Assembly: GCA_031423895.1 (NCBI GenBank) | Contig: JANPGK010000035.1 | Coordinates: 6,720-70,719, forward strand | Source of the DNA: Hyphomicrobiales bacterium | Lineage (GTDB): Bacteria; Pseudomonadota; Alphaproteobacteria; Rhizobiales; JANPGK01 | Length of the DNA stretch: 64,000 nucleotides | Direction of reading: 5' to 3' | Shown: one piece after another, positions 1 through 64,000 of the stretch | Layout of the letters: every line of letters starts with the position of its first letter | How positions within the stretch are numbered: position 1 is the first letter of the stretch | The notes under the pieces: model-generated | Database searches by the model: none | The model's input: only the letters and a program-made list of their open reading frames with translations | Told to the model about the DNA's origin: nothing | Position numbers and translations under genes: made by a program

Positions 1-5
1 ATGTT

Positions 6-36
6 ACCGTATACACAGGAACGATGTGTATACGGT
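6..36. terminator. Perfect 12-bp inverted repeat downstream of cheY, possible terminator hairpin
   Basis: ACCGTATACACA-N7-TGTGTATACGGT, about 35 nt past the cheY stop; no clear U-tract. Confidence 0.4.
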
Positions 37-70
37 GCCGTAATGTTAATATATAAACACGTTTGCGTGC

Positions 71-439
71 TTATATGAGTCCAGCTTCTTGAAACTTCGA
101 TTCCACAATATCGCGGTCGAATGGCTTCATGATATATTCGTCGGCACCCGCTTGCATAGCTTTTGCAATATGCGCTACGTCATTTTCAGTTGTGCAGAAA
201 ATTACGCGAGGGTTTTTGCCTTTTGGGCTGCCACGTAAATTGATCAAAAATTCCATACCATCCATCACGGGCATGTTCCAATCGAGCAAAATCACATCTG
301 GCATAGCATCTTTACAAGAATCCAGTGCAACTTGACCATTTTCAGCTTCGCTGATTTCAAAGGATAAACCTTCGAGAATTCGGCGGGCAACTTTGCGAAT
401 AACCGCAGAATCATCAACTACAAGGCATTTCTTTTTCAT
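71..439 (-). CDS. cheY: Chemotaxis response regulator CheY
   Basis: Single REC domain (VVDDS, LLDWNMP, KPF) downstream of cheA-cheW. Confidence 0.9.
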   Translation of the reverse strand: MKKKCLVVDDSAVIRKVARRILEGLSFEISEAENGQVALDSCKDAMPDVILLDWNMPVMDGMEFLINLRGSPKGKNPRVIFCTTENDVAHIAKAMQAGADEYIMKPFDRDIVESKFQEAGLI

Positions 440-470
440 TTTCGTTCCCTTTTATATTCAATCATCAGCA

Positions 471-965
471 CTAGGCTGCTTTTAACTCAAGTTGATGTGA
501 CAAAAGTCTGTCGACATCGAGTACCACCATTAGCTGGCCATTTAGTTTATACACACCAGATGAGTATGAAGCCCAACGCGCATCAAGGTTTATGGGGTTT
601 TGTTCCATATCATCGGCGCTCAGCTGGAGTACTTCACCTACACTGTCGATAATTAAACCATAAGATTCGTTACGAAATTCTACACCAACCGCCATACAAA
701 TGCGTTTTTCTGCGTTTTGCGTGTTAATTCCTAAGCAACATTGCATATTTATAGCGGTGACAATGCGCCCGCGCAGGTTTAAAACGCCTGCAATTGTACC
801 GTGTGAAAGCGGCACTGGGGTCACCCGCTCTGGCATAAACACATCTTGAACGCGCAAAATTGGCAAACCAAACAGCTGGTCTGCAATATACACACTCACA
901 TATTCAACTGTTCGTGCTGAATTTAAATGATCTTGATCGGTATCTGAAAGTAGATGCTCGCTCAT
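471..965 (-). CDS. cheW: Chemotaxis adaptor CheW
   Basis: GVLNLRGRIV and GLIIDSVGEV motifs. Confidence 0.93.
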   Translation of the reverse strand: MSEHLLSDTDQDHLNSARTVEYVSVYIADQLFGLPILRVQDVFMPERVTPVPLSHGTIAGVLNLRGRIVTAINMQCCLGINTQNAEKRICMAVGVEFRNESYGLIIDSVGEVLQLSADDMEQNPINLDARWASYSSGVYKLNGQLMVVLDVDRLLSHQLELKAA

Positions 966-3652
966 GCAGCAATCTCCATAGAGTTTGAGGCTTCTTTTAA
1001 TGAGGCCAATAGCCCCTGACGGTCGAATTTTGCAACATAATCATAGAAACCAACATCACGCCCTTTAGAGATACTGTCGGGTGTCATCAACGATGACAGC
1101 GCTATAATGGGAATATTGCTGATTTTACTATCGGCATGCACAGCTTGGGCAAATTCAAAGCCGCTCATTTCTGGCATTTCAATATCTGACACAATAATAT
1201 CGGCCTTATACCCCTTGCGAAGCACTTCAAGCGCGTGTATCGCGGAATCGCATACCTTCACATTATACCCAGCTGATTTAAGAATGGGTGGGAACATGTT
1301 GCGGAAAAACGCGCTGTCATCAACAAATAGCAAATTGCGGGAACGATGATTGATCGAATCTTCTTTACGTGAAAGCCAATCTTCAAACGCTTCTTGCATA
1401 AAGTGTGTCACATCAATCACTTCTGTGGCTTTGCCTTTGATCACAGCCGTGCCTAAATAGCCGGGTTTATCTGAGGGCACTTCGATATGCAGATTGTCTT
1501 CCACAATATCAACAATCGAATCCACCGCCAGCCCCATAGAGCGGCCAGTATCAGAGAATACCAGCAATGCTTGCGTGCCTTCAGTTTTATGCTTCACTTG
1601 GTCGTTTACATAAATGAGTGGCATTAATGAGCCGCGATATTGCACCAACTCACGATCATTGCCCTTTTCAATACGCGCCACATCCACCTCTTCAAGGCGG
1701 GTAATGAGCGACAATGGCACAGCTTTAGGGTCATCCGAGCCAGCTTGGAACACAAGGAACGATATTTTCTCGCCTTGCATATTGCCATGGTCGTCGTCTT
1801 TTTCTTGATCAGTTGCGGCCCCTGCTACACCCGACACATTTTGTGACAGGTTGTTCGGGTCGATAATCAGAATGACTGACCCATCACCCAAAATGGTATT
1901 GCCCGAGAACATGTTAATGCTGCGCAATGCGCTCGACATTGGTTTCACCACAATTTCTTCAGTGTGGAACACATTATCCACCACAATGCCGAACACTTGT
2001 TGGCCAACTTTTGTCACCACAATGAAGTCGGCTCGTGTGGTATCTGCATCTTTAGTGCCGCAATCGCAATTGAGCATTTCACGTAAATTGAGCAATGGCA
2101 GCAGTTTATTGCGCAGGCGCAACACAGGCGTGTTTTTCAACATTTCAATGCGGTGTTCGCTATTGGCATTGCCGCGTGCGCGCACTAGCTCCACCACAGC
2201 CAATTGCGGAATGGCATAACGCTGGCCCGCACTTTCCACAATCAAGGCCGAAACAATGGCCAATGTCAGCGGAATTTTAATGGTGAAGGTTGAGCCCTGC
2301 CCAGGAACCGAGCGTAGATCAACTGTGCCGCCAATAGCATCAATGTTGGTTTTCACCACATCCATACCCACGCCGCGCCCCGAAACAGAGGTGACAGCTG
2401 CCGCTGTTGAGAAGCCCGGCGCAAAAATGAATTTATTAATTTGCGCTTCGGTGAGTTTTTCCAGTTCAGCCTCGGTTGCCAAACCATTTTCAACGATTTT
2501 TTGTTTGATCCGGTCTGTGTTTAATCCACGGCCATCATCCGCAATTTCAATAATAATGTGGCCACCTTCATGGAAGGCCGACAGGCGAATGGTACCGGTT
2601 TCTTTTTTACCCGCTTTCACGCGGTCGGCAGGCAATTCAAGGCCATGGTCAGCCGAATTGCGCACCATATGGGTGAGTGGATCTTTAATCAGCTCAAGCA
2701 CTTGGCGGTCAAGCTCGGTTTCCGCACCGCGCATATCCAGCTCGATGGTTTTTTTCAATTCCTGCCCCAGATCGCGCACGATGCGCGGTAATTTTTGCCA
2801 CGCATTGCCAATCGGCTGCATACGGGTTTTCATCACGCCTTCTTGCAGTTCGGCGGTGACATTCGAAAGCCGTTGTAGTGGGACTTTGAAGTCGTTTTCT
2901 TCATTTTTGCGGGCAATTTCAAGCAATTGATTGCGGGTGAGCACAAGCTCACTCACCATTGTCATTAAATTTTCTAGCGTCTCCACATTCACGCGGATCG
3001 ACTGATTTTTCATGCCACCTTCGCCCTCTTCTGTGGCTACGGTTACGGCATTCACATCAGGTTTTTTTGCTTTAGGGGTAGGTGCTGGCGCTTTAGCGGG
3101 TTCAGCTATTGGCTGCGCATTGATGGTTTGCAAAATGCTGTCATCCACTGCAGTTTCGCGGAAGGCACGTTCTAAATCATCGAGTGACACTTCACCAGGG
3201 CGCAATTCACGAGCAAGTTCTTGTACCACAAGCACTTTATCGTCTTTCTCGGGTTCAGCGGCAGTAGGCGCGCCAAATGCGGCATCAGAAAATGCATTGA
3301 GTTGGTCGATCAAATCACTGTCATCGCCTTCAGATTCTCCACCCGTATTGCCAAGCGATACCAAAATAGTTTTGATACGGTCGATCGAGTTCAGAATTGT
3401 GGTCACTGCGCCATCTTGCACAGGGGCACCATCACGAAATTTACCCATCAAAGTTTCGGCCGCGTGGGCAATGCCTTCCAATCGGGGCAAGCCTAAAAAG
3501 CCACAGGTGCCTTTTATGGTGTGCACAAGGCGGAAAATATTACCTAGAATTTGCGCATTGTTGGGGTCTTGCTCAAAGCGTACAAGTTCAACATCAACAA
3601 CTTCAATGCTTTCATTGGTTTCGGTCAGAAACTCTTGTAATAGATCGTCCAT
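962..3652 (-). CDS. cheA: Hybrid chemotaxis histidine kinase CheA-CheY (HPt, HATPase, two CheW domains, C-terminal REC)
   Basis: FRLVHTIKG HPt motif, HMVRNSADHG, GRGVGMDVV, C-terminal FVDDS receiver; start set at MDDLLQEF. Confidence 0.95.
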   Translation of the reverse strand: MDDLLQEFLTETNESIEVVDVELVRFEQDPNNAQILGNIFRLVHTIKGTCGFLGLPRLEGIAHAAETLMGKFRDGAPVQDGAVTTILNSIDRIKTILVSLGNTGGESEGDDSDLIDQLNAFSDAAFGAPTAAEPEKDDKVLVVQELARELRPGEVSLDDLERAFRETAVDDSILQTINAQPIAEPAKAPAPTPKAKKPDVNAVTVATEEGEGGMKNQSIRVNVETLENLMTMVSELVLTRNQLLEIARKNEENDFKVPLQRLSNVTAELQEGVMKTRMQPIGNAWQKLPRIVRDLGQELKKTIELDMRGAETELDRQVLELIKDPLTHMVRNSADHGLELPADRVKAGKKETGTIRLSAFHEGGHIIIEIADDGRGLNTDRIKQKIVENGLATEAELEKLTEAQINKFIFAPGFSTAAAVTSVSGRGVGMDVVKTNIDAIGGTVDLRSVPGQGSTFTIKIPLTLAIVSALIVESAGQRYAIPQLAVVELVRARGNANSEHRIEMLKNTPVLRLRNKLLPLLNLREMLNCDCGTKDADTTRADFIVVTKVGQQVFGIVVDNVFHTEEIVVKPMSSALRSINMFSGNTILGDGSVILIIDPNNLSQNVSGVAGAATDQEKDDDHGNMQGEKISFLVFQAGSDDPKAVPLSLITRLEEVDVARIEKGNDRELVQYRGSLMPLIYVNDQVKHKTEGTQALLVFSDTGRSMGLAVDSIVDIVEDNLHIEVPSDKPGYLGTAVIKGKATEVIDVTHFMQEAFEDWLSRKEDSINHRSRNLLFVDDSAFFRNMFPPILKSAGYNVKVCDSAIHALEVLRKGYKADIIVSDIEMPEMSGFEFAQAVHADSKISNIPIIALSSLMTPDSISKGRDVGFYDYVAKFDRQGLLASLKEASNSMEIAA

Positions 3653-3933
3653 ACGCAACTCCTACGCAACTCATTACTGACCAACCAAAGGCACATGCCT
3701 ATGCTGGCTTACACTTAATGACGAGTTTCGCTTTGAAGGGTTAATAAATGACAAATAAAAATCGTTAAATGCAATTATCACGGGTAGTATTTACCATAAA
3801 TCAAATTCATGTTTTATTATGGTTAATGTTTAGTATATTGCCTATTTACATATGATTGTACTTAAACGCAAAAAAGACGCATGTTTATGCGCCTTTTAAA
3901 TTTGCTAATACTCAGAATATAACAACCTTGAGT

Positions 3934-4206
3934 TTAGTCCCTATATTGCTGAATGCGTGTGGTGCGCAAACCAGCAAGACCGTGGGAATCGATGGAATGT
4001 TGCCACGCCAAATATTCCTCAACAGTGAGGGAATAGCGGTTGCAGGCATCCTCTAGGCTGAGCAAGCCGCCGCGCACAGCCGCAACCACTTCAGCCTTGC
4101 GGCGGATCACCCAACGGCGGGTACCTGGGGGGGGAAGATCGGCTAATGTAAGTGGGCTCCCATCGGGGCCAATGACATAGCGGGCTCGTTGACGCAAATT
4201 ACTCAT
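3934..4206 (-). CDS. sciP: CtrA inhibitor SciP (DUF1153)
   Basis: YVIGPDGSPLTLADLPP..RRWVIRRKAEVVAAVRGGLLS; position next to flgD-fliK. Confidence 0.93.
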   Translation of the reverse strand: MSNLRQRARYVIGPDGSPLTLADLPPPGTRRWVIRRKAEVVAAVRGGLLSLEDACNRYSLTVEEYLAWQHSIDSHGLAGLRTTRIQQYRD

Positions 4207-4274
4207 ACTGTACACTCTACTTTACGCGGGACGCAACTCACAAAGAAACTACACACCACTGTAATCATCCTCAC

Positions 4275-4289
4275 TTAACATACACCTAA
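4275..4289. promoter_or_regulatory. Candidate CtrA binding site upstream of sciP
   Basis: TTAA-CATACAC-CTAA, one mismatch to TTAA-N7-TTAA; sciP is a known CtrA target. Confidence 0.45.
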
Positions 4290-4364
4290 AAATTACGGTT
4301 TCTGAACCGTTAATTTGTACAATTGTTATGATTGCGCTGAAACGCCTCTTTTATGGCTGCAATT

Positions 4365-5066
4365 TTAACCTGCCAATCGAATTTCTGTTACGCCTGAAGC
4401 TTTTACTTTCAAGCCGTTGACAGTCAGCATGGGCTCGGCACCTGACAAATCAACCTCCGTGACAATTCCAGACACATTTGTATCAACGTTTACTGCTGAA
4501 TTATATGTATCTTTTGCATCAATGCTGATGCTGTAACTGCCTGCAGGCGCCTGCCCGCCTGTGGTTGTGCGGCCATTCCATACATAATCTGTTTTACCTT
4601 GGGCAATGTCGCGGGTTTCGGTGGCAACAATCGCGCCTTTTGAATCTCGAATGGTAATTTTTGCACCTGCAGCAGTGCTGGGGGAATTGAGCTGCCACGC
4701 CACTGTGCCATCCGCTTCGGTGGTGCTTTGCGTGCCTTTTGCGGTGACATATTTTTGCAAATAGCCAACAATACCCGATGTCACCGAGCTATTTTGCCCA
4801 GATTTAATCGAGCCCAGCAAGTCGTTGCTTTTCAATTGTTGCTCTACACTCGAGAATTGCGTGAGCTGTTGCATAAATTGGTTGGTATCGAGCGGTGCTG
4901 TAGGGTCTTGGTGTTTCAATTGTGTTGTCAGCAGGGTGAGGAAGGTTTGGTAGTTTTCTGCCAATGTTTTGCCACTATTCGACAACCCCCCCGCATTGCC
5001 AGTGTTTTTCTTGGCATTGGTCACTTGTAGCGCCATTTGGTCGGCGAGGTCTGAAACAAGGGTCAT
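4365..5066 (-). CDS. flgD: Flagellar hook capping protein FlgD
   Basis: FLTLLTTQLKHQDPTAPLD motif. Confidence 0.93.
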   Translation of the reverse strand: MTLVSDLADQMALQVTNAKKNTGNAGGLSNSGKTLAENYQTFLTLLTTQLKHQDPTAPLDTNQFMQQLTQFSSVEQQLKSNDLLGSIKSGQNSSVTSGIVGYLQKYVTAKGTQSTTEADGTVAWQLNSPSTAAGAKITIRDSKGAIVATETRDIAQGKTDYVWNGRTTTGGQAPAGSYSISIDAKDTYNSAVNVDTNVSGIVTEVDLSGAEPMLTVNGLKVKASGVTEIRLAG

Positions 5067-5084
5067 GATGGTGGGTCCTATTGG

Positions 5085-6671
5085 TTAAAGCCGAAGGTCA
5101 ACCCGGTTGGGGTTATAAATTTTATTGTAAGCGGTGGCGGTGTTCAGGCTCAATTGCATGGCGGCGTCATCATCCAATGCGCTACCCGAGTTGAGGTGTG
5201 AGAATGGAATATGTGGTAAGCCTTGCTTTTGGCCATTCTGGCCATCTTGGCGCAGCGAGAATTGCAAATTGCTGCTGTCCATTTGCATGCCAAGGCTGCG
5301 GAGCGATTTTTCAAGTGCGGCGGAATCGTCTTTCAAAAGCGCATAGGTCGAGGCTTGGTCGGCAATAATATGCGCGGTCATGCTATTATCGTCGCCGCGC
5401 TGCAGACGCACTTCAATTTTGCCCAGCTCGAGCGGGTCCAACCGAATTTCCATAATATCAGTGCCGTGCTCATCAGCGCGCTTCATGTGGAATGGCAGTG
5501 CATCAATCGCCACATTATGCGCGGTATAGGCGGCGCGGTTTTGTGTGTCGGCATTGAATGTGGCCTGTTGTGCCAAAGTGCCATTGTGCCCAAAGTTTGA
5601 AATGCTGCGGGGCATTTCATTTACATTCAATGTGGGGGACATGCCTGTCATCCCCGCAACATCAATTTTAGCGCTCGCATCTGTAACGGCAGGTGTATTG
5701 GTTTTTTCAAACCCCTGCAAATGCTGCAAAAATTGTGCTGCGGCTTGTTTTTGAACGGCATTTTGTGCAATATTTTGCTCTAAATTGCTTTTGGTTTCAG
5801 CCTGTTCATTGCCGTGTTGGCTTTTGCCATCTTTTTCACCATGGTACTGCTCGTTTTCAATCAATTGATGCATAGGCGTGTGCTCACCCGCCTCAAATGA
5901 GGCATGTTCCGGTGCAATTTCTGCTGTATTGGCGTCATCTTGCTGTGCTGTGCCCGTGGTGCTGTGTTGTGGAGCGCTCATTTGAATGGCAATTTGAGCC
6001 GCAGGAGTTGGCTGTGCCTGTTGCGCAATCAGTGCAGCGGCAGCGGCTTCAACAGCATTTTGCGCCACCATTTGCTCGGCTGTTGGTGTGGAGGCTTGGC
6101 GAGCTGTTTGCGAGTCTTGGTTGGGAGCCTCACTGAGCTCTTGCGGTGTAGCCGCATTTGCCAACGCATTTAAAGTGTCGGCAATAGGTGTTTGAATATT
6201 GGCTTCAACCGTTGTTTCAAGCTGCGGTGTGGTGTCGTATGTGGCCTTTTGTGTGTCAACATCCATCTGCTCAGCTGTTGGGCGATCAGATGCCTTTTCG
6301 GCGGAGGATTGCCGATTCTGCGCTGCAGCCTGCACCGATTGGCGGCCTATGCCATCTTGAGTATCGTTTTTTTGAGTATTTTTGTGCGTTGGTGATTTTG
6401 CATCCACACGTTTTGGCTCGCGGGTGAGCTGGGGCGTATCATCCCTGCGTGAATTTTGTGGCACATCTGTGCGCGCACGCTCTGGCGAGCGGTCGTTTTG
6501 GTCGAGCCCGTTTTTGGGTGTGCGGTTCGATGTTGGCATGGCGTTATGCACCATATTGGCAAAGGACATGTCGGCCCCTTGCGTGTTCATTTGTTTTTTG
6601 GTTTTGCTGGTGGCAGTGGCCGTAGCCTCTAATCCATCTGCTAAACGCATGGTCTGTGTGTCTGAACGCAT
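5085..6671 (-). CDS. fliK: Flagellar hook-length control protein FliK
   Basis: Low-complexity body with C-terminal IRLDPLELGKIEVRL domain; start moved downstream of the sigma54 promoter (6671 or 6650). Confidence 0.85.
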   Translation of the reverse strand: MRSDTQTMRLADGLEATATATSKTKKQMNTQGADMSFANMVHNAMPTSNRTPKNGLDQNDRSPERARTDVPQNSRRDDTPQLTREPKRVDAKSPTHKNTQKNDTQDGIGRQSVQAAAQNRQSSAEKASDRPTAEQMDVDTQKATYDTTPQLETTVEANIQTPIADTLNALANAATPQELSEAPNQDSQTARQASTPTAEQMVAQNAVEAAAAALIAQQAQPTPAAQIAIQMSAPQHSTTGTAQQDDANTAEIAPEHASFEAGEHTPMHQLIENEQYHGEKDGKSQHGNEQAETKSNLEQNIAQNAVQKQAAAQFLQHLQGFEKTNTPAVTDASAKIDVAGMTGMSPTLNVNEMPRSISNFGHNGTLAQQATFNADTQNRAAYTAHNVAIDALPFHMKRADEHGTDIMEIRLDPLELGKIEVRLQRGDDNSMTAHIIADQASTYALLKDDSAALEKSLRSLGMQMDSSNLQFSLRQDGQNGQKQGLPHIPFSHLNSGSALDDDAAMQLSLNTATAYNKIYNPNRVDLRL

Positions 6672-6710
6672 TACTGTACTCACTGAACGCAACTTTACTG
6701 GGGTTTTCTT

Positions 6711-6727
6711 TGCAAACAGCGTGCCAA
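6711..6727 (-). promoter_or_regulatory. Sigma54 (-24/-12) promoter of fliK-flgD
   Basis: Minus strand TTGGCACGCTGTTTGCA matches TGGCAC-N5-TTGCA. Confidence 0.8.
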
Positions 6728-6893
6728 ATAATAATATATTGAAATATATGAGTTTTATATCTGTAAGCTCCGCCTGAACCCTGCAAAAATGATGTGATTT
6801 TTGTCGCCATCGGCAAAAAATGCCGCCTTTGCAGGTGGAAATTGCGTGTGCCTCAATTATAGTGTATAACCAGCGCAGAATGGAATTTTGAAA

Positions 6894-8066
6894 ATGCCAA
6901 TATCGCACGAACCTCTTGTGGCGGGCAAAGCCCCGCATGAAACCCGCGTGGTGGTGGCCATGTCGGGCGGTGTGGATTCCTCCGTTGTGGCGGCCATGCT
7001 GCACGCGCAGGGCTATCAAGTGATTGGCATTACGCTGCAGCTGTATGATAATGCTGCCGCTACACATCGCAAGGGCGCGTGTTGCGCAGGGCAAGATATT
7101 CACGACGCACGCCGCGTGGCTGAAACGCTGGACATTCCGCATTATGTGCTGAATTATGAAGACCTCTTCAAACAGCAGGTGATTGATAGCTTTGTGGATA
7201 GCTATTTGCAGGGCGAAACGCCGATCCCCTGTGTGAGCTGCAACCAAACTGTGAAGTTTAAAGATTTGCTAGAAACCGCCCGCGATCTCGACGCCGATGT
7301 GATGGCAACGGGCCATTATGTGCGTTCGCAAGTGTTGCCCAATGGGCATTTTGGCCTGTTCCGCCCGGTCGATGAATCGCGCGACCAGAGCTATTTTTTA
7401 TTCGCCACCACCCAAGAGCAGATAGATTTTCTGCGCTTTCCACTCGGCGACCTCACCAAACCGGAAACGCGTGCGCTTGCGCATGAATATGGGCTGATAG
7501 TGGCCGATAAGCCTGATAGCCAAGACATTTGCTTTGTGCCCGATGGTAAATATGCGGATGTGATCCAAAAATTGCATCCTGCCGCCGCTGAAGTTGGTAA
7601 TATTGTTGATATGCACGGCAATGTGCTCGGCCAGCACGAGGGCATCATTCATTATACTGTTGGGCAACGCCGTGGCCTGAAAATCGCGGTGGGCGCGCCA
7701 TTATATGTGGTGAAACTCGACCCGATCAAAAAACACGTGATTGTAGGCCCGCGTGAAGCGCTGGCCACTGCCCGCATTGTGATCAAGCAGTTGAACTGGT
7801 TAGGCGACGTACCATTGGCACAATTGCCAGCCGATGGCGTGCCCGTATTTGCCAAAGTACGCTCCACCCGTGGGCCAAAAGCGGCCGTGTTGTTGTGGCA
7901 AGATGGCCAACCGATTGTGGAATTGCTCGAGCATGAAGATGGCGTCTCCCCTGGCCAAGCCTGCGTGCTGTATGAATCTGGCGAGGCCGATGCGCGCGTG
8001 CTCGGCGGCGGCTTCATCCACGCTACGCAAGCCCCTACCGTAAAGATGCACGCGGCATATGCGTGA
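6894..8066 (+). CDS. mnmA: tRNA 2-thiouridylase MnmA
   Basis: [33 protein letters not shown]. Confidence 0.97.
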
Positions 8067-8080
8067 GGATTTCTCCGCGC

Positions 8081-8170
8081 CCTCATCCTCGGGCTTGACC
8101 CGAGGATCCATTTTTACATATGGCTGGATCCTAGTGTCTATTCCGCGCAAGCGCGGGCACGAGGATGAGG
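8081..8170. repeat. Palindromic REP-like element, family B
   Basis: CCTCATCCTCGGGCTTGACCCGAGGATCCA...TGGATCC...GAGGATGAGG; related copies at 36474, 37610, 54813, 56950. Confidence 0.9.
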
Positions 8171-8175
8171 CATAA

Positions 8176-8910
8176 ATGTCTACCCACACCACCTTCATTC
8201 TTGTGAACCCGCAAATGGGCGAAAATATAGGCTTTGTGGCGCGGGCCATGGGTAATTTTGCCTTGTGCGATCTGCGCCTTGTGGCCCCGCGCGATGGGTG
8301 GCCAAACCCAGCGGCGGATGCCGCTTCGTCGGACGCATTATCAAGTGGATTTGTAAACGTGCAGGTGTTCAATACCCTTGCTGAAGCGGTGGCTGATTGC
8401 CACATTGTGTTGGCCACCACAGCGCGGGAGCGGGCACAAGCCAAGCCTGTTTATGGCGCGGGGGAGGCGGCCACCATGTGCCGTGCGCACGCGCAATCGG
8501 GCCTGCGCACCGCAATTGTATTCGGGCCAGAGCGGGCAGGCCTGAGCAATGCCGATGTGTCGCACGCCCATGGCGTGATCACATTCCCCGTAAACCCCGA
8601 ATTTTCATCACTTAATTTGGGGCAGGCCGCGCTGCTCATGGGCTATAGCCTCTATACAGCAGGGCAGGATGAAGGCGCATTGCTGCCATTTGTTACCGAT
8701 TTGGGTGCACCACCGGCCAAGCATGAAAGCATTCATAGCTTTATCACTGCACTTACCGCCATGCTAGAGGCACGCAACCACTTCACCCCATCGCACCGCG
8801 CGCACATGATGCAACAAAATTTGCAAAACCTCATTTTGCGGATGGAGCTCACCGAAGCCGACGTGCAAACGCTGTTTAGCGTGGTGAAGTCGTTGGTAAA
8901 GCCGCTATAA
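8176..8910 (+). CDS. trmJ: TrmJ/LasT family SPOUT RNA methyltransferase
   Basis: PQMGENIGFVARAMGNF, FGPERAGLSN, SSLNLGQA. Confidence 0.88.
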   Translation: MSTHTTFILVNPQMGENIGFVARAMGNFALCDLRLVAPRDGWPNPAADAASSDALSSGFVNVQVFNTLAEAVADCHIVLATTARERAQAKPVYGAGEAATMCRAHAQSGLRTAIVFGPERAGLSNADVSHAHGVITFPVNPEFSSLNLGQAALLMGYSLYTAGQDEGALLPFVTDLGAPPAKHESIHSFITALTAMLEARNHFTPSHRAHMMQQNLQNLILRMELTEADVQTLFSVVKSLVKPL

Positions 8911-9493
8911 CCGCTTCAAACCGCGCACAAAACTGCTGTTTTGCCACATCGGTTGGCCATGGCGTTAAATAATGTGCGGCAATATGCTCGGGCACATCAT
9001 ATGGCTTTTTGAATAGCGCCTCGCATTCTTGCGGTGAAAATCCTGCTAGCGCGCCCGCTTCAATATAGGCAGCGGTTTGGTCGGCCATTTTGATGGCTTT
9101 TTTGAGTTTCACAGGCACTTCTGCCACCAGCCCAAACCGCGCGTGGATGGCGTGCAGCAGACGCGTTTCAATCACATGATAATCGCCCCCCATCGCGGCT
9201 TTAAATGGCGAGATCATGTCGCCAATCACATATTCGGGCGCATCATGCAGCAATGCTGCCGCCAATGTGTGCGGTGTATGAACGCCATTGGCCGCCAAAA
9301 TTGCTTCCACCAGCAAGGAATGCTGCGCCACAGAAAATGGATATTCACCAATGGTTTGGCCGTTCCAACGCGCCACTCGCGCCAGCCCATGGGCAATGTC
9401 GTCCAGCTCAATATCGAGCTGGGAGGGGTCGAGCAAATTGAGGCGACGGCCAGAGAGCATGCGCTGCCACGCGCGGGGGGATTTTGTGTGCAT
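8876..9493 (-). CDS. HD-family hydrolase (YfbR/YfdR-like 5'-deoxynucleotidase)
   Basis: RAWQRMLSGRRL, FSVAQHS, LLHDAPEYVIGD. Confidence 0.85.
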   Translation of the reverse strand: MHTKSPRAWQRMLSGRRLNLLDPSQLDIELDDIAHGLARVARWNGQTIGEYPFSVAQHSLLVEAILAANGVHTPHTLAAALLHDAPEYVIGDMISPFKAAMGGDYHVIETRLLHAIHARFGLVAEVPVKLKKAIKMADQTAAYIEAGALAGFSPQECEALFKKPYDVPEHIAAHYLTPWPTDVAKQQFCARFEAVIAALPTTSPR

Positions 9494-9525
9494 ACAATAA
9501 TTTTGTCGCAGAATTTTAGATTCGT

Positions 9526-10251
9526 CTAGCCCACCACAGGCGTAGACGGTTGCCATTGTGGGATGGGTGCAAATGCAGGGCGTTTCACTGCAATTGGTGC
9601 ATAAATTTGCTTCACAGCTTCAGCAATATACACCCCCGCAAAGGGAATGGGCACAAAACGGCCAATATTTTCAAGCGTATCCGCGCTGCGTAGCACCAAT
9701 TTGTGGCTATAAGCGGGGAAAAATAGGCTTTCACGCCATGTGTTGAGGCTGAACGAGGTTTCACGCAGAAGGTCGAGCATTTGCCGCTTGCTATAGGGGC
9801 GGCCTTGGCCAAATGGTGTGTTATCACGTGGCGCCCATGCGCCGCGCCGATTGGGCACCACAATGAGCACGCGGCCACCTGGCACCAGCACGCGCCACAC
9901 CTCGCGCATCACATCATGCGGGTTGGCCACATCCTCAAGCAGATGGATGAGCACTACACGGTGGACAGATTCTGAGAGCAATGGCAGTGCATATTCATCC
10001 ACCAGCGTGGCCATGTTGGGGCCATTGTCAGGCCAGCGTGTCACCCCCATGTGGGCGGGCATACAGGCAATTGTGCGCTGCGCCTGTGTGTGCATAGCCT
10101 GCAAATAGGGGATGGCATACCCCAAGCCGCACACGGTGTGCCCCGCAACCGATGGCCAAATCTCTTGCATCCGCGATTGCAATATTCGCCGCACGGTGAG
10201 CCCAAGGGCTTCGGTATAAAAATGCCGCAGGTTGACGATATCCAGTGCCAT
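9526..10251 (-). CDS. Class I SAM-dependent methyltransferase (YafS-like)
   Basis: GLGYAIPYL, EVWRVLVPGGR; divergent from gloB as is usual. Confidence 0.85.
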   Translation of the reverse strand: MALDIVNLRHFYTEALGLTVRRILQSRMQEIWPSVAGHTVCGLGYAIPYLQAMHTQAQRTIACMPAHMGVTRWPDNGPNMATLVDEYALPLLSESVHRVVLIHLLEDVANPHDVMREVWRVLVPGGRVLIVVPNRRGAWAPRDNTPFGQGRPYSKRQMLDLLRETSFSLNTWRESLFFPAYSHKLVLRSADTLENIGRFVPIPFAGVYIAEAVKQIYAPIAVKRPAFAPIPQWQPSTPVVG

Positions 10252-10265
10252 GGTATGAAGGATAT

Positions 10266-11105
10266 ATGACGATGCCCCATCACGCAATTAATCTTCTGCA
10301 CCTTGGTGAATTTACCATTGCCACGTTTTTAGCGCGGCACGATATGCGCAATATTGGTGTGCTGCTGCGGCATCACCCGAGTGAAACGGTGCTGTGTATT
10401 GATGCGCCGCACGCGCCCACCATCATGCATGTTGCGCAGCAATTGGGGTGGCATATTCACCATTTGCTCATCACTCATCATCATTGGGACCATGTGGAAG
10501 GGATTCTTGAGCTAAAAACCGCATATAATTGTACCGTGTATGGGCGCGACCATCCCAAAATTGCGCCGATTGATGTGGTGCTGGTGGAGGGGCAAGATAT
10601 TCGGATTCCCACATTGCGTAGCGATGTGAACGAGCAAAGCGAAGCGCGCAGCGTGGAGGAGTTTGAGGGGGAACACCCTCAATCAGATAATCACATTCAA
10701 CTGCAAACGATCTGCGCCACTGGACATTGCAACACGCAAATTGCCTATTATATTCCCAAAATTGACTGTGCCTTTGTGGCTGATGCACTGTTTAATCTTG
10801 GCTGTGGCCGCATATTGCAAGGCACGCATGCGGAAGCGTTTGCCACATTTCAGCGCATCAAAACCTTGCCGCCGCACACGCGCCTGTGGTTTGGGCATGA
10901 TTACTATGCGCCAAATGCCAAAGTGAGCTTAATTTTTGCGCCTGATGATGCCGAAATTTTGGCCTATATGGAACAAATGGAGGCGCGCACGCAGGCCATG
11001 CCATGCCCCATTATGCTGCAGCACGAGGCCGCAGCAAATTTATTCATGCGCGCAGCAACAGTGGAAGAGTTCACGGCGTTGAGGGTGAGGAGGGATCGGT
11101 TTTGA
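10266..11105 (+). CDS. gloB: Hydroxyacylglutathione hydrolase (glyoxalase II) with ~25-aa repeat-derived insert
   Basis: THHHWDH metallo-beta-lactamase motif, DALFNLGCGR, GHDY, C-terminal LRVRRDRF. Confidence 0.88.
   Translation: MTMPHHAINLLHLGEFTIATFLARHDMRNIGVLLRHHPSETVLCIDAPHAPTIMHVAQQLGWHIHHLLITHHHWDHVEGILELKTAYNCTVYGRDHPKIAPIDVVLVEGQDIRIPTLRSDVNEQSEARSVEEFEGEHPQSDNHIQLQTICATGHCNTQIAYYIPKIDCAFVADALFNLGCGRILQGTHAEAFATFQRIKTLPPHTRLWFGHDYYAPNAKVSLIFAPDDAEILAYMEQMEARTQAMPCPIMLQHEAAANLFMRAATVEEFTALRVRRDRF
10608..10686. repeat. Palindromic insert inside gloB (family D, single copy in window)
   Basis: Hairpins CACATTGC-GTA-GCGATGTG and TTGAGGG-GGAACA-CCCTCAA around GCGAAGCGCGCAGCG; encodes PTLRSDVNEQSEARSVEEFEGEHPQS, which I do not expect in GloB. 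Confidence 0.6.
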
Positions 11106-11225
11106 CCCCCTCTCCCCTTGCGGGAGAGGGTGCCTCGAAGAGGTGGGTGAGGGGTCGCTTAGAATAAATAAGAAAACCCCTCATCCGTCAGCTACGCTGC
11201 CACCTTCTCCCGCAAGGGGAGAAGG
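11106..11225. repeat. Palindromic element, family C, between convergent gloB and phaB
   Basis: CCCCTCTCCCCTTGCGGGAGAGGG...CCCCTCATCCG...CACCTTCTCCCGCAAGGGGAGAAGG; same termini as the xerD insert. Confidence 0.9.
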
Positions 11226-11235
11226 AAGATCTCCA

Positions 11236-11961
11236 TCACACCATATATTGCCCGCCATTCACGCTCAGCGTAGTGCCTGTGATAAAACCTGCGTCATCGG
11301 CCGCGAGAAAGACCACTGCGCGTGCCACATCATGCGTGGTGCCAAGGCGCCCCACAGGAATTTGCGGTATAATCTTGGTTTTCAACACTTCTTCTGGCAT
11401 TGCGGCCACCATTTCGGTGTTGATGTAGCCCGGGCAAATGGCGTTGATGGTGACATTTTTCGATGCCCCTTCTTGTGCGAGCGCCTTCACAAAGCCGATC
11501 ATCCCCGCTTTGGCGGCGGAATAATTGGTTTGGCCAAACTGACCTTTCTGCCCGTTGATCGAGGAAATTGCAATAATACGGCCAAATTTACGGGTGCGCA
11601 TCCCATTCATCACAGGCTGGGTGATGTTAAACAAGGAATCCAAATTTGTGCGCAGTACAGAACTCCATTCATCAGGTTTCATTTTGTGCAAAAACGCATC
11701 CCGCGTGATGCCAGCATTGGCCACAATTACATCGATTGGGCCAAGCTCAGCCTCAATTTTGGCAAGCCCTGCTTTGGTGGCCTCATAATCCGCCACGTCG
11801 AAGCGGTAGGTGTAAACACCCGTTGTCTCGCGAAACAGCTTTGCGGCCTCTTCATTGCCATGGTAATTTGCGGCCACTGTGTAGCCCGCTTCTTTCAACG
11901 CTTTCGATACGGCCGCGCCAATACCGCGCGTGCCACCCGTTACAACTGCTACTCTTGCCAT
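11236..11961 (-). CDS. phaB: Acetoacetyl-CoA reductase PhaB
   Basis: VTGGTRGIG, NGQKGQFGQTNYSAAKAG; follows phaA. Confidence 0.95.
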   Translation of the reverse strand: MARVAVVTGGTRGIGAAVSKALKEAGYTVAANYHGNEEAAKLFRETTGVYTYRFDVADYEATKAGLAKIEAELGPIDVIVANAGITRDAFLHKMKPDEWSSVLRTNLDSLFNITQPVMNGMRTRKFGRIIAISSINGQKGQFGQTNYSAAKAGMIGFVKALAQEGASKNVTINAICPGYINTEMVAAMPEEVLKTKIIPQIPVGRLGTTHDVARAVVFLAADDAGFITGTTLSVNGGQYMV

Positions 11962-11985
11962 GTGTAAATCCCTGATCTTATTATA

Positions 11986-13164
11986 TTATCGTTCAACTGT
12001 GAGGGCGATGCCCATACCGCCACCAATGCACAAGGTGGCCAAGCCTTTTTTAGAGTTGCTGCGCACCATTTCATGCAGCAAAGTGGTGAGAATGCGCGCA
12101 CCAGACGCCCCAATTGGGTGGCCAATGGCAATTGCGCCGCCGTTCACATTCACAATGTCAGGGTTCCAGCCCATGTCCTTATTCACGGCGCAGGCTTGTG
12201 CAGCAAAGGCTTCGTTGGCTTCCACCAAATCGAGATCGCCCACTTTCCAGCCCGCTTTTTTCAGCGCGGTGTGAGAGGCGGGGATCGGCCCTGTGCCCAT
12301 AATGGCGGGGTCAACCCCCTCGGTGGCCCAAGAGGCAATGCGTGCTAGTGGTTGAAGCCCACGTTTTTGCGCCTCGGCCTCGCTCATCAACACAAATGCG
12401 GCCGCGCCGTCATTAATGCCCGATGCGTTGCCGGCGGTCACTGAACCATCTTTTTTGAACGCAGTGCGCAAGCCAGCCATTTTTTCTACTGTGGTGCCAG
12501 CACGGATATATTCATCGGTTGCAAATGCAGTTTCACCTGCTTTGGATTTGAGCATCACAGGCACAATTTCAGCATCGAACTTGCCCGCTATTTGTGCCGC
12601 TTCGGCTTTATTTTGCGATGTTGCGGCGAAAATGTCTTGCATTTCTCTGGTAATGCCAAATTTCTCTGCTACATTTTCCGCCGTAATGCCCATGTGGTAG
12701 CCGTTGAACGCGTCCCACAAGCCATCTTTAATCATTGTGTCGATGAAGGACATGTCGCCCATTTTTTGCCCAGCACGCAAATAAGCTGCGTGTGGTGAAA
12801 GAGACATATTCTCCTGCCCGCCAGCGATAACAATTGTGCTATCGCCCGCTAAAATTGCTTGGTAGCCAAGTGCCACTGCCCGCAAGCCAGAACCACACAC
12901 TTGGTTGATCCCATACGCTGTGGCGTGCTGCGCAACACCTGCAGCAATCGCCGCTTGGCGCGCAGGGTTTTGCCCCAATCCAGCGGTGAGCACTTGGCCC
13001 ATAATTACTTCTGAGATTTCATCGCCCGAAATGCCCGCACGCGAAAGCGCGGCTTTAATGGTGATTGCGCCCAGTTCATGCGCGGGTGTAGTGGCCAGCG
13101 ACCCATTAAAACTGCCCACTGCGGTGCGTGCGGCGGATACGATGACAACATGATGTTTGCCCAT
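11986..13164 (-). CDS. phaA: Acetyl-CoA acetyltransferase (beta-ketothiolase) PhaA
   Basis: [27 protein letters not shown]. Confidence 0.95.
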
Positions 13165-13204
13165 AGAATATGCTCCAAATCAATGATATGATATTGCGCC
13201 CACA

Positions 13205-13335
13205 CTGCAGCAATTGCTGCACAAAAGGCAATAGAAAATCTGTAAAATTTTATCGCTATTTTCTTCGCAGTTGCACAAATTCTGGCTTGACGTGCGCCAA
13301 AAACTGCATAATGCTGCATGCTCACTCTGCAGCAT
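13205..13335. promoter_or_regulatory. TGC-rich repeats in the phaA/phaR divergent promoter, candidate PhaR operators
   Basis: CTGCAGCAATTGCTGCAC and CTGCATAATGCTGCATGC...CTGCAGCA; PhaR is known to bind TGC-rich motifs. Confidence 0.4.
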
Positions 13336-13344
13336 AGGTGCAAC

Positions 13345-13953
13345 ATGACCGGCCCAAAACTCACACCCGTAACTATTAAAAAATATGCCAATCGGCGCCT
13401 CTATCACACGGGCATTTCCAGCTATGTAACGCTGGAGGATTTGGCCGAGATGGTGCGCAAGCACGAGGAATTTGTGGTGGTCGACGCAAAAACAGGCGAC
13501 GAGATCACCCACAGCGTGCTCACGCAAATTATTTTTGAGGAAGAAACCAAAGGGCAAAACTTGCTGCCGATCCCGTTTTTGCGCCAGCTCATTTCATTTT
13601 ATGGCGACAGCTTGCAGTCGTTCTTGCCCAGCTATTTGGAGCAGTCCCTCTCGATGTTCACTAAGGAGCAAAACGTCCTCAAAGCCAGCCTTGCGCAGGC
13701 GTTTACACCCACAACTATGGCCAGCGCGTTAACCCCTGCTGCCATGACCGTCGCTTTTGAAGAGCAAGCCAAAAAGAACATTGCTTTGTTCGAAAAAACA
13801 ATGCGGATGTTCAGCATTTTGCCTGATGCTGGCGGCACAAATGCTGCGCAGCAAGAAGGTGTTGCCTCTGCACAAAACTCTAATGAACTGGATGCACTCA
13901 AATCTCAAATTGCTGACATGCAGCAGCAATTAAAAGCCTTATCGCAGAAGTGA
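13345..13953 (+). CDS. phaR: Polyhydroxyalkanoate synthesis repressor PhaR
   Basis: IKKYANRRLYHT, LTQIIFEEE, FLRQLISFYG. Confidence 0.95.
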   Translation: MTGPKLTPVTIKKYANRRLYHTGISSYVTLEDLAEMVRKHEEFVVVDAKTGDEITHSVLTQIIFEEETKGQNLLPIPFLRQLISFYGDSLQSFLPSYLEQSLSMFTKEQNVLKASLAQAFTPTTMASALTPAAMTVAFEEQAKKNIALFEKTMRMFSILPDAGGTNAAQQEGVASAQNSNELDALKSQIADMQQQLKALSQK

Positions 13954-13977
13954 TTTTATTGGGTTTGTATGACTTAA

Positions 13978-14088
13978 GCTCCTCACCCGTGGGGGAGCTG
14001 GCGAGCGTAGCGAGACTGAGGGGGCATTCTTTTGATGATTGATAGAAAGAAAACCCCTCCCCCCACCCCCTCCCGCAAGGGGGGAGAG
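13978..14088. repeat. Palindromic element, family C (reverse orientation of the ubiE/mutM insert)
   Basis: GGGGGAGCTGGCGAGCGTAGCGAGACTGAGGGGG...GAAAGAAAACCCCTCCCCCCACCCCCTCCCGCAAGGGG. Confidence 0.9.
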
Positions 14089-14107
14089 AAGTTGTGGATT
14101 AAATAAT

Positions 14108-15127
14108 ATGCATATTCTCATTGTTACAGATGCGTGGGAGCCACAGGTGAATGGTGTGGTGCGCTCGCTGCAGCATTTGATCGCCGATGGCACAGCGCTT
14201 GGTGCACGGTTTTCGATCATCTCACCACAAGACTATCGCTCAACGCCCATGCCAGGTTATTCTGAAATTCGCCTTGCGCTGTGCAGCCCTGCAGGTGTGG
14301 CGCGCGATATTGAGCGGGTAGGCGCGGAATATATCCACATAGCTACTGAAGGTCCATTGGGCATTATGGCGCGGCGCTGGTGCAAGCGCAACAAACACCC
14401 ATTCACCACAGGCTATCACACCAAATTTCCTGAATATCTGCGGGCACGCCTGCCTGTACCCACCCGCGTGAGTTATGCGTGGCTGCGGCGGTTTCATAAT
14501 GCGGGCAATGGCGTGTTGGTGCCTTCGCGCTCGATGCAACTTGACCTCACAGCGCGTGGCTTCACCCATGTGCAGCTGTGGGGGCGAGGCGTGGATACAC
14601 ATGTATTTACACCTGAATTGCGCCAAGTTCATGAGGGCGACCCTTTGCCACGGCCGCATTTTCTCTATGTTGGGCGTGTGGCGGTGGAGAAAAATATCGA
14701 AGCTTTTTTGGCGCTTAACTTGCCTGGCACCAAAATTGTGGTGGGGGATGGGCCTGCGCGCGCGCGCCTGCAGGCGCAATATCCGCAAGTGGTGTTTCGT
14801 GGTGTGTTGACCAATACCGCGCTCGCGCGGGAGTTTGCATCGGCAGATGTGTTTGTATTTCCAAGCAAAACCGACACGTTCGGTCTTGTGATATTGGAAG
14901 CACTCGCTTGCGGTACACCTGTGGCGGCTTACCCTGTAACAGGGCCAATTGATATTGTTGAAAATGGCGTGACAGGCGTTTTACATGATAATTTACAAGC
15001 AGCGGCGCTGCAGGCCTTACACATTTCCCGCACGGTTTGCCGCAATTTTGCTGCGCAGCATAGTTGGCGCGCCAGTGCGCAGCAATTTTTGGATAGTGTG
15101 AAGGCCGCACAAGAGTTACGCAAATAA
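14108..15127 (+). CDS. GT4 family glycosyltransferase
   Basis: TDAWEPQVNGVV, YVGRVAVEKN, TDTFGLVILEALACG; start set after the repeat. Confidence 0.9.
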   Translation: MHILIVTDAWEPQVNGVVRSLQHLIADGTALGARFSIISPQDYRSTPMPGYSEIRLALCSPAGVARDIERVGAEYIHIATEGPLGIMARRWCKRNKHPFTTGYHTKFPEYLRARLPVPTRVSYAWLRRFHNAGNGVLVPSRSMQLDLTARGFTHVQLWGRGVDTHVFTPELRQVHEGDPLPRPHFLYVGRVAVEKNIEAFLALNLPGTKIVVGDGPARARLQAQYPQVVFRGVLTNTALAREFASADVFVFPSKTDTFGLVILEALACGTPVAAYPVTGPIDIVENGVTGVLHDNLQAAALQALHISRTVCRNFAAQHSWRASAQQFLDSVKAAQELRK

Positions 15128-16210
15128 GGCGTATTTTTCTTCAAATGAAAGCGCATTATAATCAATAGGCCCGCTGCGCTTTGCCTTTTTTGCTTTTACA
15201 GGTTCTATTGGGGTGTCGGAATTGGCAGCTTCTGTAGTGTTTCCCTGTGCAGTATTGGGAATTGCTTCAGCAGTATTATTGAGCTGCGCAAGTTCCTGCG
15301 CCACCCGCTCAAAAATAGCTTCATTATGCGCTGTGGTGGCTGTAGATGCATCGATTGAAACTTTTGGCAGGCTTTCTAATGAAATTTCATGCGCAACTTC
15401 GGTTGCTAATGGCGCGCCATCAACATCCATTTCAATTTTAGCAGTGTGCTTAATCGATAAAATCGAGTCAATATCGTCCTGATCTAACCCTTCACCTGGC
15501 GCCGATGGGCCATTGGTGAGGCGATGCGCATTTGGTAACCACGGCGCCATTTCAGGTTTTTCTTCAGCGGCTGTTATCGAGTCGTCCCCCATCCACACAT
15601 GTGTGAGTGAATTGATGCGATCCTCAATAAATTGCAGCGCTTGAATCACTTTGCGAATGCGCTGGCCGGTAAGATCTTGGAATGAGCACGCCACATAAAT
15701 TTCAGTGGCATGCGTGTCGAGCACATCGCACAAGGCCGATTCCGCGCCCGACTCCCGCAAGATCCAGGCCGTTTCCTGCATCGCTTCGGCGTGGCTCAGA
15801 ATATCGCGAGTGGCTTTATCGGTGGCGTCTACCACAAGGTCGAGCTCGCCAGTGGAATGTGCAAATGGTCCGTCATAGCCTTCAGGGGGAATCAGTGACG
15901 AAATCTCTTGACGCGTTAATGCAATCGCGTGCTGCATTTCCCCGATGCTAATTCTAATATCATTGGCGCGCATACCAATAGAATCGTTGTATTCCTCAAA
16001 ATTTACCGCAGGAGTGGCCAGTTTTTGGCCCATATTCTCAATTGCAGTGAGGACTTCATCAGTATTGGCAATACGATTACGTTTAGCATATTCTTGTAAA
16101 AACCAACGTCCGCGCGCCGTTTCCATCACCGCGCTTTCAATCATATCATAATCATGCACAGGAAAACCTTCCAGTGCGTCATTAGATGTATGCGGTGTTA
16201 ATTTAGGCAT
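15116..16210 (-). CDS. CheZ-family chemotaxis phosphatase-like protein
   Basis: ACSFQDLTGQRIRKVI motif, N-terminal AVMETARGRWFL, LTNGP..DQDDID. Confidence 0.75.
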   Translation of the reverse strand: MPKLTPHTSNDALEGFPVHDYDMIESAVMETARGRWFLQEYAKRNRIANTDEVLTAIENMGQKLATPAVNFEEYNDSIGMRANDIRISIGEMQHAIALTRQEISSLIPPEGYDGPFAHSTGELDLVVDATDKATRDILSHAEAMQETAWILRESGAESALCDVLDTHATEIYVACSFQDLTGQRIRKVIQALQFIEDRINSLTHVWMGDDSITAAEEKPEMAPWLPNAHRLTNGPSAPGEGLDQDDIDSILSIKHTAKIEMDVDGAPLATEVAHEISLESLPKVSIDASTATTAHNEAIFERVAQELAQLNNTAEAIPNTAQGNTTEAANSDTPIEPVKAKKAKRSGPIDYNALSFEEKYALFA

Positions 16211-16369
16211 GACTTTCCTAAGGTAATTTGCCACTTTTTTGCAAGTGTGTAACACACGGTTGCATGAAAATATGAAAATCTTGTTATGAAATTTCATTTC
16301 ATCCACAAAAAACTGGCATGAATCGGGTTTTGTGCTGTATGAAGTGAGAAAACTGGGCCACCATTCATA

Positions 16370-17002
16370 ATGGATCTTCTTGCAAACCCCCAAATCAATG
16401 CCCAATGGATCGTATCCATTATCACGTTTTATATCGTTGGAGGTTTTACGCCTGGGCCCAATAATATGATGTTGATGACCTCTGGCGTGCGTTTTGGCTA
16501 CGCCCGCACTTTGCCGCATATCATTGGTATTAATATTGGATTCACGTTCATGAGCGTGGTGGTGGCATATGGTTTGGCGCAGATATTTATTGAGTTACCA
16601 TGGGTGCATTTGGCGATCAAAATTGCAGGGAGCGGCTATTTATTATGGTTGGCATGGCGTATTTATAGTGCTGCTGCACCAGAAAATGAAACCTCTGCCG
16701 AAGCACGCGCCCAGCCATTTAGCTTTATAGAGGCGGCATTATTTCAATGGGTGAACCCTAAAGCATGGCAAATCGCGGCCACGGCAGCTGCTATGTTTGT
16801 CCATCCGCAATCAGCCAGTTATCACGTAGAAATTGCCACTTTGGCACTGATCATCATGTGCCTTTCATTTCCTACAGCTTCTGCCTGGACATTGGGAGGA
16901 GTTGCGATGCGTCGCGTTTTAAAAGCGCCTCAACATGTGGTGGTGTTTAACCGCACAATGGCCGCGCTTCTTGTGGTTTCAATGGTATTAAGTTGGGTGT
17001 GA
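16370..17002 (+). CDS. LysE family translocator
   Basis: TPGPNN, YLLWLAWRI, FQWVNPKAW. Confidence 0.9.
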   Translation: MDLLANPQINAQWIVSIITFYIVGGFTPGPNNMMLMTSGVRFGYARTLPHIIGINIGFTFMSVVVAYGLAQIFIELPWVHLAIKIAGSGYLLWLAWRIYSAAAPENETSAEARAQPFSFIEAALFQWVNPKAWQIAATAAAMFVHPQSASYHVEIATLALIIMCLSFPTASAWTLGGVAMRRVLKAPQHVVVFNRTMAALLVVSMVLSWV

Positions 17003-17064
17003 ATAACGGGCATAGTGCTGTGAAAACCTCGCTACCCCTCGCATCTATGTGCTACACATATACC

Positions 17065-17853
17065 ATGCACGCTGTTCAATTGCCATTTTCTTTGCCTATG
17101 CCGCCGTCTTATGCGGCGGAGGATATTGTACTGGGGTCGCATAATGCACGCGCCTTTAACGCGTTGATGGCATGGCCGCAGTGGCCGCAACCTGTGGCCA
17201 TAGTGGTGGGAGAGGCAGGCGCTGGCAAAACCCATTTGGCGCAAATTTGGGCGCGCCATGCAGGTGCCATTTGCATTCCCGACGACATGCCCACGCAGGA
17301 CGTGATCGCGATAGCCAGCACGCATGCTATTGTGTTGGATAACAGCCCATTATTGCATGATGAAGCGGCGGCATTCGCCATTTTAAATGTCGCTATGACC
17401 CATAAACACGGGCTGCTGATCACCACACACGCTCACCCAGAATTGTGGCATATTGTGAAAAACGACATTCGCTCGCGCTTGCGCTTGGCCAGCGTTTTGC
17501 ATTTATATGCACCTGATGAGGAAGCGCTGTATGGCTTGATGTATAAATTATTTGCTGATCTGCAGCTGCATGTAGAGCCCTCGGTGGTGCGTTATGTTGT
17601 CGCACGCTTGCCAAGGCAGTTTTTAGCGGTGCAGCAATTTGTTGAATATGCCGATGCCGCAGCACTGGCGCAAAAAAAACCTGTCACACGCACACTTGCG
17701 GCGCAGATTATGTTACAGTACTTTCCAGATCATATTGAGACAGATCAATATCAATTGTTTTTAGAGTGTCATCCTGAACGCAGTGAAGGATCTTCCGCCG
17801 ATCGCGCTCCATTTCAGGGAGATCCTTCGGCGATGCCTCAGGATGACACATAA
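17065..17853 (+). CDS. Hda/HdaA-like DnaA regulatory protein with repeat-encoded C-terminus
   Basis: QLPF clamp-binding motif, Walker [18 protein letters not shown]; upstream of ppk-ppx. Confidence 0.8.
17766..17849. repeat. Palindromic element, family A, forming the 3' end of the hda-like ORF
   Basis: GTGTCATCCTGA...AAGGATCT...AGATCCTT...TCAGGATGACAC; 1 mismatch to the reverse complement of 22741-22823. Confidence 0.95.
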
Positions 17854-17866
17854 TGAAGGATTCTCT

Positions 17867-20053
17867 ATGCCCATGAGCCATTATAATACGCAAATCCACA
17901 CTCATGCGGGCTATGTCGCCAATGCCGATGTGCGTAAATTTGGCACAGCGCGCTTTATCAACCGCGAGCTTTCATGGCTGCAATTTAACCGCCGTGTGTT
18001 GGAAGAAGCCAGCAACCCGCGCCACCCTATTTTAGAACAGCTGCGGTTTTTGTCGATTTCGGCGAATAATTTAGATGAATTTTTTATGGTGCGTGTGGCA
18101 GGATTGTCGGAGCAATTGCGCCTTGGTGTGACTACCCCCAGCCCCGATGGCCTCATCCCCGCGCAACAATTAGACGCCATTTCGCGATTGGTGGCCACGC
18201 TGATGACCGAGCAGCAACTGCGCTGGCGCGCCATTCGTAAAGCCCTCACCCATGAGGGAATTTATGTGCTGGATAATGAACAGATCAGCAAAGATGATAA
18301 GATTTGGCTGGAGCATTATTTTCTCAACCATATTTTCCCTGTGCTCACGCCGCTGGCAGTGGACCCTGCCCATCCGTTTCCATTTATTCCCAATTGTGGG
18401 TTTTCATTGGCATTAGAGTTGGAACGCAGCTCAGATCGCAAAAAAATGAATGCCCTCATCCGTATTCCGCCCACATTGCCGCGTTTTATTCAATTGCCAC
18501 ATCATAATGCTGAAATTGGCCAGCATTTTGTAAATCTAGAACAAATTGTAGGGATGTTTACCCATAAGCTGTTCCCTGGGTATGAAGTGCGTGGCAAAGG
18601 CGCATTCCGCATCATCCGCGATTCAGAAGTGGAGATTGAAGAAGAAGCCGAAGATTTAATGCGCATGTTTGAAACCATGCTGAAACAGCGCCGCAAAGGC
18701 AGCGTGATTCGGCTAGAAATTGAAGCGGGCATGCCCGTGGCGCTGCAGCAATTTGTGGCAGAAGCATTGCATGTGCAAGATGACCATATTTCGGTGCTCG
18801 ATGGCATGTTGGCGCTGAATGATCTCGCACAATTGGTGAGCATTGAGCGGCCAGATTTGAAATTCGCCAGCTATTCGCCGCGCTATCCAGAGCGTATTCG
18901 CGAGCTGGGCGGGGATTGTTTTGCCGCGATCGCCCAAAAGGACATTCTTGTCCACCACCCGTATGAAAGCTTCGATGTGGTGGTGGAATTTGTGCGCCAA
19001 GCCGCGCTCGACCCATCCGTTGTGGCCATTAAGCAAACCCTCTATCGCACCTCGAACAATTCACCCATTGTTAAGGCGTTGATCGAAGCGGCCGAAGCGG
19101 GCAAAACGGTGACCGCATTGGTGGAGCTCAAAGCGCGGTTTGACGAGGAGGCCAATATTAAATGGGCGCGCGATTTGGAACGCGCAGGCGTGCAGGTTGT
19201 GTTCGGCTTCATTGAGCTGAAAACCCATGCCAAATTGTCATTGGTGGTGCGGCGCGAGGGCGATGAGCTGAAAAGCTATGCGCATTTGGGCACGGGCAAT
19301 TACCACCCCATCACCGCGAAGGTGTATACCGACCTCTCCTATTTCACCTGCAACCCTGTGATCACGCGCGATGTGGCGCATATCTTCAACTTCATCACCA
19401 GCTATGCCGAACCCGGTGAGCTAGAGGCCATCTGCCTGTCGCCTTATGCGATGAAAAAACGCATTATCGCCCATATTATGCAGGAAATTTCTCATGCTAA
19501 AGCGGGAAAACCCGCCGCAATTTGGGTGAAGCTCAATGCATTGGTCGACCCCATCATCATCGACGCGCTGTATGAAGCCAGCAACGCTGGCGTGCAAATC
19601 GACCTTGTGGTGCGGGGCATTTGCTGCTTACGCCCAGGCGTGAAGGGCTTATCAGAAAACATCCGTGTGCGCTCTATTGTGGGGCGGTTTTTGGAGCACG
19701 CCCGCATTTATTGTTTTGGCGATGGCCACGGCTTGCCACACCCCAATGCCGCTATTTATATTGGCTCGGCCGATTGGATGCCGCGTAATCTCGATCGGCG
19801 CGTGGAGGTGATGATCCCCATGCTGAATCCCACCGTGCATGAGCAAGTGATGAGCCAAATTATGGCGGCCAATTTTAAAGATAACCAACAGGCCTGGGCA
19901 TTGCAAAGCGATGGTGAATATGCCCGCATTGCCCCCGCGCAGGGCACCGAACCCTTCAACGCCCACACCTATTTCATGACCAACCCCAGCCTTTCAGGGC
20001 GTGGCAAGTCACTCAAAACGGTGAAGCCTGTTATGCTGATTTCGAATATATAA
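17867..20053 (+). CDS. ppk: Polyphosphate kinase 1
   Basis: [31 protein letters not shown]; start set after SD GAAGGA. Confidence 0.96.
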
Positions 20054-20094
20054 GACGCTTGTAATTAAATTTTTTAGTTATAGCATCGTAAGCA

Positions 20095-20532
20095 GTGTCT
20101 TATCTGGCTATGGTGTATAAAATGATGTATTTGCAATTAATACGGAATGTTTATTTGGAAGGTAACAACGGTACAAATACATCTTCAGCAGTGAATATTG
20201 AGCAAACGCTTATTAATTCAGCGCAAAAACTTGAGACAGTAGTGAATGCATATGAACATCCTGATTGGAACCATTTTAAGAAAGCAAAGCAGCAGCAAAT
20301 TATGAGTGATCTAGATGGCGCAAAAAAAGATTTTCATTTGAACTTTGAAAATTATAAATTAAATTCATTACAGCGTGATGTTAAAGAATACCGCAGTAAA
20401 GTAAGTTTTTTTTCTGATAGATTTATTAAAAACGGGTATAATAAATTTATACCTGTATTATTAGGTGCGATAGCGCTATATGGCCTTGCCGCTTCATTTT
20501 CTCATACACACAAAATAAAAGAGAGTGTGTAG
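20095..20532 (+). CDS. AT-rich orphan ORF with C-terminal hydrophobic segment
   Basis: 145-codon ORF filling the ppk-ppx gap; start uncertain. Confidence 0.55.
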   Translation: MSYLAMVYKMMYLQLIRNVYLEGNNGTNTSSAVNIEQTLINSAQKLETVVNAYEHPDWNHFKKAKQQQIMSDLDGAKKDFHLNFENYKLNSLQRDVKEYRSKVSFFSDRFIKNGYNKFIPVLLGAIALYGLAASFSHTHKIKESV

Positions 20533-20583
20533 CGTCTTCATTTTCTACTTGCTGTGCCAATAGCAAATTCGTATTGCTAGCGC

Positions 20584-22119
20584 ATGCATATATTACAGCG
20601 CACCGTATCTCTTCCCGCCCCCGGCCGCCTTCCACAAGTGCAGCCTGTTGCCGTGGTGGATATTGGCTCAAACTCGGTGCGTTTGGTAGTCTATGAGGGG
20701 CTCACCCGCGTGCCTGCGCCATTATTTAACGAAAAAATTCTGGCAGGGCTTGGCCGTAATATGGCCGCTTCGGGCTGTATCGCACCTGAAGCTTATGAGG
20801 TGGCGCTCAAAGCCATCGCCCGCTTTGCAGTGTTGCTCAAACAACTGCAGGTTAATAATGTGCATGTGCTGGCCACGGCTGCCGTGCGCGATGCGAATAA
20901 TGGCTTTGAGTTTATGCAACAGGTTGAGCGATTGATCGGCCATGCCCCACACATTATTAGCGGTGAGCGCGAGGCAGAACTGGCCGCGCTTGGGGTGGTT
21001 TCAGGCTTTATCGACCCACACGGAATTGTGGGCGATTTGGGTGGGGGCAGTGTGGAATTTGTCCCTGTGCGTGGCACGCACATTGATGTTGGGGAATCGC
21101 TTCCCTTGGGCGGCTTGCGATTGGCGGAGCTTTCGGGCGGCGATGTGCGCAAAGCGGCGCGCCTCGTGAAAACTGCAATAAGCCAATCCGAGATTGTCAA
21201 AGGTTTGAAGGGGCAGAATTTTTTTGCGGTGGGCGGCAGCTGGCGCTCATTGGCCAAGCTGCACATGGCGCAAACGCACTACCCGCTGCGGGTGATGCAT
21301 AATTACCGCATTCCTGCCAAAGAGGCGTTGGAATTTTGCCGTATGGTGACCAAAACCGACATCAACGCAATTGTGGGCATCGAGGCGGTTTCAAACGATC
21401 GCCGCCCTTTATTGGCATATGGCGCATTGGTGTTGGAAGAGGTAATTGCGCAAGGCAAGCCAGAATTCATCAAATTTTCAGCGCTGGGTGTGCGCGAAGG
21501 GCTGTTGTTCAGCCTATTGAGCCCGCAAGAGCAAGCGCAAGATCCATTGCTTGCCACCGCAGAAGAATTTGCGCTGCTGCGTTCACGCTCGCCCGCTTAT
21601 GTGCATGAGCTCTGCACGTGGAGCGACGCCTTCATGCAGGCGATTGCCCAACATGAAACGCCAGATGACACGCGCTTGCGCCATGCGGCGTGCTTGTTTT
21701 CCGACCTCAGCTGGCGCGCCCATCCTGATTATCGCGGTGAACAAAGCTTCAACATCATTGCCCACGCGGCCTTTATTGGCGTACGCCACCCTGCACGTAT
21801 ATTTTTAGCGCTGGCCGCATTTCATCGTCATGCAGGGTTGAACGAAGTGCCGCCTACTCCCAATTTGCTCGACATGCTTTCGCCTGAAATGCACAGTCGG
21901 GCGCGGATAATCGGCGCGCTCATTCGTGTGGCGCATGCATTATGCGCCTGCACACCTGGCACAATATTGCGCACGTCCTTTGTTGTGTCTGGCAAAACAT
22001 TGGTGCTGCATATACCTGCCGACTTGGCCGATTTGGCCATTCAACGGCTGAATTCCCGCATGAAACAATTGGCGAAACTGCTCAATTTATCGGCCGATAT
22101 TGTGGTGGCCAAAGCTTAG
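20584..22119 (+). CDS. ppx: Exopolyphosphatase Ppx/GppA
   Basis: VDIGSNSVRLVVY, ATAAVRDA, DLGGGSVE, GVREG. Confidence 0.93.
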   Translation: MHILQRTVSLPAPGRLPQVQPVAVVDIGSNSVRLVVYEGLTRVPAPLFNEKILAGLGRNMAASGCIAPEAYEVALKAIARFAVLLKQLQVNNVHVLATAAVRDANNGFEFMQQVERLIGHAPHIISGEREAELAALGVVSGFIDPHGIVGDLGGGSVEFVPVRGTHIDVGESLPLGGLRLAELSGGDVRKAARLVKTAISQSEIVKGLKGQNFFAVGGSWRSLAKLHMAQTHYPLRVMHNYRIPAKEALEFCRMVTKTDINAIVGIEAVSNDRRPLLAYGALVLEEVIAQGKPEFIKFSALGVREGLLFSLLSPQEQAQDPLLATAEEFALLRSRSPAYVHELCTWSDAFMQAIAQHETPDDTRLRHAACLFSDLSWRAHPDYRGEQSFNIIAHAAFIGVRHPARIFLALAAFHRHAGLNEVPPTPNLLDMLSPEMHSRARIIGALIRVAHALCACTPGTILRTSFVVSGKTLVLHIPADLADLAIQRLNSRMKQLAKLLNLSADIVVAKA

Positions 22120-23717
22120 TGTAATGCAAGCGCGGCCAGCAATGCGCCTAAAATCGCCATCAGCACATGGCTGGTATAATTGCGGTGCGGTGGGGCAATA
22201 ATTTGCACGCTTGCAGGCTTGGCCAAATTCTCTATCATCACATCCAAATGCGGCAAATGGCGCACAAGGCTGGCCACAGCTTTGGCCACATGCTTGGCCT
22301 GCGCCTTGGGGCCCAGCTCGTTTTCAATCCATGTTTTCACAATTGGCTCGGCGGTGGTCCAAATATTAATGTTGGGGTTCAGCCCGCGCGCAAGGCCTTC
22401 GGCCATCACCATAGATTTTTGCAATAGTAACAATTCCATGCGGGTTTCCATGCCAAATAGCGATGTGATTTCGAATAAAAGCGTAATCACCCGCGCCATT
22501 GAAACCTCATTGGCGGGGCGTTCGTGGATGGGTTCCCCCACCGCGCGCAGGGCTTGGGCAAATGCGGCTTTGTCCTGTGTGGCTGGCACATAGCCAGCAT
22601 CAAAATGCACTTGGGCAATGCGTTCATAATCGCGCTTGATGAAGCCCCAGAGGATTTCGGCAAAAAAGCGGCGTTCTTTCTCGCCCAATCGCCCCACAAT
22701 GCCAAAATCGATGGCGACGATGGTGGATTGTACATTTAGGGTGTCATCCTGAGGCATCGCCGAAGGATCTCCCTGAAATGGAGCGCGATCGGCGGGAGAT
22801 CCTTCACTGCGTTCAGGATGACATTTATGAAGCCCTTCAACAAAAATATTCCCCGCGTGCCAATCCGCATGGAAAAAGCCGTCGTTCAGCGCTTGCTTCA
22901 AAAAGCTTTGCAGCAGAATTTCGGACAATTTCACCAGATCATGCCCTGCGGCGTGCAGCGCTGCGGGGTTACGTAAGGTTTGGCCGTCAATCCACTCCAT
23001 TGTCAGCATTGCGCGTGATGTGTAGTCCCACTCCACATGTGGTACACGAAAATGCACCTCATTTTTGGTGGTCTGCGCCATTTCGGCTAAAGCGGAGGCT
23101 TCTAGCCGCAAATCCATCTCGGTGCGCGCCCATGAAGCGAATGTGGCCACAATATCGCGCATTTTCAGGCGGCGCGCCTCAGCGCTCATCGCTTCCATCA
23201 TGCGCGCGCCAAAGGCCATATGCGCCAAATCGGCCTTAAAGCGGCGCTGAATATCAGGCCGCAGCAGTTTCACCGCCACGGTTTTGCCGTTCGATATCAG
23301 CACCGCTTTATGCACTTGCGCGATGGATGCCGCAGCTACAGGCGTTGAGAATTCGCTGAAAATTTCCTCCACCGGTTTGCCCATCTCAGCGAGCACCTGC
23401 GCGCGCGCCACATCCATGGGAAATGGTGGCATTTCATCTTGCAGCATGGCCAAATCGGCGGCCATCGCCACGCCCACCACATCTGCGCGGGTCGCCAAAA
23501 ATTGCCCAAATTTAATGAAGCTTGGCCCCAGCACCGCAAAAGCATGGGCGGCCGAATGAGGCGTGGCTTTGGTTTCCACCATGCGCAATAGCTGCACCAT
23601 GCGCCATTGCAGGGGCGTGCACACATCGCGTGGAACGGCGGCTAAAATGCCACTGCGCAGCAATTTTATACCCGCGGCGATGCCCCAAAGCGTGTGGAAT
23701 ATGGGTTTGAAAATCAC
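22116..23717 (-). CDS. ubiB: UbiB/AarF atypical kinase with in-frame repeat insert
   Basis: LGPSFIKFGQ, AASIAQVH, VAVK, FFHADWHAGN...DFG; downstream of ubiE with GTGA overlap. Confidence 0.93.
   Translation of the reverse strand: MIFKPIFHTLWGIAAGIKLLRSGILAAVPRDVCTPLQWRMVQLLRMVETKATPHSAAHAFAVLGPSFIKFGQFLATRADVVGVAMAADLAMLQDEMPPFPMDVARAQVLAEMGKPVEEIFSEFSTPVAAASIAQVHKAVLISNGKTVAVKLLRPDIQRRFKADLAHMAFGARMMEAMSAEARRLKMRDIVATFASWARTEMDLRLEASALAEMAQTTKNEVHFRVPHVEWDYTSRAMLTMEWIDGQTLRNPAALHAAGHDLVKLSEILLQSFLKQALNDGFFHADWHAGNIFVEGLHKCHPERSEGSPADRAPFQGDPSAMPQDDTLNVQSTIVAIDFGIVGRLGEKERRFFAEILWGFIKRDYERIAQVHFDAGYVPATQDKAAFAQALRAVGEPIHERPANEVSMARVITLLFEITSLFGMETRMELLLLQKSMVMAEGLARGLNPNINIWTTAEPIVKTWIENELGPKAQAKHVAKAVASLVRHLPHLDVMIENLAKPASVQIIAPPHRNYTSHVLMAILGALLAALALH
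22741..22823. repeat. Palindromic element, family A, in frame inside ubiB
   Basis: Near-identical to 17766-17849; encodes [28 protein letters not shown]. Confidence 0.95.
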
Positions 23718-24574
23718 AATTTCCACCCTTGATGCAGCGCCACAATGCCAGCAGAAAAGCGTGTGAACTTTGTGCGTTTGAAGCCCGCCTGCTGCATTTC
23801 CAGCTCCAGCCGTTGCGCGCTAGGGAATTTGCGGATCGATTCCGCCAAATAGCGGTAGGAGTCTGCATCATTGGCTATCCATTGCCCCAATTTTGGCATC
23901 ACATGCAGCGAATAGGCATCGTAAACCTGCTTCACGCCCGGCATTTCAACTGGTGAAAATTCGAGGCACAAAAACTGCCCGCCGGGCTTCAATACACGGT
24001 GAAATTCGGCCAATGCGGTGGTGCGGCGGGGCACATTTCGCAGGCCAAATGCAATGGTGACGCAGTCGAATGTGGCATCGGCAAATGGCAGCGCTTCGGC
24101 GTTGCCGAGGATGATATTGACACACTTACTCCCCTCCCCTTGCGGGAGGGGGTAGGGGGAGGGGTTTTCTTTCTTAGAAGTAAGAATACCCCCCTCAGTC
24201 TCGCTTACGCTCGACAGCTCCCCCGCAAGGGGGGAGCGGGAAGAAAACCGCACCGCCGCCTCGCGCAACATTGCCTCATTTATATCCAGCAATGTGGCGC
24301 TGTAGCGCGTGCCTGCGCTTTGCAGTGCGCGCGCCACAATATCGCCCGTGCCGCCCGCCACATCCAAATGTGCAAATGGCAGGTTTCCACGCGGAATGTG
24401 CATTTTGGTAATCAGGCTTTGCTTCCACACCCTGTGCAGCCGCAGCGAGAGTACGTCATTCATCAGGTCGTATTTGCTGGCCACCTCATCAAACACATGG
24501 TTCACGCGCCCTTGCTTTTGTTCAAGGGGAATGGTTTCAAAGCCAAAGTCGATGGTTTCGGGTGCATTTTTCAT
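23714..24574 (-). CDS. ubiE: UbiE/MenG C-methyltransferase with in-frame repeat insert
   Basis: VASKYDLMND, LDVAGGTGD, IAFGLRNV, YRYLAESIRKFP. Confidence 0.94.
   Translation of the reverse strand: MKNAPETIDFGFETIPLEQKQGRVNHVFDEVASKYDLMNDVLSLRLHRVWKQSLITKMHIPRGNLPFAHLDVAGGTGDIVARALQSAGTRYSATLLDINEAMLREAAVRFSSRSPLAGELSSVSETEGGILTSKKENPSPYPLPQGEGSKCVNIILGNAEALPFADATFDCVTIAFGLRNVPRRTTALAEFHRVLKPGGQFLCLEFSPVEMPGVKQVYDAYSLHVMPKLGQWIANDADSYRYLAESIRKFPSAQRLELEMQQAGFKRTKFTRFSAGIVALHQGWKL
24129..24237. repeat. Palindromic element, family C, in frame inside ubiE
   Basis: CCCCTCCCCTTGCGGGAGGGGG...CCCCCTCAGTC...GACAGCTCCCCCGCAAGGGGGGAGC; matches 24902-25048 and 13978-14088. Confidence 0.95.
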
Positions 24575-24645
24575 GCCGCATTTGTACAATATTCCGCTAT
24601 TGATTGCGAGTCTGGAATCGCACCAATCAACATCAAGGTAAATAT

Positions 24646-25641
24646 ATGCCCGAGCTGCCCGAAGTGGAAACCATTCGCCGCCAAATTGCGCCTGCGCTTA
24701 TTGGCAAAATGATTACGCATGTACGCTATAACCGCCCTAATATTCGCTTTGCGCTACCGCCTGAAATGCCACAATTAGTGGTAGGGCGCGTCATAAATGG
24801 GGTGGAGCGCCGTGGGAAATATCTGCTGATTGGGGTGGACGGCGCTGGCCAAATTTTGCTGCATTTGGGCATGAGCGGGCGGGTGTTGATTGAAGATAAC
24901 GCCCCTCCCCTTTGCTGTGCCCTCCGAAGCCCGTCGGGCGAAGGATGGGCGGGAGGGGGTAGGGGGAGGGGTTTTCTTTCTGATTTAGAAAGTAAGAATA
25001 CCCCCCTCAGTCACGCTGCGCGCGACAGCTCCCCCGCAGGTGGGGAGCCATTCACCGCAGGTGCGTTTTACTATGACACCCAGCGCAGCACTAAGCACGA
25101 CCATGTGATGATGACGCTGAACAATTGCACGTTAATTTATAACGACCCGCGCCGTTTTGGCATGATGGATTTCATTCCGCTGGGGCAAAATACGCCCCAC
25201 CCATTGCTGGCCAATATGGGGCACGAGCCGTGGAGTGACGCCTGCACGCCGCAGTGGCTGTTTAATGTGTCGCGCAATCGCAGCACTTCGTTGAAGGCGC
25301 TGTTGCTCGACCAAACCCATATTGCAGGCATTGGCAATATTTATGCCAGCGAGGCGCTGCATAGTGCGCGGCTCAGCCCATTTGCAGCCGCTAGCATGCT
25401 CACATTTCAACAGGCAGAAGATTTGTTGAGTGCAGTGCGGCTTGCGCTCGAAAAAGGTATTCGCTTAGGCGGCGCCAGCATCCGCGATTTTTCGCAGGCC
25501 GATGGCGAGAAGGGCGCCATGCAGGATGAATTTTTGGTGTACGGCCGCGATGGTCAGCCATGCCACAGCTGCGGCGCACCCATCATAAAAGCCACGCAAA
25601 ATGGGCGGAGTACGTTTTGGTGTGGGGGCTGTCAGGTTTAG
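24646..25641 (+). CDS. mutM: Formamidopyrimidine-DNA glycosylase MutM/Fpg with in-frame repeat insert
   Basis: MPELPEVE start, HLGMSG, DPRRFG, AGIGNIYASE, C-terminal zinc finger. Confidence 0.96.
   Translation: MPELPEVETIRRQIAPALIGKMITHVRYNRPNIRFALPPEMPQLVVGRVINGVERRGKYLLIGVDGAGQILLHLGMSGRVLIEDNAPPLCCALRSPSGEGWAGGGRGRGFLSDLESKNTPLSHAARDSSPAGGEPFTAGAFYYDTQRSTKHDHVMMTLNNCTLIYNDPRRFGMMDFIPLGQNTPHPLLANMGHEPWSDACTPQWLFNVSRNRSTSLKALLLDQTHIAGIGNIYASEALHSARLSPFAAASMLTFQQAEDLLSAVRLALEKGIRLGGASIRDFSQADGEKGAMQDEFLVYGRDGQPCHSCGAPIIKATQNGRSTFWCGGCQV
24902..25048. repeat. Palindromic element, family C, in frame inside mutM, with nested ~35-bp hairpin
   Basis: Same element as in ubiE plus extra TGTGCCCTCCGAAGCCCGTCGGGCGAAGGATGGGC in the first loop. 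Confidence 0.93.
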
Positions 25642-25642
25642 G

Positions 25643-25726
25643 GTGTCATCCTGAGGTGCAACCGAAGGATCGCCATAAAATAAGCGCAATTGGCGGGAGA
25701 TTCTTCGCCTATGGCTCAGAATGACA
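25643..25726. repeat. Palindromic element, family A (diverged), directly after mutM stop
   Basis: GTGTCATCCTGAGG...GAAGGATC...GATTCTTCG...CTCAGAATGACA. Confidence 0.88.
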
Positions 25727-25746
25727 ACTGTATAGTTTTGATAATG

Positions 25747-25781
25747 AAAACCCCACGCTGGGGGGATGAAACAGCGTGGGG
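25747..25781 (-). terminator. Intrinsic terminator-like hairpin
   Basis: 10-bp stem CCCCACGCTG/CAGCGTGGGG followed by TTTT on the minus strand. Confidence 0.6.
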
Positions 25782-25953
25782 CGATATATCTATATGTTCT
25801 GCGGCTCGTATGCGTCGTTAAGCATCACCTTTTGAACTACTACCTAAGGATGATACCACGCATAAAAATTTCAACAATTAACAATTAGTATAAGAGGTTA
25901 TTGGTCTTTAGTTGTATTGTGTACTCGTGATCGTGCGCGTATTATTTTTCCTC

Positions 25954-26199
25954 TTACATTTCAGAATGATTTGGAAATTTTAGCCATTGTAGTGCTTGCA
26001 TTGCAAAAGCTAACACTAACCATATCCCAATCTTGCCTTTAGGAAGGTTAGAGGTTTTCCCCGTGATTTTTGGTTTGCAGCCAATTGTGTGCTTGGGTAT
26101 AATACTATGTAATTTTGGGGGCTGTACAGGGATATTTTTGGGGATTGGTGGAGTTGTATTAAAATGTATGTTTTTGCCTGCTTTATCAATTTTTAACAT
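25954..26199 (-). CDS. Orphan K/P-rich small protein with C-terminal hydrophobic segment
   Basis: 81-codon ATG ORF starting 1 nt after the upstream orphan's stop. Confidence 0.5.
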   Translation of the reverse strand: MLKIDKAGKNIHFNTTPPIPKNIPVQPPKLHSIIPKHTIGCKPKITGKTSNLPKGKIGIWLVLAFAMQALQWLKFPNHSEM

Positions 26200-26200
26200 T

Positions 26201-26473
26201 TTAAGACTCTAAATTTGTAAGGGTTCTTGTTAAGAATGAAGTCGTCAAAGACAAAGTCGCTGTTAGAAACATCACAATAACTGCTGTTTTTGGGGGTGTT
26301 TTGGGCGATTTTTTTTTAATATTTTCAGCAAGCTGGTTCATATTCTTTAATTTATTAGCAACTGATGGTATCATTGACACTTCAAATGCCTGTTCAATGG
26401 CGTTTTTCAAATGCTCTTCAACGCCAACAACCCATGTTTTTGAATTAATGTGTGGCTTGTATATCTCGCTCAT
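26201..26473 (-). CDS. Orphan small protein with C-terminal hydrophobic segment
   Basis: 90-codon ORF with strong SD AAGGAG upstream. Confidence 0.6.
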   Translation of the reverse strand: MSEIYKPHINSKTWVVGVEEHLKNAIEQAFEVSMIPSVANKLKNMNQLAENIKKKSPKTPPKTAVIVMFLTATLSLTTSFLTRTLTNLES

Positions 26474-26546
26474 ACAAATCTCCTTCTGCAGGAGTATTGC
26501 GTATGCAGTATGACAAATAAGTGACAGATTTATAACAGTTTTATGA

Positions 26547-27599
26547 TTAATTCAAAAACCCAACAATCTGCTTCACATCTTTGATGGTGGGTTCAGCCAA
26601 CTCGCGGGCGCGGGTGGCGCCATCGCGCAAAATGGCATCAATATCGCCAGGGTGTTGCTGCCAGCGCAGCAATTCGCCACGAATGGGGCTGATATGCGCA
26701 ATCAGCTCATCGGCCAAGGCGGTTTTGAAGCTCGAGAATTGCTGGCCAGCAAACGCGCGCAGCACATCATCGACGCTTTTGCCCGTGATTGCGGCGAATA
26801 TATTCAGCAAATTGGCCACTTCAGGGCGCGCGGTCAAATCCTCTCCCACTTCTGGCAGGGGCAGCGGGTCGGTTTTGGCTTTGCGGATTTTTTGCGCGAT
26901 TGTCTCGGCATCATCGGATAAATGAATGCGAGAATAGTCAGAAATTTCCGATTTCGACATTTTTTTGGTGCCATCACGCAGCGACATCACGCGTGTGGCC
27001 GTGCCCTGAATCACAGGCTCGGGCTGCGGGAAGAACAGCTCTGCCCCCGTAGTTTCCAAAATTGAGGCGGCAAAGTCGTTATTGAACTTCTGTGCAATAT
27101 CGCGCGCCAGCTCTAAATGCTGCTTTTGGTCTTCGCCCACAGGCACATGCGTGGCTTTATACAGCAGAATATCGGCCGCCATCAAATTGGGGTACACATA
27201 CAGCCCGACAGAGGAATTTTCGCTATTTTTGCCGGCTTTTTCTTTAAACTGGGTCATTCGATTGAGCCAACCAAGGCGCGATACGCAATTGAACACCCAT
27301 GCCAATTCTGCATGGCCTGCCACTTGCGATTGATTAAAAATGATATGCTGCTTTGGGTCGATGCCACACGCCAGGAACGCCGCCGCCACATCGCGGATGG
27401 ACTGGCGCAATGCGGCAGGGTCTTGCGGCACGGTGATAGCGTGCATGTCCACCACACAATACAGGCATTGCGGAAACTGCTGCTGCAAGGCCACAAATTT
27501 CACAATGGCGCCCAAATAATTGCCAAGGTGCAAATTGCCCGTGGGCTGCACGCCAGAAAATACGCGGGGGGGGAAGTGAGTATCAGAAGGGTTGGTCAT
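26547..27599 (-). CDS. trpS: Tryptophan--tRNA ligase
   Basis: [28 protein letters not shown]. Confidence 0.97.
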
Positions 27600-27616
27600 A
27601 AAACATCCAAATTCTT

Positions 27617-27737
27617 ATGCTCCCCACTTGTGGGGGAGCTGCCGAGTGAAACGAGGCTGAGGGGGGTATTTTTACCAAGCAAAGTGACCCCCCTCAGTCA
27701 TGCTTCGCATGCCAGCTCCCCCACAAGTGGGGAGCAT
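27617..27737. repeat. Palindromic element, family C, inverted dimer of one module
   Basis: ATGCTCCCCACTTGTGGGGGAGCTG...CAGCTCCCCCACAAGTGGGGAGCAT perfect terminal inverted repeats. Confidence 0.92.
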
Positions 27738-27745
27738 TATTTTGC

Positions 27746-29308
27746 CTATTTACGCTTTTTGCGCAACAGTGCAAGAATATCCTTCGGCTTCAGGCCAATA
27801 AATACAAATGTGAGCACGCAATACACCACCACACCCAAGCCCACAATGCTGCCCAGCCCAATGAGTTTTTGCATATCGGCGTTGCTGGCCAGCAAAAATG
27901 GCCGTGCATAGGGCAGGGCATAATAAATGGCGGCGCCCATCAACCCACTTGAGAGCACGCACAGCACCGATTGCTTCAGCAATTTAGCCGCAGGTTGCCA
28001 ATCCTTTTTCACCAGCAAATGTGCGCCCAGCATCAGCGCATTGCCCCAGCCCGCAATGGATGTAGCCAATGCAATGCCCGCAGCGCCCATAATCGGCAGC
28101 AATAACAGGCTGGCCACAACATTCACTACCATGGAAATGGCGGCATAATAAAACGGCGTTTTGGCATTTTCGCGGGCATAAAATGAGGGGGATAGCACTT
28201 TGATGAGCACAAACCCCGGCAAGCCAAGCGCATAGGCGGCCAGCACGCGGCCGGTTTCCTTCGCATCATTGGCGCTGAATGCGCCGCGCTCGAACAGCAC
28301 CGCGCACAGCTCATACGGAATGACACACAAGGCCACGGTGGCGGGCAAAGTGATGAGCAGCGTGAGAAACAACCCCTGATTTTGCAACTCATTCGCCTGT
28401 GCCCATTCGCCCTTGGCCATGTGGCTGGAAATGGGCGGCAACAATGCAGTGCCAATTGCGGTGGCCACAATGCCCAGTGGCAATTGATACAAACGGTCGG
28501 CATAATATAAATAGGACACCGCCCCCGCGATTGAGGAGGCCAACATGGTGCCCACAATGATGTTGATTTGTGTCATGCCCGCCGAAAGCACGCTGGGCGC
28601 GCCAAACTTCAGCAAGCGTTTGATATTGGGGGTGATACGCGGGCGGAAATTGGTGGGCAACAGCCCCGCGCGCTTGGCGGCAATTGCCAAAATGCCCAGC
28701 TGCACAAACCCAGCCACTAATATGCTAATCACCAGCGCAAGCCCCGCTTTTTCAGGCACATAACCCAAAAACCATGCCAAAAGTGCTGCAGCACTGAGAA
28801 TAAGGTTCAGCGCTGTGGGCGCAAAGGCCGAGGCTTTGAAATAGCCCTTTGCATTCAAAATGCCCGCCAAAAGCGATAGCAGCGACATGCACAATAAATA
28901 GGGGAAACATATGCGCGTGAGCAGCACGGTGAGGGCGAATTTTTCAGGGTTGCCCGCAAAGCCCGGTGCCATCAGCAGCACCAACTGCGGCATAAAAATT
29001 TCGGCAATCACTGTGAACACCAGCAGCGCCGCCAGCAAAAACGCCCACGCTTCATTGGCAAATTTCAGCGCGCCCGTTTCGCCATCCTTGGCCAATTCGC
29101 GCGAAAATAGCGGCACAAAGGCGCTGCTAAAGGCGCCTTCGGCAAACAGGCGGCGGAATAAATTGGGCAAGCGAAATGCCACCACAAACGCATCCGCCAC
29201 GGGGCCTGCACCCAAAATGCCCGCAATCAACACATCGCGCGCAAAGCCCAACACGCGTGAAACCGCAGTGCCAAGGCCAAGGGTGAGAACGTTTCGGGTG
29301 AGCGACAT
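27746..29308 (-). CDS. murJ: Lipid II flippase MurJ (MviN)
   Basis: SRVLGFARD, AFRLPNLFRRLFAEGAF, ADRLYQLPLG. Confidence 0.96.
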   Translation of the reverse strand: MSLTRNVLTLGLGTAVSRVLGFARDVLIAGILGAGPVADAFVVAFRLPNLFRRLFAEGAFSSAFVPLFSRELAKDGETGALKFANEAWAFLLAALLVFTVIAEIFMPQLVLLMAPGFAGNPEKFALTVLLTRICFPYLLCMSLLSLLAGILNAKGYFKASAFAPTALNLILSAAALLAWFLGYVPEKAGLALVISILVAGFVQLGILAIAAKRAGLLPTNFRPRITPNIKRLLKFGAPSVLSAGMTQINIIVGTMLASSIAGAVSYLYYADRLYQLPLGIVATAIGTALLPPISSHMAKGEWAQANELQNQGLFLTLLITLPATVALCVIPYELCAVLFERGAFSANDAKETGRVLAAYALGLPGFVLIKVLSPSFYARENAKTPFYYAAISMVVNVVASLLLLPIMGAAGIALATSIAGWGNALMLGAHLLVKKDWQPAAKLLKQSVLCVLSSGLMGAAIYYALPYARPFLLASNADMQKLIGLGSIVGLGVVVYCVLTFVFIGLKPKDILALLRKKRK

Positions 29309-29387
29309 GCACATGTTTTAGGGTGTGTGAGTGGTGGGTGCAAGGAAAACATATTGCGGTCTGATGATTTATCCTTAAACTGCAGCC

Positions 29388-30539
29388 ATGCCCCAAACAC
29401 TTCCTGCCATCTTCATGCAATTTCTGAAATTTGGCCTGTTAGCGTGGGGTGGGCCTGCCGCGCAAATTGCCATGATCCGCGCTGAATTGGTGGATAAACA
29501 GGCGTGGATCACCCCCGAAAAATTTCGCCGTGCCTTGGCGGTCTATCAAGCGTTGCCGGGGCCGGAAGCGCATGAGCTGTGCGTATATTTTGGCATGGTG
29601 CGCGCGGGGCGCTGGGGCGGATTTTTGGCGGGGCTTGGCTTTATGTTGCCCGGATTTGTGCTGATGCTGGCGCTCTCTTGGATGTATATGCATTTTGGCC
29701 AGCAGGCCTTGCTGCCCTTATTTGTGGGCGTTGCACCTGCGGTGGCCGCGCTCATTGTCCGCGCGACACATCGCATTGGCGGGCATATTTTGGTGAGCCA
29801 GCCGTTGTGGATTGCAGCGATTGTGGCTGCTGGCCTCACGCTATTGGGCGTGCATTTTATCTGGGTGTTTGTGTTATGCGGCGTGTGGAATTGGCTGTGG
29901 GGCACGCAACGGCGCAATTTGGCCATCCTCACTTTATTGGCAGCAAGCACATTGGCCATCATCGCCACATATTATGCGCCCGCTATGCCCATGCTTAACC
30001 CTTTTCATGGTACGCAAAATCTATTGCTTGAGGGCTTGAAAGCAGGGTTATTGTCGTTCGGCGGGGCCTATACCTCCATCCCCTTTTTGCAAAACGCTAT
30101 GGTGGATGTGTACCCCAATGTGAATGCGCAGAGCTTTTTGGACAGCATCGCACTGAGCAATGTGATCCCCGCACCGTTGATTATTTTCGGCACATTTTTG
30201 GGCTATATTGCGGGTGGATTTCCTGGTGCGGGGCTCATGACATTGGGCATTTTCACGCCCGCGTTTGGGTTCACGCTGCTTGGCCACACGCAGCTTGAAA
30301 AACTGATTGAAAATCGCACATTTCATGCCGCGCTCGACGGCATTTCAGCGGCTGTGGTGGGGCTTTTGGCGGTAACGGCCACACAAATCGCCATCACCAC
30401 AGTACATACCCCGCGCGATGTTGTGCTGTTTTGCGCCGCGTTGGCAGCATTTTTCATGTTCAAAAGCAAATGGGCTGTACCACTCACATTGCTGGCATGT
30501 GGGGTGGTGGGATACATAATGAAATATTTCATATTTTAA
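29388..30539 (+). CDS. chrA: Chromate efflux transporter (CHR family)
   Basis: AWGGPAAQIAM, QALPGP, SFGGAY duplicated CHR motifs. Confidence 0.88.
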   Translation: MPQTLPAIFMQFLKFGLLAWGGPAAQIAMIRAELVDKQAWITPEKFRRALAVYQALPGPEAHELCVYFGMVRAGRWGGFLAGLGFMLPGFVLMLALSWMYMHFGQQALLPLFVGVAPAVAALIVRATHRIGGHILVSQPLWIAAIVAAGLTLLGVHFIWVFVLCGVWNWLWGTQRRNLAILTLLAASTLAIIATYYAPAMPMLNPFHGTQNLLLEGLKAGLLSFGGAYTSIPFLQNAMVDVYPNVNAQSFLDSIALSNVIPAPLIIFGTFLGYIAGGFPGAGLMTLGIFTPAFGFTLLGHTQLEKLIENRTFHAALDGISAAVVGLLAVTATQIAITTVHTPRDVVLFCAALAAFFMFKSKWAVPLTLLACGVVGYIMKYFIF

Positions 30540-30629
30540 CGCTATTTGGCCATAATATCGTCTTGTTTTTTTGAGCATCTGTGCGAAAACCAATAGGCTG
30601 CCGCTCACTCAATTGAATATGGATGATAT

Positions 30630-32201
30630 ATGACCTCGCTTTCTCGCCGTGATGTGTTGAAATTTGGCCTGTTTGCGGGCGTTGCGGCGATTGTACACAG
30701 TGTGGGTGGCGGCGTGGCGCTGGCGCAAGGCGGGTTTTCGATTGCAGATTTTGTTACAAGCAAGGCTAAATCTTTGGCCGATGCGGCCTTTAGTGACAAG
30801 CCAAACGCGCTGCCCTCAATATTTAGCAACATGAGTTTTGATAGCTATCGCGATATTCGTTTCCGCGCTGATAAAGCATTGTTGGCAGAAAAAGGCAGCC
30901 CATATCGGCTGCAATTGTTCCATCGCGGTTTTTTATATGAAAAGCCCGTGAGTGTGAATATTGTGCGTGAGGGTAATGTACAAACCGTGCCTTATAGTAA
31001 GGATTTGTTCGACTACGGCAAAATGAAGGTGGATGAGGCCCTGTCGCAAGAGATTGGCTATGCGGGCTTGCGCATCCATTATCCGCTAAACGACCCACGC
31101 ATTCAAGATGAGTTGATTGTATTTTTGGGCGCGAGCTATTTTCGTCTGCTCAGCCGTGGTCAGCGCTTTGGCCTTTCCGCGCGTGGGTTGGCCATTGATA
31201 CCGCGCTGCCCAGCGGCGAAGAATTCCCGCATTTCAAAGAATTTTGGATCGAGCCCCCTAAAGCTGGCGACACCACCATTCGAATGGCGGCGTTGCTGGA
31301 TAGCCCCTCGGTAACAGGCGCGTATTTCTTCACTATCGAGCCAGGGTCTAACTCTACAGTGCAAGTGCAAGCCACCATATTCCCACGTAAGCCTGTGAAA
31401 AAGCTAGGCCTTGCGCCGCTCACCTCCATGTTCCTCTATGGCGAGCAGCGCCCGCGCCCCGCCAGTGAATATCGGCCTGAAATTCATGATTCTGATGGAT
31501 TATTGATCAATACAGGCAGCGGTGAATGGATTTGGCGGCCATTGCGCAATCCAAAATCGCTCAGTGTCAGCGCGTTTGTTGATAAAAACATGCGGGGTTT
31601 TGGCCTGATGCAGCGCGATCGGCAATTTTCGCATTATCAAGACCTCGACCTGCATTATGAGCGCCGCCCCAGTTATTTTGTGCAACCCATTGGCGATTGG
31701 GGCGAGGGGCATGTGGAATTAGTGGAAATCCCCACGCCAGACGAAACCAACGATAATATTGTAGCATTGTGGGTGCCCAAGGATGAGCTGAAGCCGCAAG
31801 TGCCGTTTTCATTCGGCTTTCAACTGACAGCTACCGATGATGGCGAAGATTTACACACAGGCGGCAAAGCGCTAAACGCATTTATTAAACCTTTGATGCA
31901 GCATGAGGCCGCAGAATATAATGACCCAATGGTACGCCGCGTGATGGTCGATTTTGCGGGGGGGGATCTCGACTATCACCTCCACGCACCAGAAACAGTC
32001 ACCGCGATGGCCACCACCAATACAGGCAAAATTATACGGGTATTTGTGCAACAAAACCCTGATATTCGTGGCTTTCGTGCCGTGTTCGACTATAAGGGCG
32101 AGGCCAATGTGGGGGCCGATTTGCGATTATTCCTAAAATCTGATACTAAAGCCCTCACAGAAACATGGACTTACCCCGTGAGAAATGAATTTTGGGCTTA
32201 A
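30630..32201 (+). CDS. Periplasmic glucan biosynthesis protein OpgG/OpgD, Tat signal
   Basis: SRRDVLK twin-arginine motif, FLGASYFR, GLSARGLAIDT, RPEIHDSDG. Confidence 0.92.
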   Translation: MTSLSRRDVLKFGLFAGVAAIVHSVGGGVALAQGGFSIADFVTSKAKSLADAAFSDKPNALPSIFSNMSFDSYRDIRFRADKALLAEKGSPYRLQLFHRGFLYEKPVSVNIVREGNVQTVPYSKDLFDYGKMKVDEALSQEIGYAGLRIHYPLNDPRIQDELIVFLGASYFRLLSRGQRFGLSARGLAIDTALPSGEEFPHFKEFWIEPPKAGDTTIRMAALLDSPSVTGAYFFTIEPGSNSTVQVQATIFPRKPVKKLGLAPLTSMFLYGEQRPRPASEYRPEIHDSDGLLINTGSGEWIWRPLRNPKSLSVSAFVDKNMRGFGLMQRDRQFSHYQDLDLHYERRPSYFVQPIGDWGEGHVELVEIPTPDETNDNIVALWVPKDELKPQVPFSFGFQLTATDDGEDLHTGGKALNAFIKPLMQHEAAEYNDPMVRRVMVDFAGGDLDYHLHAPETVTAMATTNTGKIIRVFVQQNPDIRGFRAVFDYKGEANVGADLRLFLKSDTKALTETWTYPVRNEFWA

Positions 32202-34256
32202 ATGAACACTGCCACCGCCCCCACCTCTGAAACCCTCGCAAAAGCCTATCGCCTGCATGGCCCGCTGCCATTGTTGCGGCGCGTGGTGTTGTTTGGCAGT
32301 GCGTTGGCTCTGGCGCTTTGGGCGGCATGGTTGCTCACAGATGTGCTGGGTAGCAATGGCCTCACGGCGGTGGAATACGCTATTGTTGTGCTGTTCACCA
32401 TCAATTTCACTTGGATCTCGCTCTCATTCAGCACCTCAATTGCGGGGCTGTTATTGCGTGGGTTCAATCGCGACCCCATCACCTTGAAATCCACCGCCAA
32501 ACGCCCATTGCCTGCACGGCTCGATACGCGCACGGTGATTGTGGTGCCCGTATATAATGAAGATCCATACGCTGTTTTTGGGCGCATTGAGGCGATTTAT
32601 CTCGATTTAAAGCGGTTAGGCTATGATAATGCCTTCGATTTTTTTGTGCTGTCTGATACCCGCGACCCCGATATTTGGATTGCGGAGGAATTATTATGGG
32701 CCGATTTGCGTAAACGCATGGGTGTGCGCGGCAAAATTTACTATCGCCGCCGCGAGCTGAATACCGAGAAAAAATCGGGCAATCTCATGGATTTCTGCGA
32801 GAAATGGGCCGCTGGTTATGAATATATGGTGGTGTTTGATGCTGATAGCACCATGACCGCCCGCACCTTGGTGCAAATGGCCACGTTTCTCGATTACAAC
32901 CCCGATACCGCGCTGGTGCAAACCCAGCCGCAGCCTATTGGCCGCAATACTTTGTTCGCCCGTGTTTTGCAATTCATCAGCCGCGTGCATGGCCCCACCA
33001 TGTCGATGGGGCTTTCGTTCTGGCAATTGGGCGATGGTAATTATTGGGGGCACAATGCCATTATGCGCACCGAGGCCTTCATTCAGCATTGCGGATTACC
33101 CATTCTTTCGGGAAAGCCCCCGCTTGGTGGCCCGATTCTCAGCCATGATTTTGTGGAAGCTGCCATGCTGGTGCGTGCGGGTTGGAAGGTGTGGTTTGTG
33201 ACCGATCTGGAAGGTTCGTGGGAGGAGCTGCCCACCAATATTATTGATTATGCGGCGCGGGATCGGCGCTGGTGCCAAGGCAATTTACAGCATGTGCGCG
33301 TGTTGTTTGGTGCCAAGTTCAAGCCCATTTCCCGCCTGCATTTGTTCATGGGCGTAATGGGCTTTGTGTCGTCGCCATTATGGTTTTTGTTGCTGTGCTT
33401 CTCCACCTTCGCCGCGTTTGAATCCGCCCAAAATGGGCAGGTGTTTTTTCGTGGTGGGCGGGCGTTGTTCCCAAGCTGGCCGGTCGATCGTGCGGGTGAT
33501 ATGCTTCTATTGCTCGCCCTCACACTCGGCATGCTCATTGTGCCAAAATTCCTCTCTATATTCATGTTGATGTGGCGCAAGCGCACCGCCCTCACTTATG
33601 GTGGCCGCATGGGGCTATTGCTCAGCGGCGTACTCGAGTTTTTCTTTTCCGTGTTGCTCTCCCCCGTGATGATGTGGCTGCACACCATTTTTGTGAGCAG
33701 CACCATTTTGGGCAGCACCGTGAATTGGGGCACGCAAAACCGTGATGAAACCGCTGTGCCATTGTGGGATGCCATTAAAACCCTGCGCTGGCACATGGTG
33801 CTTGGGGTGGCGTGGTCGATTGCCGCGTGGGTATCCGACCCCGGCTTTTTCTGGTGGATGACCCCCGTGCTGGCTGGCCTTGTGCTTTCGGCCGTCATCA
33901 CTCATTATTCCTCGCGTGAGGATATTGGCCTTGCGGCGCGCGCGCAGCATTTGTTCCAAATTCCGGAAGAAACTGCACCCCATGCGGTACTCGGTGTGAT
34001 TGAACAGATTGCTCAGCGCCCGCGCCAAGATGAGAAAAACGGCCTCATGCGCCTGCTGGAAGACCCAATGGCCAGCGCCCTGCATGGCGCGCTGGTGCCG
34101 TTCAGCCCGCCCAATGAGCGCGTGCGTGTGGAAGTGGGGCTGATTTATGAAAAGCTCGCACGCCTCGGGCCCGACTCCCTCACGCGCGATGAGAAGGTGA
34201 AAATTCTCAGCTATCCTGTGAAGCCGCTGGATCAGATTTTAGCGGGCCGTCATTGA
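32202..34256 (+). CDS. opgH: Glucan biosynthesis glucosyltransferase OpgH (MdoH)
   Basis: PVYNED, DADS, NYWGHNAI, LSHDFVEA, RDRRWCQGNLQH. Confidence 0.95.
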   Translation: MNTATAPTSETLAKAYRLHGPLPLLRRVVLFGSALALALWAAWLLTDVLGSNGLTAVEYAIVVLFTINFTWISLSFSTSIAGLLLRGFNRDPITLKSTAKRPLPARLDTRTVIVVPVYNEDPYAVFGRIEAIYLDLKRLGYDNAFDFFVLSDTRDPDIWIAEELLWADLRKRMGVRGKIYYRRRELNTEKKSGNLMDFCEKWAAGYEYMVVFDADSTMTARTLVQMATFLDYNPDTALVQTQPQPIGRNTLFARVLQFISRVHGPTMSMGLSFWQLGDGNYWGHNAIMRTEAFIQHCGLPILSGKPPLGGPILSHDFVEAAMLVRAGWKVWFVTDLEGSWEELPTNIIDYAARDRRWCQGNLQHVRVLFGAKFKPISRLHLFMGVMGFVSSPLWFLLLCFSTFAAFESAQNGQVFFRGGRALFPSWPVDRAGDMLLLLALTLGMLIVPKFLSIFMLMWRKRTALTYGGRMGLLLSGVLEFFFSVLLSPVMMWLHTIFVSSTILGSTVNWGTQNRDETAVPLWDAIKTLRWHMVLGVAWSIAAWVSDPGFFWWMTPVLAGLVLSAVITHYSSREDIGLAARAQHLFQIPEETAPHAVLGVIEQIAQRPRQDEKNGLMRLLEDPMASALHGALVPFSPPNERVRVEVGLIYEKLARLGPDSLTRDEKVKILSYPVKPLDQILAGRH

Positions 34257-34264
34257 GAGTTACC

Positions 34265-34660
34265 TCAATTCACGCCAAGCCGTTTCAATATTGCGCTTGA
34301 ATAGCTCAATCTTATTATATCGGCACCAACATCTTTGGTGTGTTTATAATCGGCTGCAGCTACATGAATACGATAGGTTGCAACTTTGCTTTGCTTAGCA
34401 GCATAAGCGCGAATTTCGTTTTCCACTAAAAATCCATCGCGTTGATTGATGCGTTCGCCATATGGCTTATTGGGGTCTTCCCAATTATCCGCTGATGATA
34501 AATATTCTTTCATCTTTTTGAATTCTTTTTTGCTCAAAATCCCTTTATGGGCATCCTTATCAAAGGTCGAGGCGATTTTATCAAAAAGAGAGTCGCCATT
34601 GATTTTGTATTCAACTGTTTTTTGTGATTTTAAAGCCTTAAGGTCGATACCATCAGTCAT
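34265..34660 (-). CDS. AT-rich orphan protein, possible EF-hand-like loops
   Basis: 131-codon ORF with SD GGAG; DKDAHKGILSKKEF segment. Confidence 0.6.
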   Translation of the reverse strand: MTDGIDLKALKSQKTVEYKINGDSLFDKIASTFDKDAHKGILSKKEFKKMKEYLSSADNWEDPNKPYGERINQRDGFLVENEIRAYAAKQSKVATYRIHVAAADYKHTKDVGADIIRLSYSSAILKRLGVN

Positions 34661-34820
34661 AATAACTCCATGTTATTTTCAATGTTGAGTTTTAAAATGG
34701 CACTATTCAATAATAAAACTACACATGAGTATGGTTGTCAAATATAGATCTAACATATCGTTAATTCGAAAACAGCAATGCTGTAATGCAAAACTGTAAT
34801 ATATAAATTTTTAACTTCAA

Positions 34821-36395
34821 TTATTCTGCTCTATTCAGCGCTGCGAAAATCATCGCCATAGTTTTTTCCACACCATAGAGCGCGATGAACGAGCCGAAGC
34901 GAGGGCCTTGGTCTTGCCCCAGCAATACTTGATACAGCGCTTGGAACCATAATTTTAATTCAGTAAATTCATGGGTTTTGCCCACGTCGAACACCATGGT
35001 TTGCAATGCGTCGGCATCATTGCTGCTGCCAATGGCCAATAACCGCTCATATAAATCTTGCATCGCGGTGCGTTCTTGCTCCGTTGGCGCGCGGAATTTT
35101 TTAGTGGGCGCCACAAAATCGTGGAAATATTTGATGGCAAAGCCCACTTGCGCATTGAGCTGCGGGTGCGTTTCTGGTGTCACATGCGGCGCATATTGCT
35201 TGATAAAGCCCCACAGCACATCAGCATTTTCAGCGTTCGATGCTGAAACAAGGTTGAGCAACATGGAGAAGTTAATCGGCGTATCCACCACTGGCGGGTT
35301 GCCATTGTGAATGTGCCACACGGGGTTGGCAATTTGCTCTTTTTCGGTTTGGCGCGCAAAAGCCGCACTAAACTGGCTATATTCATCCACATGTTTGGGG
35401 ATCACATCAAAATGCAGGCGTTTGGCGCGCTTGGGCTCTTTGAACATATAGAGTGCGAGGCTTTCATTGCTGGCATAGGTGAGCCATTCCTCGATGGTGA
35501 GCCCGTTGCCTTTGGATTTTGAGATTTTTTGGCCGCCTTCATCTAAAAACAGCTCATAGGTAAGGTTTTCTGGTGCGGTGCCACCAATCGCACGGCAAAT
35601 CTGCCCTGATAATTTCACACTATCAATCAAATCTTTGCCGCACATTTCATAATCTACGCCCATGGCTGCCCAGCGCATCGCCCAATCGGGTTTCCATTGC
35701 AGTTTACAACGCCCACCTGTCACGGGGGTTTCAATGAGTTCACCAGTGGTAGGGTCTTTATAGGTGAGCGTACCTTTATCGGCATTCACGCTTTCAATCG
35801 GCACTTGCAACACATGGCCAGTTTTCGGGCACAATGGCATGAAGGGCGAATAGCTGGCGGCGCGCTCTTCGCGTAATGACGGCAGCATAATCTGCATCAC
35901 TTTGTCGTAATTGCGCAGCACGTGTCGCAAGGTTTCATCAAACTCGCCCGCTTGATAGCACGCGGTGGCGCTTTTGAATTCATATTCAAACCCGAATTGA
36001 TCCAAAAATGCTTGCAGCCGTGCATTATTATGCGCGCCAAAGCTGCTATGTGTGCCGAACGGATCTGGGACAGAGGTGAGTGGTTTGTTCAAATGCGCTG
36101 CCATCGCCTCTTGGTTCGGAATATTGGTGGGCACTTTACGCAGGCCATCCATATCATCGGAAAAACAAATCAGCTGCGTAGGGTGGTCGCTGATTTTCGT
36201 GAACGCATGGCGCACCATGGTTGTGCGTGCCACCTCGCCAAAGGTGCCAATATGCGGCAAGCCTGATGGACCATACCCCGTTTCAAAAATCACAGGGCTG
36301 GTTTTGCCCAATTTCTCGATGCGTGCCTTCACCTTGCGGGCTTCTTCAAATGGCCACGCGTTGGAAGAGAGGTAAAAGTCGAGCATTGCGTTCAT
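34821..36395 (-). CDS. lysS: Lysine--tRNA ligase, class I
   Basis: [37 protein letters not shown]. Confidence 0.96.
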
Positions 36396-36473
36396 GGGTG
36401 TGTTCCTATCAATGCGCCATTGCATACACAATTCCGCGCAATTTGGCTAGGGGGATTGCAGGGTGCATCTCTA

Positions 36474-36595
36474 CCCCTCATCCTGGTGCTTGACACCAGG
36501 ATCTATTCTTTTTTTCGAGATCCTAGTGTCTATTCCTCGCTCCCGTCTTCGCTGCGCTACGACGCGGCAAGTCGCTCGGGCACTAGGATGAGGGG
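36474..36595. repeat. Palindromic element, family B, with nested ~31-bp insert
   Basis: CCCCTCATCCTGGTGCTTGACACCAGGATCT...AGATCCTAGTGTCTATTCC...GGGCACTAGGATGAGGGG. Confidence 0.9.
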
Positions 36596-36605
36596 GATTT
36601 ATACC

Positions 36606-37580
36606 CTAAACCCGCACCCCATAATCCTCAAATTTCATAATTCGATTATGAAATTCCAGCTTGCGGGCATATTCCAGCGGGTCGAGTGGTTTCACCAGCG
36701 CGCCTTTGGGGCAGTGCATATAGTCGTAAGCACGGGTGAGTAAAAACCGCAGCGCCGCGCCGCGCGCCAAAATGGGGAATGCGGCGAGCTCATCCGCACG
36801 TAAGGGGCGAATTTTGTGATAGGCCTGCAGCAGTGCTTGGGCTTTGGTCACATTCAGGCTGCCATCGGGCTCAAAGCACCACGCATTCACGCAAATCACC
36901 ATGTCATAGGCCAGCATGTCGGTGCAGGCGAAATAAAAATCGATCACGCCCGAAATTGTGGTGCCCAAAAACAGCACATTATTGGGGAATAAATCGGCAT
37001 GGATAATGCCTGTAGGCAAATTCTGCGGCCATGCCCCGTGCAAATTGGCCAGAGTGGTGTGAATCATGGGCACGAGCCCCGCCACGGTGCCGCCAGCGAT
37101 TTGGGCATCGCACGCAATTTTACTGGCCAAATCGTCCCACCCCGCAAGGCTGAGGGTGTTGGCGCGTTGCATGGGGAAGCTGGCGGTGGCGGTGTGGAAT
37201 TGCGCCAAAGCTGCACCCAGCGCCGCGCAATGCGCTGCTGTTGGCCGCCGCACCGAGATGCCATCCAAAAATGTCACAATCGCCGCTGGCTTGCTTGCCA
37301 AAGTGGAAAGTGCTGCCCCTGCGCGGTTTTTCACCGGCAATGGGCAGGGCACCCCGCCGCTGTGGGCGTGTTCCATCAACCCCAAAAAGAACGGCAATTC
37401 ATCGGCATTCACCCGCTTTTCATACAGGGTGAGGATGTAGTCGGCCAGTGTGGTGTGTAGCAGATAATTGGAATTTTCCACGCCCTCGGCAATGCCTTTG
37501 AGCGCGCGCACTTGGCCAATGTCATAGCTGGCTATGAACGTTTCAAGCTCTTCATCGGGCACTTCTGTATATACGGCCAT
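36606..37580 (-). CDS. thrB: Homoserine kinase type II
   Basis: MAVYT, GIAEGVENSNY, IHADLFPNN, IDFYFAC. Confidence 0.95.
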   Translation of the reverse strand: MAVYTEVPDEELETFIASYDIGQVRALKGIAEGVENSNYLLHTTLADYILTLYEKRVNADELPFFLGLMEHAHSGGVPCPLPVKNRAGAALSTLASKPAAIVTFLDGISVRRPTAAHCAALGAALAQFHTATASFPMQRANTLSLAGWDDLASKIACDAQIAGGTVAGLVPMIHTTLANLHGAWPQNLPTGIIHADLFPNNVLFLGTTISGVIDFYFACTDMLAYDMVICVNAWCFEPDGSLNVTKAQALLQAYHKIRPLRADELAAFPILARGAALRFLLTRAYDYMHCPKGALVKPLDPLEYARKLEFHNRIMKFEDYGVRV

Positions 37581-37609
37581 TACAATTCACAATCCAAGAT
37601 AGTTTATCA

Positions 37610-37680
37610 CCGTCATCCTCGGGCGAAGACCCGAGGATCTTCTTTGAAGTAGATGGTCGGTTCAAGCCCGACCATGACGG
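37610..37680. repeat. Palindromic element, family B (CGTC-type REP dimer)
   Basis: CCGTCATCCTCGGGCGAAGACCCGAGGATCT...AGATGGTCGG...CCGACCATGACGG. Confidence 0.88.
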
Positions 37681-37687
37681 AATTGTG

Positions 37688-38644
37688 TTACCCCGCCTCT
37701 CGCAATTCACGCGGCAGTGGGAAGAACATATGTTCCTGCGCGGTGCTGATTGTTTCTAGCACAATGGTGCGGGTGAGTGCAAATTGTGCGATCACTTCTT
37801 CAATCAACACCTCTGGCGCGGAAGCCCCCGCCGTGATGCCAATGGCGCGTACATCGGCAAATTGCGCCATGGGCACATCATCGGCCCGTTCGATGAGCAG
37901 CGAAAGCGTGCAGCCTTCGCGCTCGGCCACCTCGCGCAAGCGTTGCGAGTTGGAAGAGTTGGGCGACCCCATCACAATAAACGCATCCACCAGCGGCGCA
38001 ACCTTGCGCACAGCCTCTTGCCGATTGGTGGTGGCGTAGCAAATATCTTCCTTATGCGGGGCGATCATTGATGGAAAACGTCGCTGCAGCACCTCAATAA
38101 TGGCGCGGGTGTCTTCCACAGAAAGCGTGGTTTGGGTGACATACGCCAGCTCGCCCGCAATCGGCGGGGTGTAGGCTTCGGCTTGGGCTTCGGTTTCAAT
38201 CAGGCTGACAGCCTCCAGCGGCAATTGCCCCATTGTGCCAATCACTTCAGGGTGGCCAGCGTGGCCGATCAGCACAATATGCCGCCCACGCTTGTAGTGA
38301 ACTTGCGCCTCGCGGTGCACTTTTGTCACCAGCGGGCAGGTGGCATCAATGGCAAAAAAATTGAGATTTTTGGCTTCAGCGGGCACTGATTTTGGCACAC
38401 CATGCGCCGAAAACACCACGGGCGCACGCGTGCCAGCAGGAATTTCGTACAATTCCTCCACAAACACAGCGCCTTTGGCGCGCAAACTCTCCACCACATA
38501 GCGATTATGCACAATTTCATGCCGCACATACACGGGTGGGCCATAGTTTTTCAGCGCCACTTCCACCACATCGATCGCCCGCACCACGCCCGCGCAAAAC
38601 CCACGCGGGGAGCAGAGGATGATTTTCAAAGGTGGTTGTTGCAT
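37688..38644 (-). CDS. ispH: 4-hydroxy-3-methylbut-2-enyl diphosphate reductase
   Basis: PRGFCAGV, DATCPLV, ICYATTNRQ, TAGASAPE. Confidence 0.97.
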   Translation of the reverse strand: MQQPPLKIILCSPRGFCAGVVRAIDVVEVALKNYGPPVYVRHEIVHNRYVVESLRAKGAVFVEELYEIPAGTRAPVVFSAHGVPKSVPAEAKNLNFFAIDATCPLVTKVHREAQVHYKRGRHIVLIGHAGHPEVIGTMGQLPLEAVSLIETEAQAEAYTPPIAGELAYVTQTTLSVEDTRAIIEVLQRRFPSMIAPHKEDICYATTNRQEAVRKVAPLVDAFIVMGSPNSSNSQRLREVAEREGCTLSLLIERADDVPMAQFADVRAIGITAGASAPEVLIEEVIAQFALTRTIVLETISTAQEHMFFPLPRELREAG

Positions 38645-38691
38645 GAATGTATTGTAGCGCGGGGTTTAGTAAGAGGCAAGAGGTGATGCAC

Positions 38692-38771
38692 GTGTCATCC
38701 TAACGCAGTGAAGGATCCCCTGCCCATCGCGCTCCACTTTAGGAAGATTCTTCGCTCCGCTCAGAATGACA
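38692..38771. repeat. Palindromic element, family A (diverged), between xerD and ispH
   Basis: GTGTCATCCTAACGCAGTGAAGGATC...ATCGCGCTCCA...GCTCAGAATGACA. Confidence 0.88.
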
Positions 38772-38788
38772 AGGCTCTATTTTCTAAT

Positions 38789-39898
38789 TCACCCCTTCCC
38801 CAGCGGGTGGCACTCTTGCACGAAGGCGTGCAGGCGTTCATCTTGCACATGAGTGTAAATCTGTGTGGTGGTGATGTCGGCATGGCCCAGCAGCGTTTGC
38901 ACCATGCGCAAATCCACCCCATGATGCAGCAGATGGCTGGCAAACGCGTGACGCAGCACATGGGGCGAGAGCGGATCAGCATTCAGGCCAGCACGGCGCG
39001 CCAGCGCTTTCAATTCGCGCGCAAAGGCTTGGCGGGTCATGTGGCCAGTGGCGCTGCTCGCGGGAAATAGCCACGGCGAGGGGCTTGGCGGCAGCATGGC
39101 AATATAGGCGGCGATTGCGGTTTGCGCACCTGCGTGCAGCGGCACAAGGCGCTCCTTCCCGCCCTTGCCTTTGATGGTGAGGAAGTTTGCAATTCTTCCT
39201 CCTCTCCCTTGACGGGAGAGGGTACCGCGAAGCGGGGGGTGAGGGTGTTCTTGGGAATGATTGACCCTGCCATTCGCAGGGCTCATGGCGTTTAAATCTA
39301 AAAACGATTCACTGGATCGTTTTTGCAGCTTCGCTGCCGATTCAAACCCCTCATCCGTCCCTATCGGGACACCTTCTCCCGTCAAGGGAGAAGGGAGGTG
39401 TATACCTTTCATCGGCAGCCCCACCAACTCACTCACCCGCAGGCCTGCGGCATACAGCAGCTCTACCTGGGCGTAGAGTTGCACAGATTTTAGACGTTTT
39501 GCAGGCGTGGCGTCCGCCATTTGATGAACTTCCCGCTGCGCGTGCTCGATCAGCACCGTGACAGCGTTTTCACTCATGGTTTTGGGCAAGGCAGGCGCCA
39601 GCTTTTGGCTTTGCAAAAGGGCTGTGGGGTTGTTCTCCCGCGCATTTTCCGCCACTAAAAATTGGTAGAATTGCGAGAGGGTGGAGCGTTTGCGGGCCAC
39701 GCTGCGCGGGGCAAGCCCTTGTGCCGAAAGATGTGCTAAATAGGCTTGCAAGGTGGCGGTGTTGATCGTTGCAATGGGAGCGGAACCGCAAAAATCGGCA
39801 AAATCGTGCAAATCGCGGCCATAGGCTTCTAGCGTATTGTGTGCTGCACCGCGCTCGGCCCGCAGCATCATCAAAAATTCATCGTGCCAATTGGTCAT
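38789..39898 (-). CDS. xerD: Tyrosine recombinase XerD with 67-aa in-frame repeat insert
   Basis: AERGAAHNTLEAY, GLRVSEL, GKGGKER, SPHVLRHAFASH, LLGHADITTTQIY; divergent from aroKB. Confidence 0.92.
   Translation of the reverse strand: MTNWHDEFLMMLRAERGAAHNTLEAYGRDLHDFADFCGSAPIATINTATLQAYLAHLSAQGLAPRSVARKRSTLSQFYQFLVAENARENNPTALLQSQKLAPALPKTMSENAVTVLIEHAQREVHQMADATPAKRLKSVQLYAQVELLYAAGLRVSELVGLPMKGIHLPSPLTGEGVPIGTDEGFESAAKLQKRSSESFLDLNAMSPANGRVNHSQEHPHPPLRGTLSRQGRGGRIANFLTIKGKGGKERLVPLHAGAQTAIAAYIAMLPPSPSPWLFPASSATGHMTRQAFARELKALARRAGLNADPLSPHVLRHAFASHLLHHGVDLRMVQTLLGHADITTTQIYTHVQDERLHAFVQECHPLGKG
39198..39398. repeat. Palindromic element, family C, in frame inside xerD, with internal hairpins
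   Basis: CCTCTCCCTTGACGGGAGAGGG...CCCCTCATCCG...CACCTTCTCCCGTCAAGGGAGAAGGG; 201 bp. Confidence 0.93.
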
Positions 39899-39958
39899 GT
39901 GCAAATTTCTACACCAAATGTGTTGATTTTTAGTGCAGTTTCACGTCTTATCGCGGTT

Positions 39959-40567
39959 ATGAATATAGACCAACCCCATAGCACGTCGAAAGGGCGCAAA
40001 GCGCTTGATCAACAACTGCGCCAGATCACCAAACAATTGGGCGCGCGGCCCATTGTGCTGGTGGGCATGATGGGCTCGGGCAAAACGACGCTGGGGCGGC
40101 GCTTGGCCAAAATGTTGAAGCTCGATTTTCATGATAGCGACCACGAGGTGGAGCTGGCTGCGGGCATGACAATTCCCGATATTTTCTCAGCTTTTGGTGA
40201 AGCCTATTTTCGTCAAGGCGAGGCCAAAGTGATCGCGCGGCTGGTGAAGGATGGTCAGCAGATATTGTCGCTGGGTGGCGGCGCATTTATCAATGACGAC
40301 ACCCGCGCATTGGTGAATCAAGGCGCGGTTTCTGTGTGGCTGCAAGCCCCAGCCGATGTATTGATGACACGCCTGCGCCGCAAGCAAAATCGCCCGCTGA
40401 TGCTCACAGATAACCCCGAAGATACACTGCGCACATTGATAGAGGCGCGCCAGCCGCTCTATGCGCAGGCCATGGTGCATGTGGACTTGCAAGATTACGC
40501 AGTGGAGCGCGCCGCGCGGGAAATTATTGGCGCCATTCATGCCCATATTGTGAAAGAGAAACAATGA
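39959..40567 (+). CDS. aroK: Shikimate kinase
   Basis: GMMGSGKTTLG, DSD, LGGGAF, RPLM. Confidence 0.93.
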   Translation: MNIDQPHSTSKGRKALDQQLRQITKQLGARPIVLVGMMGSGKTTLGRRLAKMLKLDFHDSDHEVELAAGMTIPDIFSAFGEAYFRQGEAKVIARLVKDGQQILSLGGGAFINDDTRALVNQGAVSVWLQAPADVLMTRLRRKQNRPLMLTDNPEDTLRTLIEARQPLYAQAMVHVDLQDYAVERAAREIIGAIHAHIVKEKQ

Positions 40568-41676
40568 GTTATGTAGCCGTTCCTGTTGAGCTGGGAGAAT
40601 ATTCCTATGACGTGTTGATCGGTGAGGGGCTCATATACAACGCTGCCAGCCACGCGCGCCCATATGTTAAACAGGCCAAAAAATTGGCGATTATTGCCAG
40701 CGCGCCCGTGGCGACACTCTATATGCAGCCGTTGATGGATGCCTTGGTGCCGCTTGGGCTGCCGATCACCACCATTGAAATTGAGGATGGTGAAGGGGCA
40801 AAATGCTTCCGCGTGCTGGAGGACATCTCGCGGCAATTGTTGCAAGCAGGGCTTTCCCGTAATGATGTGGTGTTTGCCTTGGGCGGCGGTGTGGCGGGGG
40901 ATTTGGTGGGCTTTGCCGCAGCGATTTATAAGCGGGGCATTGGGTTTATTCAAATTCCCACCAGCTTGCTGGCGCAGGTCGATTCCAGCGTGGGCGGCAA
41001 AACGGGTATCAACACAGGTGAAGGCAAAAACTTAATTGGGGCGTTTCATCAACCATCACTTGTGTTGGCCGACACCAGCGTTTTGAATACGCTCGCGCAC
41101 CGCCAGCTGCTTTCAGGCTATGCCGAGGTGGTGAAATATGCGCTGCTTGGCGATGCAGGATTTTTCAACTGGCTTGAAGCCAATGCCGCCAAACTACTCG
41201 CGGGTGATGTGCCCGCGCGTATTCACGCCATTAAACGCAGTGTGGAAATGAAGGCGGGCATTGTTTCACGCGATGAAAAAGAGCAAGGCGAACGCATGTT
41301 ATTGAACCTTGGCCACACCTTTGGCCACGCGTTTGAGGCCTATTTTGGCTATTCCAGCCAGCTGCTGCATGGCGAAGCGGTGGCGCTGGGCATTATCTGC
41401 GCCTATGACTACAGCCATAAAATTGGGTTGTGCACTGGGCAAGATGTGCAACGGGTGCGGGCGCATTTCACCGCAATTGGCCTGCCAACTGATGCGCGGG
41501 CATTTGGCCTGAATGCTTCGCATGTGCCGCAATTGTTGCAATTGATGGGCAGCGATAAAAAAGCCACAGGCAATGGCTGGACATTTATTTTATGTGACGC
41601 TATCGGCGCGGCTAAAATTGTAGATGGTGTGCCCCCAAGCGCGATTGAGGCGTATTTATCAAGCATTTTGTCATAA
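40564..41676 (+). CDS. aroB: 3-dehydroquinate synthase
   Basis: GGGVAGD, DSSVGGKT, LNLGHTFGH, HGEAV. Confidence 0.96.
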   Translation: MSYVAVPVELGEYSYDVLIGEGLIYNAASHARPYVKQAKKLAIIASAPVATLYMQPLMDALVPLGLPITTIEIEDGEGAKCFRVLEDISRQLLQAGLSRNDVVFALGGGVAGDLVGFAAAIYKRGIGFIQIPTSLLAQVDSSVGGKTGINTGEGKNLIGAFHQPSLVLADTSVLNTLAHRQLLSGYAEVVKYALLGDAGFFNWLEANAAKLLAGDVPARIHAIKRSVEMKAGIVSRDEKEQGERMLLNLGHTFGHAFEAYFGYSSQLLHGEAVALGIICAYDYSHKIGLCTGQDVQRVRAHFTAIGLPTDARAFGLNASHVPQLLQLMGSDKKATGNGWTFILCDAIGAAKIVDGVPPSAIEAYLSSILS

Positions 41677-41688
41677 ATATACTCAAAT

Positions 41689-42069
41689 TTACAAGCCATT
41701 AAAAATTTGCCACATTGTTTTTTGACGTTCTACTTTAATAGAATCCCCTAGTGCGGCTATATTTTTTGAAAAGCTGTCTTTTAACATTGCAGTTTTTTGT
41801 AATTCAAGATTATTATTTGTGTTGTATTTATCTTTTACATAAATTGAAAACAATTTATTATATTTCACAATATTCAAATTTAAACTATCTATATTAGATA
41901 AGCGAATGGTGTTGAGGTGTTTTACTTTTTTGTCATGTTCAAAATGCATGAATATATAAAGAAATACTGTCAGCACACCAGTGTTTCGCCATGTTGATGC
42001 GGATAACAATGATTGCCATAATAATTTTAGCAGATCAATTTTGGGGGCGTTATTTGGTATTGTGGTCAT
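41689..42069 (-). CDS. AT-rich orphan protein with one predicted TM segment
   Basis: 126-codon ORF rich in N and K. Confidence 0.55.
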   Translation of the reverse strand: MTTIPNNAPKIDLLKLLWQSLLSASTWRNTGVLTVFLYIFMHFEHDKKVKHLNTIRLSNIDSLNLNIVKYNKLFSIYVKDKYNTNNNLELQKTAMLKDSFSKNIAALGDSIKVERQKTMWQIFNGL

Positions 42070-42126
42070 GAGGCTTCTGCAGGTCGCAATATGCCACCGC
42101 CATGAGGTGTATTAAGGCATCCATAT

Positions 42127-42162
42127 AAAAAGCCTTAAGATCGCTTCCACAACCTTAAGGCT
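42127..42162 (-). terminator. Intrinsic terminator of the cold-shock gene
   Basis: AGCCTTAAG...CTTAAGGCT stem followed by a T-run on the minus strand. Confidence 0.6.
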
Positions 42163-42191
42163 AATTTCACATAATCTGATCAAACGATCGA

Positions 42192-42401
42192 TTACATCAA
42201 TTCTAATTCTACTGCAGATGTTTTACCGCGATTTGTAACCAAATCATAGGCAACGCGTTGGTCTTCATTCAGTGATTTCAAGCCGATACGCTCAACAGCT
42301 GAAATGTGTACAAACACATCAGCGCCGCCGTCATCTGGTTGAACGAAGCCGTAGCCTTTGGTTGGGTTGAACCATTTTACTTTTCCGGTAGATTTTGCCA
42401 T
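42192..42401 (-). CDS. Cold-shock protein (CspA family)
   Basis: GKVKWFN, KGYGF, VFVHISA. Confidence 0.95.
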   Translation of the reverse strand: MAKSTGKVKWFNPTKGYGFVQPDDGGADVFVHISAVERIGLKSLNEDQRVAYDLVTNRGKTSAVELELM

Positions 42402-42594
42402 GATATTGGTAGCCTATTCTAAGAATTAAAGAATTTATGCAACACCGTGCTGCACAAATCGCGAGTCTGCAAAACTCGAATGATTCAATGCCACAAATAT
42501 TCAGCGTGGTCAAGGCTATTTTTTCTGGGGAATACAGTGGGTATAATTCAGAGTGAATGGTTGATTTGCATATGAAAACTGTCATATTGGCATC

Positions 42595-42951
42595 ATGAGC
42601 ATAGATTCCGCACCCAGAACTATTTCACAAGCATGCGCATGGTTTGCACAACGTCGCAACTATGGCCTCACAATCATTCGCAGCGGGTTTTTCCTCAATG
42701 CGGGCTGTGCATTTATCATATATACCTTTGCGGGGCTGCAACCTGCTATGTATATCAATTTGCTGGGAGTATTGGCGTGTATTTTAGCTGGGTTTATTGG
42801 GTGGCAGCACTGGATTCATGAGGGCAACCCGCGCCACACCGCCGCAAGCACCGCACATTTTGCGAGCATTTCAATCGTGTTTGTCGCCTTGGCCTATGCC
42901 ATGTGGGTGTTCGCGATTGTGAATATGTTGATGTATTATGGCATTATATAA
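42595..42951 (+). CDS. Hypothetical small membrane protein (about 3 TM)
   Basis: 118-codon hydrophobic ORF filling the gap. Confidence 0.55.
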   Translation: MSIDSAPRTISQACAWFAQRRNYGLTIIRSGFFLNAGCAFIIYTFAGLQPAMYINLLGVLACILAGFIGWQHWIHEGNPRHTAASTAHFASISIVFVALAYAMWVFAIVNMLMYYGII

Positions 42952-42953
42952 CG

Positions 42954-44045
42954 CTACACCTTCACGCGCTGCCGTTTATTGCCCCATGTGCCAGGCTTAT
43001 CAATGAACACCCCTGCGATGGGCGTGGTGCAATTGGGGCATGTGCCTTCAGGCGTGACATTATAGTGTGAAATGGCATATTGATGGCGGCCGATCAGCTT
43101 TTCACCACAGCCATGGCACCATGTGCTGGCGCGCGCCTCGTCTATCACATTGCCCGTATATACGTAGCGCAGGCCATTTTGCAAGGCAATTTGCCGCGCC
43201 ATAATCAGCGTGGTTTGCGGGGTGATAGGCTTATCCTTCATCCGAAAATCGGGGTGGAACGCGCTAAAATGCAGTGGCACATGCGGCCCCAACGCATCGC
43301 ACACCCAGGCGCTGAGGGCATCAATCTCGCGCGGGCTGTCGTTTTCACCTGGGATCAGCAGCGTGGTGATTTCTACCCACACGTCGGTTTCCTTCACAAG
43401 ATATTCCAGCGTCTCCTTCACATTGCCAAGGCTGGCTTTGCAATGCTTATAATAGAAGTCTTCAGTGAAGGCTTTCAAATCCACATTGGCGGCGTCCATT
43501 GCCTTGAAAAATTCAATTCGTGGTGCGGCTTCTACATAGCCTGCAGTGACCGCCACTGATTTGATGCCCAGCTCATGGCAGGCAGCAGCAATATCAATGG
43601 CATATTCGGCAAAAATAATCGGGTCATTATAGGTGTAGGCCACCGATGCGCAGCCAGCGGCGTGCGCGGCTTTGGCAATTGCATGCGGGCTGGCCTCACC
43701 TGTCAGGGTGTCCATTTCGCGCGATTTTGAAATTTCCCAATTTTGACAAAAGCTACACGCTAAATTGCACCCCGCCGTGCCAAACGAAAGCACCGATGTG
43801 CCTGGCAGAAAATGTGCTAGCGGCTTCTTTTCTATTGGGTCAATACAAAATCCAGAGGAACGGCCATATGTGGTGAGCACCATCTCATTATTCTGTCGCG
43901 CCCGCACAAAACATAGACCGCGCTGCCCCTCTTGCAATTTGCACGCACGCGGGCACAATGTGCAGAGGATTCGGCCATCGCTGCCCATCTCCCACCAGCG
44001 TGTGGCGGTTTGTGTTGGTGGTATTGTGGCGCGTTCGAGGAGCAT
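42954..44045 (-). CDS. amrS: AmmeMemoRadiSam system radical SAM enzyme
   Basis: CTLCPRAC, DPIEKKPL, GCNLACSFCQNWEIS, YTYNDP, YVYTGN. Confidence 0.93.
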   Translation of the reverse strand: MLLERATIPPTQTATRWWEMGSDGRILCTLCPRACKLQEGQRGLCFVRARQNNEMVLTTYGRSSGFCIDPIEKKPLAHFLPGTSVLSFGTAGCNLACSFCQNWEISKSREMDTLTGEASPHAIAKAAHAAGCASVAYTYNDPIIFAEYAIDIAAACHELGIKSVAVTAGYVEAAPRIEFFKAMDAANVDLKAFTEDFYYKHCKASLGNVKETLEYLVKETDVWVEITTLLIPGENDSPREIDALSAWVCDALGPHVPLHFSAFHPDFRMKDKPITPQTTLIMARQIALQNGLRYVYTGNVIDEARASTWCHGCGEKLIGRHQYAISHYNVTPEGTCPNCTTPIAGVFIDKPGTWGNKRQRVKV

Positions 44046-44103
44046 GTGGGCAGTATGCCTGCGCTGCGTTAACGAATTATAAACTAGTGTTATTGAGGGC
44101 AAC

Positions 44104-45540
44104 ATGCCAAAACTTGCTGCAAAAAAAGCCAAAATTGCCCATAAACAGGCAAAAGCCGCTAAACCAAAATCGGGGCCTGTCGTATTATTCCCCATGCAGG
44201 TTGCGGGGAAATTTTACCCTAGCACGGTGGATGAACTTAATCAGGCCATGGCGTTTTGCGCGCAGCACCAAGCCAAAAATTGGGATGAAAGCTTTCGCGC
44301 CCCGTTCAAAGCTATTGTGATGCCCCATGCGGGTTTGCGCTTTTCAGGCATGGTGGCGCAAACTGCCATTTCGGCCGTTGCGCATATGGCTGATCGAATT
44401 AAACGCATTGTGATAATGGCGCCCACTCATCATGTGCAATTTCAAGGCATGGCCACATTAGATGCGCATGGCTTTGAAACACCGCTGGGCACAGTAAAAA
44501 TTGATACACAGGGCGTAGCGCAGGCCATGGAACATGCGGGTGTGCAGGTGTTGCCCAAAGCCTTTGAAGGCGAGCATTCCATCGAAGTTGAGTTGCCATT
44601 TTTGGCTAAATTTTTTCCTAAAGCCGCTGTGGTACCGCTGATTATTGGCGATGCCTCGCTACAGCAGATGACGGATGTGATCACATCGCTTTGGGGCGGG
44701 GCTGAAACGCTGTTGATCATCAGCTCCGACCTGAGCCATTTTATGTCGCAAGACACCGCCAAGCAACATGACGCGATCACCGCATTTGCCATTGAAACGC
44801 TGCAATTCAGCGGCCTCACGGGCAAACATGCGTGCGGATTTCGCCCATTGGCGGGCTTTATGGCAGTGGCACAGGCCAAGGGGATGCGCGCCACGCAGTT
44901 GGATATGCGCACCTCGGGAGATACATTCGGCAACCTTGAGCGGGTGGTGGGCTATGGCGCATGGGGCTTCGAGCCCGCCCGCACCGCGCAGCTGCCGCAA
45001 GAATACCGCACACAATTGCTCGATATTGCCACGCGCACCATTGCCCATGGGTTGCACAAGGGCAAACCACCGCAAGTGGCGCTGAACACGTTCAAATTCC
45101 CGCTGCGTAGCATTGCTAAAACTTTTGTCACGCTCAAGATTGATGGAAAATTGCGCGGGTGTATTGGTTCCATGCAGCCCATGCAGGCGCTGGTGCAAGA
45201 TGTGGTGGCCAATAGTTTTAAAGCCGCCTTTGCCGACCCACGCTTTAAACCGCTCACCGCAGCAGAGTTTCCACATATTGAAGTGAGCATTTCAATTTTA
45301 TCGCAGCCCACCGCGCTCACACTCAAGAATGAAGCCGACCTTTTGGCCAAATTGCAGCCCGATATGGATGGGCTGATCATTCGCGGGGCGGGTAAGCAAG
45401 CGCTGTTTTTGCCCAGCGTGTGGGAAGACATTCACCACCCGCGCGATTTTGTGCAGGCACTCAAGCGCAAAGCGGGGCTGCAACACGAGCAATGGCCCGC
45501 AGATATGCAGGCCTGGGTATTTACAGCCGAGAAGTTCTAA
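44104..45540 (+). CDS. AmmeMemoRadiSam protein B (Memo) fused to protein A (AMMECR1)
   Basis: PHAG, EHSIEVELPF, SSDLSH, VVGYGA, then FVTL..LRGCIG, DPRF, FLPSVW. Confidence 0.92.
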   Translation: MPKLAAKKAKIAHKQAKAAKPKSGPVVLFPMQVAGKFYPSTVDELNQAMAFCAQHQAKNWDESFRAPFKAIVMPHAGLRFSGMVAQTAISAVAHMADRIKRIVIMAPTHHVQFQGMATLDAHGFETPLGTVKIDTQGVAQAMEHAGVQVLPKAFEGEHSIEVELPFLAKFFPKAAVVPLIIGDASLQQMTDVITSLWGGAETLLIISSDLSHFMSQDTAKQHDAITAFAIETLQFSGLTGKHACGFRPLAGFMAVAQAKGMRATQLDMRTSGDTFGNLERVVGYGAWGFEPARTAQLPQEYRTQLLDIATRTIAHGLHKGKPPQVALNTFKFPLRSIAKTFVTLKIDGKLRGCIGSMQPMQALVQDVVANSFKAAFADPRFKPLTAAEFPHIEVSISILSQPTALTLKNEADLLAKLQPDMDGLIIRGAGKQALFLPSVWEDIHHPRDFVQALKRKAGLQHEQWPADMQAWVFTAEKF

Positions 45541-45543
45541 GGA

Positions 45544-45813
45544 TTAAGCAACTGGCGGGGTGTAGGTAGAGAGGCTGCCTGCTTTGCCAGGGATCGCAAT
45601 GGCCTTCATTGCGCTGTTGAAATCAACATTGGCCACTTGAGGCGCAACTGCTTCGTTTTGATTGGCGGCAGGGGCGGCGGCTTTTGACGCTTGTGCAGCG
45701 AAGTTTTGCTTAACGGCGCCAGTAAATGCAGAGTTGATATCATTCAAAACAGCTTGCAGGCCGGCATCAATGCCCTTGCCGCCGATCTGATTTTGAAGTT
45801 GCTCTGTTGACAT
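45544..45813 (-). CDS. Orphan Ala/Gln/Asn-rich small protein
   Basis: 89-codon ATG ORF divergent from dnaA. Confidence 0.6.
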   Translation of the reverse strand: MSTEQLQNQIGGKGIDAGLQAVLNDINSAFTGAVKQNFAAQASKAAAPAANQNEAVAPQVANVDFNSAMKAIAIPGKAGSLSTYTPPVA

Positions 45814-46259
45814 TTGTGTTCGCCCTGTTTCGCTCAGTCCTTATGTTATGCCACAAACATGCGCCTAATTCTATTAGACCATTGGCTAGTTTATATTATC
45901 CCTTGGTATAATAGGTTGAAGGATATGGTTAATTTTGCAGCCTAATGCGTACAATTGTAGGGATCGGCAATGTCAAGCGAAAAATTTTCAAAAATGTTCA
46001 AAATGCTGTATTGCGCTGTGCAAAACTGCTGTGTAAGATGGGGCACAAGCGGTAAATATAAGAAGTCTGATAAGCAATTTGCGGATTGTTTATACAGATC
46101 AAAGAATACCAGAGGGGGTAACATGAAACATTCAAAGCAATTGCGTGCAACATACTTCACAAGTTTATTGTATTCATATTTTATACATCAATAATATTTT
46201 TATTTAACTTCATAAAACAATTTGTTGAGTAATAAAAATCTGTCAAGATGGGGAATTTT

Positions 46260-47756
46260 ATGGCTGCAGAACTTATGCTCGTTCAGTCGGGGCTTGAAGG
46301 TGTTGAAATTGATGGCGAGGAACGCTCTCCCATCGCGCAACGCTGGATGGATGTAAAATCAAAACTACGTCTTGAAGTGGGTGAGGATGTGTTCGCCAGC
46401 TGGTTTGCCCGCGCTGAGCTTGAGCAATTTCAAGATGATATTGCCATTTTATCGGTACCGACAAAATTTCTCAAAAGCTGGATTCAATCGCATTATCGGG
46501 ATGTGCTCACGTCTGTGATTGCGTGCGAGTGGCCTGTCATCAAGCGGGTGGACTTTATCGTGCGCCAAGTGGCGAATGCCGCCAAGGCGCAAGCGCCCAC
46601 GATTGCGCTGGTGGCCCCTGTGCTGACGCAATCCGATGGATTCCGCGCGCAGGACATGAAGCACGAGTCTGTTGCGGCAACTTCGCATGCCGGAGCGTCT
46701 TCAGGGGCGTGTATCGAAAGCCATTTTGATGCGCGCTGCAGCTTTAACAATTTCCGCGTGTCGAAATCCAATGCGTTCGCGCATTCGGCTGCCATGAAGC
46801 TAGCCAGTGAAACGCTTAACGGTGCTACGCCTTACAACCCCCTGTTCATTCATGGCGGTGTTGGCTTGGGCAAAACCCATTTGTTGCAAGCTGTGGGGCA
46901 AGAAGTGCTTAAAGCGCATGGCAAGCGGGTACTTTACCTCACAGCGGAGCGGTTTATGTATGAATTTGTGGCGGCATTGCGCAGCCATAATGCCATGAAT
47001 TTCAAGGAATCGTTGCGCGGCATTGATGTTCTGTTGATTGACGATCTGCAATTTTTGCAAGGCAAAAATATTCAACAAGAATTTTGCCACATCATGAATG
47101 CGCTGCTGGAATCGGCACGCGCCATTGTGGTGGCGGCCGATCGCCTGCCCGCTGATTTGGATAATCTCGATGCCCGTATTCGCTCGCGCCTTGGCGCTGG
47201 CTTGGTGGTGGAAATTGGCTCGCCCGATGAGGATTTGCGGTTTGATATTCTCAAAACCCGCGCGGGCGTGCTCATGCAACAACATTCCGATTTGATGATC
47301 CCCGATACCGCATTGCGCCTGATTGCGGCGTCTGTGGCCACAAATGGCCGCGATCTCGAGGGTGCGCTCAACCGTGTGGTGGCGCAGCATCAGTTCTCGC
47401 GCCAGCCGCTGACCGAGCAAATGGTGGAAGACGCCATTCGCGATCTCATTAAACTGCCGGACAATAAACGCATTAAAATTGAAGATATTCAACGCTTTGT
47501 GGCTAAGCACTATAATGTCTCCCGTGCGGATTTGCTCTCGAACCGCCGCACGCAAACCATTGTGCGCCCACGCCAAGTGGCCATGTATCTGGCCAAAATG
47601 CTCACCCCGCGCTCGCTGCCTGAAATTGGCCGCCGCTTTGGTGGCCGCGACCACACCACCGTTCTGCACGCTGTGCGCAAGGTGGAAACCATGCTGCCCA
47701 ACGACCCATCATTGCAAAATGATATTGATGTGTTGAAGCGGATTTTGGAGGGTTAA
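46260..47756 (+). CDS. dnaA: Chromosomal replication initiator DnaA
   Basis: [34 protein letters not shown]. Confidence 0.97.
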
Positions 47757-48670
47757 TCCCGCGCCCAAAAATGACTGTCGTCAATAATGGCCAAGGTGGT
47801 GAAGCGGGAGATAAGCGCGGTGAGCAGTGCTACAAATATGATCGCGCCCAGAAGCGCTATATAGCCCCAAATGCCGATTGATAATTGTGTAATAGGTACA
47901 ATCAAACCAATATCGGGCATTGAGCCTAATATGCGCGCAATATCGAGCCCGGCAAAAATGGCGGTGGCGGCGAGGCCACCCAGTGCAGCGCCTTTGAGGC
48001 CAAAGCGGAAATATTCCTTCTGAAATTCGCCCGCAATAAAGCTGTGGGGCGCGCCCAACATATCGAGAATTTCCACCACATGGCGGCTGCTGGCCAATGT
48101 GCCTTGGGTGGCAAAGGCAATGGTGAGCGCGGCGGCCAACACAATCAGCATGAAAATAAAGGCGCAGGCGCCCAAAATGAGCGTGGCGGAATATTGCAAC
48201 CTGTCGCGCCACACGCGGTGGTCGTCGATGCTGACACCTTGCACTTTGGCCGATATGACCTGCGATAACGCACTGATATTGGGCTGCGCCTTGGGGGCAA
48301 TTTCGATGGCCACAAGCCGAGGCAATGCCAATATCGACACATCCACGCTATCGCTCAACCATGGCGCCAGCAGTTCCTTTTGTGCGGTGTCGGAAATGGG
48401 CTGTGCGTTTTTTATGCCTTTGGTAGCGCGCGCCAGCTCAAGCACAGTTTTGATGGAGTTTTCAATATCCACCCCATCAATAGGGCGAATTTGCACGGTG
48501 ATGTCGCGCGAAATGCGGCTGTCCCATTCATTGACAGTGCCTACCACACAGGCCGAAATGCCCACGCATAAACATGCCAAAAAGGTCATGATGGCAATCA
48601 CAAATACAAATGCGCGCCCCACTAGGGTTTGCGTTGGTACAATACGGGCGGGTGCGGGGTATGTGGTCAC
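47753..48670 (-). CDS. ftsX: Cell division permease FtsX
   Basis: VIAIMTFLA, LLAPW, DDHRVW, LGA..FIA; GTGA overlap with ftsE. Confidence 0.88.
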   Translation of the reverse strand: MTTYPAPARIVPTQTLVGRAFVFVIAIMTFLACLCVGISACVVGTVNEWDSRISRDITVQIRPIDGVDIENSIKTVLELARATKGIKNAQPISDTAQKELLAPWLSDSVDVSILALPRLVAIEIAPKAQPNISALSQVISAKVQGVSIDDHRVWRDRLQYSATLILGACAFIFMLIVLAAALTIAFATQGTLASSRHVVEILDMLGAPHSFIAGEFQKEYFRFGLKGAALGGLAATAIFAGLDIARILGSMPDIGLIVPITQLSIGIWGYIALLGAIIFVALLTALISRFTTLAIIDDSHFWARD

Positions 48671-49335
48671 GCGGCCACCTGCTTGGTTGTAATGGTGCCA
48701 TGCTCCAGGTGCAAACATGTGGCGGGGTATAGCTTTAGCAAGGATGTGTCATGCGTAGCAATCAGCACCGCCGTGCCCAATTTATGCAGCTCAACAAACA
48801 AACGCAACAGGCGCCGCCCCATTGCGGGGTCCACATTGCCAGTGGGTTCATCGGCCAGCAAAATGGCGGGTTTGGCGATGAGCGCCCGCGCAATGGCCAC
48901 GCGTTGCTGCTCCCCACCTGAGAGAAATTGAGGAAAATCATGGAGTTTATCGCCTAAGCCCACCCAATCGAGCAGGTCTTTCACATCGGCGTGGCTGCCA
49001 TCGCCCCATGCCCCACGCACGCGCAGGGTGAGGGCCACATTGTCGAAAATGCTCATATGATCGAGCAAGCGAAAATCTTGAAACACCACGCCCATTTTTT
49101 GCCGAATTTGGGGAATGTCATCGGCGGTGATATGTGCAACATCTTGCCCGAACACCTCCATATTGCCAGAGGTGGGTTTGAGCCCCAACATCATTAATTT
49201 TAGCAGCGATGTTTTGCCCGCGCCCGATGCCCCAGTGAGATATTGGAACGATTGCGGCGCAATTGACACATTGGCGCCTTGCAACACCACATTGCCCGAG
49301 GGGTAGCGTAAATGAACGTCGTGCATGTCAATCAT
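48667..49335 (-). CDS. ftsE: Cell division ATP-binding protein FtsE
   Basis: GASGAGKT, VFQDFRLL, LSGGEQQR, ADEPTGN. Confidence 0.92.
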   Translation of the reverse strand: MIDMHDVHLRYPSGNVVLQGANVSIAPQSFQYLTGASGAGKTSLLKLMMLGLKPTSGNMEVFGQDVAHITADDIPQIRQKMGVVFQDFRLLDHMSIFDNVALTLRVRGAWGDGSHADVKDLLDWVGLGDKLHDFPQFLSGGEQQRVAIARALIAKPAILLADEPTGNVDPAMGRRLLRLFVELHKLGTAVLIATHDTSLLKLYPATCLHLEHGTITTKQVAA

Positions 49336-49438
49336 ATGAGACTCTTTTTTATATAAATTGTAGTCAGACAAAATTATGGTTTCCATTCCGTTAATATTTT
49401 GCGACTAACACTATATTATTCAGGATTCTTGATACCCC

Positions 49439-50260
49439 ATGATCACCGTTGGTTGCCCAAATTGCACGAAACAATACCAAATCCCCGATACGGCATTGGG
49501 TGATAAAGGCCGCACCATGCAATGCAAGGCCTGCGGTGAAAAATGGTTTTGCACCACCCAGCATATCATTATGCCTGAGCTGGCGCCAATTGCGCCCGAG
49601 CCAGACCCATGGGATGCGCCAACCCCTGCGACTATGAAGGAGCAGGCGCAGGAATTGGTGCAATCGGCCATTTCGCACGTGGTGGAAGTTGCGCCCGTTG
49701 AGAATGCGGTGACCTCGCTTAAACGCGCCGCATCGGCCGCCGATACGGATTTGGGCAGTGATTCCGATGCAGAGGCGATGCTGAAAGTGCAGCGAAAAAA
49801 GCGCCGAATGGATGTTGTGAAGGACTATCTCACCCCGCAATGGATCTGTTATGGGCTTGCCGCCATAATTGTGGCGGTGTTCTTGCTGTTGCCTTCAAGC
49901 TTTGTACGCCTCAACGCCAGCTATGCCAAAATTTATGAAGCGCTGGGGTATAGCATTAATCTTGAAGGACTGCTGATTGATAATGTCATCACCCGATATG
50001 AAACCCAAAAGGGCACGCAAATCATGCATATTGAGGGGGACGTGACGAATGTTACCACCGAGATTAAAACGTTGCCCCGCTTGAAAATTTATGTGAAATC
50101 GAGCACGGGAACTGATATTTATGCATGGGTAGTTTCAGCGCCAAAATTGTCATTATTGCCAGGTGAAGCGGTGCGGTTTAAAGCCCGCTATGCCGACCCT
50201 TCGCCCGAAGCAAAACAAATTCATGTGAAATTTTTTACCAGCGCCAATAGCAGGAAATAA
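49439..50260 (+). CDS. Zinc-ribbon (MJ0042-like finger) membrane protein
   Basis: CPNC-x19-CKAC..W, TM segment, C-terminal DUF3426-like region; divergent from ftsE. Confidence 0.8.
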   Translation: MITVGCPNCTKQYQIPDTALGDKGRTMQCKACGEKWFCTTQHIIMPELAPIAPEPDPWDAPTPATMKEQAQELVQSAISHVVEVAPVENAVTSLKRAASAADTDLGSDSDAEAMLKVQRKKRRMDVVKDYLTPQWICYGLAAIIVAVFLLLPSSFVRLNASYAKIYEALGYSINLEGLLIDNVITRYETQKGTQIMHIEGDVTNVTTEIKTLPRLKIYVKSSTGTDIYAWVVSAPKLSLLPGEAVRFKARYADPSPEAKQIHVKFFTSANSRK

Positions 50261-50267
50261 GCATTTT

Positions 50268-50798
50268 ATGGGCGAACCTCTTGAATATGATGTGTTATTT
50301 GGGCATGAACGCATTGCTGCGCGCGTGGATGAATTGGCGCAAGACATTGCCGCCACAGGCCATGTGCAGCTGATTATGGTGGCGCTATTGAAGGGTAGCT
50401 TTTTATTTGCGGCCGATTTAGCACGGGCATTGCACAGCGCGGGCGTGCAGGTCGAGGTCGATTTTCTGCACACCTCAAGCTATAATGGCGCAGAAACAGG
50501 CCGCGCTCAGGTGCAGATCCATGATATGCTAGAGTGCGATATTGCTGGCAAAACCGTGCTGTTGGTTGATGATATTCTCGATTCTGGCCATACGCTGGTG
50601 CAGGTGCTGGCGTTATTGCAGGCCAAACGCCCCGCGCGCATACTCACCTGCGTGTTACTCAATAAGTTGGAGCGGCGCGTTGTGGAGATTACGCCCGATT
50701 TTGTGGGATTCCCATGCCCCAATCGTTATGTGTTCGGCTATGGCATGGATTATGAACATCAGCACCGCGCATTGCCCTATATCGCCGCGCTGAAATAA
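50268..50798 (+). CDS. hpt: Hypoxanthine phosphoribosyltransferase
   Basis: LKGSFLFAADL, LLVDDILDSGHT, GYGMDY. Confidence 0.93.
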   Translation: MGEPLEYDVLFGHERIAARVDELAQDIAATGHVQLIMVALLKGSFLFAADLARALHSAGVQVEVDFLHTSSYNGAETGRAQVQIHDMLECDIAGKTVLLVDDILDSGHTLVQVLALLQAKRPARILTCVLLNKLERRVVEITPDFVGFPCPNRYVFGYGMDYEHQHRALPYIAALK

Positions 50799-50871
50799 AT
50801 GTGCAATGTTCCATTTTTGTTCTTGACAGTGTGAATGCTGTGCGTATGCTCACATAAAAATGAGCATAACA

Positions 50872-52401
50872 ATGGTGGCGCGCGTAACAACAGTTGCATT
50901 TGTGGGGATCGACGCCCGGTTTGTCGATGTGCAGGTGCAGCTTTCGCCTGGCCAACCCGCATTTGCTGTGGTGGGGTTGGGTGATAAGGCCGTGGCCGAA
51001 AGCCGTGAGCGGGTGCGTGCTGCGCTCAACGCAATTGGCTTGGCGCTGCCGCCCAAGCGGATTATTGTGAATCTTGCCCCAGCAGATTTGCCTAAAGAGG
51101 GCAGCCATTATGATGTGCCCATCGCTATGGCATTGATGATGGCTATGGGCGCATTGCCCAAAGATGCCGCCGATGGCTATGTGGTGCTGGGTGAATTGGG
51201 ATTAGATGGCTCAATCGCCGCTGTCACGGGTGTTTTGCCCGCCGCAATGGCCGCCAATGGCCGCAATATGGGACTGATTTGTCCCGCCATCTGTGGACCC
51301 GAAGCCGCATGGGCCAGCCCCGATGCCCCCATTATTGCGGCGCATTCCTTGTTGCAATTGGCCAACCACATTCGTGGCACACAGGTGCTGGCACGCCCCA
51401 CCCCCGCCATTCAAACCAATAGCGGCCCCATGCCTGATCTGCGCGATGTGAAGGGGCAGGAATTGGCCAAGCGCGCGCTGGAAATTGCAGCGGCGGGTGG
51501 TCATAATATGCTCATGTGCGGCGCGCCGGGGGCTGGCAAATCGATGTTGGCGGAGCGATTGCCGTCAATTTTGCCACCGCTGATGCCCGAGGAATTGCTC
51601 GAGGTTTCCATGATTCACTCGGTAGCAGGTATTTTGCCCGGTGGCGCACTCACTGATAAGCGCCCGTTCCGCGCACCGCATCATTCCGCTTCAATGGCGG
51701 CGCTGGTGGGGGGTGGCCTTAAAGCCAAACCGGGCGAGGCTTCGTTGGCGCATAATGGCGTGTTATTCTTGGATGAGCTGCCCGAATTTATGCCCAATGT
51801 GCTCGATGCACTGCGCCAACCTTTAGAGACGGGCGAAATATCTGTGGCGCGCGCCAACCATCATGTCACCTATCCCTCACGGTTTCAGCTCATCGCCGCG
51901 ATGAACCCCTGCCGCTGCGGCAAAGCGGGGAAGCCAGGGCACACCTGCGCGCGCGGGCGGGCGTGCGCGGGTGATTATCAAGCGCGGATGTCGGGGCCAT
52001 TTTTAGACCGTGTCGATTTACACATCGATGTGCCCAGCGTGATGGCCGCTGATTTGATGCTGCCGCCCCCTGTGGAGGGTTCCGCGCATATTGCCCAGCG
52101 GGTGCTGGCTGCGCGCCAATTGCAATTAAAGCGCTTTGTTGAATATGGCCTGAATATTCGCGTGAATGCCCATATTCCTGCCCAGGTGCTCGATGAAATG
52201 GCGCCCATGCGCCGCGATGCCAGCCAATTATTGCAAGATGCCGCCACAAAAATGCGGCTTTCTGCACGCGGCTACACACGGGTGATCAAGGTTGCACGCA
52301 CATTGGCCGATTTAGAGGGGGAGGATTGGCTGCAAAAACACCATATTGGTGAGGCGCTTGGGTTCCGCGCGTTTCAAGATCGAGTGATGCGGGTGGCGTG
52401 A
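50872..52401 (+). CDS. YifB/ComM Mg-chelatase-like AAA+ ATPase
   Basis: NLAPADLPKEGSHYD, GAGKSMLA, FRAPHHSAS, LSARG. Confidence 0.93.
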   Translation: MVARVTTVAFVGIDARFVDVQVQLSPGQPAFAVVGLGDKAVAESRERVRAALNAIGLALPPKRIIVNLAPADLPKEGSHYDVPIAMALMMAMGALPKDAADGYVVLGELGLDGSIAAVTGVLPAAMAANGRNMGLICPAICGPEAAWASPDAPIIAAHSLLQLANHIRGTQVLARPTPAIQTNSGPMPDLRDVKGQELAKRALEIAAAGGHNMLMCGAPGAGKSMLAERLPSILPPLMPEELLEVSMIHSVAGILPGGALTDKRPFRAPHHSASMAALVGGGLKAKPGEASLAHNGVLFLDELPEFMPNVLDALRQPLETGEISVARANHHVTYPSRFQLIAAMNPCRCGKAGKPGHTCARGRACAGDYQARMSGPFLDRVDLHIDVPSVMAADLMLPPPVEGSAHIAQRVLAARQLQLKRFVEYGLNIRVNAHIPAQVLDEMAPMRRDASQLLQDAATKMRLSARGYTRVIKVARTLADLEGEDWLQKHHIGEALGFRAFQDRVMRVA

Positions 52402-52657
52402 AGGGGGCATATGCATCACGCAACTCATTGAAATTACGAGAAATAGCATGTCTTATACACACCCATCGAACTCATGTTACACTATAAACAGATGAAGTTT
52501 CGCAAGAAATTCCATCGCGCTCTTTGACAAGTGAATATAGAAATACGTGCATGGAAATTTGAAACTCCATGTGCAATTGGCAGGCCACATGGCGGAATTG
52601 TGCATATTCCTTCGTGCGGTTTGATGCACCCAATTGCATGTGGTTTTTCTTCCTCCA

Positions 52658-53377
52658 TCACACAATGCTATGCAATTTGCTGGCCTCTTTTTTGAGCCAA
52701 TGCTCTGCCGTTTTCCAGTGTGGGTCGAGGTGCGCCACTGTGCGCCAAAATGCGGCGCTGTGGTCCATATGCTGCAAATGCGCCACTTCATGCGCGGCTA
52801 AATAATGCAGCACTGAGGGTGGCGCCATCACCATGCGCCATGAAAAACTCAGCACTCCTGATGGCGAACATGAACCCCAGCGCGTTTTTGGGTCGTTCAA
52901 CCGAATTTTGCTATGCGGCTTGCCCAAATTGCGCGTGTGGGTTTCCACCGCATGGGTGTAAGCCAGCAAGGCTTGCTTCTTGACATAATCCACCACGCGG
53001 CGCTGCATGTGGCATTCATGCCCTGCCACGCATAATAATGGGGCTTTGCCGTCCTGCTGCTCCACCCACACCACACCACGCGCTTGGGGGCGATGCGCCA
53101 CAATGTGCGGCACGCCCGCGATCGGGATGATGGCGCCATCTGCCAGCTCAACTTTCACCGTCGATTTTTGCAATTGCGCCTCGATCCACCCCGATGAGCG
53201 CCGCAAAAATGAGAAGGCTTCCATACGCGAGCCGCGTTTGGGGATGGTGAGGACAAAATTGGCGCTGGCCACTTTTCGCTTTAATATATAGCGTTTTGCA
53301 CGCGCGCTGCGCCTCACCTCCACCTGAATAGGGGGTGAAATCTCGGAATATGTATGGTGAATCACTTCAAAATTCAT
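52658..53377 (-). CDS. YgjP/DUF45 (M48-like) metal-dependent hydrolase
   Basis: RWGSCS, HEVAHL..MDHS..FW. Confidence 0.88.
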
Positions 53378-53452
53378 ACATGCAATGTGGGATGTAACGG
53401 CGCTTTATTCAAGAGGTTGTTTCCTACTCCACAGCATGATACAGCCCATGGC

Positions 53453-54106
53453 ATGAGTACAGATGAACATTTCACGCCGCAGCACATGGCCACCGCACAA
53501 TTGCTGTTTCAAGGCGATGTCACGTTTTTACGGGGCATCACCAAATTAGAGGATTTGCCCGAGGCCAATTTGCCTGAAATTGCGTTTATTGGGCGCTCGA
53601 ATGTGGGGAAATCCAGCCTGATCAACGCCGTGTGTGGGCGTAAAACCACCGCGCGGGTATCGAACACGCCTGGCCGCACGCAAGAGCTAAACTTTTTCCG
53701 TGTGGGCACACGCTTTCATTTGGTGGATATGCCTGGCTATGGCTATGCGAAAGCACCGAAAAAAAAGGTTGATGCGTGGGTGAAACTGGTGCGGAAATAT
53801 TTGCTGGGGCGCACCACGCTCAAGCGGGTGTATTTGCTGATCGATAGCCGCCATGGCATCAAAGAAGCGGATATTGAATTTATGGGAATGCTCAATACGG
53901 CTGCGGTTTCCTATCAATGCGTGCTGACAAAAATCGATAAGATTCATCCCGATGAAGTGGCCAAAATTTTCGAAGCCACCAAGCTGGCATTGGCGAAAAA
54001 CCCTGCCGCCTATCCAATTTTGCTTTCGACTTCTTCAGAAAAAAAACAGGGGATGGAGCTATTGCGCGGCTTTATTTTGAACGCGATTGATGTAACGTCT
54101 CATTAA
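53453..54106 (+). CDS. engB: Ribosome biogenesis GTPase EngB/YihA
   Basis: [26 protein letters not shown]. Confidence 0.94.
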
Positions 54107-54118
54107 CCATAATGGGAG

Positions 54119-54643
54119 ATGCAGATGATTCACTATATGATTTCGCAAACGATATTGGGCAAAACTATTTTGGCACAATCGGATAATGGTCTGTGTTTTG
54201 TGGCAATGGATGACAGCGAGGCTAAACTTGTGGCGGCCTTGCGCGCGAATTACCCAAACTCTGAAATTAAAGCGGCATCCACGAAGCAATTTGCTGATTT
54301 TTCCGCTGCGTTTAGCGTCATTCAGAAATTGGAACCAAATCCAGATTTAAAGCTCTATGTGCAAGGCACCAAGTTTCAACTGGCGGTGTGGCAGCAATTG
54401 TGCCGTATTCCCGTGGGGCAAACGATTACATATTCGGAGCTGGCCAAGCGGATTGGGCAACCCAAAGCCACGCGCGCGGTGGCCAATGCCTGCGGCGCGA
54501 ATCTGTTGGCGGTCATCATCCCCTGCCACCGCGTTGTGCGCAAATCGGGCGATTTGGGCGGCTATGCGTGGGGTGTGGAACGCAAGGCCAAATTGCTAGA
54601 ACTTGAAAAAGCGCAATTTGCCCAAATGTTCAAAGCGGCGTGA
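54119..54643 (+). CDS. ogt: Methylated-DNA--protein-cysteine methyltransferase
   Basis: GTKFQLAVW, RAVANAC, IPCHRV. Confidence 0.9.
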   Translation: MQMIHYMISQTILGKTILAQSDNGLCFVAMDDSEAKLVAALRANYPNSEIKAASTKQFADFSAAFSVIQKLEPNPDLKLYVQGTKFQLAVWQQLCRIPVGQTITYSELAKRIGQPKATRAVANACGANLLAVIIPCHRVVRKSGDLGGYAWGVERKAKLLELEKAQFAQMFKAA

Positions 54644-54685
54644 TTCACCCCTTGCCCTTACGCACTCCATCGCCTAAATAGGGGG

Positions 54686-54778
54686 TGGAGCGTTGGCGCA
54701 GGCGTGTGGTTCGCCAAATGGGTCAGGGTCGGAAGGCAGCAGCCCTAACGAAATTCTGCGGGTTGCGTCGGCGCTCTA
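54686..54778 (+). ncRNA. ffs: Signal recognition particle RNA (4.5S)
   Basis: GGTCAGGGTCGGAAGGCAGCAGCC domain IV motif with pairing ends; upstream of dnaX. Confidence 0.9.
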
Positions 54779-54812
54779 TTGTTTTCGCTGAAACGGCTAC
54801 TCGATGATATTA

Positions 54813-54906
54813 GCCTCATCCCAGTGCCCGAGCGCTAGCGAGGAATAGACACTGGGATCCAGAAATCAAAAGAACTGGATCCTCGGGTCAAGCCCGAGGA
54901 TGAGGC
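54813..54906. repeat. Palindromic element, family B, between ffs and dnaX
   Basis: Reverse-complement relative of 8081-8170 (TGGATCCTCGGGTCAAGCCCGAGGATGAGGC). Confidence 0.9.
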
Positions 54907-54925
54907 AACCCAAGGGCGCACACCA

Positions 54926-56620
54926 TTGATACATTCCACCCCTCATCTTGCCCTTGCCCGTAAATATCGCCCCACAAATTTTGATGATTTGATTGGGCAG
55001 GATGCATTGGTGCGCACGCTGCGCAATGCGTTCACATCTGGCCGCATTCATCATGCCTATATGCTCACGGGGGTGCGCGGTGTGGGCAAAACCACCACGG
55101 CGCGGATTTTGGCACGCGCGCTGAACTATCAGCTCGATGGCCAGCCCGACACAGGCCCCAGTCTCGACATGCCACAATTGGGGGTGCATTGCCCCGCCAT
55201 TTTGGAATCGCGCCATGTGGATGTGCTCGAGATGGATGCCGCCTCGAACACGTCGATCAACGATATTCGTGAGATTATTGAGGCGGTGAAATATAAGCCA
55301 CTCAGTGCCCGCACCAAAGTGTATATCATCGACGAGGTGCATATGCTCTCGACAGCGGCGTTTAACGGCCTGCTGAAAACGCTGGAAGAGCCGCCCCCGC
55401 ATGTAAAATTTATTTTTGCCACCACTGAAATTCGCAAAGTGCCTGTCACCATTTTATCGCGTTGCATGCGGTTTGATTTGCGACGCATTGAGCCAGCGGT
55501 GTTGATGGCGCATTTAAGCGGCATTTGCGTGCAGGAACAAGTGAGCATTGAGCAAGATGCTCTGCGGCTGATCGCGCGGGCGGCCGAGGGTTCGGTGCGC
55601 GATGCGCTGTCGCTGCTCGACCAAGCCATTGCTTATGGCCATAGCAAGGTGTTGGCCGCCGATGTGCAACATATGCTGGGCATTTCCGACGGTGGGCGGC
55701 TGTATAGCGTGTTCGACGCGCTGGCCAAAGCCGATGCGCAAGGCGCGCTGGCCGCGTTTGATGTGCTCTATCAAGATGGCGCCGACCCAGCTGTGGTAGT
55801 GGGCAATTTATTGGAATTTACCCATCAAATTTCCACCGCTAAGGTTTCGGGGTTGGAGGGGCTGGACGATACCGTACACCCTGCCGAGCGCGAGGCGATT
55901 GCGCGGTTTGCCCCGCAGCTGTCCCATGCCGCTTTGCAGCGGATGTGGGCGTTAATGCTGAAGGGCTTGAACGAGGTGGAGGCGGCCAGCGCGCCGCATG
56001 CCAGCGCGCAAATGTTGTTGATCCGCCTATGCTATGCCGCCAGCTTACCTGCGCCAGACGAATTGTTGAAAATGCACCAACACCAACCGATGAGTGACGC
56101 TGTGGTGCATGCCCCTGCTGGGCGGCCAAGTGGTGGTGGGGCAGCTGCGCATGCGGTGCAAATGGCGCCAGTGGCCGCTGTTGCTGCCCAACCAAATACA
56201 TTGCAAAATGCGATGCCCAATACGATTGAGGCATTGCTAGAATTGGCTGAGGCGCGCAAAAAAATTGCGCTCAAAACCATGCTCGAACGCGATGTGCATG
56301 TGGTGGCCTATGCTGCTGGGCGCATTGAAATTCAGCCCGCTGCCCATGCCAGCAAAACGCTTGTGGCCGATTTGCAACGCGGGTTGTTGGAGCTTACACA
56401 AAGCCGCTGGTGGGTGAGCATTAGCCAGCCTGCATCACAAGCCGCAGCGCCTGCCACCACAATTTTCCAAAAGCGGCATCATCAAGAACAAGAACAATTG
56501 GCCAGCGCCGCGCAGCACCCCTTTGTGAAATTGGCGTTAGAGCAATTTGTTGGGGCGAAGCTGCGCAGCGTGCGCGCAATGGATACTGCGATCGAGACCG
56601 AAGGAGAGACAGATGTTTGA
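54926..56620 (+). CDS. dnaX: DNA polymerase III subunit gamma/tau
   Basis: LARKYRP, GVRGVGKTT, IDEVHMLS, LKTLEEPP; TTG start. Confidence 0.96.
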   Translation: MIHSTPHLALARKYRPTNFDDLIGQDALVRTLRNAFTSGRIHHAYMLTGVRGVGKTTTARILARALNYQLDGQPDTGPSLDMPQLGVHCPAILESRHVDVLEMDAASNTSINDIREIIEAVKYKPLSARTKVYIIDEVHMLSTAAFNGLLKTLEEPPPHVKFIFATTEIRKVPVTILSRCMRFDLRRIEPAVLMAHLSGICVQEQVSIEQDALRLIARAAEGSVRDALSLLDQAIAYGHSKVLAADVQHMLGISDGGRLYSVFDALAKADAQGALAAFDVLYQDGADPAVVVGNLLEFTHQISTAKVSGLEGLDDTVHPAEREAIARFAPQLSHAALQRMWALMLKGLNEVEAASAPHASAQMLLIRLCYAASLPAPDELLKMHQHQPMSDAVVHAPAGRPSGGGAAAHAVQMAPVAAVAAQPNTLQNAMPNTIEALLELAEARKKIALKTMLERDVHVVAYAAGRIEIQPAAHASKTLVADLQRGLLELTQSRWWVSISQPASQAAAPATTIFQKRHHQEQEQLASAAQHPFVKLALEQFVGAKLRSVRAMDTAIETEGETDV

Positions 56621-56927
56621 TATGATGGGCATGATGAAAAAAGCGCAAGACATGCAAAAGAAAATGCAGGAATTGCAAGAGAAATTGGCATATGAGCTGG
56701 TGGAAGGTAGCGCGGCACATGGTGCGGTGAAGGTGGTGATGAGTGCCACCGGGCAGATGAAATCGGTGCGGATCGACCCATCTGTGATGGACGACCGCGA
56801 AACATTGGAAGATTTACTGGTGATCGCTTCCGAGGATGCCCGCACCAAAGCCGCAACGCTCACAGCCGAGCGCATGGCGCCGCTTACAGCGGGCTTACCC
56901 ATTCCGCCAGGTATGAAGTTGTTTTGA
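56613..56927 (+). CDS. ybaB: YbaB/EbfC nucleoid-associated protein
   Basis: MMKKAQDMQKKM, LEDLL; between dnaX and recR. Confidence 0.92.
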   Translation: MFDMMGMMKKAQDMQKKMQELQEKLAYELVEGSAAHGAVKVVMSATGQMKSVRIDPSVMDDRETLEDLLVIASEDARTKAATLTAERMAPLTAGLPIPPGMKLF

Positions 56928-56949
56928 GAGTGCGACTGTTATATCACGT

Positions 56950-57025
56950 TCGTCATCCTCGGGCTTGACCCGAGGATCTTTTTTTGATTCAAGTAGATCC
57001 TCGGCTCGGAGGCCGAGGATGACGA
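56950..57025. repeat. Palindromic element, family B (CGTC-type REP dimer)
   Basis: TCGTCATCCTCGGGCTTGACCCGAGGATCT...AGATCCTCGG...CCGAGGATGACGA. Confidence 0.9.
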
Positions 57026-57060
57026 TTTCATAGAGTGTGTGTTCGTAAAAAAGGATAATC

Positions 57061-57663
57061 ATGTCCGTACAAATGGGCCCTGAAATTGAGCGCTTAATTC
57101 AGGTGCTGGCGCGGTTGCCTGGGCTTGGGCCGCGATCCGCTCGACGCGCCGCGCTCATGCTGCTGAAAAAGCGCACACAATTGCTGGAGCCTTTGGCCGA
57201 AGCCGCCGCTCAAGCACTGGCGCGTGTGATGACTTGCCATATATGCGGTACGCTCGATACTGTTTCGCCCTGCTCGATTTGCCAAGATCCCCGCCGCGAC
57301 CATGCCATGCTGGTGGTGGTGGAGGATGTCGCCGATTTATGGGCCTTTGAGCGGGCGCAAGTGCTGCGCTGCCCCTATCATGTGCTGGGGGGCACGCTTT
57401 CCGCGCTTGATGGCATTACGCCAGAACAGTTGAACATTGCGCCATTGATGCAGCGGGTGCAATTGGGCGAGGTGCAGGAGGTGATTTTGGCACTGAACGC
57501 CACCATTGAAGGCCAAACCACCGCGCATTACCTCACAGATTTGCTCACGCCATTGGGTGTGAGGGTGACCCGCCTTGCTGCGGGCGTGCCCATTGGCGGC
57601 GAGCTCGATTATCTCGATGAGGGCACCCTCACCGCCGCAGTGAAGGGGCGATTGGTGTTTTGA
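57061..57663 (+). CDS. recR: Recombination mediator RecR
   Basis: [12 protein letters not shown]4 zinc finger, YHVLGG, EGQTTA. Confidence 0.96.
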
Positions 57664-57732
57664 TTTCATTTTGAAGGATGTTAATACTGCATTCTAAGCT
57701 TAACAGTGCATATCGCTCAGAAAGTTAGCCCA

Positions 57733-57969
57733 ATGAAGTTTGAATATTCCGAGGCCTTTATCAGTGATATCATTCGCATGGCGTGGGCAGATGATATTTC
57801 GTTTGATAAAATTAAACGGGATAGAGGGTTATCTGAAGCCGAGGTTATTAAAATTATGCGCAGCAATTTAAAACCCGGCAGTTTTAAGCTATGGCGCAAG
57901 CGTGTTTCAGGGCGCAGTTCTAAACACGAAAAAAGAGCACAATTACGCGCCCAAGAGGCACAATTATGA
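57733..57969 (+). CDS. TIGR03643 (DUF2805) family protein
   Basis: IIRMAW.D.ISFD.I...GLSE.EVI..MR..LK..SFKLWRKRV. Confidence 0.85.
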   Translation: MKFEYSEAFISDIIRMAWADDISFDKIKRDRGLSEAEVIKIMRSNLKPGSFKLWRKRVSGRSSKHEKRAQLRAQEAQL

Positions 57970-59504
57970 ATGCATTGCGCCTCATTTTTGCTGATCAAAT
58001 CTCGCATAGCATCTCTTCTTTAGGCGAGATTGATGTAGAAAACGATATTGTGATGCTGTGCGAAGTTATGGAAGAAGCGACGTATGTGCCGCACCACCCC
58101 AAAAAAATAGCATTTTTATTTGCCGCAATGCGCCATTTTGCAGCAGAGCTGCACGCTAAAGGGGTGCGTGTTCATTATGTAAAATTAGATGATGCGCGCA
58201 ATACAGGCAATTTTACAGGCGAACTCATAAGGGCGATTGAAGCGCATAACCCGGGCTCAATTATTGTGACAGAGCCGGGGGAATATCGCGTGCGTGAGAT
58301 GATCCGCGCGTGGCGTGATAATTTGAACATATCAATTGAAATTTTGCCCGATACACGGTTTTTGGCCTCCCATACAGATTTTGCTCTGTGGGCGAAGGAT
58401 AAAAAACAGCTGCGAATGGAGTTTTTCTATCGCGAAATGCGCAGAAAACACACTATTTTGCTGGAGCCAGACGGGAAACCAACTGGCGGTGAATGGAATT
58501 ATGATAAAGAAAATCGTAAGCCGCCCAAAATAGGGATGACCTCACCTGCGCGCATTGCCCATGCAAAATCTGAGATGACCAAAGAGGTTTTGCAATTGGT
58601 GACGCAGCGCTTCAGCCATCATTTTGGTACGTTAGAGCCGTTTCATTTTGCTGTGACGCGTGCACAGGCGTTAATTGAGCTGGATCATTTTATCACAGTT
58701 TTGCTGCCAAATTTTGGTGATTATCAAGATGCGATGGTTGCTGGGGAGCCGTATTTATATCACTCACTGATTTCTAGCTATTTAAACTGCGGCTTGCTGC
58801 TTCCACTTGAAATTTGCCAAAAGGCTGAGGCGGCTTACCGACACGGCAAAGCCCCGCTGAATGCGGTTGAAGGGTTTATTCGGCAGATTTTAGGCTGGCG
58901 CGAGTATATACGCGGCATTTATTGGCACTTTATGCCAGAATATGGCCAACGTAATGGGCTCAATGCCACACGAACCCTGCCAGATTTTTATTGGACAGCC
59001 AATACCCACATGTTTTGTGTGGCTGAAACGGTGCGCCACACGCGCGACCATGCCTATTCTCACCATATTCAACGCTTGATGGTCACAGGCAATTTTGCGT
59101 TGTTGGCAGGGCTAGATGTGAACGCTGTGCAGGACTGGTATTTGGCGGTGTATTCAGATGCATATGAATGGGTGGAAATGCCCAACACGTTAGGCATGGC
59201 GCTATTCGGGGATGGCGGTGTGGTTGCGAGCAAGCCTTATGCCGCAAGCGGCAAATATATTCACCGCATGAGTAATTATTGCCAAAAATGTAAGTACAAC
59301 CCCGATGAAATGACAGGAGACTTAGCCTGCCCGTTTAACGCGCTTTATTGGGATTTTTTGGTGCGCCATGAAGATAAATTTCGTGGCAACCAGCGTATGC
59401 CCTATGTGTTTTCAACTTGGGACAAATTTGTACCAGAGCGGCAAGCCGCAATTCGCGCGCAGGCAATCGTAACATTTGAAAAAATGGAGCAAGGAACACT
59501 ATAA
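57966..59504 (+). CDS. Cryptochrome/photolyase, FeS-BCP (6-4) photolyase PhrB type
   Basis: HHPKKI, LRMEFFY, WNYDKENR, EGFIRQILGWREY, HHIQRLM, YC..C, ACPF. Confidence 0.9.
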   Translation: MNALRLIFADQISHSISSLGEIDVENDIVMLCEVMEEATYVPHHPKKIAFLFAAMRHFAAELHAKGVRVHYVKLDDARNTGNFTGELIRAIEAHNPGSIIVTEPGEYRVREMIRAWRDNLNISIEILPDTRFLASHTDFALWAKDKKQLRMEFFYREMRRKHTILLEPDGKPTGGEWNYDKENRKPPKIGMTSPARIAHAKSEMTKEVLQLVTQRFSHHFGTLEPFHFAVTRAQALIELDHFITVLLPNFGDYQDAMVAGEPYLYHSLISSYLNCGLLLPLEICQKAEAAYRHGKAPLNAVEGFIRQILGWREYIRGIYWHFMPEYGQRNGLNATRTLPDFYWTANTHMFCVAETVRHTRDHAYSHHIQRLMVTGNFALLAGLDVNAVQDWYLAVYSDAYEWVEMPNTLGMALFGDGGVVASKPYAASGKYIHRMSNYCQKCKYNPDEMTGDLACPFNALYWDFLVRHEDKFRGNQRMPYVFSTWDKFVPERQAAIRAQAIVTFEKMEQGTL

Positions 59505-59519
59505 AAATCTGGAGGAATG

Positions 59520-59654
59520 ATGCCAAAAGGCATTAAAAAAGCAAATTTGCCTGTGAAAATATGTGCAACATGCGCGAAGCCATTCACATGGCGGAAAAAA
59601 TGGAAGCTAATGTGGGAGCAAGTGAAATATTGCTCCCGCAAGTGCAGGCAATAA
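59520..59654 (+). CDS. DUF2256 family small protein (44 aa, below ORF track cutoff)
   Basis: Manual translation [44 protein letters not shown]; SD GGAGG. Confidence 0.88.
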
Positions 59655-59667
59655 TTTTCAGCAGCTA

Positions 59668-59744
59668 TGGCGCACCCGACAGGATTCGAACCTGTGACCC
59701 TTGGAATCGGAATCCAATACTCTATCCAGCTGAGCTACGGGTGC
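59668..59744 (-). tRNA. tRNA-Arg (anticodon CCG)
   Basis: GCACCCGTAGCTCAGCTGGATAGAG...TTGGA-TTCCGAT-TCCAA...GGTTCGAATCC...CCA. Confidence 0.97.
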
Positions 59745-59949
59745 GTATAAGAGCCTGGTTGATTTCTACTGTCATAGGCTGCAAATGGCGTTTTTTATGC
59801 GCTCTGGTGCTCATTTACGTCTATGTAAACTCCGCTCCCGTGCTCTAAAAACACCATTTTCGCTATATGTCAGCGAAATTATATCAGGCTCTAGACGTGT
59901 GATAGCGGAAGATGTGCGCCGCTTCAAGCATTATCCCTATATCACTAAA

Positions 59950-60675
59950 TTAAACATCGCCATGTGTGAGTTGCAACGCTGCCAGTGCGGCCACAAGGGC
60001 GGTGTCGGCACGCAAAATGCGCGGGCCAAGCGATATGGGGAAAATGGCGGGGTGGGCATGCAATTGCGCGCGTTCTTGCACTGAAAAACCGCCTTCTGGA
60101 CCAATGAGCAGCGCCAATTGCTGGTGTTTGGGCACTTCAGCCAAACGTGTCAATAGCGGCACAGTTGGGGCGCTTTCATCACAAAACACCAATATATGTG
60201 TTGCAGGCCATACATCAAGCACGTGCTGTAATGTGGTGGGGGCGTGCAGGTGCGGGAGCGACAAAATACCGCATTGCTCGGCGGCTTCAACACAATAGGT
60301 GTGCAATTTGTCCATATTCACATGGGGCGACTGCGTATGCTGGGTTTTCACAGGCGTGATGCTGCGCGCGCCCATCTCCACCATTTTTTGCACGGCATAT
60401 TCATTGCGGGCGGCTTTGAGCGGCGCAAAATATACATCAACGGTGCCAGTTGGGCTTTGTGGCCGAGTTTGGTGCTGCACCTGCACCGTGGCCTCTTTTT
60501 TATTCACAAGTGCGATGGTGGCGTGCCACTCACCATCAACCCCATTGAACAGCACAATGCCATCACCATGGCGCAAGCGCACCACGCAGCGCACATAATG
60601 GGCTTGGGAGGGTGGCAGGGCAAAACAGGCACCTGCAGCCAAAGGAACATCAACAAAAAGGCGATAAATTTGCAT
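59950..60675 (-). CDS. rsmE: 16S rRNA m3U1498 methyltransferase RsmE
   Basis: EAAEQC, IGPEGGFS, LGPRILRADTA. Confidence 0.95.
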   Translation of the reverse strand: MQIYRLFVDVPLAAGACFALPPSQAHYVRCVVRLRHGDGIVLFNGVDGEWHATIALVNKKEATVQVQHQTRPQSPTGTVDVYFAPLKAARNEYAVQKMVEMGARSITPVKTQHTQSPHVNMDKLHTYCVEAAEQCGILSLPHLHAPTTLQHVLDVWPATHILVFCDESAPTVPLLTRLAEVPKHQQLALLIGPEGGFSVQERAQLHAHPAIFPISLGPRILRADTALVAALAALQLTHGDV

Positions 60676-60796
60676 TATTTCTTCTATCACATTGCATAAA
60701 AATCGCAAATATAGCGGGCGCCGATAGTGCGGCAGGGTTAACACTATCATAAGAAATTGCCCATAAGGTTATGGTGAATAAAGATTTAATGACCGT

Positions 60797-62557
60797 ATGA
60801 TTCTCAAAGCTGCGCGCCACTCTAAACAGCAGTTGCTGAAATCGCTGACACTTGGTGCGGCGGTCATGAAGAATATTATGGCAGAAGCTGTTCTGATTCC
60901 AAACCGAATTTTATGGTGCTCTTTAGTTATTAATATTTTGAATATGGTATTGCCGTTTGTTTCTATGCAGCTGTATGATAGAATTATTCCAAATTTTTCT
61001 AAAGATACACTTTTTATGCTGACCATGATGATGGTTGGTGTATTTATTTTTGATATTATACTGAAAACAGCGCGCGGATATTTAGTGAGTCTAGAGGCGG
61101 CTCAAGATTCATACCATATTTTGATGGATGCACATGCGCGTGTGTTGAGTGCGCCCGCCGATAAAATCAATGGAGTGAGCCAAAGCACTTGGGTGGAGCG
61201 GTTTCAATCCCTCAATCAGGTGACAGATTATTTGGGCTCACCCTCGCGCCTGATTGCGGTGGATGTGCCGTTTTCAATGGTTTTTATTATGATGATGACA
61301 TTGGTTGGTGGCTGGCTGGCGCTCATTCCAATCGCTGTTTTTATTGGTTTTAGCATTTTTGCTCATGATCATGGTAAAAAACTGCGCGGCGTGAGTGAAG
61401 TGCGCAATACTGAAGACGCAAAAATGCGTGATTTTTTTATTGAATCACTCACTGGTGTTACGACAATTAAAGGACTGGGGCTTGAACCGCAAATGCAGCG
61501 GCGATTTGAGCGGCTTACAGAAACAATCTCTCGCAATAATTATGCTCTGTATCGCTTGAATGATGAATCGCAAAGTTTTGGCAATTTAATCGCGAATGTT
61601 ACGCAGGTGATGACGGTGAGCATTGGCGCGGCACTGGTGATTAATGAACAAATTTCGATGGGTGTTTTAGCGTGCTGTACATTGCTTTCTGCTCGCGCTG
61701 TGCAGCCATTGGCACGGCTTGCATCGGTATGGAATGAATTGCAGACGCTGGGTTTGCATCACGAAAAAGCACGCAACATTCGTGAATTGCCACCTGTACC
61801 CGCCGATTTTTACACGGCACCATTTAACCGATTGCAGACCCGCACAGCGCCTGCAACAATTACTTTGGAACATGTTGAGGTGCGACGCAGCGATGGCAAA
61901 TTAATATTAGAGGATGTCAATCTTGTGATTCCAGCGGGTGGGTGCATTGCCATTTCTGGTGCGGATGGCTCTGGTAAATCGGCAATTTTAAAACTGATCG
62001 CAGGGCAGGCCACGGCTGAGTCTGGGCGTGTTTTGATCAATGGCGTGCCGATCGATGCCGTGAGTGCAGCGGGCTTGAAGCACAATATGAGTATGATTAC
62101 GAGTAACAGCCAAACGTTTTCGGGCACAATTTTAGAGAATATTGCGCTATTTTCTGAAGGTGAGAATTTGGAATATGCCAGATTTGCAGCGCGGTTGATT
62201 GGGTTGGAAAAGGATATAGAACAGCTGCCTGCTGGGTATGATACGGTTTTGGGTGAAAATATTGCTGAACAATTGCCAGCAGGGTTTTTGGAGCGGATCT
62301 TAATTGCGCGCGCAATTGCACGCAAATCGTCTATTTTATTATTTGATGAAGCCAACGCATCATTGGATATGGTGAACGACACTGCGTTGAATAATGGCCT
62401 TAAAAAACTCCATGGGATCACCACTATGGTTTTAGTGACCAACAGGCCATCTATGGCGAAAATTGCCGATGTGCATTATCGCATTGAAAATTGCAAACTT
62501 TTGCCGATGGTGCATACCGCACCCGCGAAAATATCAGTACAAGGGGGGGCGGCATGA
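60797..62557 (+). CDS. Type I secretion-type ABC transporter (TMD + NBD)
   Basis: MQLYDRIIP, GADGSGKS, LLFDEAN; start uncertain. Confidence 0.85.
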   Translation: MILKAARHSKQQLLKSLTLGAAVMKNIMAEAVLIPNRILWCSLVINILNMVLPFVSMQLYDRIIPNFSKDTLFMLTMMMVGVFIFDIILKTARGYLVSLEAAQDSYHILMDAHARVLSAPADKINGVSQSTWVERFQSLNQVTDYLGSPSRLIAVDVPFSMVFIMMMTLVGGWLALIPIAVFIGFSIFAHDHGKKLRGVSEVRNTEDAKMRDFFIESLTGVTTIKGLGLEPQMQRRFERLTETISRNNYALYRLNDESQSFGNLIANVTQVMTVSIGAALVINEQISMGVLACCTLLSARAVQPLARLASVWNELQTLGLHHEKARNIRELPPVPADFYTAPFNRLQTRTAPATITLEHVEVRRSDGKLILEDVNLVIPAGGCIAISGADGSGKSAILKLIAGQATAESGRVLINGVPIDAVSAAGLKHNMSMITSNSQTFSGTILENIALFSEGENLEYARFAARLIGLEKDIEQLPAGYDTVLGENIAEQLPAGFLERILIARAIARKSSILLFDEANASLDMVNDTALNNGLKKLHGITTMVLVTNRPSMAKIADVHYRIENCKLLPMVHTAPAKISVQGGAA

Positions 62558-64000
62558 TCAATTTTGACCAAATGCGCAACTTCTTTGAGCAGCGTATGCA
62601 AAATCATCCCACTGCGGATGAAAATGTGGTGCATCAACAATTTGACCAATTACAGCAGCAATTTAAAGCGCTGCACAATTTTCAAATGAGTGGTGAGGGC
62701 TTTGGCGATTCTGCAGCGGCGCGGTGTTTGCCAGTATTATTGGCGGCACTGGGTTGGAATGGCGAGCGACGCCATGTGATTGAGGCGCTACCCCATGTGG
62801 AGATGATCACCGATTTATCTGAATTACAAATGGTGTTGAACCGATTAAATTTCAGTGCCGAGATGATAGACGCCCCCCACCCTGAGCGGCTTTCAGAATG
62901 TTTGCCATGTTTGGTGGAATTTGAGGGGGATATTGGAATATTGCTGGACATCACGCCAGACAATAAGGGGTTTTTATATTTAGGCGATACCGATATTTAC
63001 ACCGAATTGCCTCTACATAACGCCAATTGCAATTTTTTTATGCTGAAGAAAATCTCTGGTAATCGGGGGTCTAAAACTGGGCGTTATAATTGGATGCATG
63101 AGACAATTGTTGCGTTAAAATCGTCTATTTTTCAAATTTTTAGAATTAGCACAGTGATCAATATATTGGTGTTGATGACAACGCTTTATGTCACCATGGT
63201 GTATGATAAGGCAATTGGTGGCAAATCTCAACTTACATTATTTTTCTTTTGTCTTGGTATTATTGGGATTATGGCAGGAGAAATTTATCTGCGCAAAATT
63301 CGCAGCAACATGATTGCCTATATGGGTGCACGCATGGATGCGCTAATACAAATTAATACGTTTCGCAGCATTATCAATTTGCCATTGGTGATGACAGAAA
63401 CCGCGCCTCTGAGCGCTCAAATGGCACGGTTTAAGCAGTTTGAAATTGGCAAAGATCTCTTTATCAGCTCGATTGCTGCCGCCATTCTTGATCTGCCATT
63501 CACCATTGTGTTTATTGGCGCGATATTTGTGATGGGTGGCGTTTTAGGTTGGTTTACCGTTGCGTTGGTGGTTTTGTTTGCAGTGCTTTCCCTAGTGGCG
63601 TTTCCCATTATGGAGGCAACAACAGCCCGTGCGGGGGAAGCAAAATCAAAATCGGATGTTTTGGCACTGGAAACGGCGGCAAAATTGAATAGTATTCGCG
63701 AGAATAATATTGAACGCATTTGGGTGATGAGAATGCGTGATCGACTAACAACATATTTAGACTACCGTTTTCAATCTCAAAATATTAGCAGCCTATTTCA
63801 AACCATTGCACAAAATTTGGTGATGCTCACTGCGGTGACCACCATGGCCGTTGGCGCGATGAAGGTGATGGATAAAACCCTCACGATTGGGGGATTAATT
63901 GGGGTTACCACCTTGATGTGGCGTGTGTTTATGCCGATACAAGTTTTATTTTTAAGCATTCAACGGCTCAAACAAGTGTTCAACACCATGTCGCAAATTA
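62554..64000 (+). CDS. Second type I secretion-type ABC transporter, runs off the window end
   Basis: ATGA overlap; CLPVLLAALGW...EALPH N-terminal region, MVYDKAI, LDLPF; reading frame appears open to 64000. Confidence 0.8.
   Translation, partial: MINFDQMRNFFEQRMQNHPTADENVVHQQFDQLQQQFKALHNFQMSGEGFGDSAAARCLPVLLAALGWNGERRHVIEALPHVEMITDLSELQMVLNRLNFSAEMIDAPHPERLSECLPCLVEFEGDIGILLDITPDNKGFLYLGDTDIYTELPLHNANCNFFMLKKISGNRGSKTGRYNWMHETIVALKSSIFQIFRISTVINILVLMTTLYVTMVYDKAIGGKSQLTLFFFCLGIIGIMAGEIYLRKIRSNMIAYMGARMDALIQINTFRSIINLPLVMTETAPLSAQMARFKQFEIGKDLFISSIAAAILDLPFTIVFIGAIFVMGGVLGWFTVALVVLFAVLSLVAFPIMEATTARAGEAKSKSDVLALETAAKLNSIRENNIERIWVMRMRDRLTTYLDYRFQSQNISSLFQTIAQNLVMLTAVTTMAVGAMKVMDKTLTIGGLIGVTTLMWRVFMPIQVLFLSIQRLKQVFNTMSQI

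What the first reader, a model, noticed from the sequence alone, without database searches (positions are those of the whole stretch)
10608..39398. Several families of palindromic repeats inserted in frame into core genes
Seen: six coding sequences in under 30 kb (gloB, hda-like, ubiB, ubiE, mutM, xerD) contain 80-200 bp hairpin elements that keep the frame open. Except for the gloB insert, close relatives also occur between genes in this window. Known: Rickettsia palindromic elements (RPEs) do this, and REP-like repeats are occasionally reported in CDSs. Inference: here at least three sequence-unrelated families do it at high density in a motile, prototrophic-looking alphaproteobacterium. This suggests an active non-autonomous element system that writes new 25-67 aa loops into conserved proteins, or one whose inserts are removed at the RNA or translation level.
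Basis: partly seen in the sequence, partly recalled or inferred. Interest (0 to 1): 0.9.

Follow-up and report, generated by a model that had tools for sequence, protein, structure and literature searches.

The report
Palindromic repeats translated inside core genes
A small environmental alphaproteobacterial genome carries about 316 short hairpin repeats, 48 of which sit in frame inside 42 genes, nearly all recognisable housekeeping genes, much as in Rickettsia, and two of the repeat families look like stripped-down copies of a small element that encodes a DUF559 nuclease.

Summary
Five genes (gloB, ubiB, ubiE, mutM, xerD) carry internal in-frame inserts of 27-67 aa. hdaA instead carries a 35-aa C-terminal extension made of repeat DNA. 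Same-order orthologues lack all of these, and so does a 73%-identical UbiB.

Genome-wide I found 316 repeat loci in seven families, 1.55% of 1.90 Mb. Of these, 48 lie in frame inside 42 genes, including leuS, gltX, glyS, polA, priA, uvrC, metH and purL.

The gloB insert is not an orphan; it is a diverged member of family F4. The families are not all unrelated. F3 fits the published CGTC-tagged REP dimer. F0 and F2 share one architecture.

The best reading is insertion of non-autonomous palindromic repeats followed by selection. Only stop-free copies with a net length of 3n at permissive loops survive, and these are translated. Nothing supports removal at the RNA level, but no RNA or protein data exist.

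The kind is known: Rickettsia RPEs, and intragenic GTAG/CGTC REPs (Di Nocera 2013). This is a new, dense case outside Rickettsiales.

One lead is new. All 3 DUF559 (Vsr-like nuclease) genes of this genome sit exactly in the centre of an F0 or F2 element. In other Alphaproteobacteria, 17 of 27 DUF559 loci have arms of the same architecture.

The parts
10245..11105 (+). gloB (hydroxyacylglutathione hydrolase), host gene
   Evidence: Pfam Lactamase_B plus HAGH_C. TIGR03413 matches in two stretches. It is the only copy in the genome.
10617..10697 (.). gloB insert, 27 aa (aa 125-151), a diverged F4-like element
   Evidence: Absent from the 9 orthologues aligned. 7 BLASTN HSPs genome-wide. Shares the F4 core (E 1e-4). 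The hairpin is not significant, z -1.36.
11107..11227 (.). Intergenic F2 copy directly after the gloB stop codon
   Evidence: nhmmer E 2.9e-28, HMM positions 4-120 of 121. Inverted repeat I3.
13976..14086 (.). Intergenic F0 copy between phaR and a GT4 gene; it overlaps the longest-ORF start of that gene
   Evidence: nhmmer E 1.2e-25.
16993..17853 (+). hdaA, host gene with a 3' fusion
   Evidence: NCBIfam HdaA profile positions 6-221 of 228 match aa 27-241. Orthologue alignments end by aa 246 in 12 of 12 relatives.
17767..17849 (.). F1 copy that supplies the last ~28 codons of hdaA (within the 35-aa extension, aa 252-286); it also holds the longest-ORF start of ppk
   Evidence: nhmmer E 1.2e-22. 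98.8% identical to the ubiB copy. Fold z -5.77.
22116..23726 (-). ubiB (ABC1 atypical kinase), host gene
   Evidence: Pfam ABC1 covers 280 aa against a 244-position profile. Single copy.
22741..22823 (.). F1 copy in ubiB, between the HADxHxGN catalytic loop and the DFG motif
   Evidence: nhmmer E 2.3e-23. Absent from 12 of 12 relatives and from a 73%-identical UbiB, P0003. Fold z -4.43.
23714..24589 (-). ubiE, host gene
   Evidence: Pfam Ubie_methyltran matches in 2 stretches. Single copy.
24129..24238 (.). F0 copy in ubiE (insert aa 120-152)
   Evidence: nhmmer E 3.9e-31. Absent from 12 of 12 relatives. Fold z -3.68.
24604..25641 (+). mutM (Fpg), host gene; the likely start is the ATG at 24643
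   Evidence: Pfam Fapy_DNA_glyco, H2TH and zf-FPG, with a ~100-aa gap between the first two. Single copy.
24901..25050 (.). F0 copy (150 nt variant) in mutM
   Evidence: nhmmer E 1.9e-27. Absent from 8 of 11 orthologues; the other 3 have their own unrelated inserts at the same loop. AF2 pLDDT is about 30 over the insert.
25644..25727 (.). Intergenic F1 copy directly after the mutM stop codon
   Evidence: nhmmer E 6e-14.
27617..27734 (.). Intergenic F0 copy
   Evidence: nhmmer E 1.7e-16. Inverted repeat I1, 51-nt arms.
36474..36594 (.). Intergenic F5 copy
   Evidence: nhmmer E 4.8e-19.
37610..37680 (.). Intergenic F3 copy (CGTC-tagged REP head-to-head dimer type)
   Evidence: nhmmer E 2.5e-16. 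Family ends are shown.
38693..38771 (.). Intergenic F1 copy just downstream of xerD
   Evidence: nhmmer E 1.2e-15.
38789..39904 (-). xerD, host gene
   Evidence: Pfam Phage_int_SAM_1 plus Phage_integrase. The catalytic R156, K247, H315, R318, H341 and Y350 are invariant in the alignment. The only other hit in the genome is a normal xerC-like paralogue.
39197..39396 (.). Composite insert in xerD (aa 174-240). F2 arms lie at 39197-39277 and 39340-39396, with a ~75-nt minor element nested between them
   Evidence: nhmmer F2 HMM positions 2-82 and 64-120. The centre has 11 other partial copies. Fold z -10.1. Absent from 12 of 12 relatives. AF2 pLDDT 30-51. Logan contigs bridge both junctions.

Best explanation
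The inserts are copies of non-autonomous palindromic repeat elements of 70-150 bp that have spread through this 1.9-Mb genome.

There are at least two superfamilies.
- F1, F3, F5 and F6 are head-to-head dimers of small hairpins with a GTCATCC- or CTCATCC-type end. F3 fits the published CGTC-tagged REP.
- F0 and F2 have a terminal CCCTCTCCC-loop-GGGAGAGGG hairpin followed by a G-rich box on each arm.
- F4, which includes the gloB insert, is a further family.

Inferred mechanism. Copies land anywhere, and selection then filters them. A copy inside a needed gene survives only if it adds a multiple of three bases, has no stop codon in the host frame, and falls in a loop that can take 27-67 extra residues. 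Survivors are transcribed and translated with the host gene. They appear as Gly/Pro/Ser/Glu-rich, probably disordered surface excursions, or as C-terminal tails as in hdaA.

Shown here: repeat identity, in-frame position, absence from orthologues, single-copy hosts, and intact catalytic residues (aligned for XerD only).

Inferred only: that the inserts are translated and tolerated, and how the elements move.
For: (1) Census. There are 316 loci in 7 families, totalling 29.5 kb. Of these, 48 lie in frame inside 42 ORFs with coding-like flanks on both sides, 187 are intergenic, and 81 overlap ORF ends.

(2) Hosts are real conserved genes. 39 of 42 match a Pfam family. One more, QueE, is named by NCBIfam. 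Examples are LeuRS, GluRS, GlyS, PolA, PriA, UvrC, MetH, PurL, TrpE and NadE.

(3) Absence from orthologues. For all six window genes the same-order orthologues lack the segment. The nearest UbiB in 5.8 billion proteins, at 73% identity, lacks it exactly.

(4) No spare copies. Each of the six genes is the only copy in the genome.

(5) Frame use fits a stop-codon filter.
- Intergenic copies have about 1.5 of 6 frames open.
- The third frame of the F1 end always carries TGA.
- 13 of 14 genic F1 copies start in the TGT-CAT reading.
- F0 copies are read in three different frames.

(6) AF2 models of XerD and MutM give well-predicted host domains (pLDDT 80-98). The inserts have pLDDT 30-51 and leave and re-enter between neighbouring strands. 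The XerD catalytic residues are invariant.

(7) Permissive site. The same MutM loop holds an independent repeat-derived insert in another family's genome, G015.

(8) Precedent. RPEs and intragenic GTAG/CGTC REP dimers encode 20-30 aa, often in repair genes and tRNA synthetases (PMC3733652 section 15; PMC10969869 passages).
Against: - There are no RNA or protein data, so translation is inferred.
- 'Internal' was defined by open reading frames. A stop-bearing genic copy would therefore be scored as intergenic. I checked only 5 ORF pairs for split genes.
- The gene calls come from my own crude hexamer caller.
- Apart from one 73% UbiB, all orthologues are from other families. No empty site is available at the DNA level, and exact insert ends and target duplications could not be defined.
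- Low pLDDT is not proof of a tolerated surface loop.
- The genome is a 39-contig metagenome assembly. The contigs that bridge junctions probably come from the same sample.
Confidence: 0.8

Rival explanations
1. The inserts are removed before or during protein synthesis, by an unknown RNA excision or by translational bypassing over the hairpin, so the mature proteins lack them.
For: The elements form strong hairpins. No data show the inserts in protein.
Against: If they were removed, genic copies would not need to be 3n and stop-free. Yet all 48 are, and only open frames are used.

No essential gene was seen split by a stop-bearing copy in the 5 pairs tested. Genome completeness is given as 100%.

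No Rfam intron or other RNA family matches the elements. The peptides are far too short for inteins. In the one comparable system that has been examined, R. conorii proteins decorated with RPE-1 are reported as expressed in vivo (PMC3733652 section 15, citing its ref. 49).
Confidence: 0.05
2. The interrupted genes are decaying pseudogenes in a shrinking genome. The inserts are simply damage that has not yet been followed by stop codons.
For: The genome is small (1.9 Mb) for its order, whose other members mostly range from 2.5 to 8 Mb.
Against: - All six window genes are the only copies in the genome.
- Hosts include leuS, gltX, glyS, polA and ubiquinone synthesis genes.
- The frames stay open over 188-1257 codons.
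- The XerD catalytic residues are invariant.
- Coding-potential scores are positive on both sides of every insert.
Confidence: 0.05
3. Assembly artefact: repeat copies were wrongly placed inside genes when the metagenome was assembled.
For: Logan contigs break inside most elements. The ubiB and ubiE junctions are bridged by only 30 and 25 letters, below the tool's 31-letter rule.
Against: Misplaced repeats would not be in frame 48 times, nor sit at loops. Contigs do bridge both xerD junctions and the left mutM junction with no mismatches. The flanks read on in frame into conserved protein sequence.
Confidence: 0.02
4. The peptide loops are old, functional parts of these proteins, and the intergenic repeats derive from them.
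For: Three other genomes have unrelated inserts at the same MutM loop.
Against: The same 28-aa peptide occurs in unrelated proteins such as UbiB, HdaA, AsnB, PurL and AnmK. The inserts are absent from all orthologues examined, including the 73% UbiB. Intergenic copies outnumber genic ones by 187 to 48.
Confidence: 0.03

Closest known systems
Rickettsia palindromic elements (RPE-1 to RPE-10; Ogata et al. 2000, 2002, known to me through the passages of PMC10969869 and PMC3733652)
   Same: Several families of ~100-150 bp palindromic repeats in one small alphaproteobacterial genome. A large share sit in frame in unrelated housekeeping genes. Each family gives a recurrent peptide. No transposase is known.
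   Different: The host here is not in Rickettsiales. Its nearest UbiB relatives by name are Bosea, Microvirga and Methylobacterium. It comes from freshwater sediment. The insert peptides match no NCBIfam or Pfam model. That NCBIfam holds RPE domain models is my recollection. Two of the families here are tied to a DUF559 gene.
CGTC-tagged REPs and their head-to-head dimers (Di Nocera, De Gregorio and Rocco 2013, PMC3733652; I read the abstract, passages and section 15)
   Same: These predominate in Alphaproteobacteria, free-living ones included. Their layout is tag, 8-9 bp stem starting AT, 4-5 nt loop, CCA tail. They are mostly head-to-head dimers. The dimers encode 20-30 aa inside genes, often DNA repair or replication genes and tRNA synthetases. 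F3 here reads CGTC / ATCCTCGGG / CTTGA / CCCGAGGAT / CCA.
   Different: F1 carries TGTC rather than CGTC and has an imperfect stem. F0, F2 and F4 do not fit this scheme. I could not compare per-genome counts of intragenic copies, because the paper's figure 7 and additional file 3 were not readable.
Bacterial MITEs with in-frame insertions (ERIC/RU elements, Coxiella QMITE1, pneumococcal BOX; reviews PMC3184786 and PMC10969869, passages only)
   Same: Short non-autonomous inverted-repeat elements with open frames. They are found fused internally or at the 3' ends of genes.
   Different: No target-site duplication and no IS with matching ends was seen here. The density of genic copies is much higher than the sporadic cases described.
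REPIN-RAYT systems
   Same: Hairpin repeats in dimers, dispersed through the genome, with a single-copy gene proposed as the mobiliser.
   Different: No Y1 transposase (PF01797) is present in this assembly. The gene found inside elements is a PD-(D/E)XK, Vsr-like DUF559 nuclease.
Vsr/DUF559 clade of PD-(D/E)XK nucleases (table in PMC3424549; Caulobacter VsrA, PMC12907096 passages; PDB 3hrl)
   Same: The three element-borne ORFs match DUF559 at E 1e-25 to 1e-39 and 3hrl at 3e-25. The clade holds both a mismatch-repair nickase and a group I intron homing endonuclease.
   Different: In my searches no paper places DUF559 genes inside palindromic repeat elements or proposes them as mobilisers.

Membership tests
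Rickettsia palindromic elements (RPE) | Palindromic repeat of ~100-150 bp inserted in frame in many unrelated genes, with a recurrent family peptide | tested here: met
   48 in-frame copies in 42 genes, with recurrent peptides per family. Hairpin z-scores from -2.75 to -10.1 for 5 of the 6 window inserts.
Rickettsia palindromic elements (RPE) | Sequence membership in a described RPE family, or occurrence in Rickettsia or its relatives | tested here: not met
   None of the 6 insert peptides matches any NCBIfam or Pfam model at E <= 10. That RPE domain models are in NCBIfam is recalled, not checked. The nearest named UbiB relatives are Bosea, Microvirga and Methylobacterium.
CGTC-tagged REP (head-to-head dimer) | Unpaired CGTC tag, 8-9 bp stem starting with AT, 4-5 nt loop, CCA tail, two units head to head | tested here: met
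   Met for F3 only. The consensus and 27 listed copies begin CGTCATCCTCGGG-CTTGA-CCCGAGGATCCA and end with the mirror image. The criteria are taken from PMC3733652.
CGTC-tagged REP (head-to-head dimer) | The same features, applied to F1, the family in ubiB and hdaA | tested here: inconclusive
   F1 ends with TGTCATYCTGAGG. The tag is TGTC, the stem is imperfect, and the dimer layout is present.
MITE | Terminal inverted repeats | tested here: met
   F1, F2, F3 and F5 have mirrored ends.
MITE | Target-site duplication | tested here: not met
   No shared flanking bases in the 28 best copies listed for each of F0, F1 and F2 and the 27 for F3. No empty site is available to fix the exact ends.
MITE | Parent IS or transposase with the same ends | tested here: not met
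   No multi-copy IS-sized repeat in the assembly. IS copies can be lost from metagenome assemblies.
REPIN-RAYT | A RAYT (Y1_Tnp, PF01797) gene flanked by the repeats | tested here: not met
   0 matches in the genome. The control search rings in 6 of 14 reference genomes.
Group I/II intron, intein or other self-removing insert | Intron RNA structure, or intein-sized protein with splicing motifs | tested here: not met
   Rfam at gathering threshold finds only a tRNA and SRP RNA in the window. The inserts are 27-67 aa. That this is shorter than any intein is from general knowledge.
DUF559-bearing palindromic element (proposed here) | DUF559 ORF lying between the two halves or arms of an F0/F2-type element | tested here: met
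   3 of 3 DUF559 genes in G000. 7 of 13 loci in same-order genomes. 10 of 14 loci in other orders of the class. Loci without arms: 6 of 13 and 4 of 14.
DUF559-bearing palindromic element (proposed here) | The nuclease acts on the arms and moves the element | not testable with these tools
   Only association is shown. The conserved D, ExDG and H positions are kept in all three G000 copies.

The most novel reading that the evidence does not exclude
F0 and F2, which give 26 of the 48 in-frame inserts, are ORF-less miniatures of a widespread alphaproteobacterial selfish element of ~420-600 bp. That element consists of two hairpin arms around a DUF559 (Vsr-like PD-(D/E)XK) nuclease gene. On this reading the nuclease, not a transposase, drives copying of the arms, by nicking or cutting at the arms followed by repair-templated spread. 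This would give RPE-like, protein-invading palindromes their long-missing mobiliser.
Probability: 0.35. Interest if true: 0.8.

Novelty: new member of a known kind. Interest (0 to 1): 0.6.

Why it matters
In-frame invasion of proteins by palindromic repeats has been treated mainly as a Rickettsia oddity, with scattered REP cases elsewhere. Here it occurs at comparable density in a sediment alphaproteobacterium whose nearest named relatives by UbiB are Rhizobiales genera. About 2% of its ORFs are affected, including three tRNA synthetase genes, polA, priA, uvrC, xerD and mutM. This offers a second natural system for asking how essential enzymes tolerate 30-70 residue insertions, and which loops are permissive. 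The MutM loop was hit independently in another genome.

The DUF559 association gives a concrete, testable candidate for how one class of such repeats moves. The CGTC REP study left that question open for its own class ("apparently lack a dedicated transposase", PMC3733652).

The case also matters for annotation. The repeats create false start codons (ppk, the GT4 gene) and C-terminal tails (hdaA, tatB).

Tried and rejected
RNA evidence. The look-up of sequencing runs listed no RNA holder, so expression could not be examined. Only two DNA runs of one freshwater-sediment study hold the stretch.

Read support. Logan contigs break inside most elements. The parts without cover, and the joints between different repeat copies, say nothing. 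No empty-site contig was seen.

Target-site duplications. None was seen next to F0-F3.

A 3n test on element length. HMM-bounded lengths are not enriched for 3n in any family, and genic and intergenic F1 copies share the same 83-nt mode. True insert ends are unknown, so the test is uninformative.

Split genes. 93 non-internal copies lie within 45 nt of two same-strand ORFs, simply because spacers are tiny. That makes adjacency useless as a signal. In the 5 pairs whose upstream stop lies in the element, the two ORFs are different genes: tatB/tatC, DUF559/NUDIX, DUF559/amidohydrolase, rmlC/epimerase, unknown/tonB. Six or so further borderline cases were not tested.

F1 peptide in other organisms. 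A region search with UbiB residues 293-336 returned only 2 candidates, both from this genome. The word filter clearly missed other F1-bearing proteins of this genome, so this result says little.

The search for related loci in genome contigs returned only distant Rhodobacteraceae-type UbiB loci. This was not useful.

F7 (6 copies, all ~340 nt from a 3' end) was set aside as a probable paralogous protein domain, not a repeat element. It was not followed up.

I rejected misassembly, pseudogenes and 'old loops' for the reasons given under the rival explanations.

The Chen and Shapiro 2003 CIR paper is not held. Whether CIR elements equal the F2 type therefore stays open. Supplements of PMC3733652 (its list of intragenic REPs) were not readable and could bear on how unusual the density is.

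Full report
WHAT IS THERE

The window is G000:C35:6720-70719, in a 1.90-Mb, 39-contig, ~50% GC genome. Its completeness is given as 100%.

The domain matches are interrupted in each:
- ubiE and gloB match in two stretches.
- mutM has a ~100-aa gap between its N-terminal and H2TH domains.
- In xerD the integrase domain resumes at profile position 56 only at residue 242.
- In ubiB the ABC1 match covers 280 residues for a 244-position profile.

Translation shows the same 28-aa peptide, CHPERSEGS(P/S)[18 protein letters not shown], inside UbiB and at the end of HdaA.

INSERT BORDERS

I searched 12-30 genomes of the same GTDB order. All are in other families; G000 is the only member of its family among those held. 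I aligned the orthologues.

Segments absent from the orthologues aligned (9 per gene):
- XerD 174-240.
- UbiE 120-152.
- UbiB 299-332.
- GloB 125-151.
- HdaA 252-286. This is a C-terminal tail. The HdaA profile ends at residue 241.

For MutM, about residues 99-150 are absent from 8 of 11 orthologues. The other three (G001, G015, G025) have their own unrelated inserts at the same loop. The G015 insert has 4 further partial copies in its own genome, so it is also repeat-derived. The G001 and G025 inserts are unique in their genomes.

The nearest UbiB in a 5.8-billion-protein collection is P0003, on a 2-kb environmental contig, at 73% identity in the alignment. It lacks the insert cleanly. The F1 copy sits between the HADxHxGN catalytic loop and the DFG motif.

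Each of the six genes is the only copy in the genome. xerD has just the usual xerC-like paralogue.

THE REPEATS GENOME-WIDE

Self-BLAST found 269 regions repeated five or more times. Clustering gave seven main families. Profile searches, merged across strands and families, gave 316 loci totalling 29.5 kb, or 1.55% of the genome:

| Family | Loci |
|---|---|
| F0 | 61 |
| F1 | 67 |
| F2 | 54 |
| F3 | 47 |
| F4 | 37 |
| F5 | 31 |
| F6 | 19 |

I used my own hexamer-based ORF caller, which gave 1,859 ORFs covering 90% of the sequence. With these calls, the loci fall as follows:
- 48 lie inside an ORF, with at least 90 nt of coding-like sequence on both sides: F0 16, F1 14, F2 10, F3 2, F4 4, F6 2.
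- 187 are intergenic.
- 55 overlap an ORF end.
- 26 sit within an ORF near one end.

The 48 internal copies fall in 42 genes. Pfam names 39 of the 42 and NCBIfam adds QueE. Hosts include:
- LeuRS, GluRS and GlyS-beta.
- PolA, PriA, UvrC and an AddA-like helicase.
- MetH, PurL, TrpE, AsnB and NadE (2 inserts).
- A NadB-like flavoprotein (3 inserts).
- GcvT, GcvP, HemF, YbeY, RsmB, PrmA and Hsp33.
- AnmK (2 inserts) and YgfZ (2 inserts).

Many Pfam envelopes are longer than their profile span by about the length of the element. Examples are UvrC_RNaseH_dom at 204 aa for 158 profile positions (2-159), Met_synt_B12 at 303 for 272, YbeY at 147 for 113, and ABC_tran at 167 for 137.

FAMILY RELATIONSHIPS

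- F3 reads CGTC / ATCCTCGGG / CTTGA / CCCGAGGAT / CCA, followed by its mirror image. That is the CGTC-tagged REP head-to-head dimer described by Di Nocera et al. (PMC3733652).
- F1 (in ubiB and hdaA) has the same layout, with a TGTC tag and an imperfect stem.
- F5 and F6 have similar ends.
- F0 (in ubiE and mutM) and F2 (in xerD) share another layout. There is a terminal hairpin of the CCCTCTCCC-loop-GGGAGAGGG type, then a G-rich box, then the mirror image on the other arm.
- The gloB insert shares the central ACGCTKCGCGCTTCGCT core of F4. All 4 members of its BLAST cluster lie inside ORFs.
- The xerD insert is an F2 copy whose centre holds a further ~75-nt element. That element has 11 other partial copies. 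One of them is nested in an F0 copy inside glyS.

HAIRPINS AND CHANCE

Fold z-scores are -5.8 and -4.4 (F1), -3.7 (ubiE), -2.75 (mutM), -10.1 (xerD) and -1.36 (gloB, not significant).

The strict F1 end pattern hits G000 38 times and its reversed control 0 times. Of 400 other genomes of the order, only three match. G145 and G216 belong to one genus, have ~2-Mb genomes, and give 4 clearly F1-like matches each. G156 gives 1 match, which lies in an 804-aa ORF and looks like chance. The three G145/G216 copies I examined are not inside long ORFs.

HOW IT MOST LIKELY WORKS

Frame use fits a passive filter, not a designed coding element.
- Intergenic copies have on average 1.1-2.3 of 6 frames open.
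- One frame of the F1 end always contains TGA.
- 13 of 14 genic F1 copies begin in the TGT-CAT reading. 11 of the 14 are in one orientation, giving the PERSEGS peptide. 3 are in the other, giving CH(P/S)EA.PK(D/N)L.
- F0 copies are read in three different frames.
- 8 of the 9 F2 insertions begin (L/Y)PSPL(T/A)GE.

Only 15% of copies are internal to genes although ~90% of the genome is coding. Most genic insertions must therefore have been lost.

AF2 models with shallow alignments predict the XerD and MutM host domains well (pLDDT 80-98). The inserts are low-confidence excursions (30-51) between adjacent secondary-structure elements. The XerD catalytic R, K, H-x-x-R, H and Y residues are invariant.

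I therefore hold, at about 0.8, that the inserts are translated and tolerated as surface loops or tails. Translation itself is inferred. No RNA run is listed.

ACTIVITY

The median nearest-neighbour identity is about 90% for F0-F3, and only 17 of 161 full-length F0-F2 copies with a neighbour scored (of the 161 full-length copies) reach 95%. Genic and non-genic copies look equally old. The hdaA and ubiB F1 copies are 98.8% identical.

There is no RAYT gene. There is no multi-copy IS in the assembly, though metagenome assemblies often lose those.

THE DUF559 LEAD

While testing for split genes I found a DUF559 ORF flanked by F2 halves. The genome has three DUF559 genes. All three lie exactly between the two halves of an element:
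- C37: between F0 HMM positions 3-64 and 64-114.
- C18: between F0 positions 2-64 and a weak 68-112 (E 0.01).
- C8: between the two F2 arms.

All three keep the conserved D, ExDG and H positions. The C8 protein matches PDB 3hrl at 3e-25.

In 25 same-order genomes, 10 have DUF559. Of the 13 loci fetched, 7 have flanking inverted arms (z above 11), while 6 of the 13 do not. These arms have the F2-type layout and span 460-600 bp.

In a 40-genome sample of other orders of the class, 8 genomes have DUF559. There 10 of 14 loci show the same arms and 4 of 14 do not.

In G022 and G017 the arm also occurs as ORF-less pairs ~150 bp long, 3 pairs and 1 pair respectively.

So F0 and F2 look like miniatures of a DUF559-bearing element. 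Alternatively, the DUF559 gene homes into such elements. The published clade holds both Vsr nickases and a group I intron homing endonuclease (PMC3424549 table). Caulobacter VsrA, a DUF559 protein, is proposed to cause DNA breaks, and it is required for the SOS response seen when its partner methylation is lost (PMC12907096 passages).

Two full-text searches (25 and 65 papers) found no paper linking DUF559 to palindromic repeats. A role in movement is not shown.

COMPARISON WITH WHAT IS KNOWN

In-frame palindromic inserts are established for Rickettsia RPEs. They are noted for ERIC/RU, BOX and QMITE1 elements and for GTAG/CGTC REPs in several free-living species. Dimers there encode 20-30 aa and favour repair genes and tRNA synthetases (PMC10969869, PMC3184786, PMC3733652). 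The host spectrum here matches that description closely.

The insert peptides match no Pfam or NCBIfam model, and Rfam has no match to the elements. This is therefore a new, dense member of a known kind. What is new is the lineage and habitat, the density, the nesting of elements within elements within genes, and the DUF559 association.

LIMITS

- The gene caller is crude.
- The 'internal' class carries an ascertainment bias.
- Apart from one 73% UbiB, the orthologues are distant.
- No empty sites are available at the DNA level.
- The read support comes from contigs of what is probably the source sample.

Noticed in passing
G000:C8:97399-97856; G000:C37:45099-45540; G000:C18:25706-26166 (outside the window): All three DUF559 (Vsr-like nuclease) genes of the genome lie exactly between the two halves of an F0 or F2 repeat. 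DUF559 loci in other Alphaproteobacteria carry arms of the same architecture in 17 of 27 cases.
   Followed up: partly
L003 (G015:C1:765801-765961), L002, L004: The MutM loop that holds the F0 copy here also holds unrelated inserts in three other families' genomes. The G015 insert has 4 partial copies elsewhere in that genome, so the loop was invaded independently.
   Followed up: partly
window 39278-39339; also G000:C35:80128-80347 (glyS): A minor ~75-nt element, with 11 other partial copies, is nested in the centre of larger elements that are themselves in frame inside genes. This gives three levels of nesting with the frame kept open.
   Followed up: partly
window 17783 (ppk longest-ORF start) and 14039 (GT4 gene longest-ORF start): The longest-ORF start codons of ppk and of a glycosyltransferase gene lie inside repeat copies. 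Pfam domains begin about 58 and 37 residues further on, so automatic annotation would probably over-extend these genes.
   Followed up: no
G000:C8:106911-108656: A NadB-like flavoprotein gene holds three internal repeat copies (two F1, one F3 fragment), and a fourth copy (F2) overlaps its 3' end. Its C-terminal Pfam domain is matched only over profile positions 53-89 of 130.
   Followed up: no
genome-wide: 93 non-internal copies lie within 45 nt of both neighbouring same-strand ORFs. The repeats therefore fill almost the whole spacer between co-directional genes. TatB, like HdaA, ends inside a repeat.
   Followed up: partly
G145 and G216 (same order, one genus, ~2-Mb genomes); loci L075, L076, L078: F1-like elements occur at low copy (4 strict pattern matches each) in one other small-genome genus of the order. 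The three copies I examined are not inside long ORFs.
   Followed up: partly
G000 contigs C28/C29 and C32/C33: These pairs of short contigs are 94% and 88-91% identical over their length. That suggests strain variants or collapsed duplicates in the assembly.
   Followed up: no
window 54685-54782 (+) and 59671-59744 (-): SRP RNA and a tRNA are the only Rfam matches in the window. An F5 copy (54814-54905) lies right after the SRP RNA gene.
   Followed up: no

What the first reader, a model, noticed from the sequence alone, without database searches (positions are those of the whole stretch)
24129..25048. Same element read in opposite directions in divergent neighbours ubiE and mutM
Two family C copies about 670 bp apart have the same + strand orientation, but ubiE is on - and mutM on +. 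One element therefore gives two unrelated peptides: SPLAGELSSVSETEGG...PLPQGEGS (~36 aa) and PPL...GGGRGRGF...DSSPAGGE (~49 aa). The element is open on both strands, so the peptide sequence is probably not what is selected. Their closeness hints at local hopping. As direct repeats flanking the shared promoter, they could also delete it by recombination.
Basis: seen in the sequence. Interest (0 to 1): 0.75.

Follow-up and report, generated by a model that had tools for sequence, protein, structure and literature searches.

The report
Hairpin repeat translated inside ubiE and mutM
Two copies of a small hairpin-forming DNA repeat sit in frame inside the back-to-back genes ubiE and mutM and are read from opposite strands as two unrelated floppy loops; this is a real but already known kind of selfish DNA, and its full-length form carries a small nuclease gene.

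Summary
Two homologous copies of a ~110-150-nt repeat (nhmmer E 7.5e-36 and 1.7e-27) lie 664 bp apart, both in + orientation. One is in ubiE (-), the other in mutM (+). Both are read through without stops and give peptides with no detectable similarity.

The family has 49 strong copies in this 1.9-Mb genome. Eleven of them are internal to genes, and five weaker relatives are too. Both orientations are used: 11 antisense, 5 sense. The inserts are absent from UbiE and MutM of every relative searched and fall in low-confidence surface loops.

"Local hopping" is not supported. The two copies belong to different subfamilies, and their closeness fits chance. A deletion between them is conceivable, but nothing shows it.

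The element is two inverted triplex-motif (TMECO-like) modules around an AT-rich hairpin. All 3 DUF559 endonuclease genes of the genome sit inside the same shell. So do DUF559 genes in 29 of 29 sampled alphaproteobacteria and 72 of 80 loci from many phyla.

This is an RPE-like in-frame repeat insertion. The scan had already found the same family in this genome (rsmB).

The parts
23714..24574 (-). ubiE (ubiquinone/menaquinone C-methyltransferase). It is single-copy and intact, and is interrupted in frame by copy 1.
   Evidence: ORF. Pfam PF01209 at 1.8e-77, matched in two stretches on either side of the insert. Only one UbiE match in G000 apart from repeat-derived hits. SAM motif residues are invariant in the alignment of 17.
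24129..24237 (+). Family C copy 1 (canonical subfamily), read antisense as about 36-38 residues of UbiE (about residues 112-149). Weak terminal inverted-repeat flanks reach about 24122-24249.
   Evidence: nhmmer score 122.6, E 7.5e-36. DNA fold z -3.3 / -3.5 on the two strands. Absent from UbiE of 15 of 15 relatives. pLDDT blocks 69/60/40/63 across residues 111-150, against 84-98 elsewhere.
24129..24164 (+). Left triplex-motif module of copy 1: C-block, TTGC loop, G-block, TA, second G-block.
   Evidence: Read. It has the same three-block architecture as TMECO but does not fit the strict consensus. 9 of 9 triads are compatible.
24165..24188 (+). AT-rich central hairpin of copy 1. It is a short variant, and this keeps the antisense frame open through both modules.
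   Evidence: The same short centre is seen in the leuS, anmK, PALP-CBS and ORF877 copies.
24189..24237 (+). Right module of copy 1: C-block, small spacer hairpin, then terminal hairpin GCTCCCCC/GCAA/GGGGGGAGC (an inverted triplex-type module).
24575..24645 (.). Short divergent ubiE-mutM intergenic region, presumed to hold the promoters.
   Evidence: The divergent arrangement is kept in many same-order relatives. The promoter scan gave no more than its shuffles.
24646..25641 (+). mutM / fpg (formamidopyrimidine-DNA glycosylase). It is single-copy and intact, and is interrupted in frame by copy 2.
   Evidence: Pfam PF01149, PF06831 and PF06827. PDB Fpg 6tc6 at 2.3e-53, matched in two stretches. 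The catalytic N-terminus PELPEVE and the four zinc-finger Cys are invariant in the alignment of 16.
24902..25048 (+). Family C copy 2 (subfamily with a nested hairpin), read in sense as about 49 residues of MutM (about residues 86-135).
   Evidence: nhmmer score 95.6, E 1.7e-27 for the part after the nested insert. 89% identity to copy 1 over 101 nt. The insert lies between Fpg residues 81 and 91 of 6tc6. Residues 88-146 have pLDDT < 50.
24913..24948 (+). Nested 36-nt hairpin inside the left hairpin loop of copy 2.
   Evidence: Gap in the pairwise alignment. It folds as an extension of the left hairpin. It is shared with the copies at C4:130306, C28/C29, C2:113651 and C35:80130.

Best explanation
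These are two independent, in-frame insertions of one multi-copy palindromic repeat family into permissive surface loops of two housekeeping enzymes.

The element is built from two inverted triplex-motif modules (C-block, loop, G-block, G-block) around an AT-rich hairpin. It is the gene-less (MITE-like) form of a cassette in which the same two arms enclose a DUF559 (Vsr-like PD-(D/E)XK) endonuclease gene.

Copies land throughout the genome. In genes, only those survive that fall in tolerant loops and in a frame without stops. Several frames on both strands are often open in this G/C-run-rich sequence. The same DNA is therefore translated in sense in mutM and antisense in ubiE, into unrelated Pro/Gly-rich, probably disordered loops.

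That the two copies are neighbours, in the same orientation, in divergent genes is coincidence given about 50 copies in 1.9 Mb.

Shown: homology, copy number, in-frame read-through, absence from relatives, loop location, the DUF559-bearing full-length forms, and the cross-phylum DUF559/triplex-module association.

Inferred: that insertion (not loss in all relatives) is the polarity, that the proteins stay active, and that the DUF559 nuclease is what mobilises the element. The confidence given is for the insertion reading; for the DUF559 mobility step alone I put about 0.4.
For: **Homology and abundance**
- 134 nhmmer hits collapse to 96 loci, of which 49 score >= 75.

**In-gene copies confirmed by Pfam on both sides or across the insert**
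- UbiE, LeuRS, RsmB, AnmK, a metallophosphoesterase, NlpC/P60, MutM, PALP-CBS, TatB and GluRS.
- An 877-aa ORF, though this one has no Pfam hit.
- Weaker relatives in AddA, GlyS, RlmJ and NadE (twice).
- Orientation: 11 antisense, 5 sense.

**Absence from relatives**
- MutM matched in two pieces that skip residues ~85-130 in 35 of 39 relatives. Three others carry their own unrelated inserts in the same loop.
- UbiE matched in two pieces in 15 of 15 relatives.
- The best 80 metagenome loci are at most 45% identical and about 30 or more residues shorter.

**Loop location**
- PDB alignments place the inserts between Fpg residues 81 and 91, and between Coq5 residues 110 and 123.
- In the AlphaFold models the inserts are low-confidence and the rest is confident: pTM 0.87 and 0.74.

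**Structure rather than peptide**
- DNA folds have z -3.0 to -3.5.
- Three co-varying variants of C-block, G-block and G-block are triad-compatible at 9 of 9 positions in 34 of 36 parsed copies.
- The two peptides are unrelated.

**Independence of the two copies**
-.

**Full-length form**
- 3 of 3 DUF559 genes in G000 lie between a left and a right module.
- The arms of the C37 element match the family consensus at 49/51 and 47/54 positions, and the nearest repeat copies at 46/47 and 58/61.
- That DUF559 protein matches PDB 3hrl at 1e-20 and keeps the D...ExD motif region.

**Wider association**
- 29 of 29 DUF559 loci from other alphaproteobacterial genomes have a three-block module within 200 nt, and 20 of 29 have one on both sides. 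Density is 5.4 per kb near the gene against 0.09 per kb far from it.
- 72 of 80 named-genome loci across many phyla do too: 4.8 against 0.16 per kb.
- E. coli K-12 ycjD (DUF559) has TMECO no. 9 about 170 nt downstream.
Against: - No close relative exists in any collection searched: same order only, at most 45% identity. So no empty site, no target-site duplication and no dating of the insertions.
- No RNA or protein data, so translation through the inserts and enzyme activity are inferred.
- The openness of frames is only about 2 SD above mononucleotide shuffles.
- The three co-varying variants may be just three inherited subfamilies, that is, few independent events.
- Nothing shows that DUF559 cuts or moves these elements. 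The association could reflect capture, or a regulatory or terminator role of the modules.
- My module detector missed modules visible by eye at 2 of the 3 own loci, so its counts are lower bounds and its definition is my own.
- Only 11 of 49 strong copies are clearly internal to genes. Seven more sit at N-termini, where the true start is uncertain.
Confidence: 0.88

Rival explanations
1. Local hopping: one of the two copies was copied from the other, either by short-range transposition or by duplication across the intergenic region.
For: They are 664 bp apart, in the same orientation, and share exact runs of 33 and 23 nt. Pairs within 2.5 kb are somewhat enriched: 6 against 3.0 expected, P = 0.065.
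Against: - The two are 82-89% identical, while the ubiE copy is 92-95% identical to copies on five other contigs. The mutM copy ranks 42nd of 48 for it.
- The mutM copy carries the nested 36-nt hairpin. Its best matches are C4:130313-130459 (90.6% over 149 nt) and the glyS copy 48 kb away (98.7% over 78 nt, and 100% over 51 nt).
- Pairs within 1 kb: 2 against 1.2 expected, P = 0.34.
Confidence: 0.05
2. The inserts are selected protein modules: each peptide adds a function to its enzyme, for example a binding or localisation loop.
For: The same antisense peptide (…TEGGIL…ENPSPYPLPQGEG) recurs in UbiE, LeuRS, RsmB and AnmK. The same sense peptide recurs in MutM and a metallophosphoesterase. The host genes are intact.
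Against: - The recurrence follows from shared DNA.
- The two orientations give unrelated peptides in unrelated enzymes.
- The inserts are predicted as low-confidence coil.
- 31 or more of the 49 strong copies are not inside supported genes.
- Variation between copies tracks the pairing and triad rules of the DNA.
Confidence: 0.05
3. Assembly artefact: the repeats were spliced into ubiE and mutM by mis-assembly of a metagenome bin.
For: The genome is a 39-contig bin. Logan contigs of the two holder runs break at the repeats.
Against: - Both reading frames and both halves of each Pfam domain continue across the repeats. The same holds in at least 14 other genes.
- A 718-nt contig of run X1 runs from inside copy 1 to inside copy 2 with no difference. 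It is probably from the same sample, so it is not independent.
- The elements are shorter than typical reads.
Confidence: 0.02
4. On the mobility step only: DUF559 is not the mobilising enzyme. The modules spread by another route (replication slippage, recombination, or an unseen transposase). DUF559 genes are merely captured between them or use them as regulatory or terminator shells.
For: - Holder et al. found no mobility genes near E. coli TMECOs (passages).
- Only 1 of 23 K-12 TMECOs is next to ycjD.
- 2 of the 8 genomes with near-identical left modules showed no DUF559 at E <= 1e-10.
- No target-site duplication or empty site has been seen.
Against: - 3 of 3, 29 of 29 and 72 of 80 DUF559 loci carry modules, at a density 30-60 times that of flanks in the same loci.
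- The repeat looks like an internal-deletion derivative of the C37 cassette.
- No RAYT/Y1 transposase was found in G000, while the control found it in 6 of 14 reference genomes.
- The Vsr/DUF559 clade includes a homing endonuclease (PMC3424549, passage).
Confidence: 0.35

Closest known systems
Rickettsia palindromic elements (RPE; Ogata et al. 2000, 2002). I saw these only through passages of PMC10969869 and PMC1779305. The original papers were not read.
   Same: An interspersed 100-150-bp palindromic repeat, abundant both between genes and inside protein-coding genes of an alphaproteobacterium. It is inserted in frame in unrelated housekeeping genes and is compatible with the host protein's fold.
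   Different: - Family C is G/C-run-rich and built from triplex-type modules.
- It is read in both orientations and several frames, giving unrelated peptides. The review says each RPE encodes one conserved peptide.
- The host is an unsampled bacterium of 1.9 Mb and 50% GC, found in freshwater-sediment metagenome runs, not Rickettsia.
- A full-length form with a DUF559 gene exists.
- Sequence homology to RPE families was not tested.
TMECO / BoxC / PIT intrastrand triplex motif (Holder et al. 2015, PMC4666352). I read the abstract, passages, and section 12 with Table 1.
   Same: A C-block of about 9 nt, a 3-6-nt loop, a complementary G-block, a short loop, and a second G-block that mirrors the first. 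Copies are often in inverted pairs. The motif is multi-copy and widespread.
   Different: - The strict consensus has 0 matches in G000. The canonical family C block is CCCCTCCCC, not CCCTCNCCC, and many copies have a hairpin in loop 2.
[quoted passage not shown]
- Here the inverted pair is a defined ~115-nt unit, sits in frame in genes, and encloses DUF559 genes.
Bacterial MITEs (review PMC10969869, passages), including intragenic ERIC and Correia-type elements.
   Same: Short, non-coding, with terminal inverted repeats, many copies, apparent internal-deletion derivatives of a longer gene-bearing element, and occasional in-frame fusions with host ORFs.
   Different: The gene in the long form is a Vsr-like PD-(D/E)XK endonuclease (DUF559), not a DDE or Y1 transposase. 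No target-site duplication could be determined.
REP/BIME elements with RAYT transposases (recalled; also named in the earlier scan notes).
   Same: Palindromic, mosaic, modular repeats whose modules combine and nest.
   Different: No Y1_Tnp/RAYT match in G000. REPs are extragenic, whereas these are also intragenic.

Membership tests
RPE-like in-frame palindromic repeat (the kind, not the Rickettsia families) | Interspersed multi-copy repeat of about 100-150 bp | tested here: met
   49 strong copies and 96 loci in all at E < 1e-3 in 1.9 Mb.
RPE-like in-frame palindromic repeat (the kind, not the Rickettsia families) | Palindromic, able to form hairpins | tested here: met
   DNA folds of both copies on both strands have z -3.0 to -3.5, and 0-1 of 200 shuffles fold as well.
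RPE-like in-frame palindromic repeat (the kind, not the Rickettsia families) | Inserted in frame in intact protein-coding genes, and absent from orthologues | tested here: met
RPE-like in-frame palindromic repeat (the kind, not the Rickettsia families) | Insert lies in a surface loop compatible with the fold | tested here: met
   PDB alignments. AlphaFold models show low pLDDT only in the inserts, plus the known flexible Fpg loop. These are predictions, not structures.
Rickettsia RPE-1 to RPE-10 (membership proper) | Sequence homology to an RPE family profile | not tested
   No RPE sequences or profiles were at hand. Rfam holds no matching family. That the composition differs (G/C runs here) is a recalled contrast.
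Rickettsia RPE-1 to RPE-10 (membership proper) | One conserved encoded peptide per family | tested here: not met
   Both orientations and several frames are used. The two peptides are unrelated. The RPE property is taken from a passage of PMC10969869.
TMECO / BoxC / PIT triplex motif | Consensus CCCTCNCCC N3-6 GGGNGAGGG N3 GGGNGAGGG | tested here: not met
   0 strict matches in G000, and neither focal copy matches. A relaxed three-block pattern gives 51 matches, and the TMECO blocks with a 3-20-nt second loop give 79.
TMECO / BoxC / PIT triplex motif | Three blocks able to form G·G-C, A·A-T and T·A-T triads | tested here: met
   9 of 9 positions are compatible in 34 of 36 parsed left modules, across three co-varying variants. 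Triplex formation itself is not testable here.
TMECO / BoxC / PIT triplex motif | Intergenic location, no linked mobility gene (as described for E. coli) | tested here: not met
   In-gene copies. DUF559 genes lie inside the shell.
MITE | Terminal inverted repeats | tested here: met
   The left and right terminal hairpins and the ACTTC…GAAGT-type flanks are inverted copies.
MITE | Target-site duplication | not testable with these tools
   No empty site: no close relative in the genomes or metagenomes searched.
MITE | Derived from a longer element that encodes its mobility enzyme | tested here: inconclusive
   A longer form with the same arms and a DUF559 gene exists. That DUF559 is the mobility enzyme is not shown.
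REP/BIME with RAYT | A Y1 (RAYT) transposase in the genome | tested here: not met
   PF01797: 0 matches in G000 (100% complete by markers). The control found it in 6 of 14 reference genomes.

The most novel reading that the evidence does not exclude
The triplex-motif repeats of bacteria (TMECO/BoxC/PIT and composites such as family C) are the gene-less offspring of a mobile cassette. In that cassette two inverted triplex modules enclose a DUF559 (Vsr-like) endonuclease, and the nuclease mobilises them. This would give the orphan DUF559 family a function. It would give the unexplained TMECO repeats a mobility mechanism. It would also explain how such DNA comes to be written, in either orientation, into essential enzymes.
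Probability: 0.35. Interest if true: 0.75.

Novelty: new variant of a known kind. Interest (0 to 1): 0.4.

Why it matters
As a case of selfish palindromic DNA tolerated inside housekeeping genes, the pair is a clean textbook illustration: one DNA element, two strands, two unrelated protein loops. It adds no new principle beyond the Rickettsia elements, and the scan had already met this family in the same genome.

What could matter more is the anatomy behind it.
- The repeat is an inverted pair of triplex-type modules.
- Its full-length form, here and across many phyla, carries a DUF559 nuclease gene.
- Holder et al. (2015) reported finding no mobility function near such motifs.
- My searches of the open-access library found no paper that links DUF559 or YcjD with BoxC or intrastrand triplex repeats.

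If the nuclease moves these modules, a widespread repeat class and a widespread orphan protein family would explain each other. That is directly testable in E. coli K-12 with ycjD.

Tried and rejected
- **Reads for a deletion between the copies.** Only two DNA holders from one study were listed, both kept as contigs, and no RNA holder was listed. Laying them gave one joint, 24171->24996, with a 21-nt side. That is what another family copy would give. Contigs cannot show rare variants, so there is no verdict.
- **Dating the insertions or finding an empty site.** No genome of the same family is among the relatives. The best metagenome relatives of UbiE are 45% identical.
- **Full-length family C outside this genome.** It was not found in the 150 other alphaproteobacterial genomes sampled. 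Only the ~35-nt left module matched, in 8 of them.
- **Rfam.** Two chance-level hits far below gathering scores.
- **Promoter scan of the divergent region.** No more than its shuffles.
- **An empty site for the E. coli ycjD cassette.** 3346 of 5426 genomes hold at least 80% of the fabI-ycjD-sapF stretch. The O157:H7 example carries a different gene set after fabI rather than a clean empty site. I dropped this line.
- **Openness of frames as a special property.** It is only about 2 SD above shuffles.
- **Original RPE papers.** Ogata 2000 and 2002 were not in the library. The RPE properties come from review passages.
- **Supplements.** The supplements of Holder et al. (lists of motif sites) were not opened and may bear on gene context.
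Full report
**Observation**

The window holds ubiE on the minus strand (ORF 23714..24589, probable start ATG at 24574). It holds mutM on the plus strand (ORF from 24604, canonical start 24646 giving MPELPEVET, stop at 25641). The two genes are divergent, with about 70 bp between their starts.

Inside each gene lies a copy of one repeat, at 24129-24237 and at 24902-25048. The copies align at 89% over 101 nt. Against a profile built from 36 other copies they score E 7.5e-36 and 1.7e-27, both in the + orientation of the model. Neither gene has a stop in its copy.

BLASTP finds no alignment between them even at E <= 100. The mutM copy also carries a nested 36-nt hairpin (24913-24948) in the loop of its left hairpin.

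**The family**

nhmmer finds 134 hits, which collapse to 96 loci. Of these, 49 score 75 bits or more and align end to end. The element is modular:
- A left module: a C-block, a 4-5-nt loop, the complementary G-block, two bases, and a second G-block.
- An AT-rich central hairpin.
- A right module that is the inverted counterpart, with a small hairpin as spacer.

Single-strand DNA folds of both focal copies on both strands give z -3.0 to -3.5.

The left module exists in three variants. In these the C-block, the first G-block and the second G-block change together. The second G-block mirrors the first by G·G-C, A·A-T and T·A-T rules at 9 of 9 positions in 34 of the 36 copies my pattern could parse, out of 49. 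This is the architecture of the TMECO/BoxC intrastrand triplex motif of Holder et al. 2015 (PMC4666352; abstract, passages and Table 1 read).

The strict TMECO consensus has no match in this genome. A relaxed three-block pattern has 51 matches, and TMECO blocks with an enlarged second loop have 79. The family works like TMECO but is not a member by the published consensus.

**Frames**

I anchored the frames on the right module and examined 48 of the 49 copies (one lacked the anchor). The number of copies open in each frame:

| Frame | F0 | F1 | F2 | R0 | R1 | R2 |
|---|---|---|---|---|---|---|
| Open copies | 19 | 16 | 0 | 16 | 31 | 0 |

Most copies have one or two open frames. In total 83 of 294 frames are open, against 69.3 +/- 7.3 in mononucleotide shuffles. 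The ubiE copy is open in one frame on each strand. The mutM copy is open only in the frame used. Openness is therefore mostly what G/C-run-rich sequence gives, with a modest excess.

**Gene context**

I translated 40 stop-free spans that contain a copy and scanned them against Pfam. Copies clearly internal to genes:

| Group | Host genes |
|---|---|
| The 49 strong copies (11 internal) | UbiE, LeuRS, RsmB, AnmK, a metallophosphoesterase, NlpC/P60, MutM, a PALP-CBS enzyme, TatB, GluRS, and an 877-residue ORF without a Pfam hit |
| Weaker-scoring relatives (5 internal) | AddA, GlyS, RlmJ, and NadE (two copies) |

Seven further strong copies sit in the first 3-80 residues of the open span of LivM, FlgA, RecN and others. 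There the true start is uncertain. The rest are between genes, at contig ends, or in short ORFs without family matches.

Among the 16 internal copies, 11 are read antisense to the model and 5 in sense. The antisense peptide (…TEGGIL…ENPSPYPLPQGEG) recurs in UbiE, LeuRS, RsmB and AnmK. The sense peptide of MutM recurs in the metallophosphoesterase. Reading the element in both directions is thus a property of the family, not a peculiarity of this pair.

**Are they insertions, and are they tolerated?**

The genome has no relative of the same family among the species representatives; the nearest are of the same order.
- MutM: in 35 of 39 relatives with a match, it aligned in two pieces that leave out residues ~85-130. 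One relative gave only the C-terminal piece. Three aligned through with their own, unrelated insertions in the same loop.
- UbiE: it aligned in two pieces in 15 of 15 relatives.
- Metagenome loci: the best 80 are at most 45% identical and about 30 or more residues shorter.
- Copy number: both genes are single-copy in the genome.
- Conserved residues: both genes keep the residues that are invariant in the alignments. These include the PELPEVE N-terminus and four zinc-finger cysteines of Fpg, and the SAM motif of UbiE.
- Site of the MutM insert: against solved structures it lies between Fpg residues 81 and 91 (6tc6).
- Site of the UbiE insert: it lies between Coq5 residues 110 and 123 (4obw), before the strand that carries the GNAE motif.
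- AlphaFold models built on these alignments:

| Protein | pTM | Mean pLDDT | Where confidence is low |
|---|---|---|---|
| UbiE | 0.87 | 86.4 | Blocks 69/60/40/63 over residues 111-150; 84-98 elsewhere |
| MutM | 0.74 | 77.8 | Residues 88-146 below 50; otherwise only 279-289 |

From memory, MutM residues 279-289 correspond to the flexible lesion-capping loop of Fpg.

Polarity (insertion rather than loss) and retained activity are inferences.

*Local hopping.*
- The ubiE copy is 92-95% identical to copies on other contigs. The mutM copy ranks 42nd of 48 for it.
- The mutM copy belongs to the subfamily with the nested hairpin. Its best matches are at C4:130313-130459 and in glyS, 48 kb away.
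- With 49 copies placed at random on the contigs, 1.2 neighbouring pairs within 1 kb are expected and 2 are seen (P = 0.34). Within 2.5 kb, 6 are seen against 3.0 expected (P = 0.065).
- Closeness needs no special explanation.

*Deletion.*
- The copies share exact runs of 33, 23 and 16 nt. By recalled knowledge of minimal homology for RecA-dependent exchange, this is enough for rare recombination.
- The product would lack the first ~110 codons of ubiE, the first ~85 codons of mutM, and everything between. It should be strongly counter-selected.
- Only contigs of two DNA runs from one study could be laid. A 718-nt contig runs unchanged from inside copy 1 to inside copy 2. The single joint has a 21-nt side, as another family copy would give.

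**How it probably spreads**

I tested this.

*In this genome.*
- The genome has three DUF559 matches, and all three lie between a left and a right module.
- At C37, the arms match the family consensus at 49/51 and 47/54 positions, and the nearest repeat copies at 46/47 and 58/61.
- The gene takes the place of the AT-rich centre, so the repeat looks like an internal-deletion derivative of this cassette.
- The protein matches the solved DUF559 protein 3hrl at 1e-20.
- No Y1/RAYT transposase was found in the genome.

*In other genomes.*

| Sample of DUF559 loci | Three-block module within 200 nt | Modules on both sides | Density near the gene | Density in far flanks |
|---|---|---|---|---|
| 150 other alphaproteobacterial genomes, of which 38 have DUF559; best locus examined for 29 | 29 of 29 | 20 of 29 | 5.4 per kb | 0.09 per kb |
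| 80 named-genome loci found with the C37 protein | 72 of 80 | 37 of 69 with both flanks | 4.8 per kb | 0.16 per kb |

The 80 named-genome loci include 12 of 14 outside the Proteobacteria, from Elusimicrobiota, Omnitrophota, candidate phyla radiation and others.

In E. coli K-12, ycjD (DUF559) has TMECO no. 9 about 170 nt downstream, and a half-module at its 3' end.

*What is in print.* Holder et al. state that they never found mobility functions near TMECOs (passage). The Vsr/DUF559 clade of PD-(D/E)XK nucleases includes a group I intron homing endonuclease (PMC3424549, passage). In the open-access library:
- 18 papers hold DUF559 with 'repeat', and none of the 15 listed links them.
- 3 hold DUF559 with 'palindrom', none relevant.
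- None holds DUF559 or YcjD together with BoxC or intrastrand triplex.

The association is solid. That the nuclease moves the element is inference. The main rival is that DUF559 genes are captured by, or regulated through, such modules.

**Comparison and verdict**

The closest known kind is the Rickettsia palindromic element. It too is an abundant 100-150-bp palindromic repeat, inserted in frame in unrelated housekeeping genes and compatible with the fold (passages of PMC10969869 and PMC1779305; the original papers were not available). Family C differs in four ways:
- its triplex-type modules;
- being read in both orientations into unrelated peptides, whereas the review describes one conserved peptide per RPE;
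- its host;
- having a nuclease-bearing long form.

The full composite was not found in 150 other alphaproteobacterial genomes. Only the left module was found, in 8 of them, and 6 of those 8 have DUF559.

The finding is real. Its interpretation is right on the main point and wrong on hopping. As a phenomenon it is a new variant of a known kind, and the scan had already described the same family in rsmB of this genome. The DUF559 link is the part worth following up.

Noticed in passing
window 22735-22823 (inside ubiB, ORF 22116..23726 -) and 25636-25740 (just after the mutM stop): A different palindromic repeat family sits in frame in ubiB, read as …[28 protein letters not shown]…. It lies between the HxDxHxGN catalytic loop and the DFG motif of the ABC1 kinase-like domain. 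The domain spans 280 residues against 243 profile positions. A second copy follows the mutM stop, and BLAST gives 35 hits in the genome. Three consecutive genes (ubiB, ubiE, mutM) therefore each carry a translated repeat.
   Followed up: partly
window 24913-24948; also G000 C8:81640-81815 and C5:130642-130800: A ~36-nt hairpin is nested in the loop of the left terminal hairpin of the mutM copy. Its reverse complement is nested in the loop of the right terminal hairpin of two other copies. The hairpin loops thus seem to be preferred landing sites for a still smaller module.
   Followed up: partly
MutM residues ~83-147; relatives' loci L042, L043/L062, L045: The same Fpg loop carries unrelated insertions of about 30-60 residues in 3 of the 15 distinct relatives aligned. 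It is a recurrent insertion-tolerant site.
   Followed up: no
L056 (E. coli K-12 NC_000913.3 1349800-1351900), positions 1406-1440 and 1590-1662: Downstream of ycjD (DUF559) lie TMECO no. 9, a C-block/G-block hairpin overlapping the ycjD 3' end, and an apparent duplicate of the last ~40 nt of ycjD. The stretch is polymorphic: 3346 of 5426 complete E. coli genomes hold at least 80% of it. An O157:H7 strain has other genes after fabI.
   Followed up: partly
G000 C5:134817-134938 and C5:135477-135596 (outside the window): Two weaker-scoring relatives of the family lie 540 bp apart, in the same orientation, in one 614-residue NAD synthetase ORF. Both are read in sense. This is a second case of direct repeats inside coding sequence.
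   Followed up: no
whole genome G000: No genome of the same family or genus is among about 200,000 species representatives (nearest: same order). The best metagenome relatives of UbiE are 45% identical. The two runs that hold the stretch are freshwater-sediment metagenomes from one study. This is an unsampled alphaproteobacterial lineage that is unusually rich in translated repeats.
   Followed up: no
loci L067-L095 and L189-L268: Some DUF559 matches lie in open frames of 350-620 residues (for example G053, two loci of 612 and 623 residues). DUF559 may also occur fused to larger proteins. These were not examined.
   Followed up: no

Follow-up and report, generated by a model that had tools for sequence, protein, structure and literature searches.

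How does a XerD recombinase come to carry 67 additional residues inside its catalytic domain, and what do they mean for the protein? The gene that raises this question lies on the minus strand at 38789-39904 of the window (the whole 64,000-nucleotide stretch of DNA analysed here), in an uncultured Hyphomicrobiales-type alphaproteobacterium from freshwater sediment whose metagenome-assembled genome comprises 39 contigs and 1.90 Mb and is 100% complete by marker genes. In the list of open reading frames, it encodes 371 aa if translation begins at a TTG, or 369 aa if it begins at an ATG two codons later (39898), and its translation runs ...GLRVSELVGLPMKGIH, then the 67 aa in question, then RIANFLTIKGKGGKERLVPL....

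The xerD gene and its in-frame insert

The encoded protein matches Phage_int_SAM_1 and Phage_integrase in Pfam (PF02899, PF00589), the two-domain architecture of XerD with a SAM-like N-terminal domain and a catalytic domain. Among NCBIfam models, XerD is the best equivalog at 279.7 bits, in two pieces, versus 223.4 for XerC; the score misses the XerD equivalog cut-off of 329.6 because the insert splits the match in two, and the PRK00283 subfamily score (301.5) lies above its cut-off of 279. E. coli XerD (1a0p) is both the best PDB sequence match and the best Foldseek match. R156, K247, H315, R318, H341 and Y350 are invariant columns in an alignment of 52 sequences, confirming an earlier note on this DNA that had found the catalytic R-K-H-R-H-Y set complete; R156 and K247 we take to be E. 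coli R148 and K172, from the 1a0p alignment and the E. coli numbering. Of the 115 columns conserved to at least 90% in the orthologues, the protein matches 107 (0.93); the 51 orthologues themselves score from 0.887 upward, with a mean of 0.974. By this measure conservation is normal, and the gene shows no decay.

The paralogues in the genome are one XerC-type protein on contig C31, which scores best as XerC, and three distant integrase-type matches. The earlier note had named a second, uninterrupted xerD, with this copy decaying, as the finding that would speak against it; we found no second xerD in this marker-complete genome, leaving the interrupted gene as its sole XerD-type recombinase. 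The partner FtsK gamma domain is encoded in an 885-aa frame, and xerC is also present.

Alignments with 7 and then 51 orthologues open a gap at the insert, and the alignment to 1a0p splits there as well (query 8-170 and 243-360 match chain positions 7-160 and 166-287), which bears out the 67-aa composite insert that had been noticed in the catalytic domain, between the catalytic Arg (GLRVSE, R156) and Lys (GKGGK, K247) regions. Its length of 201 bp also stands, but its position had been given one base off, as 39198-39398: from the orthologue gap and codon phase, the codon-exact limits are 39197-39397 on the minus strand (67 codons, residues L170-G236), limits that follow the reading phase, the true element ends not being fixable to the base. 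Every one of the 51 closest orthologues has at most five residues in the 67 insert columns. The insertion point falls between the equivalents of E. coli XerD S161 and L162, presumably in the beta1-beta2 turn. Removing the insert had been expected to leave near-normal spacing; deletion of the 67 residues restores exactly the 11-residue LPMK-to-KGKGG spacing of the nearest orthologue. The two nearest proteins (P0002, 67% identity, and P0003, 63%) are both without the insert, and the length of the turn varies among orthologues, with about 7 extra residues in P0003. Five of the insert's six frames are closed; the only open one is that read in xerD.

Among order-level relatives, all 40 of 40 matched xerD as two adjoining pieces without the insert, in a set in which the host is the only species of its family. 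When residues 166-240 served as a protein query, the host's own protein alone passed E <= 0.001 among 17 candidates of 204-650 aa. Judged from these comparisons, no genome searched other than this one has the insert.

Two nested palindromic repeats

The insert ends in terminal inverted repeats with 28-nt arms that are 86% complementary. Its low-coordinate arm (39197-39245) resembles a TMECO module, except that the second loop is enlarged, and comprises a hairpin CCTCTCCC/GGGAGAGG (39201-39208 / 39214-39221), a mini-hairpin CCGC-GAA-GCGG (39225-39235) and the G-tract GGGTGAGGG (39237-39245). The high-coordinate arm (39348-39397) comprises the C-tract CCCTCATCC (39348-39356), a CGTC-tagged mini-hairpin GTCCC-TATC-GGGAC (39357-39370) and a hairpin CCTTCTCCC/GGGAGAAGG (39372-39380 / 39386-39394). 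Between the arms, alignment with the copies in uvrC, priA, trpE and ygfZ delimits a remnant of the original spacer at 39246-39264, ending in GATTGA (39259-39264), which is followed by an inner module of 74 nt (39265-39338) and a further spacer remnant at 39339-39347 beginning with GATTCA (39339-39344). As read from the sequence, GATTGA and GATTCA may be a 6-bp duplication flanking the inner module. The module holds three hairpins: CCCTGC/GCAGGG (39265-39281), a central AAAAACGATTCA/TGGATCGTTTTT (39300-39324) with GATTC at 39306 inside it, and GCAGC/GCTGC (39325-39337). The only two GANTC sites of xerD, at 39306 and 39339, both lie within the insert.

All three inner hairpins are present in the minimum-energy DNA fold. 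As single-stranded DNA, the insert folds at -60.8 kcal/mol, compared with -28.7 +/- 3.0 for 200 shuffles, none of which was as good (z -10.7); so much secondary structure lies far outside what chance would give. For the mRNA, the folding energy is -106.5 kcal/mol (z -9.2). A structure of this stability could hinder translation or attract RNase III.

An nhmmer search with a profile built from 22 full-length copies of the ~120-bp repeat returned 195 matches, which merge into 98 loci in the genome, mostly between genes. It is built of two inverted arms, and in each of them a C-rich hairpin is accompanied by a G- or C-tract and by a small hairpin whose stem positions co-vary. No mispair occurs in the small hairpins: column pair 33:47 reads CG 16, AT 4, GC 1 and TA 1, pair 35:45 reads TA 12, CG 8, GC 1 and GT 1, and pair 108:118 reads AT 12, GC 8, CG 1 and TA 1. 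The window contains an intergenic short-form copy at 11105-11228 (contig C35:17824-17947), and the earlier match between the ends of the xerD insert and 11106-11225 held up, at 83% over 48 nt and 80% over 55 nt. It also contains a copy in frame inside a ubiE-type methyltransferase gene (24127-24236, minus strand), where Ubie_methyltran is matched in two stretches flanking the element.

Across the genome, there are 37 combinations of an ORF and an element in which the frame runs on for 40 codons or more in each direction from the element. We scanned 20 of these ORFs, those of at least 250 aa, against Pfam. In 13 the domain matches flank or span the element, in 5 they lie on one side only, and 2 gave no match. 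The 13 Pfam-supported hosts, named by domain content, are trpE, gltX, uvrC, a metallophosphoesterase, metH, priA, gcvT, ubiE, anmK, ygfZ, ispE, prmA and rsmB; with xerD, at least 14 in-frame loci lie in Pfam-supported genes. By these open frames and domain matches, in-frame inserts of the family are widespread in the genome. The xerD arms align base for base with those of the uvrC, priA, trpE and ygfZ copies, a sub-type that sits in the same orientation and frame in these genes and encodes the same peptides, LPSPLTGEG... and ...HPHPPLRGTLSRQGRG; LPSPL[TA]GEG... is common to the in-frame copies.

The inner module belongs to a separate repeat family, for which nhmmer found 14 loci in the genome, and three further arm pairs also enclose it. 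In a comparison with five other copies of the module, three have the frame read in xerD open, and this frame is open in the arm-enclosed ones. A 21-nt core of the module occurs at at least 120 metagenome loci, and among those listed 14 are alike over at least 60 model positions; a blastn search with 39250-39350 against 72,556 plasmids (distant mode) gave no match. The earlier note had described a ~20-bp spacer replaced by ~100 bp with three hairpins. The three hairpins are there, but there was no replacement: the spacer, ~22 bp and like that of the uvrC, priA and trpE copies, has gained ~80 bp of the second repeat. That the inner part might be left over from a DUF559 gene was also considered and set aside, the module being a repeat family of its own. 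On the sequence evidence, the insert is selfish repeat DNA, not a domain. Since it is one of many cases and its inner part is itself an interspersed repeat, it is also less surprising than it first appears: the xerD insert is one more case of the known phenomenon of selfish DNA inside genes.

Published accounts that summarise Ogata et al. 2000 describe the Rickettsia palindromic elements (RPE) as interspersed palindromes of 100-150 bp with one open frame for a conserved peptide, found in frame in many unrelated housekeeping genes whose proteins are thought to keep their fold (PMC10969869, PMC2229807). As far as those accounts go, the xerD repeat is alike in being a multi-copy palindrome with numerous Pfam-supported in-frame cases and a conserved peptide. 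It differs in its host, the RPE host being obligate intracellular and the present one a Hyphomicrobiales-type bacterium of freshwater sediment, and in being GC-rich, TMECO-like and a nested composite; the likeness is one of description.

TMECO/BoxC/PIT is the intrastrand-triplex motif of Holder et al. 2015 (PMC4666352). As that source presents the motif in the passages available, the xerD arms follow its block order (a C-rich 8-9-mer, a 5-nt loop, the complementary G-rich block, a second loop and GGGTGAGGG), their blocks are near-identical to E. coli CCCTCTCCC..GGGAGAGGG..GGGTGAGGG, and inverted pairs also occur in E. coli. The first part of the motif, a C-rich 9-mer, a 3-6-nt loop and the complementary GGGNGAGGG, is present as CCTCTCCC-TTGAC-GGGAGAGG at 39201-39221. 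In the second part, the published motif has a 3-nt loop and then a second GGGNGAGGG, whereas the xerD arms have a loop of ~15 nt with its own co-varying hairpin before GGGTGAGGG; other repeat sub-types in the genome carry the canonical 3-nt loop, TTA. In E. coli MG1655, TMECO is described in those passages as 'always located intergenically' and never with mobility genes, whereas the arms in this genome are translated inside genes and also bracket DUF559 genes.

According to excerpts of Di Nocera, De Gregorio and Rocco 2013, the CGTC-tagged REP super-family is mostly alphaproteobacterial and forms head-to-head dimers, with stems of 8-9 bp, A/T in the first two positions, an unpaired CGTC tag at one end of the hairpin and an unpaired tail of consensus CCA at the other (PMC3733652). 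The high-arm mini-hairpin may or may not belong here: it starts with CGTC (39356-39359) and ends with ACC (39371-39373), but its stem GTCCC/GGGAC is 5 bp, outside the range given for the super-family; the low-coordinate arm has no CGTC. The CcrM-associated intergenic repeat (CIR) is described as ~110 bp long and strictly intergenic, with stops in all six frames (PMC2229807). Compared with that description, the inner module is likewise an alphaproteobacterial-type stem-loop repeat with GANTC in a hairpin and a core shared across many metagenome loci, but it is shorter, intragenic and has one open frame.

Consequences for XerD and competing explanations

We interpret the insert as very probably a tolerated selfish repeat of an RPE-like kind, made of two nested palindromic repeats that are read through in frame. 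A copy of the ~120-bp palindromic repeat would have landed in xerD without breaking the gene, and the second repeat, with its three hairpins and GANTC, would either have inserted later into the spacer of the first or have travelled with it as a composite unit. Because the only intrinsically open frame of the element is in phase with xerD, the ribosome would read through it, adding 67 residues at the beta1-beta2 turn of the catalytic domain. By sheet topology, this loop would lie at the end opposite the DNA-facing catalytic-lysine turn, and XerD is predicted still to work with XerC and FtsK; the protein is probably made and active. Pentapeptide scanning of XerD was reportedly carried out by Cao et al. 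in 1997. A literature search found no link of XerD to palindromic elements.

In an AF2 structure model, a check that the earlier note had proposed, the core is confident and the insert is low-confidence: block-mean pLDDT is 31-62 in blocks 171-240, versus 88-96 in most others. The exceptions outside the insert are block 101-110 and the C-terminal blocks from 341, including an unexplained low at 343-352 around the catalytic Tyr. One weak helix is modelled at residues 184-200 of the insert, and the 67-residue loop as modelled is probably disordered or floppy. Going by sheet topology, the loop should come close to where the helix that follows beta3 begins. The E. coli counterpart of this helix carries E183/E184, reported to be needed for activation by FtsK gamma (PMC5052618), and proximity to it makes interference with that activation possible.

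Such interference is one component of an alternative that we consider unlikely, in which the insert has inactivated or crippled XerD and the gene is a young pseudogene-in-waiting, its frame kept open by the open frame of the element itself and by the short time elapsed. The frame is open in most of the other inner-module copies compared, and openness therefore needs no selection; the insert lies inside the catalytic domain, in the Arg-Lys interval, and the loop would, by topology, be near the region where FtsK gamma and the XerC tail dock; and the mRNA hairpin is very stable. XerD is moreover non-essential in E. coli, which is viable after its loss, and an intact frame could therefore reflect a recent insertion. 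Against this, the gene is the sole xerD of a marker-complete genome that keeps both xerC and FtsK gamma, and neither its conserved columns nor its six catalytic residues show decay. The site is a turn of naturally variable length, as the extra residues of P0003 illustrate, and the 13 other Pfam-supported genes with like inserts, including uvrC, priA, gltX and metH, argue that these inserts are generally tolerated.

Co-option, which we regard as very unlikely, would give the insert a role of its own, the loop tuning FtsK activation or the XerC-XerD contact, or the DNA or RNA structure and the GANTC methylation sites controlling xerD expression. The confinement of the only GANTC sites of xerD to the insert, one of them within the central hairpin, would fit such a role, as would the wide conservation of the GANTC hairpin core among metagenome loci, the weak predicted helix and the placement of the loop, by sheet topology, near the FtsK-gamma contact face. 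The insert is nevertheless present in one genome only among those searched, its sequence is simply that of the repeat families, with near-identical peptides in unrelated enzymes, the loop is modelled at low confidence, and there is no sign that the peptide is under selection.

That the insert is an assembly artefact, the two halves of xerD having been joined through a repeat at a locus that in truth lacks any insert, holds another one or carries the element at full length, is extremely improbable, even though this is a metagenome-assembled genome in many contigs. Two independent Logan contigs, 38300-39242 and 39216-40400, enter the insert from opposite sides with 0 differences. Each runs from one half of xerD into the insert, for 46 nt and 182 nt, respectively, and jointly they cover every base, but both break inside an arm and overlap by only 27 nt of repeated sequence, with no single public contig shown across the whole insert; the sample behind both may be the source sample. 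No Logan contig carries the empty-site joint from 39196 to 39398, in a resource whose contigs can miss rare variants. At two contig joints within the insert, from 39222 to 39370 and from 39247 to 39373, the short side spans only 22 letters and other letters are present; we therefore read them as other copies of the repeat. The assembled join moreover keeps the frame, being open in just the frame needed, and its removal gives exact orthologue spacing. Among the sequencing runs searched, the xerD stretch was found in full in one DNA run, which may be the source sample, and at a low share in one other, and no RNA run with it was listed; in run X2 the organism is thinly present and the insert uncovered. 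That the insert removes itself as an intein or intron, leaving mature XerD without it, has a practically negligible probability: it does lie in frame within a catalytic domain, where inteins usually lie, but 67 residues are far below intein size, Pfam finds three integrase families only on the protein and no intein or Hint domain, Rfam gives only a spurious match to the miRNA precursor MIR856 (18.6 bits against a 297-bit cut-off), and the sequence belongs to interspersed repeats found mostly between genes.

Possible mobility and wider meaning

How the element might move is a matter for which our leading guess is a link to DUF559 endonuclease genes flanked by like arms. The genome has three such genes, all bracketed in this way, and the high arm of the xerD insert shares 95.9% identity over 49 nt with the arm directly after one of them (contig C8:97399-97447). 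The longer versions of the element hold a DUF559 (Vsr-like) endonuclease gene between the same ends. Small size, terminal inverted repeats, a long stem-loop fold and longer gene-bearing versions with the same ends are all MITE-like features, but the gene between the ends encodes an endonuclease and not the transposase of a MITE, and for the outer element we see no clear duplication of the target site. A RAYT/Y1 transposase (PF01797) was not found in the genome, and a REPtron-type origin is therefore unsupported. Judged by title or abstract, no publication was found that ties DUF559 to palindromic repeats. We tentatively raise the possibility, itself doubtful, that the ~120-bp dimers, the xerD copy included, are the gene-less (MITE-like) form of a mobile unit with triplex-capable ends of the TMECO/BoxC type and a DUF559 cargo.

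If this were true, the long-unexplained TMECO/BoxC/PIT and CGTC-type repeats would have a mobilising enzyme, the entry of such repeats into essential genes would be explained, and the xerD composite would be the trace of two rounds of colonisation, one after the other, the later one being by a GANTC-hairpin module with a preference for the spacer of the earlier repeat. The case strengthens a testable link between the repeats and DUF559, set against an E. coli motif for which the passages available report neither mobility genes nor intragenic copies (PMC4666352). It extends selfish DNA inside genes, of the kind known from Rickettsia, to an alphaproteobacterium of a free-living type and to a TMECO/BoxC-like repeat, and it shows that intragenic palindromic inserts can be nested. 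If XerD is active, the beta1-beta2 turn of the tyrosine-recombinase catalytic domain tolerates an insertion of 67 residues between the catalytic Arg and Lys, which would be useful for engineering these enzymes and for interpreting other odd integrases.

The repeat inserted in xerD

The xerD open reading frame (38789-39904, minus strand) encodes a XerD-type tyrosine recombinase of 371 aa, or 369 aa from the ATG two codons in. The E. coli XerD structure 1a0p has nothing equivalent to residues 170-236 (39197-39397, minus strand). In our alignment, these residues are also missing from 51 orthologues, among them the two closest public proteins, P0002 (67% identical) and P0003 (63%); no orthologue fills more than five of the 67 insert columns. 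Once residues 170-236 are deleted, LPMK and KGKGG are separated by 11 residues, the same spacing as in P0002. The earlier note had placed the insert at 39198..39398, one base off codon phase, and was otherwise right; its observation that the insert ends resemble an intergenic copy holds for the outermost ~48 bp at either end, which match the copy at 11105-11228. In 40 of 40 order-level relatives searched, a set in which the source genome is the sole member of its own family, xerD matched as two adjoining pieces (approximately residues 8-166 and 240-370), indicating that these relatives lack the insert.

The outer ~48 bp, or arms, are inverted copies of one module, consisting of a C-rich hairpin, a small hairpin, and then GGGTGAGGG or its complement. 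On the coding strand, they align base for base with copies in uvrC, priA, trpE, and ygfZ, where the spacer is ~22 nt versus ~100 nt in xerD. The extra ~80 bp comprises an inner module (39265-39338) plus a possible GATTGA/GATTCA duplication and belongs to a second repeat family with 14 loci in the genome. This family is likewise nested inside arm pairs of another sub-type at three other places, showing that the composite architecture recurs; the composite in xerD may have been received as one unit or in two steps. A further arm pair, separated by ~57 bp instead of ~22 bp (contig C8, 117752-117929), is probably another composite copy. Searching the 1.90-Mb genome for the arm repeat with a profile of 22 full-length copies gave 195 matches, which collapse into 98 loci. 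The small hairpins co-vary with zero mispairs, so the structure itself is conserved, as DNA or RNA, and the complete 201-nt insert folds much more stably than shuffled sequence, whether as DNA or as mRNA.

In-frame copies and the wider inner-module core

Across the genome, there are 37 combinations of open reading frame and element in which the frame extends at least 40 codons to either side of the element, and 26 of these frames are at least 250 aa long. We scanned 20 of these 26 with Pfam, leaving out xerD, two apparently antisense or doubtful frames, and those at C4:110619, C8:81716, and C9:49521; in 13 the domain matches flanked the element on both sides or spanned it, in 5 they lay to one side, and 2 had none. 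At least 14 recognizable genes, xerD included, thus carry in-frame copies, among them several DNA replication and repair genes (uvrC, priA, xerD) as well as ubiG and rsmB, which were identified in the Pfam scan. Within the window, another family copy (24127-24236) lies in frame in a ubiE-type methyltransferase gene. An rlmJ-type gene holds a second translated composite, an in-frame insert of ~85 aa made up of the inner module and a half-element (C34:14761-14936). Only the in-phase frame of the six is open through the xerD insert; the three other nested copies of the inner module keep this frame open as well, and openness is therefore a property of the element rather than proof of selection.

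The inner module has a 21-nt GANTC hairpin core, AAAYGATTCACTGGATCRTTT, which occurs far above chance frequency in metagenomes, at 120 or more loci (an estimated ~200). Among the 120 loci listed, 14 are alike over at least 60 profile positions, and 47 fall into a separate repeat class; these have only the core in common with the module and embed it in a longer surrounding sequence of their own, GTTCGGCGGGAAA...CCGCCTCAC. A few core copies adjoin tRNA gene ends or occupy the loops of C-rich hairpins.

Consequences for XerD

The earlier note had set against its reading the chance of another, uninterrupted xerD; we found a single XerD-type gene in the genome, the other matches being one XerC-type paralogue and three distant integrases. 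An FtsK gamma domain is present. The full ftsK gamma domain is followed ~850 bp downstream by a second, partial gamma-domain match (profile positions 24-62, in a 62-aa frame at C4:109636-109752), which lies near the repeat copy at C4:110619-110717. XerD keeps 107 of 115 highly conserved columns, inside the range of the 51 orthologues, and all six catalytic residues, reported earlier as present, are invariant alignment columns. The best structural match of its AF2 model is XerD 1a0p; block-mean pLDDT reaches 88-96 for most blocks of the core, and blocks 171-240, with one weak helix, score 31-62. Residues 343-352, around the catalytic Y350, have low pLDDT despite invariant sequence. The catalytic-Tyr helix is mobile in DNA-free recombinases, which these low values may reflect.

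We infer that the insert occupies the beta1-beta2 turn, which would lie at the end of the three-stranded antiparallel sheet opposite the beta2-beta3 turn, the one that would carry the catalytic Lys toward DNA, and would adjoin beta3 at its C-terminal end. On the helix after beta3, E. coli XerD has E183/E184, both required for FtsK gamma activation on the face opposite DNA (PMC5052618). Given these positions, the loop is unlikely to hinder either DNA binding or catalytic chemistry and could touch the activation surface. The insert is a real, well-defined case of nested selfish repeats that is read in frame within the catalytic domain of the genome's sole XerD, and XerD most likely tolerates it.

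DUF559 genes and known repeats

No Y1/RAYT transposase was found in the genome. Each of the genome's three DUF559 endonuclease genes (C8:97460-97768, C37:45148-45459, and C18:25780-26100) lies between arm modules oriented like the short element's arm pair, the gene replacing the spacer, and these loci look like a "full-length" form of the palindromic element. The best genome match to the high-coordinate xerD arm (95.9%) is the arm after the C8 gene. We searched 28 DUF559 loci, 3 from this genome and 25 from 16 other families of the order, for C-rich 8-bp hairpins under deliberately strict criteria and found 18 hairpins no more than 200 bp from the gene (12.6 kb) versus 2 in the remaining 67.8 kb of the same loci, counts that include non-independent kin and come from a test devised after the pattern was seen. 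At least one hairpin occurs in 12 of the 25 foreign loci and none in 13. As a single anecdote, a canonical TMECO separates ycjD, a DUF559 gene of E. coli K-12, from fabI and starts 167 bp downstream of ycjD (positions 3706-3741 of the NC_000913.3 stretch analysed). There, a degenerate module overlaps the ycjD end, and the ycjD 3' end is partly duplicated between this module and the canonical TMECO. The association fits a mobile unit with arm-type ends and DUF559 cargo, and equally well a shared preference of repeats and DUF559 genes for the same sites.

The arm blocks correspond to the TMECO/BoxC/PIT triplex motif as described by Holder et al. 2015 (PMC4666352), but with an enlarged second loop; that account places the E. 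coli MG1655 motif solely between genes, with no mobility genes nearby. Di Nocera et al. 2013 describe CGTC-tagged REP dimers of alphaproteobacteria that lack a transposase and in some cases lie within replication and repair genes (PMC3733652); the mini-hairpin of the high-coordinate xerD arm carries a CGTC that may correspond to the tag, and its stem is shorter. The inner module recalls, by description rather than sequence, the CcrM-associated CIR repeats, which are described as strictly intergenic (PMC2229807). Our literature search found no report combining XerD with "palindromic element". As portrayed in PMC10969869 and PMC2229807, Rickettsia palindromic elements behave as the xerD repeat does. 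The xerD insertion is a further example of an already known phenomenon, and its main added value lies in the nesting and the link to DUF559.
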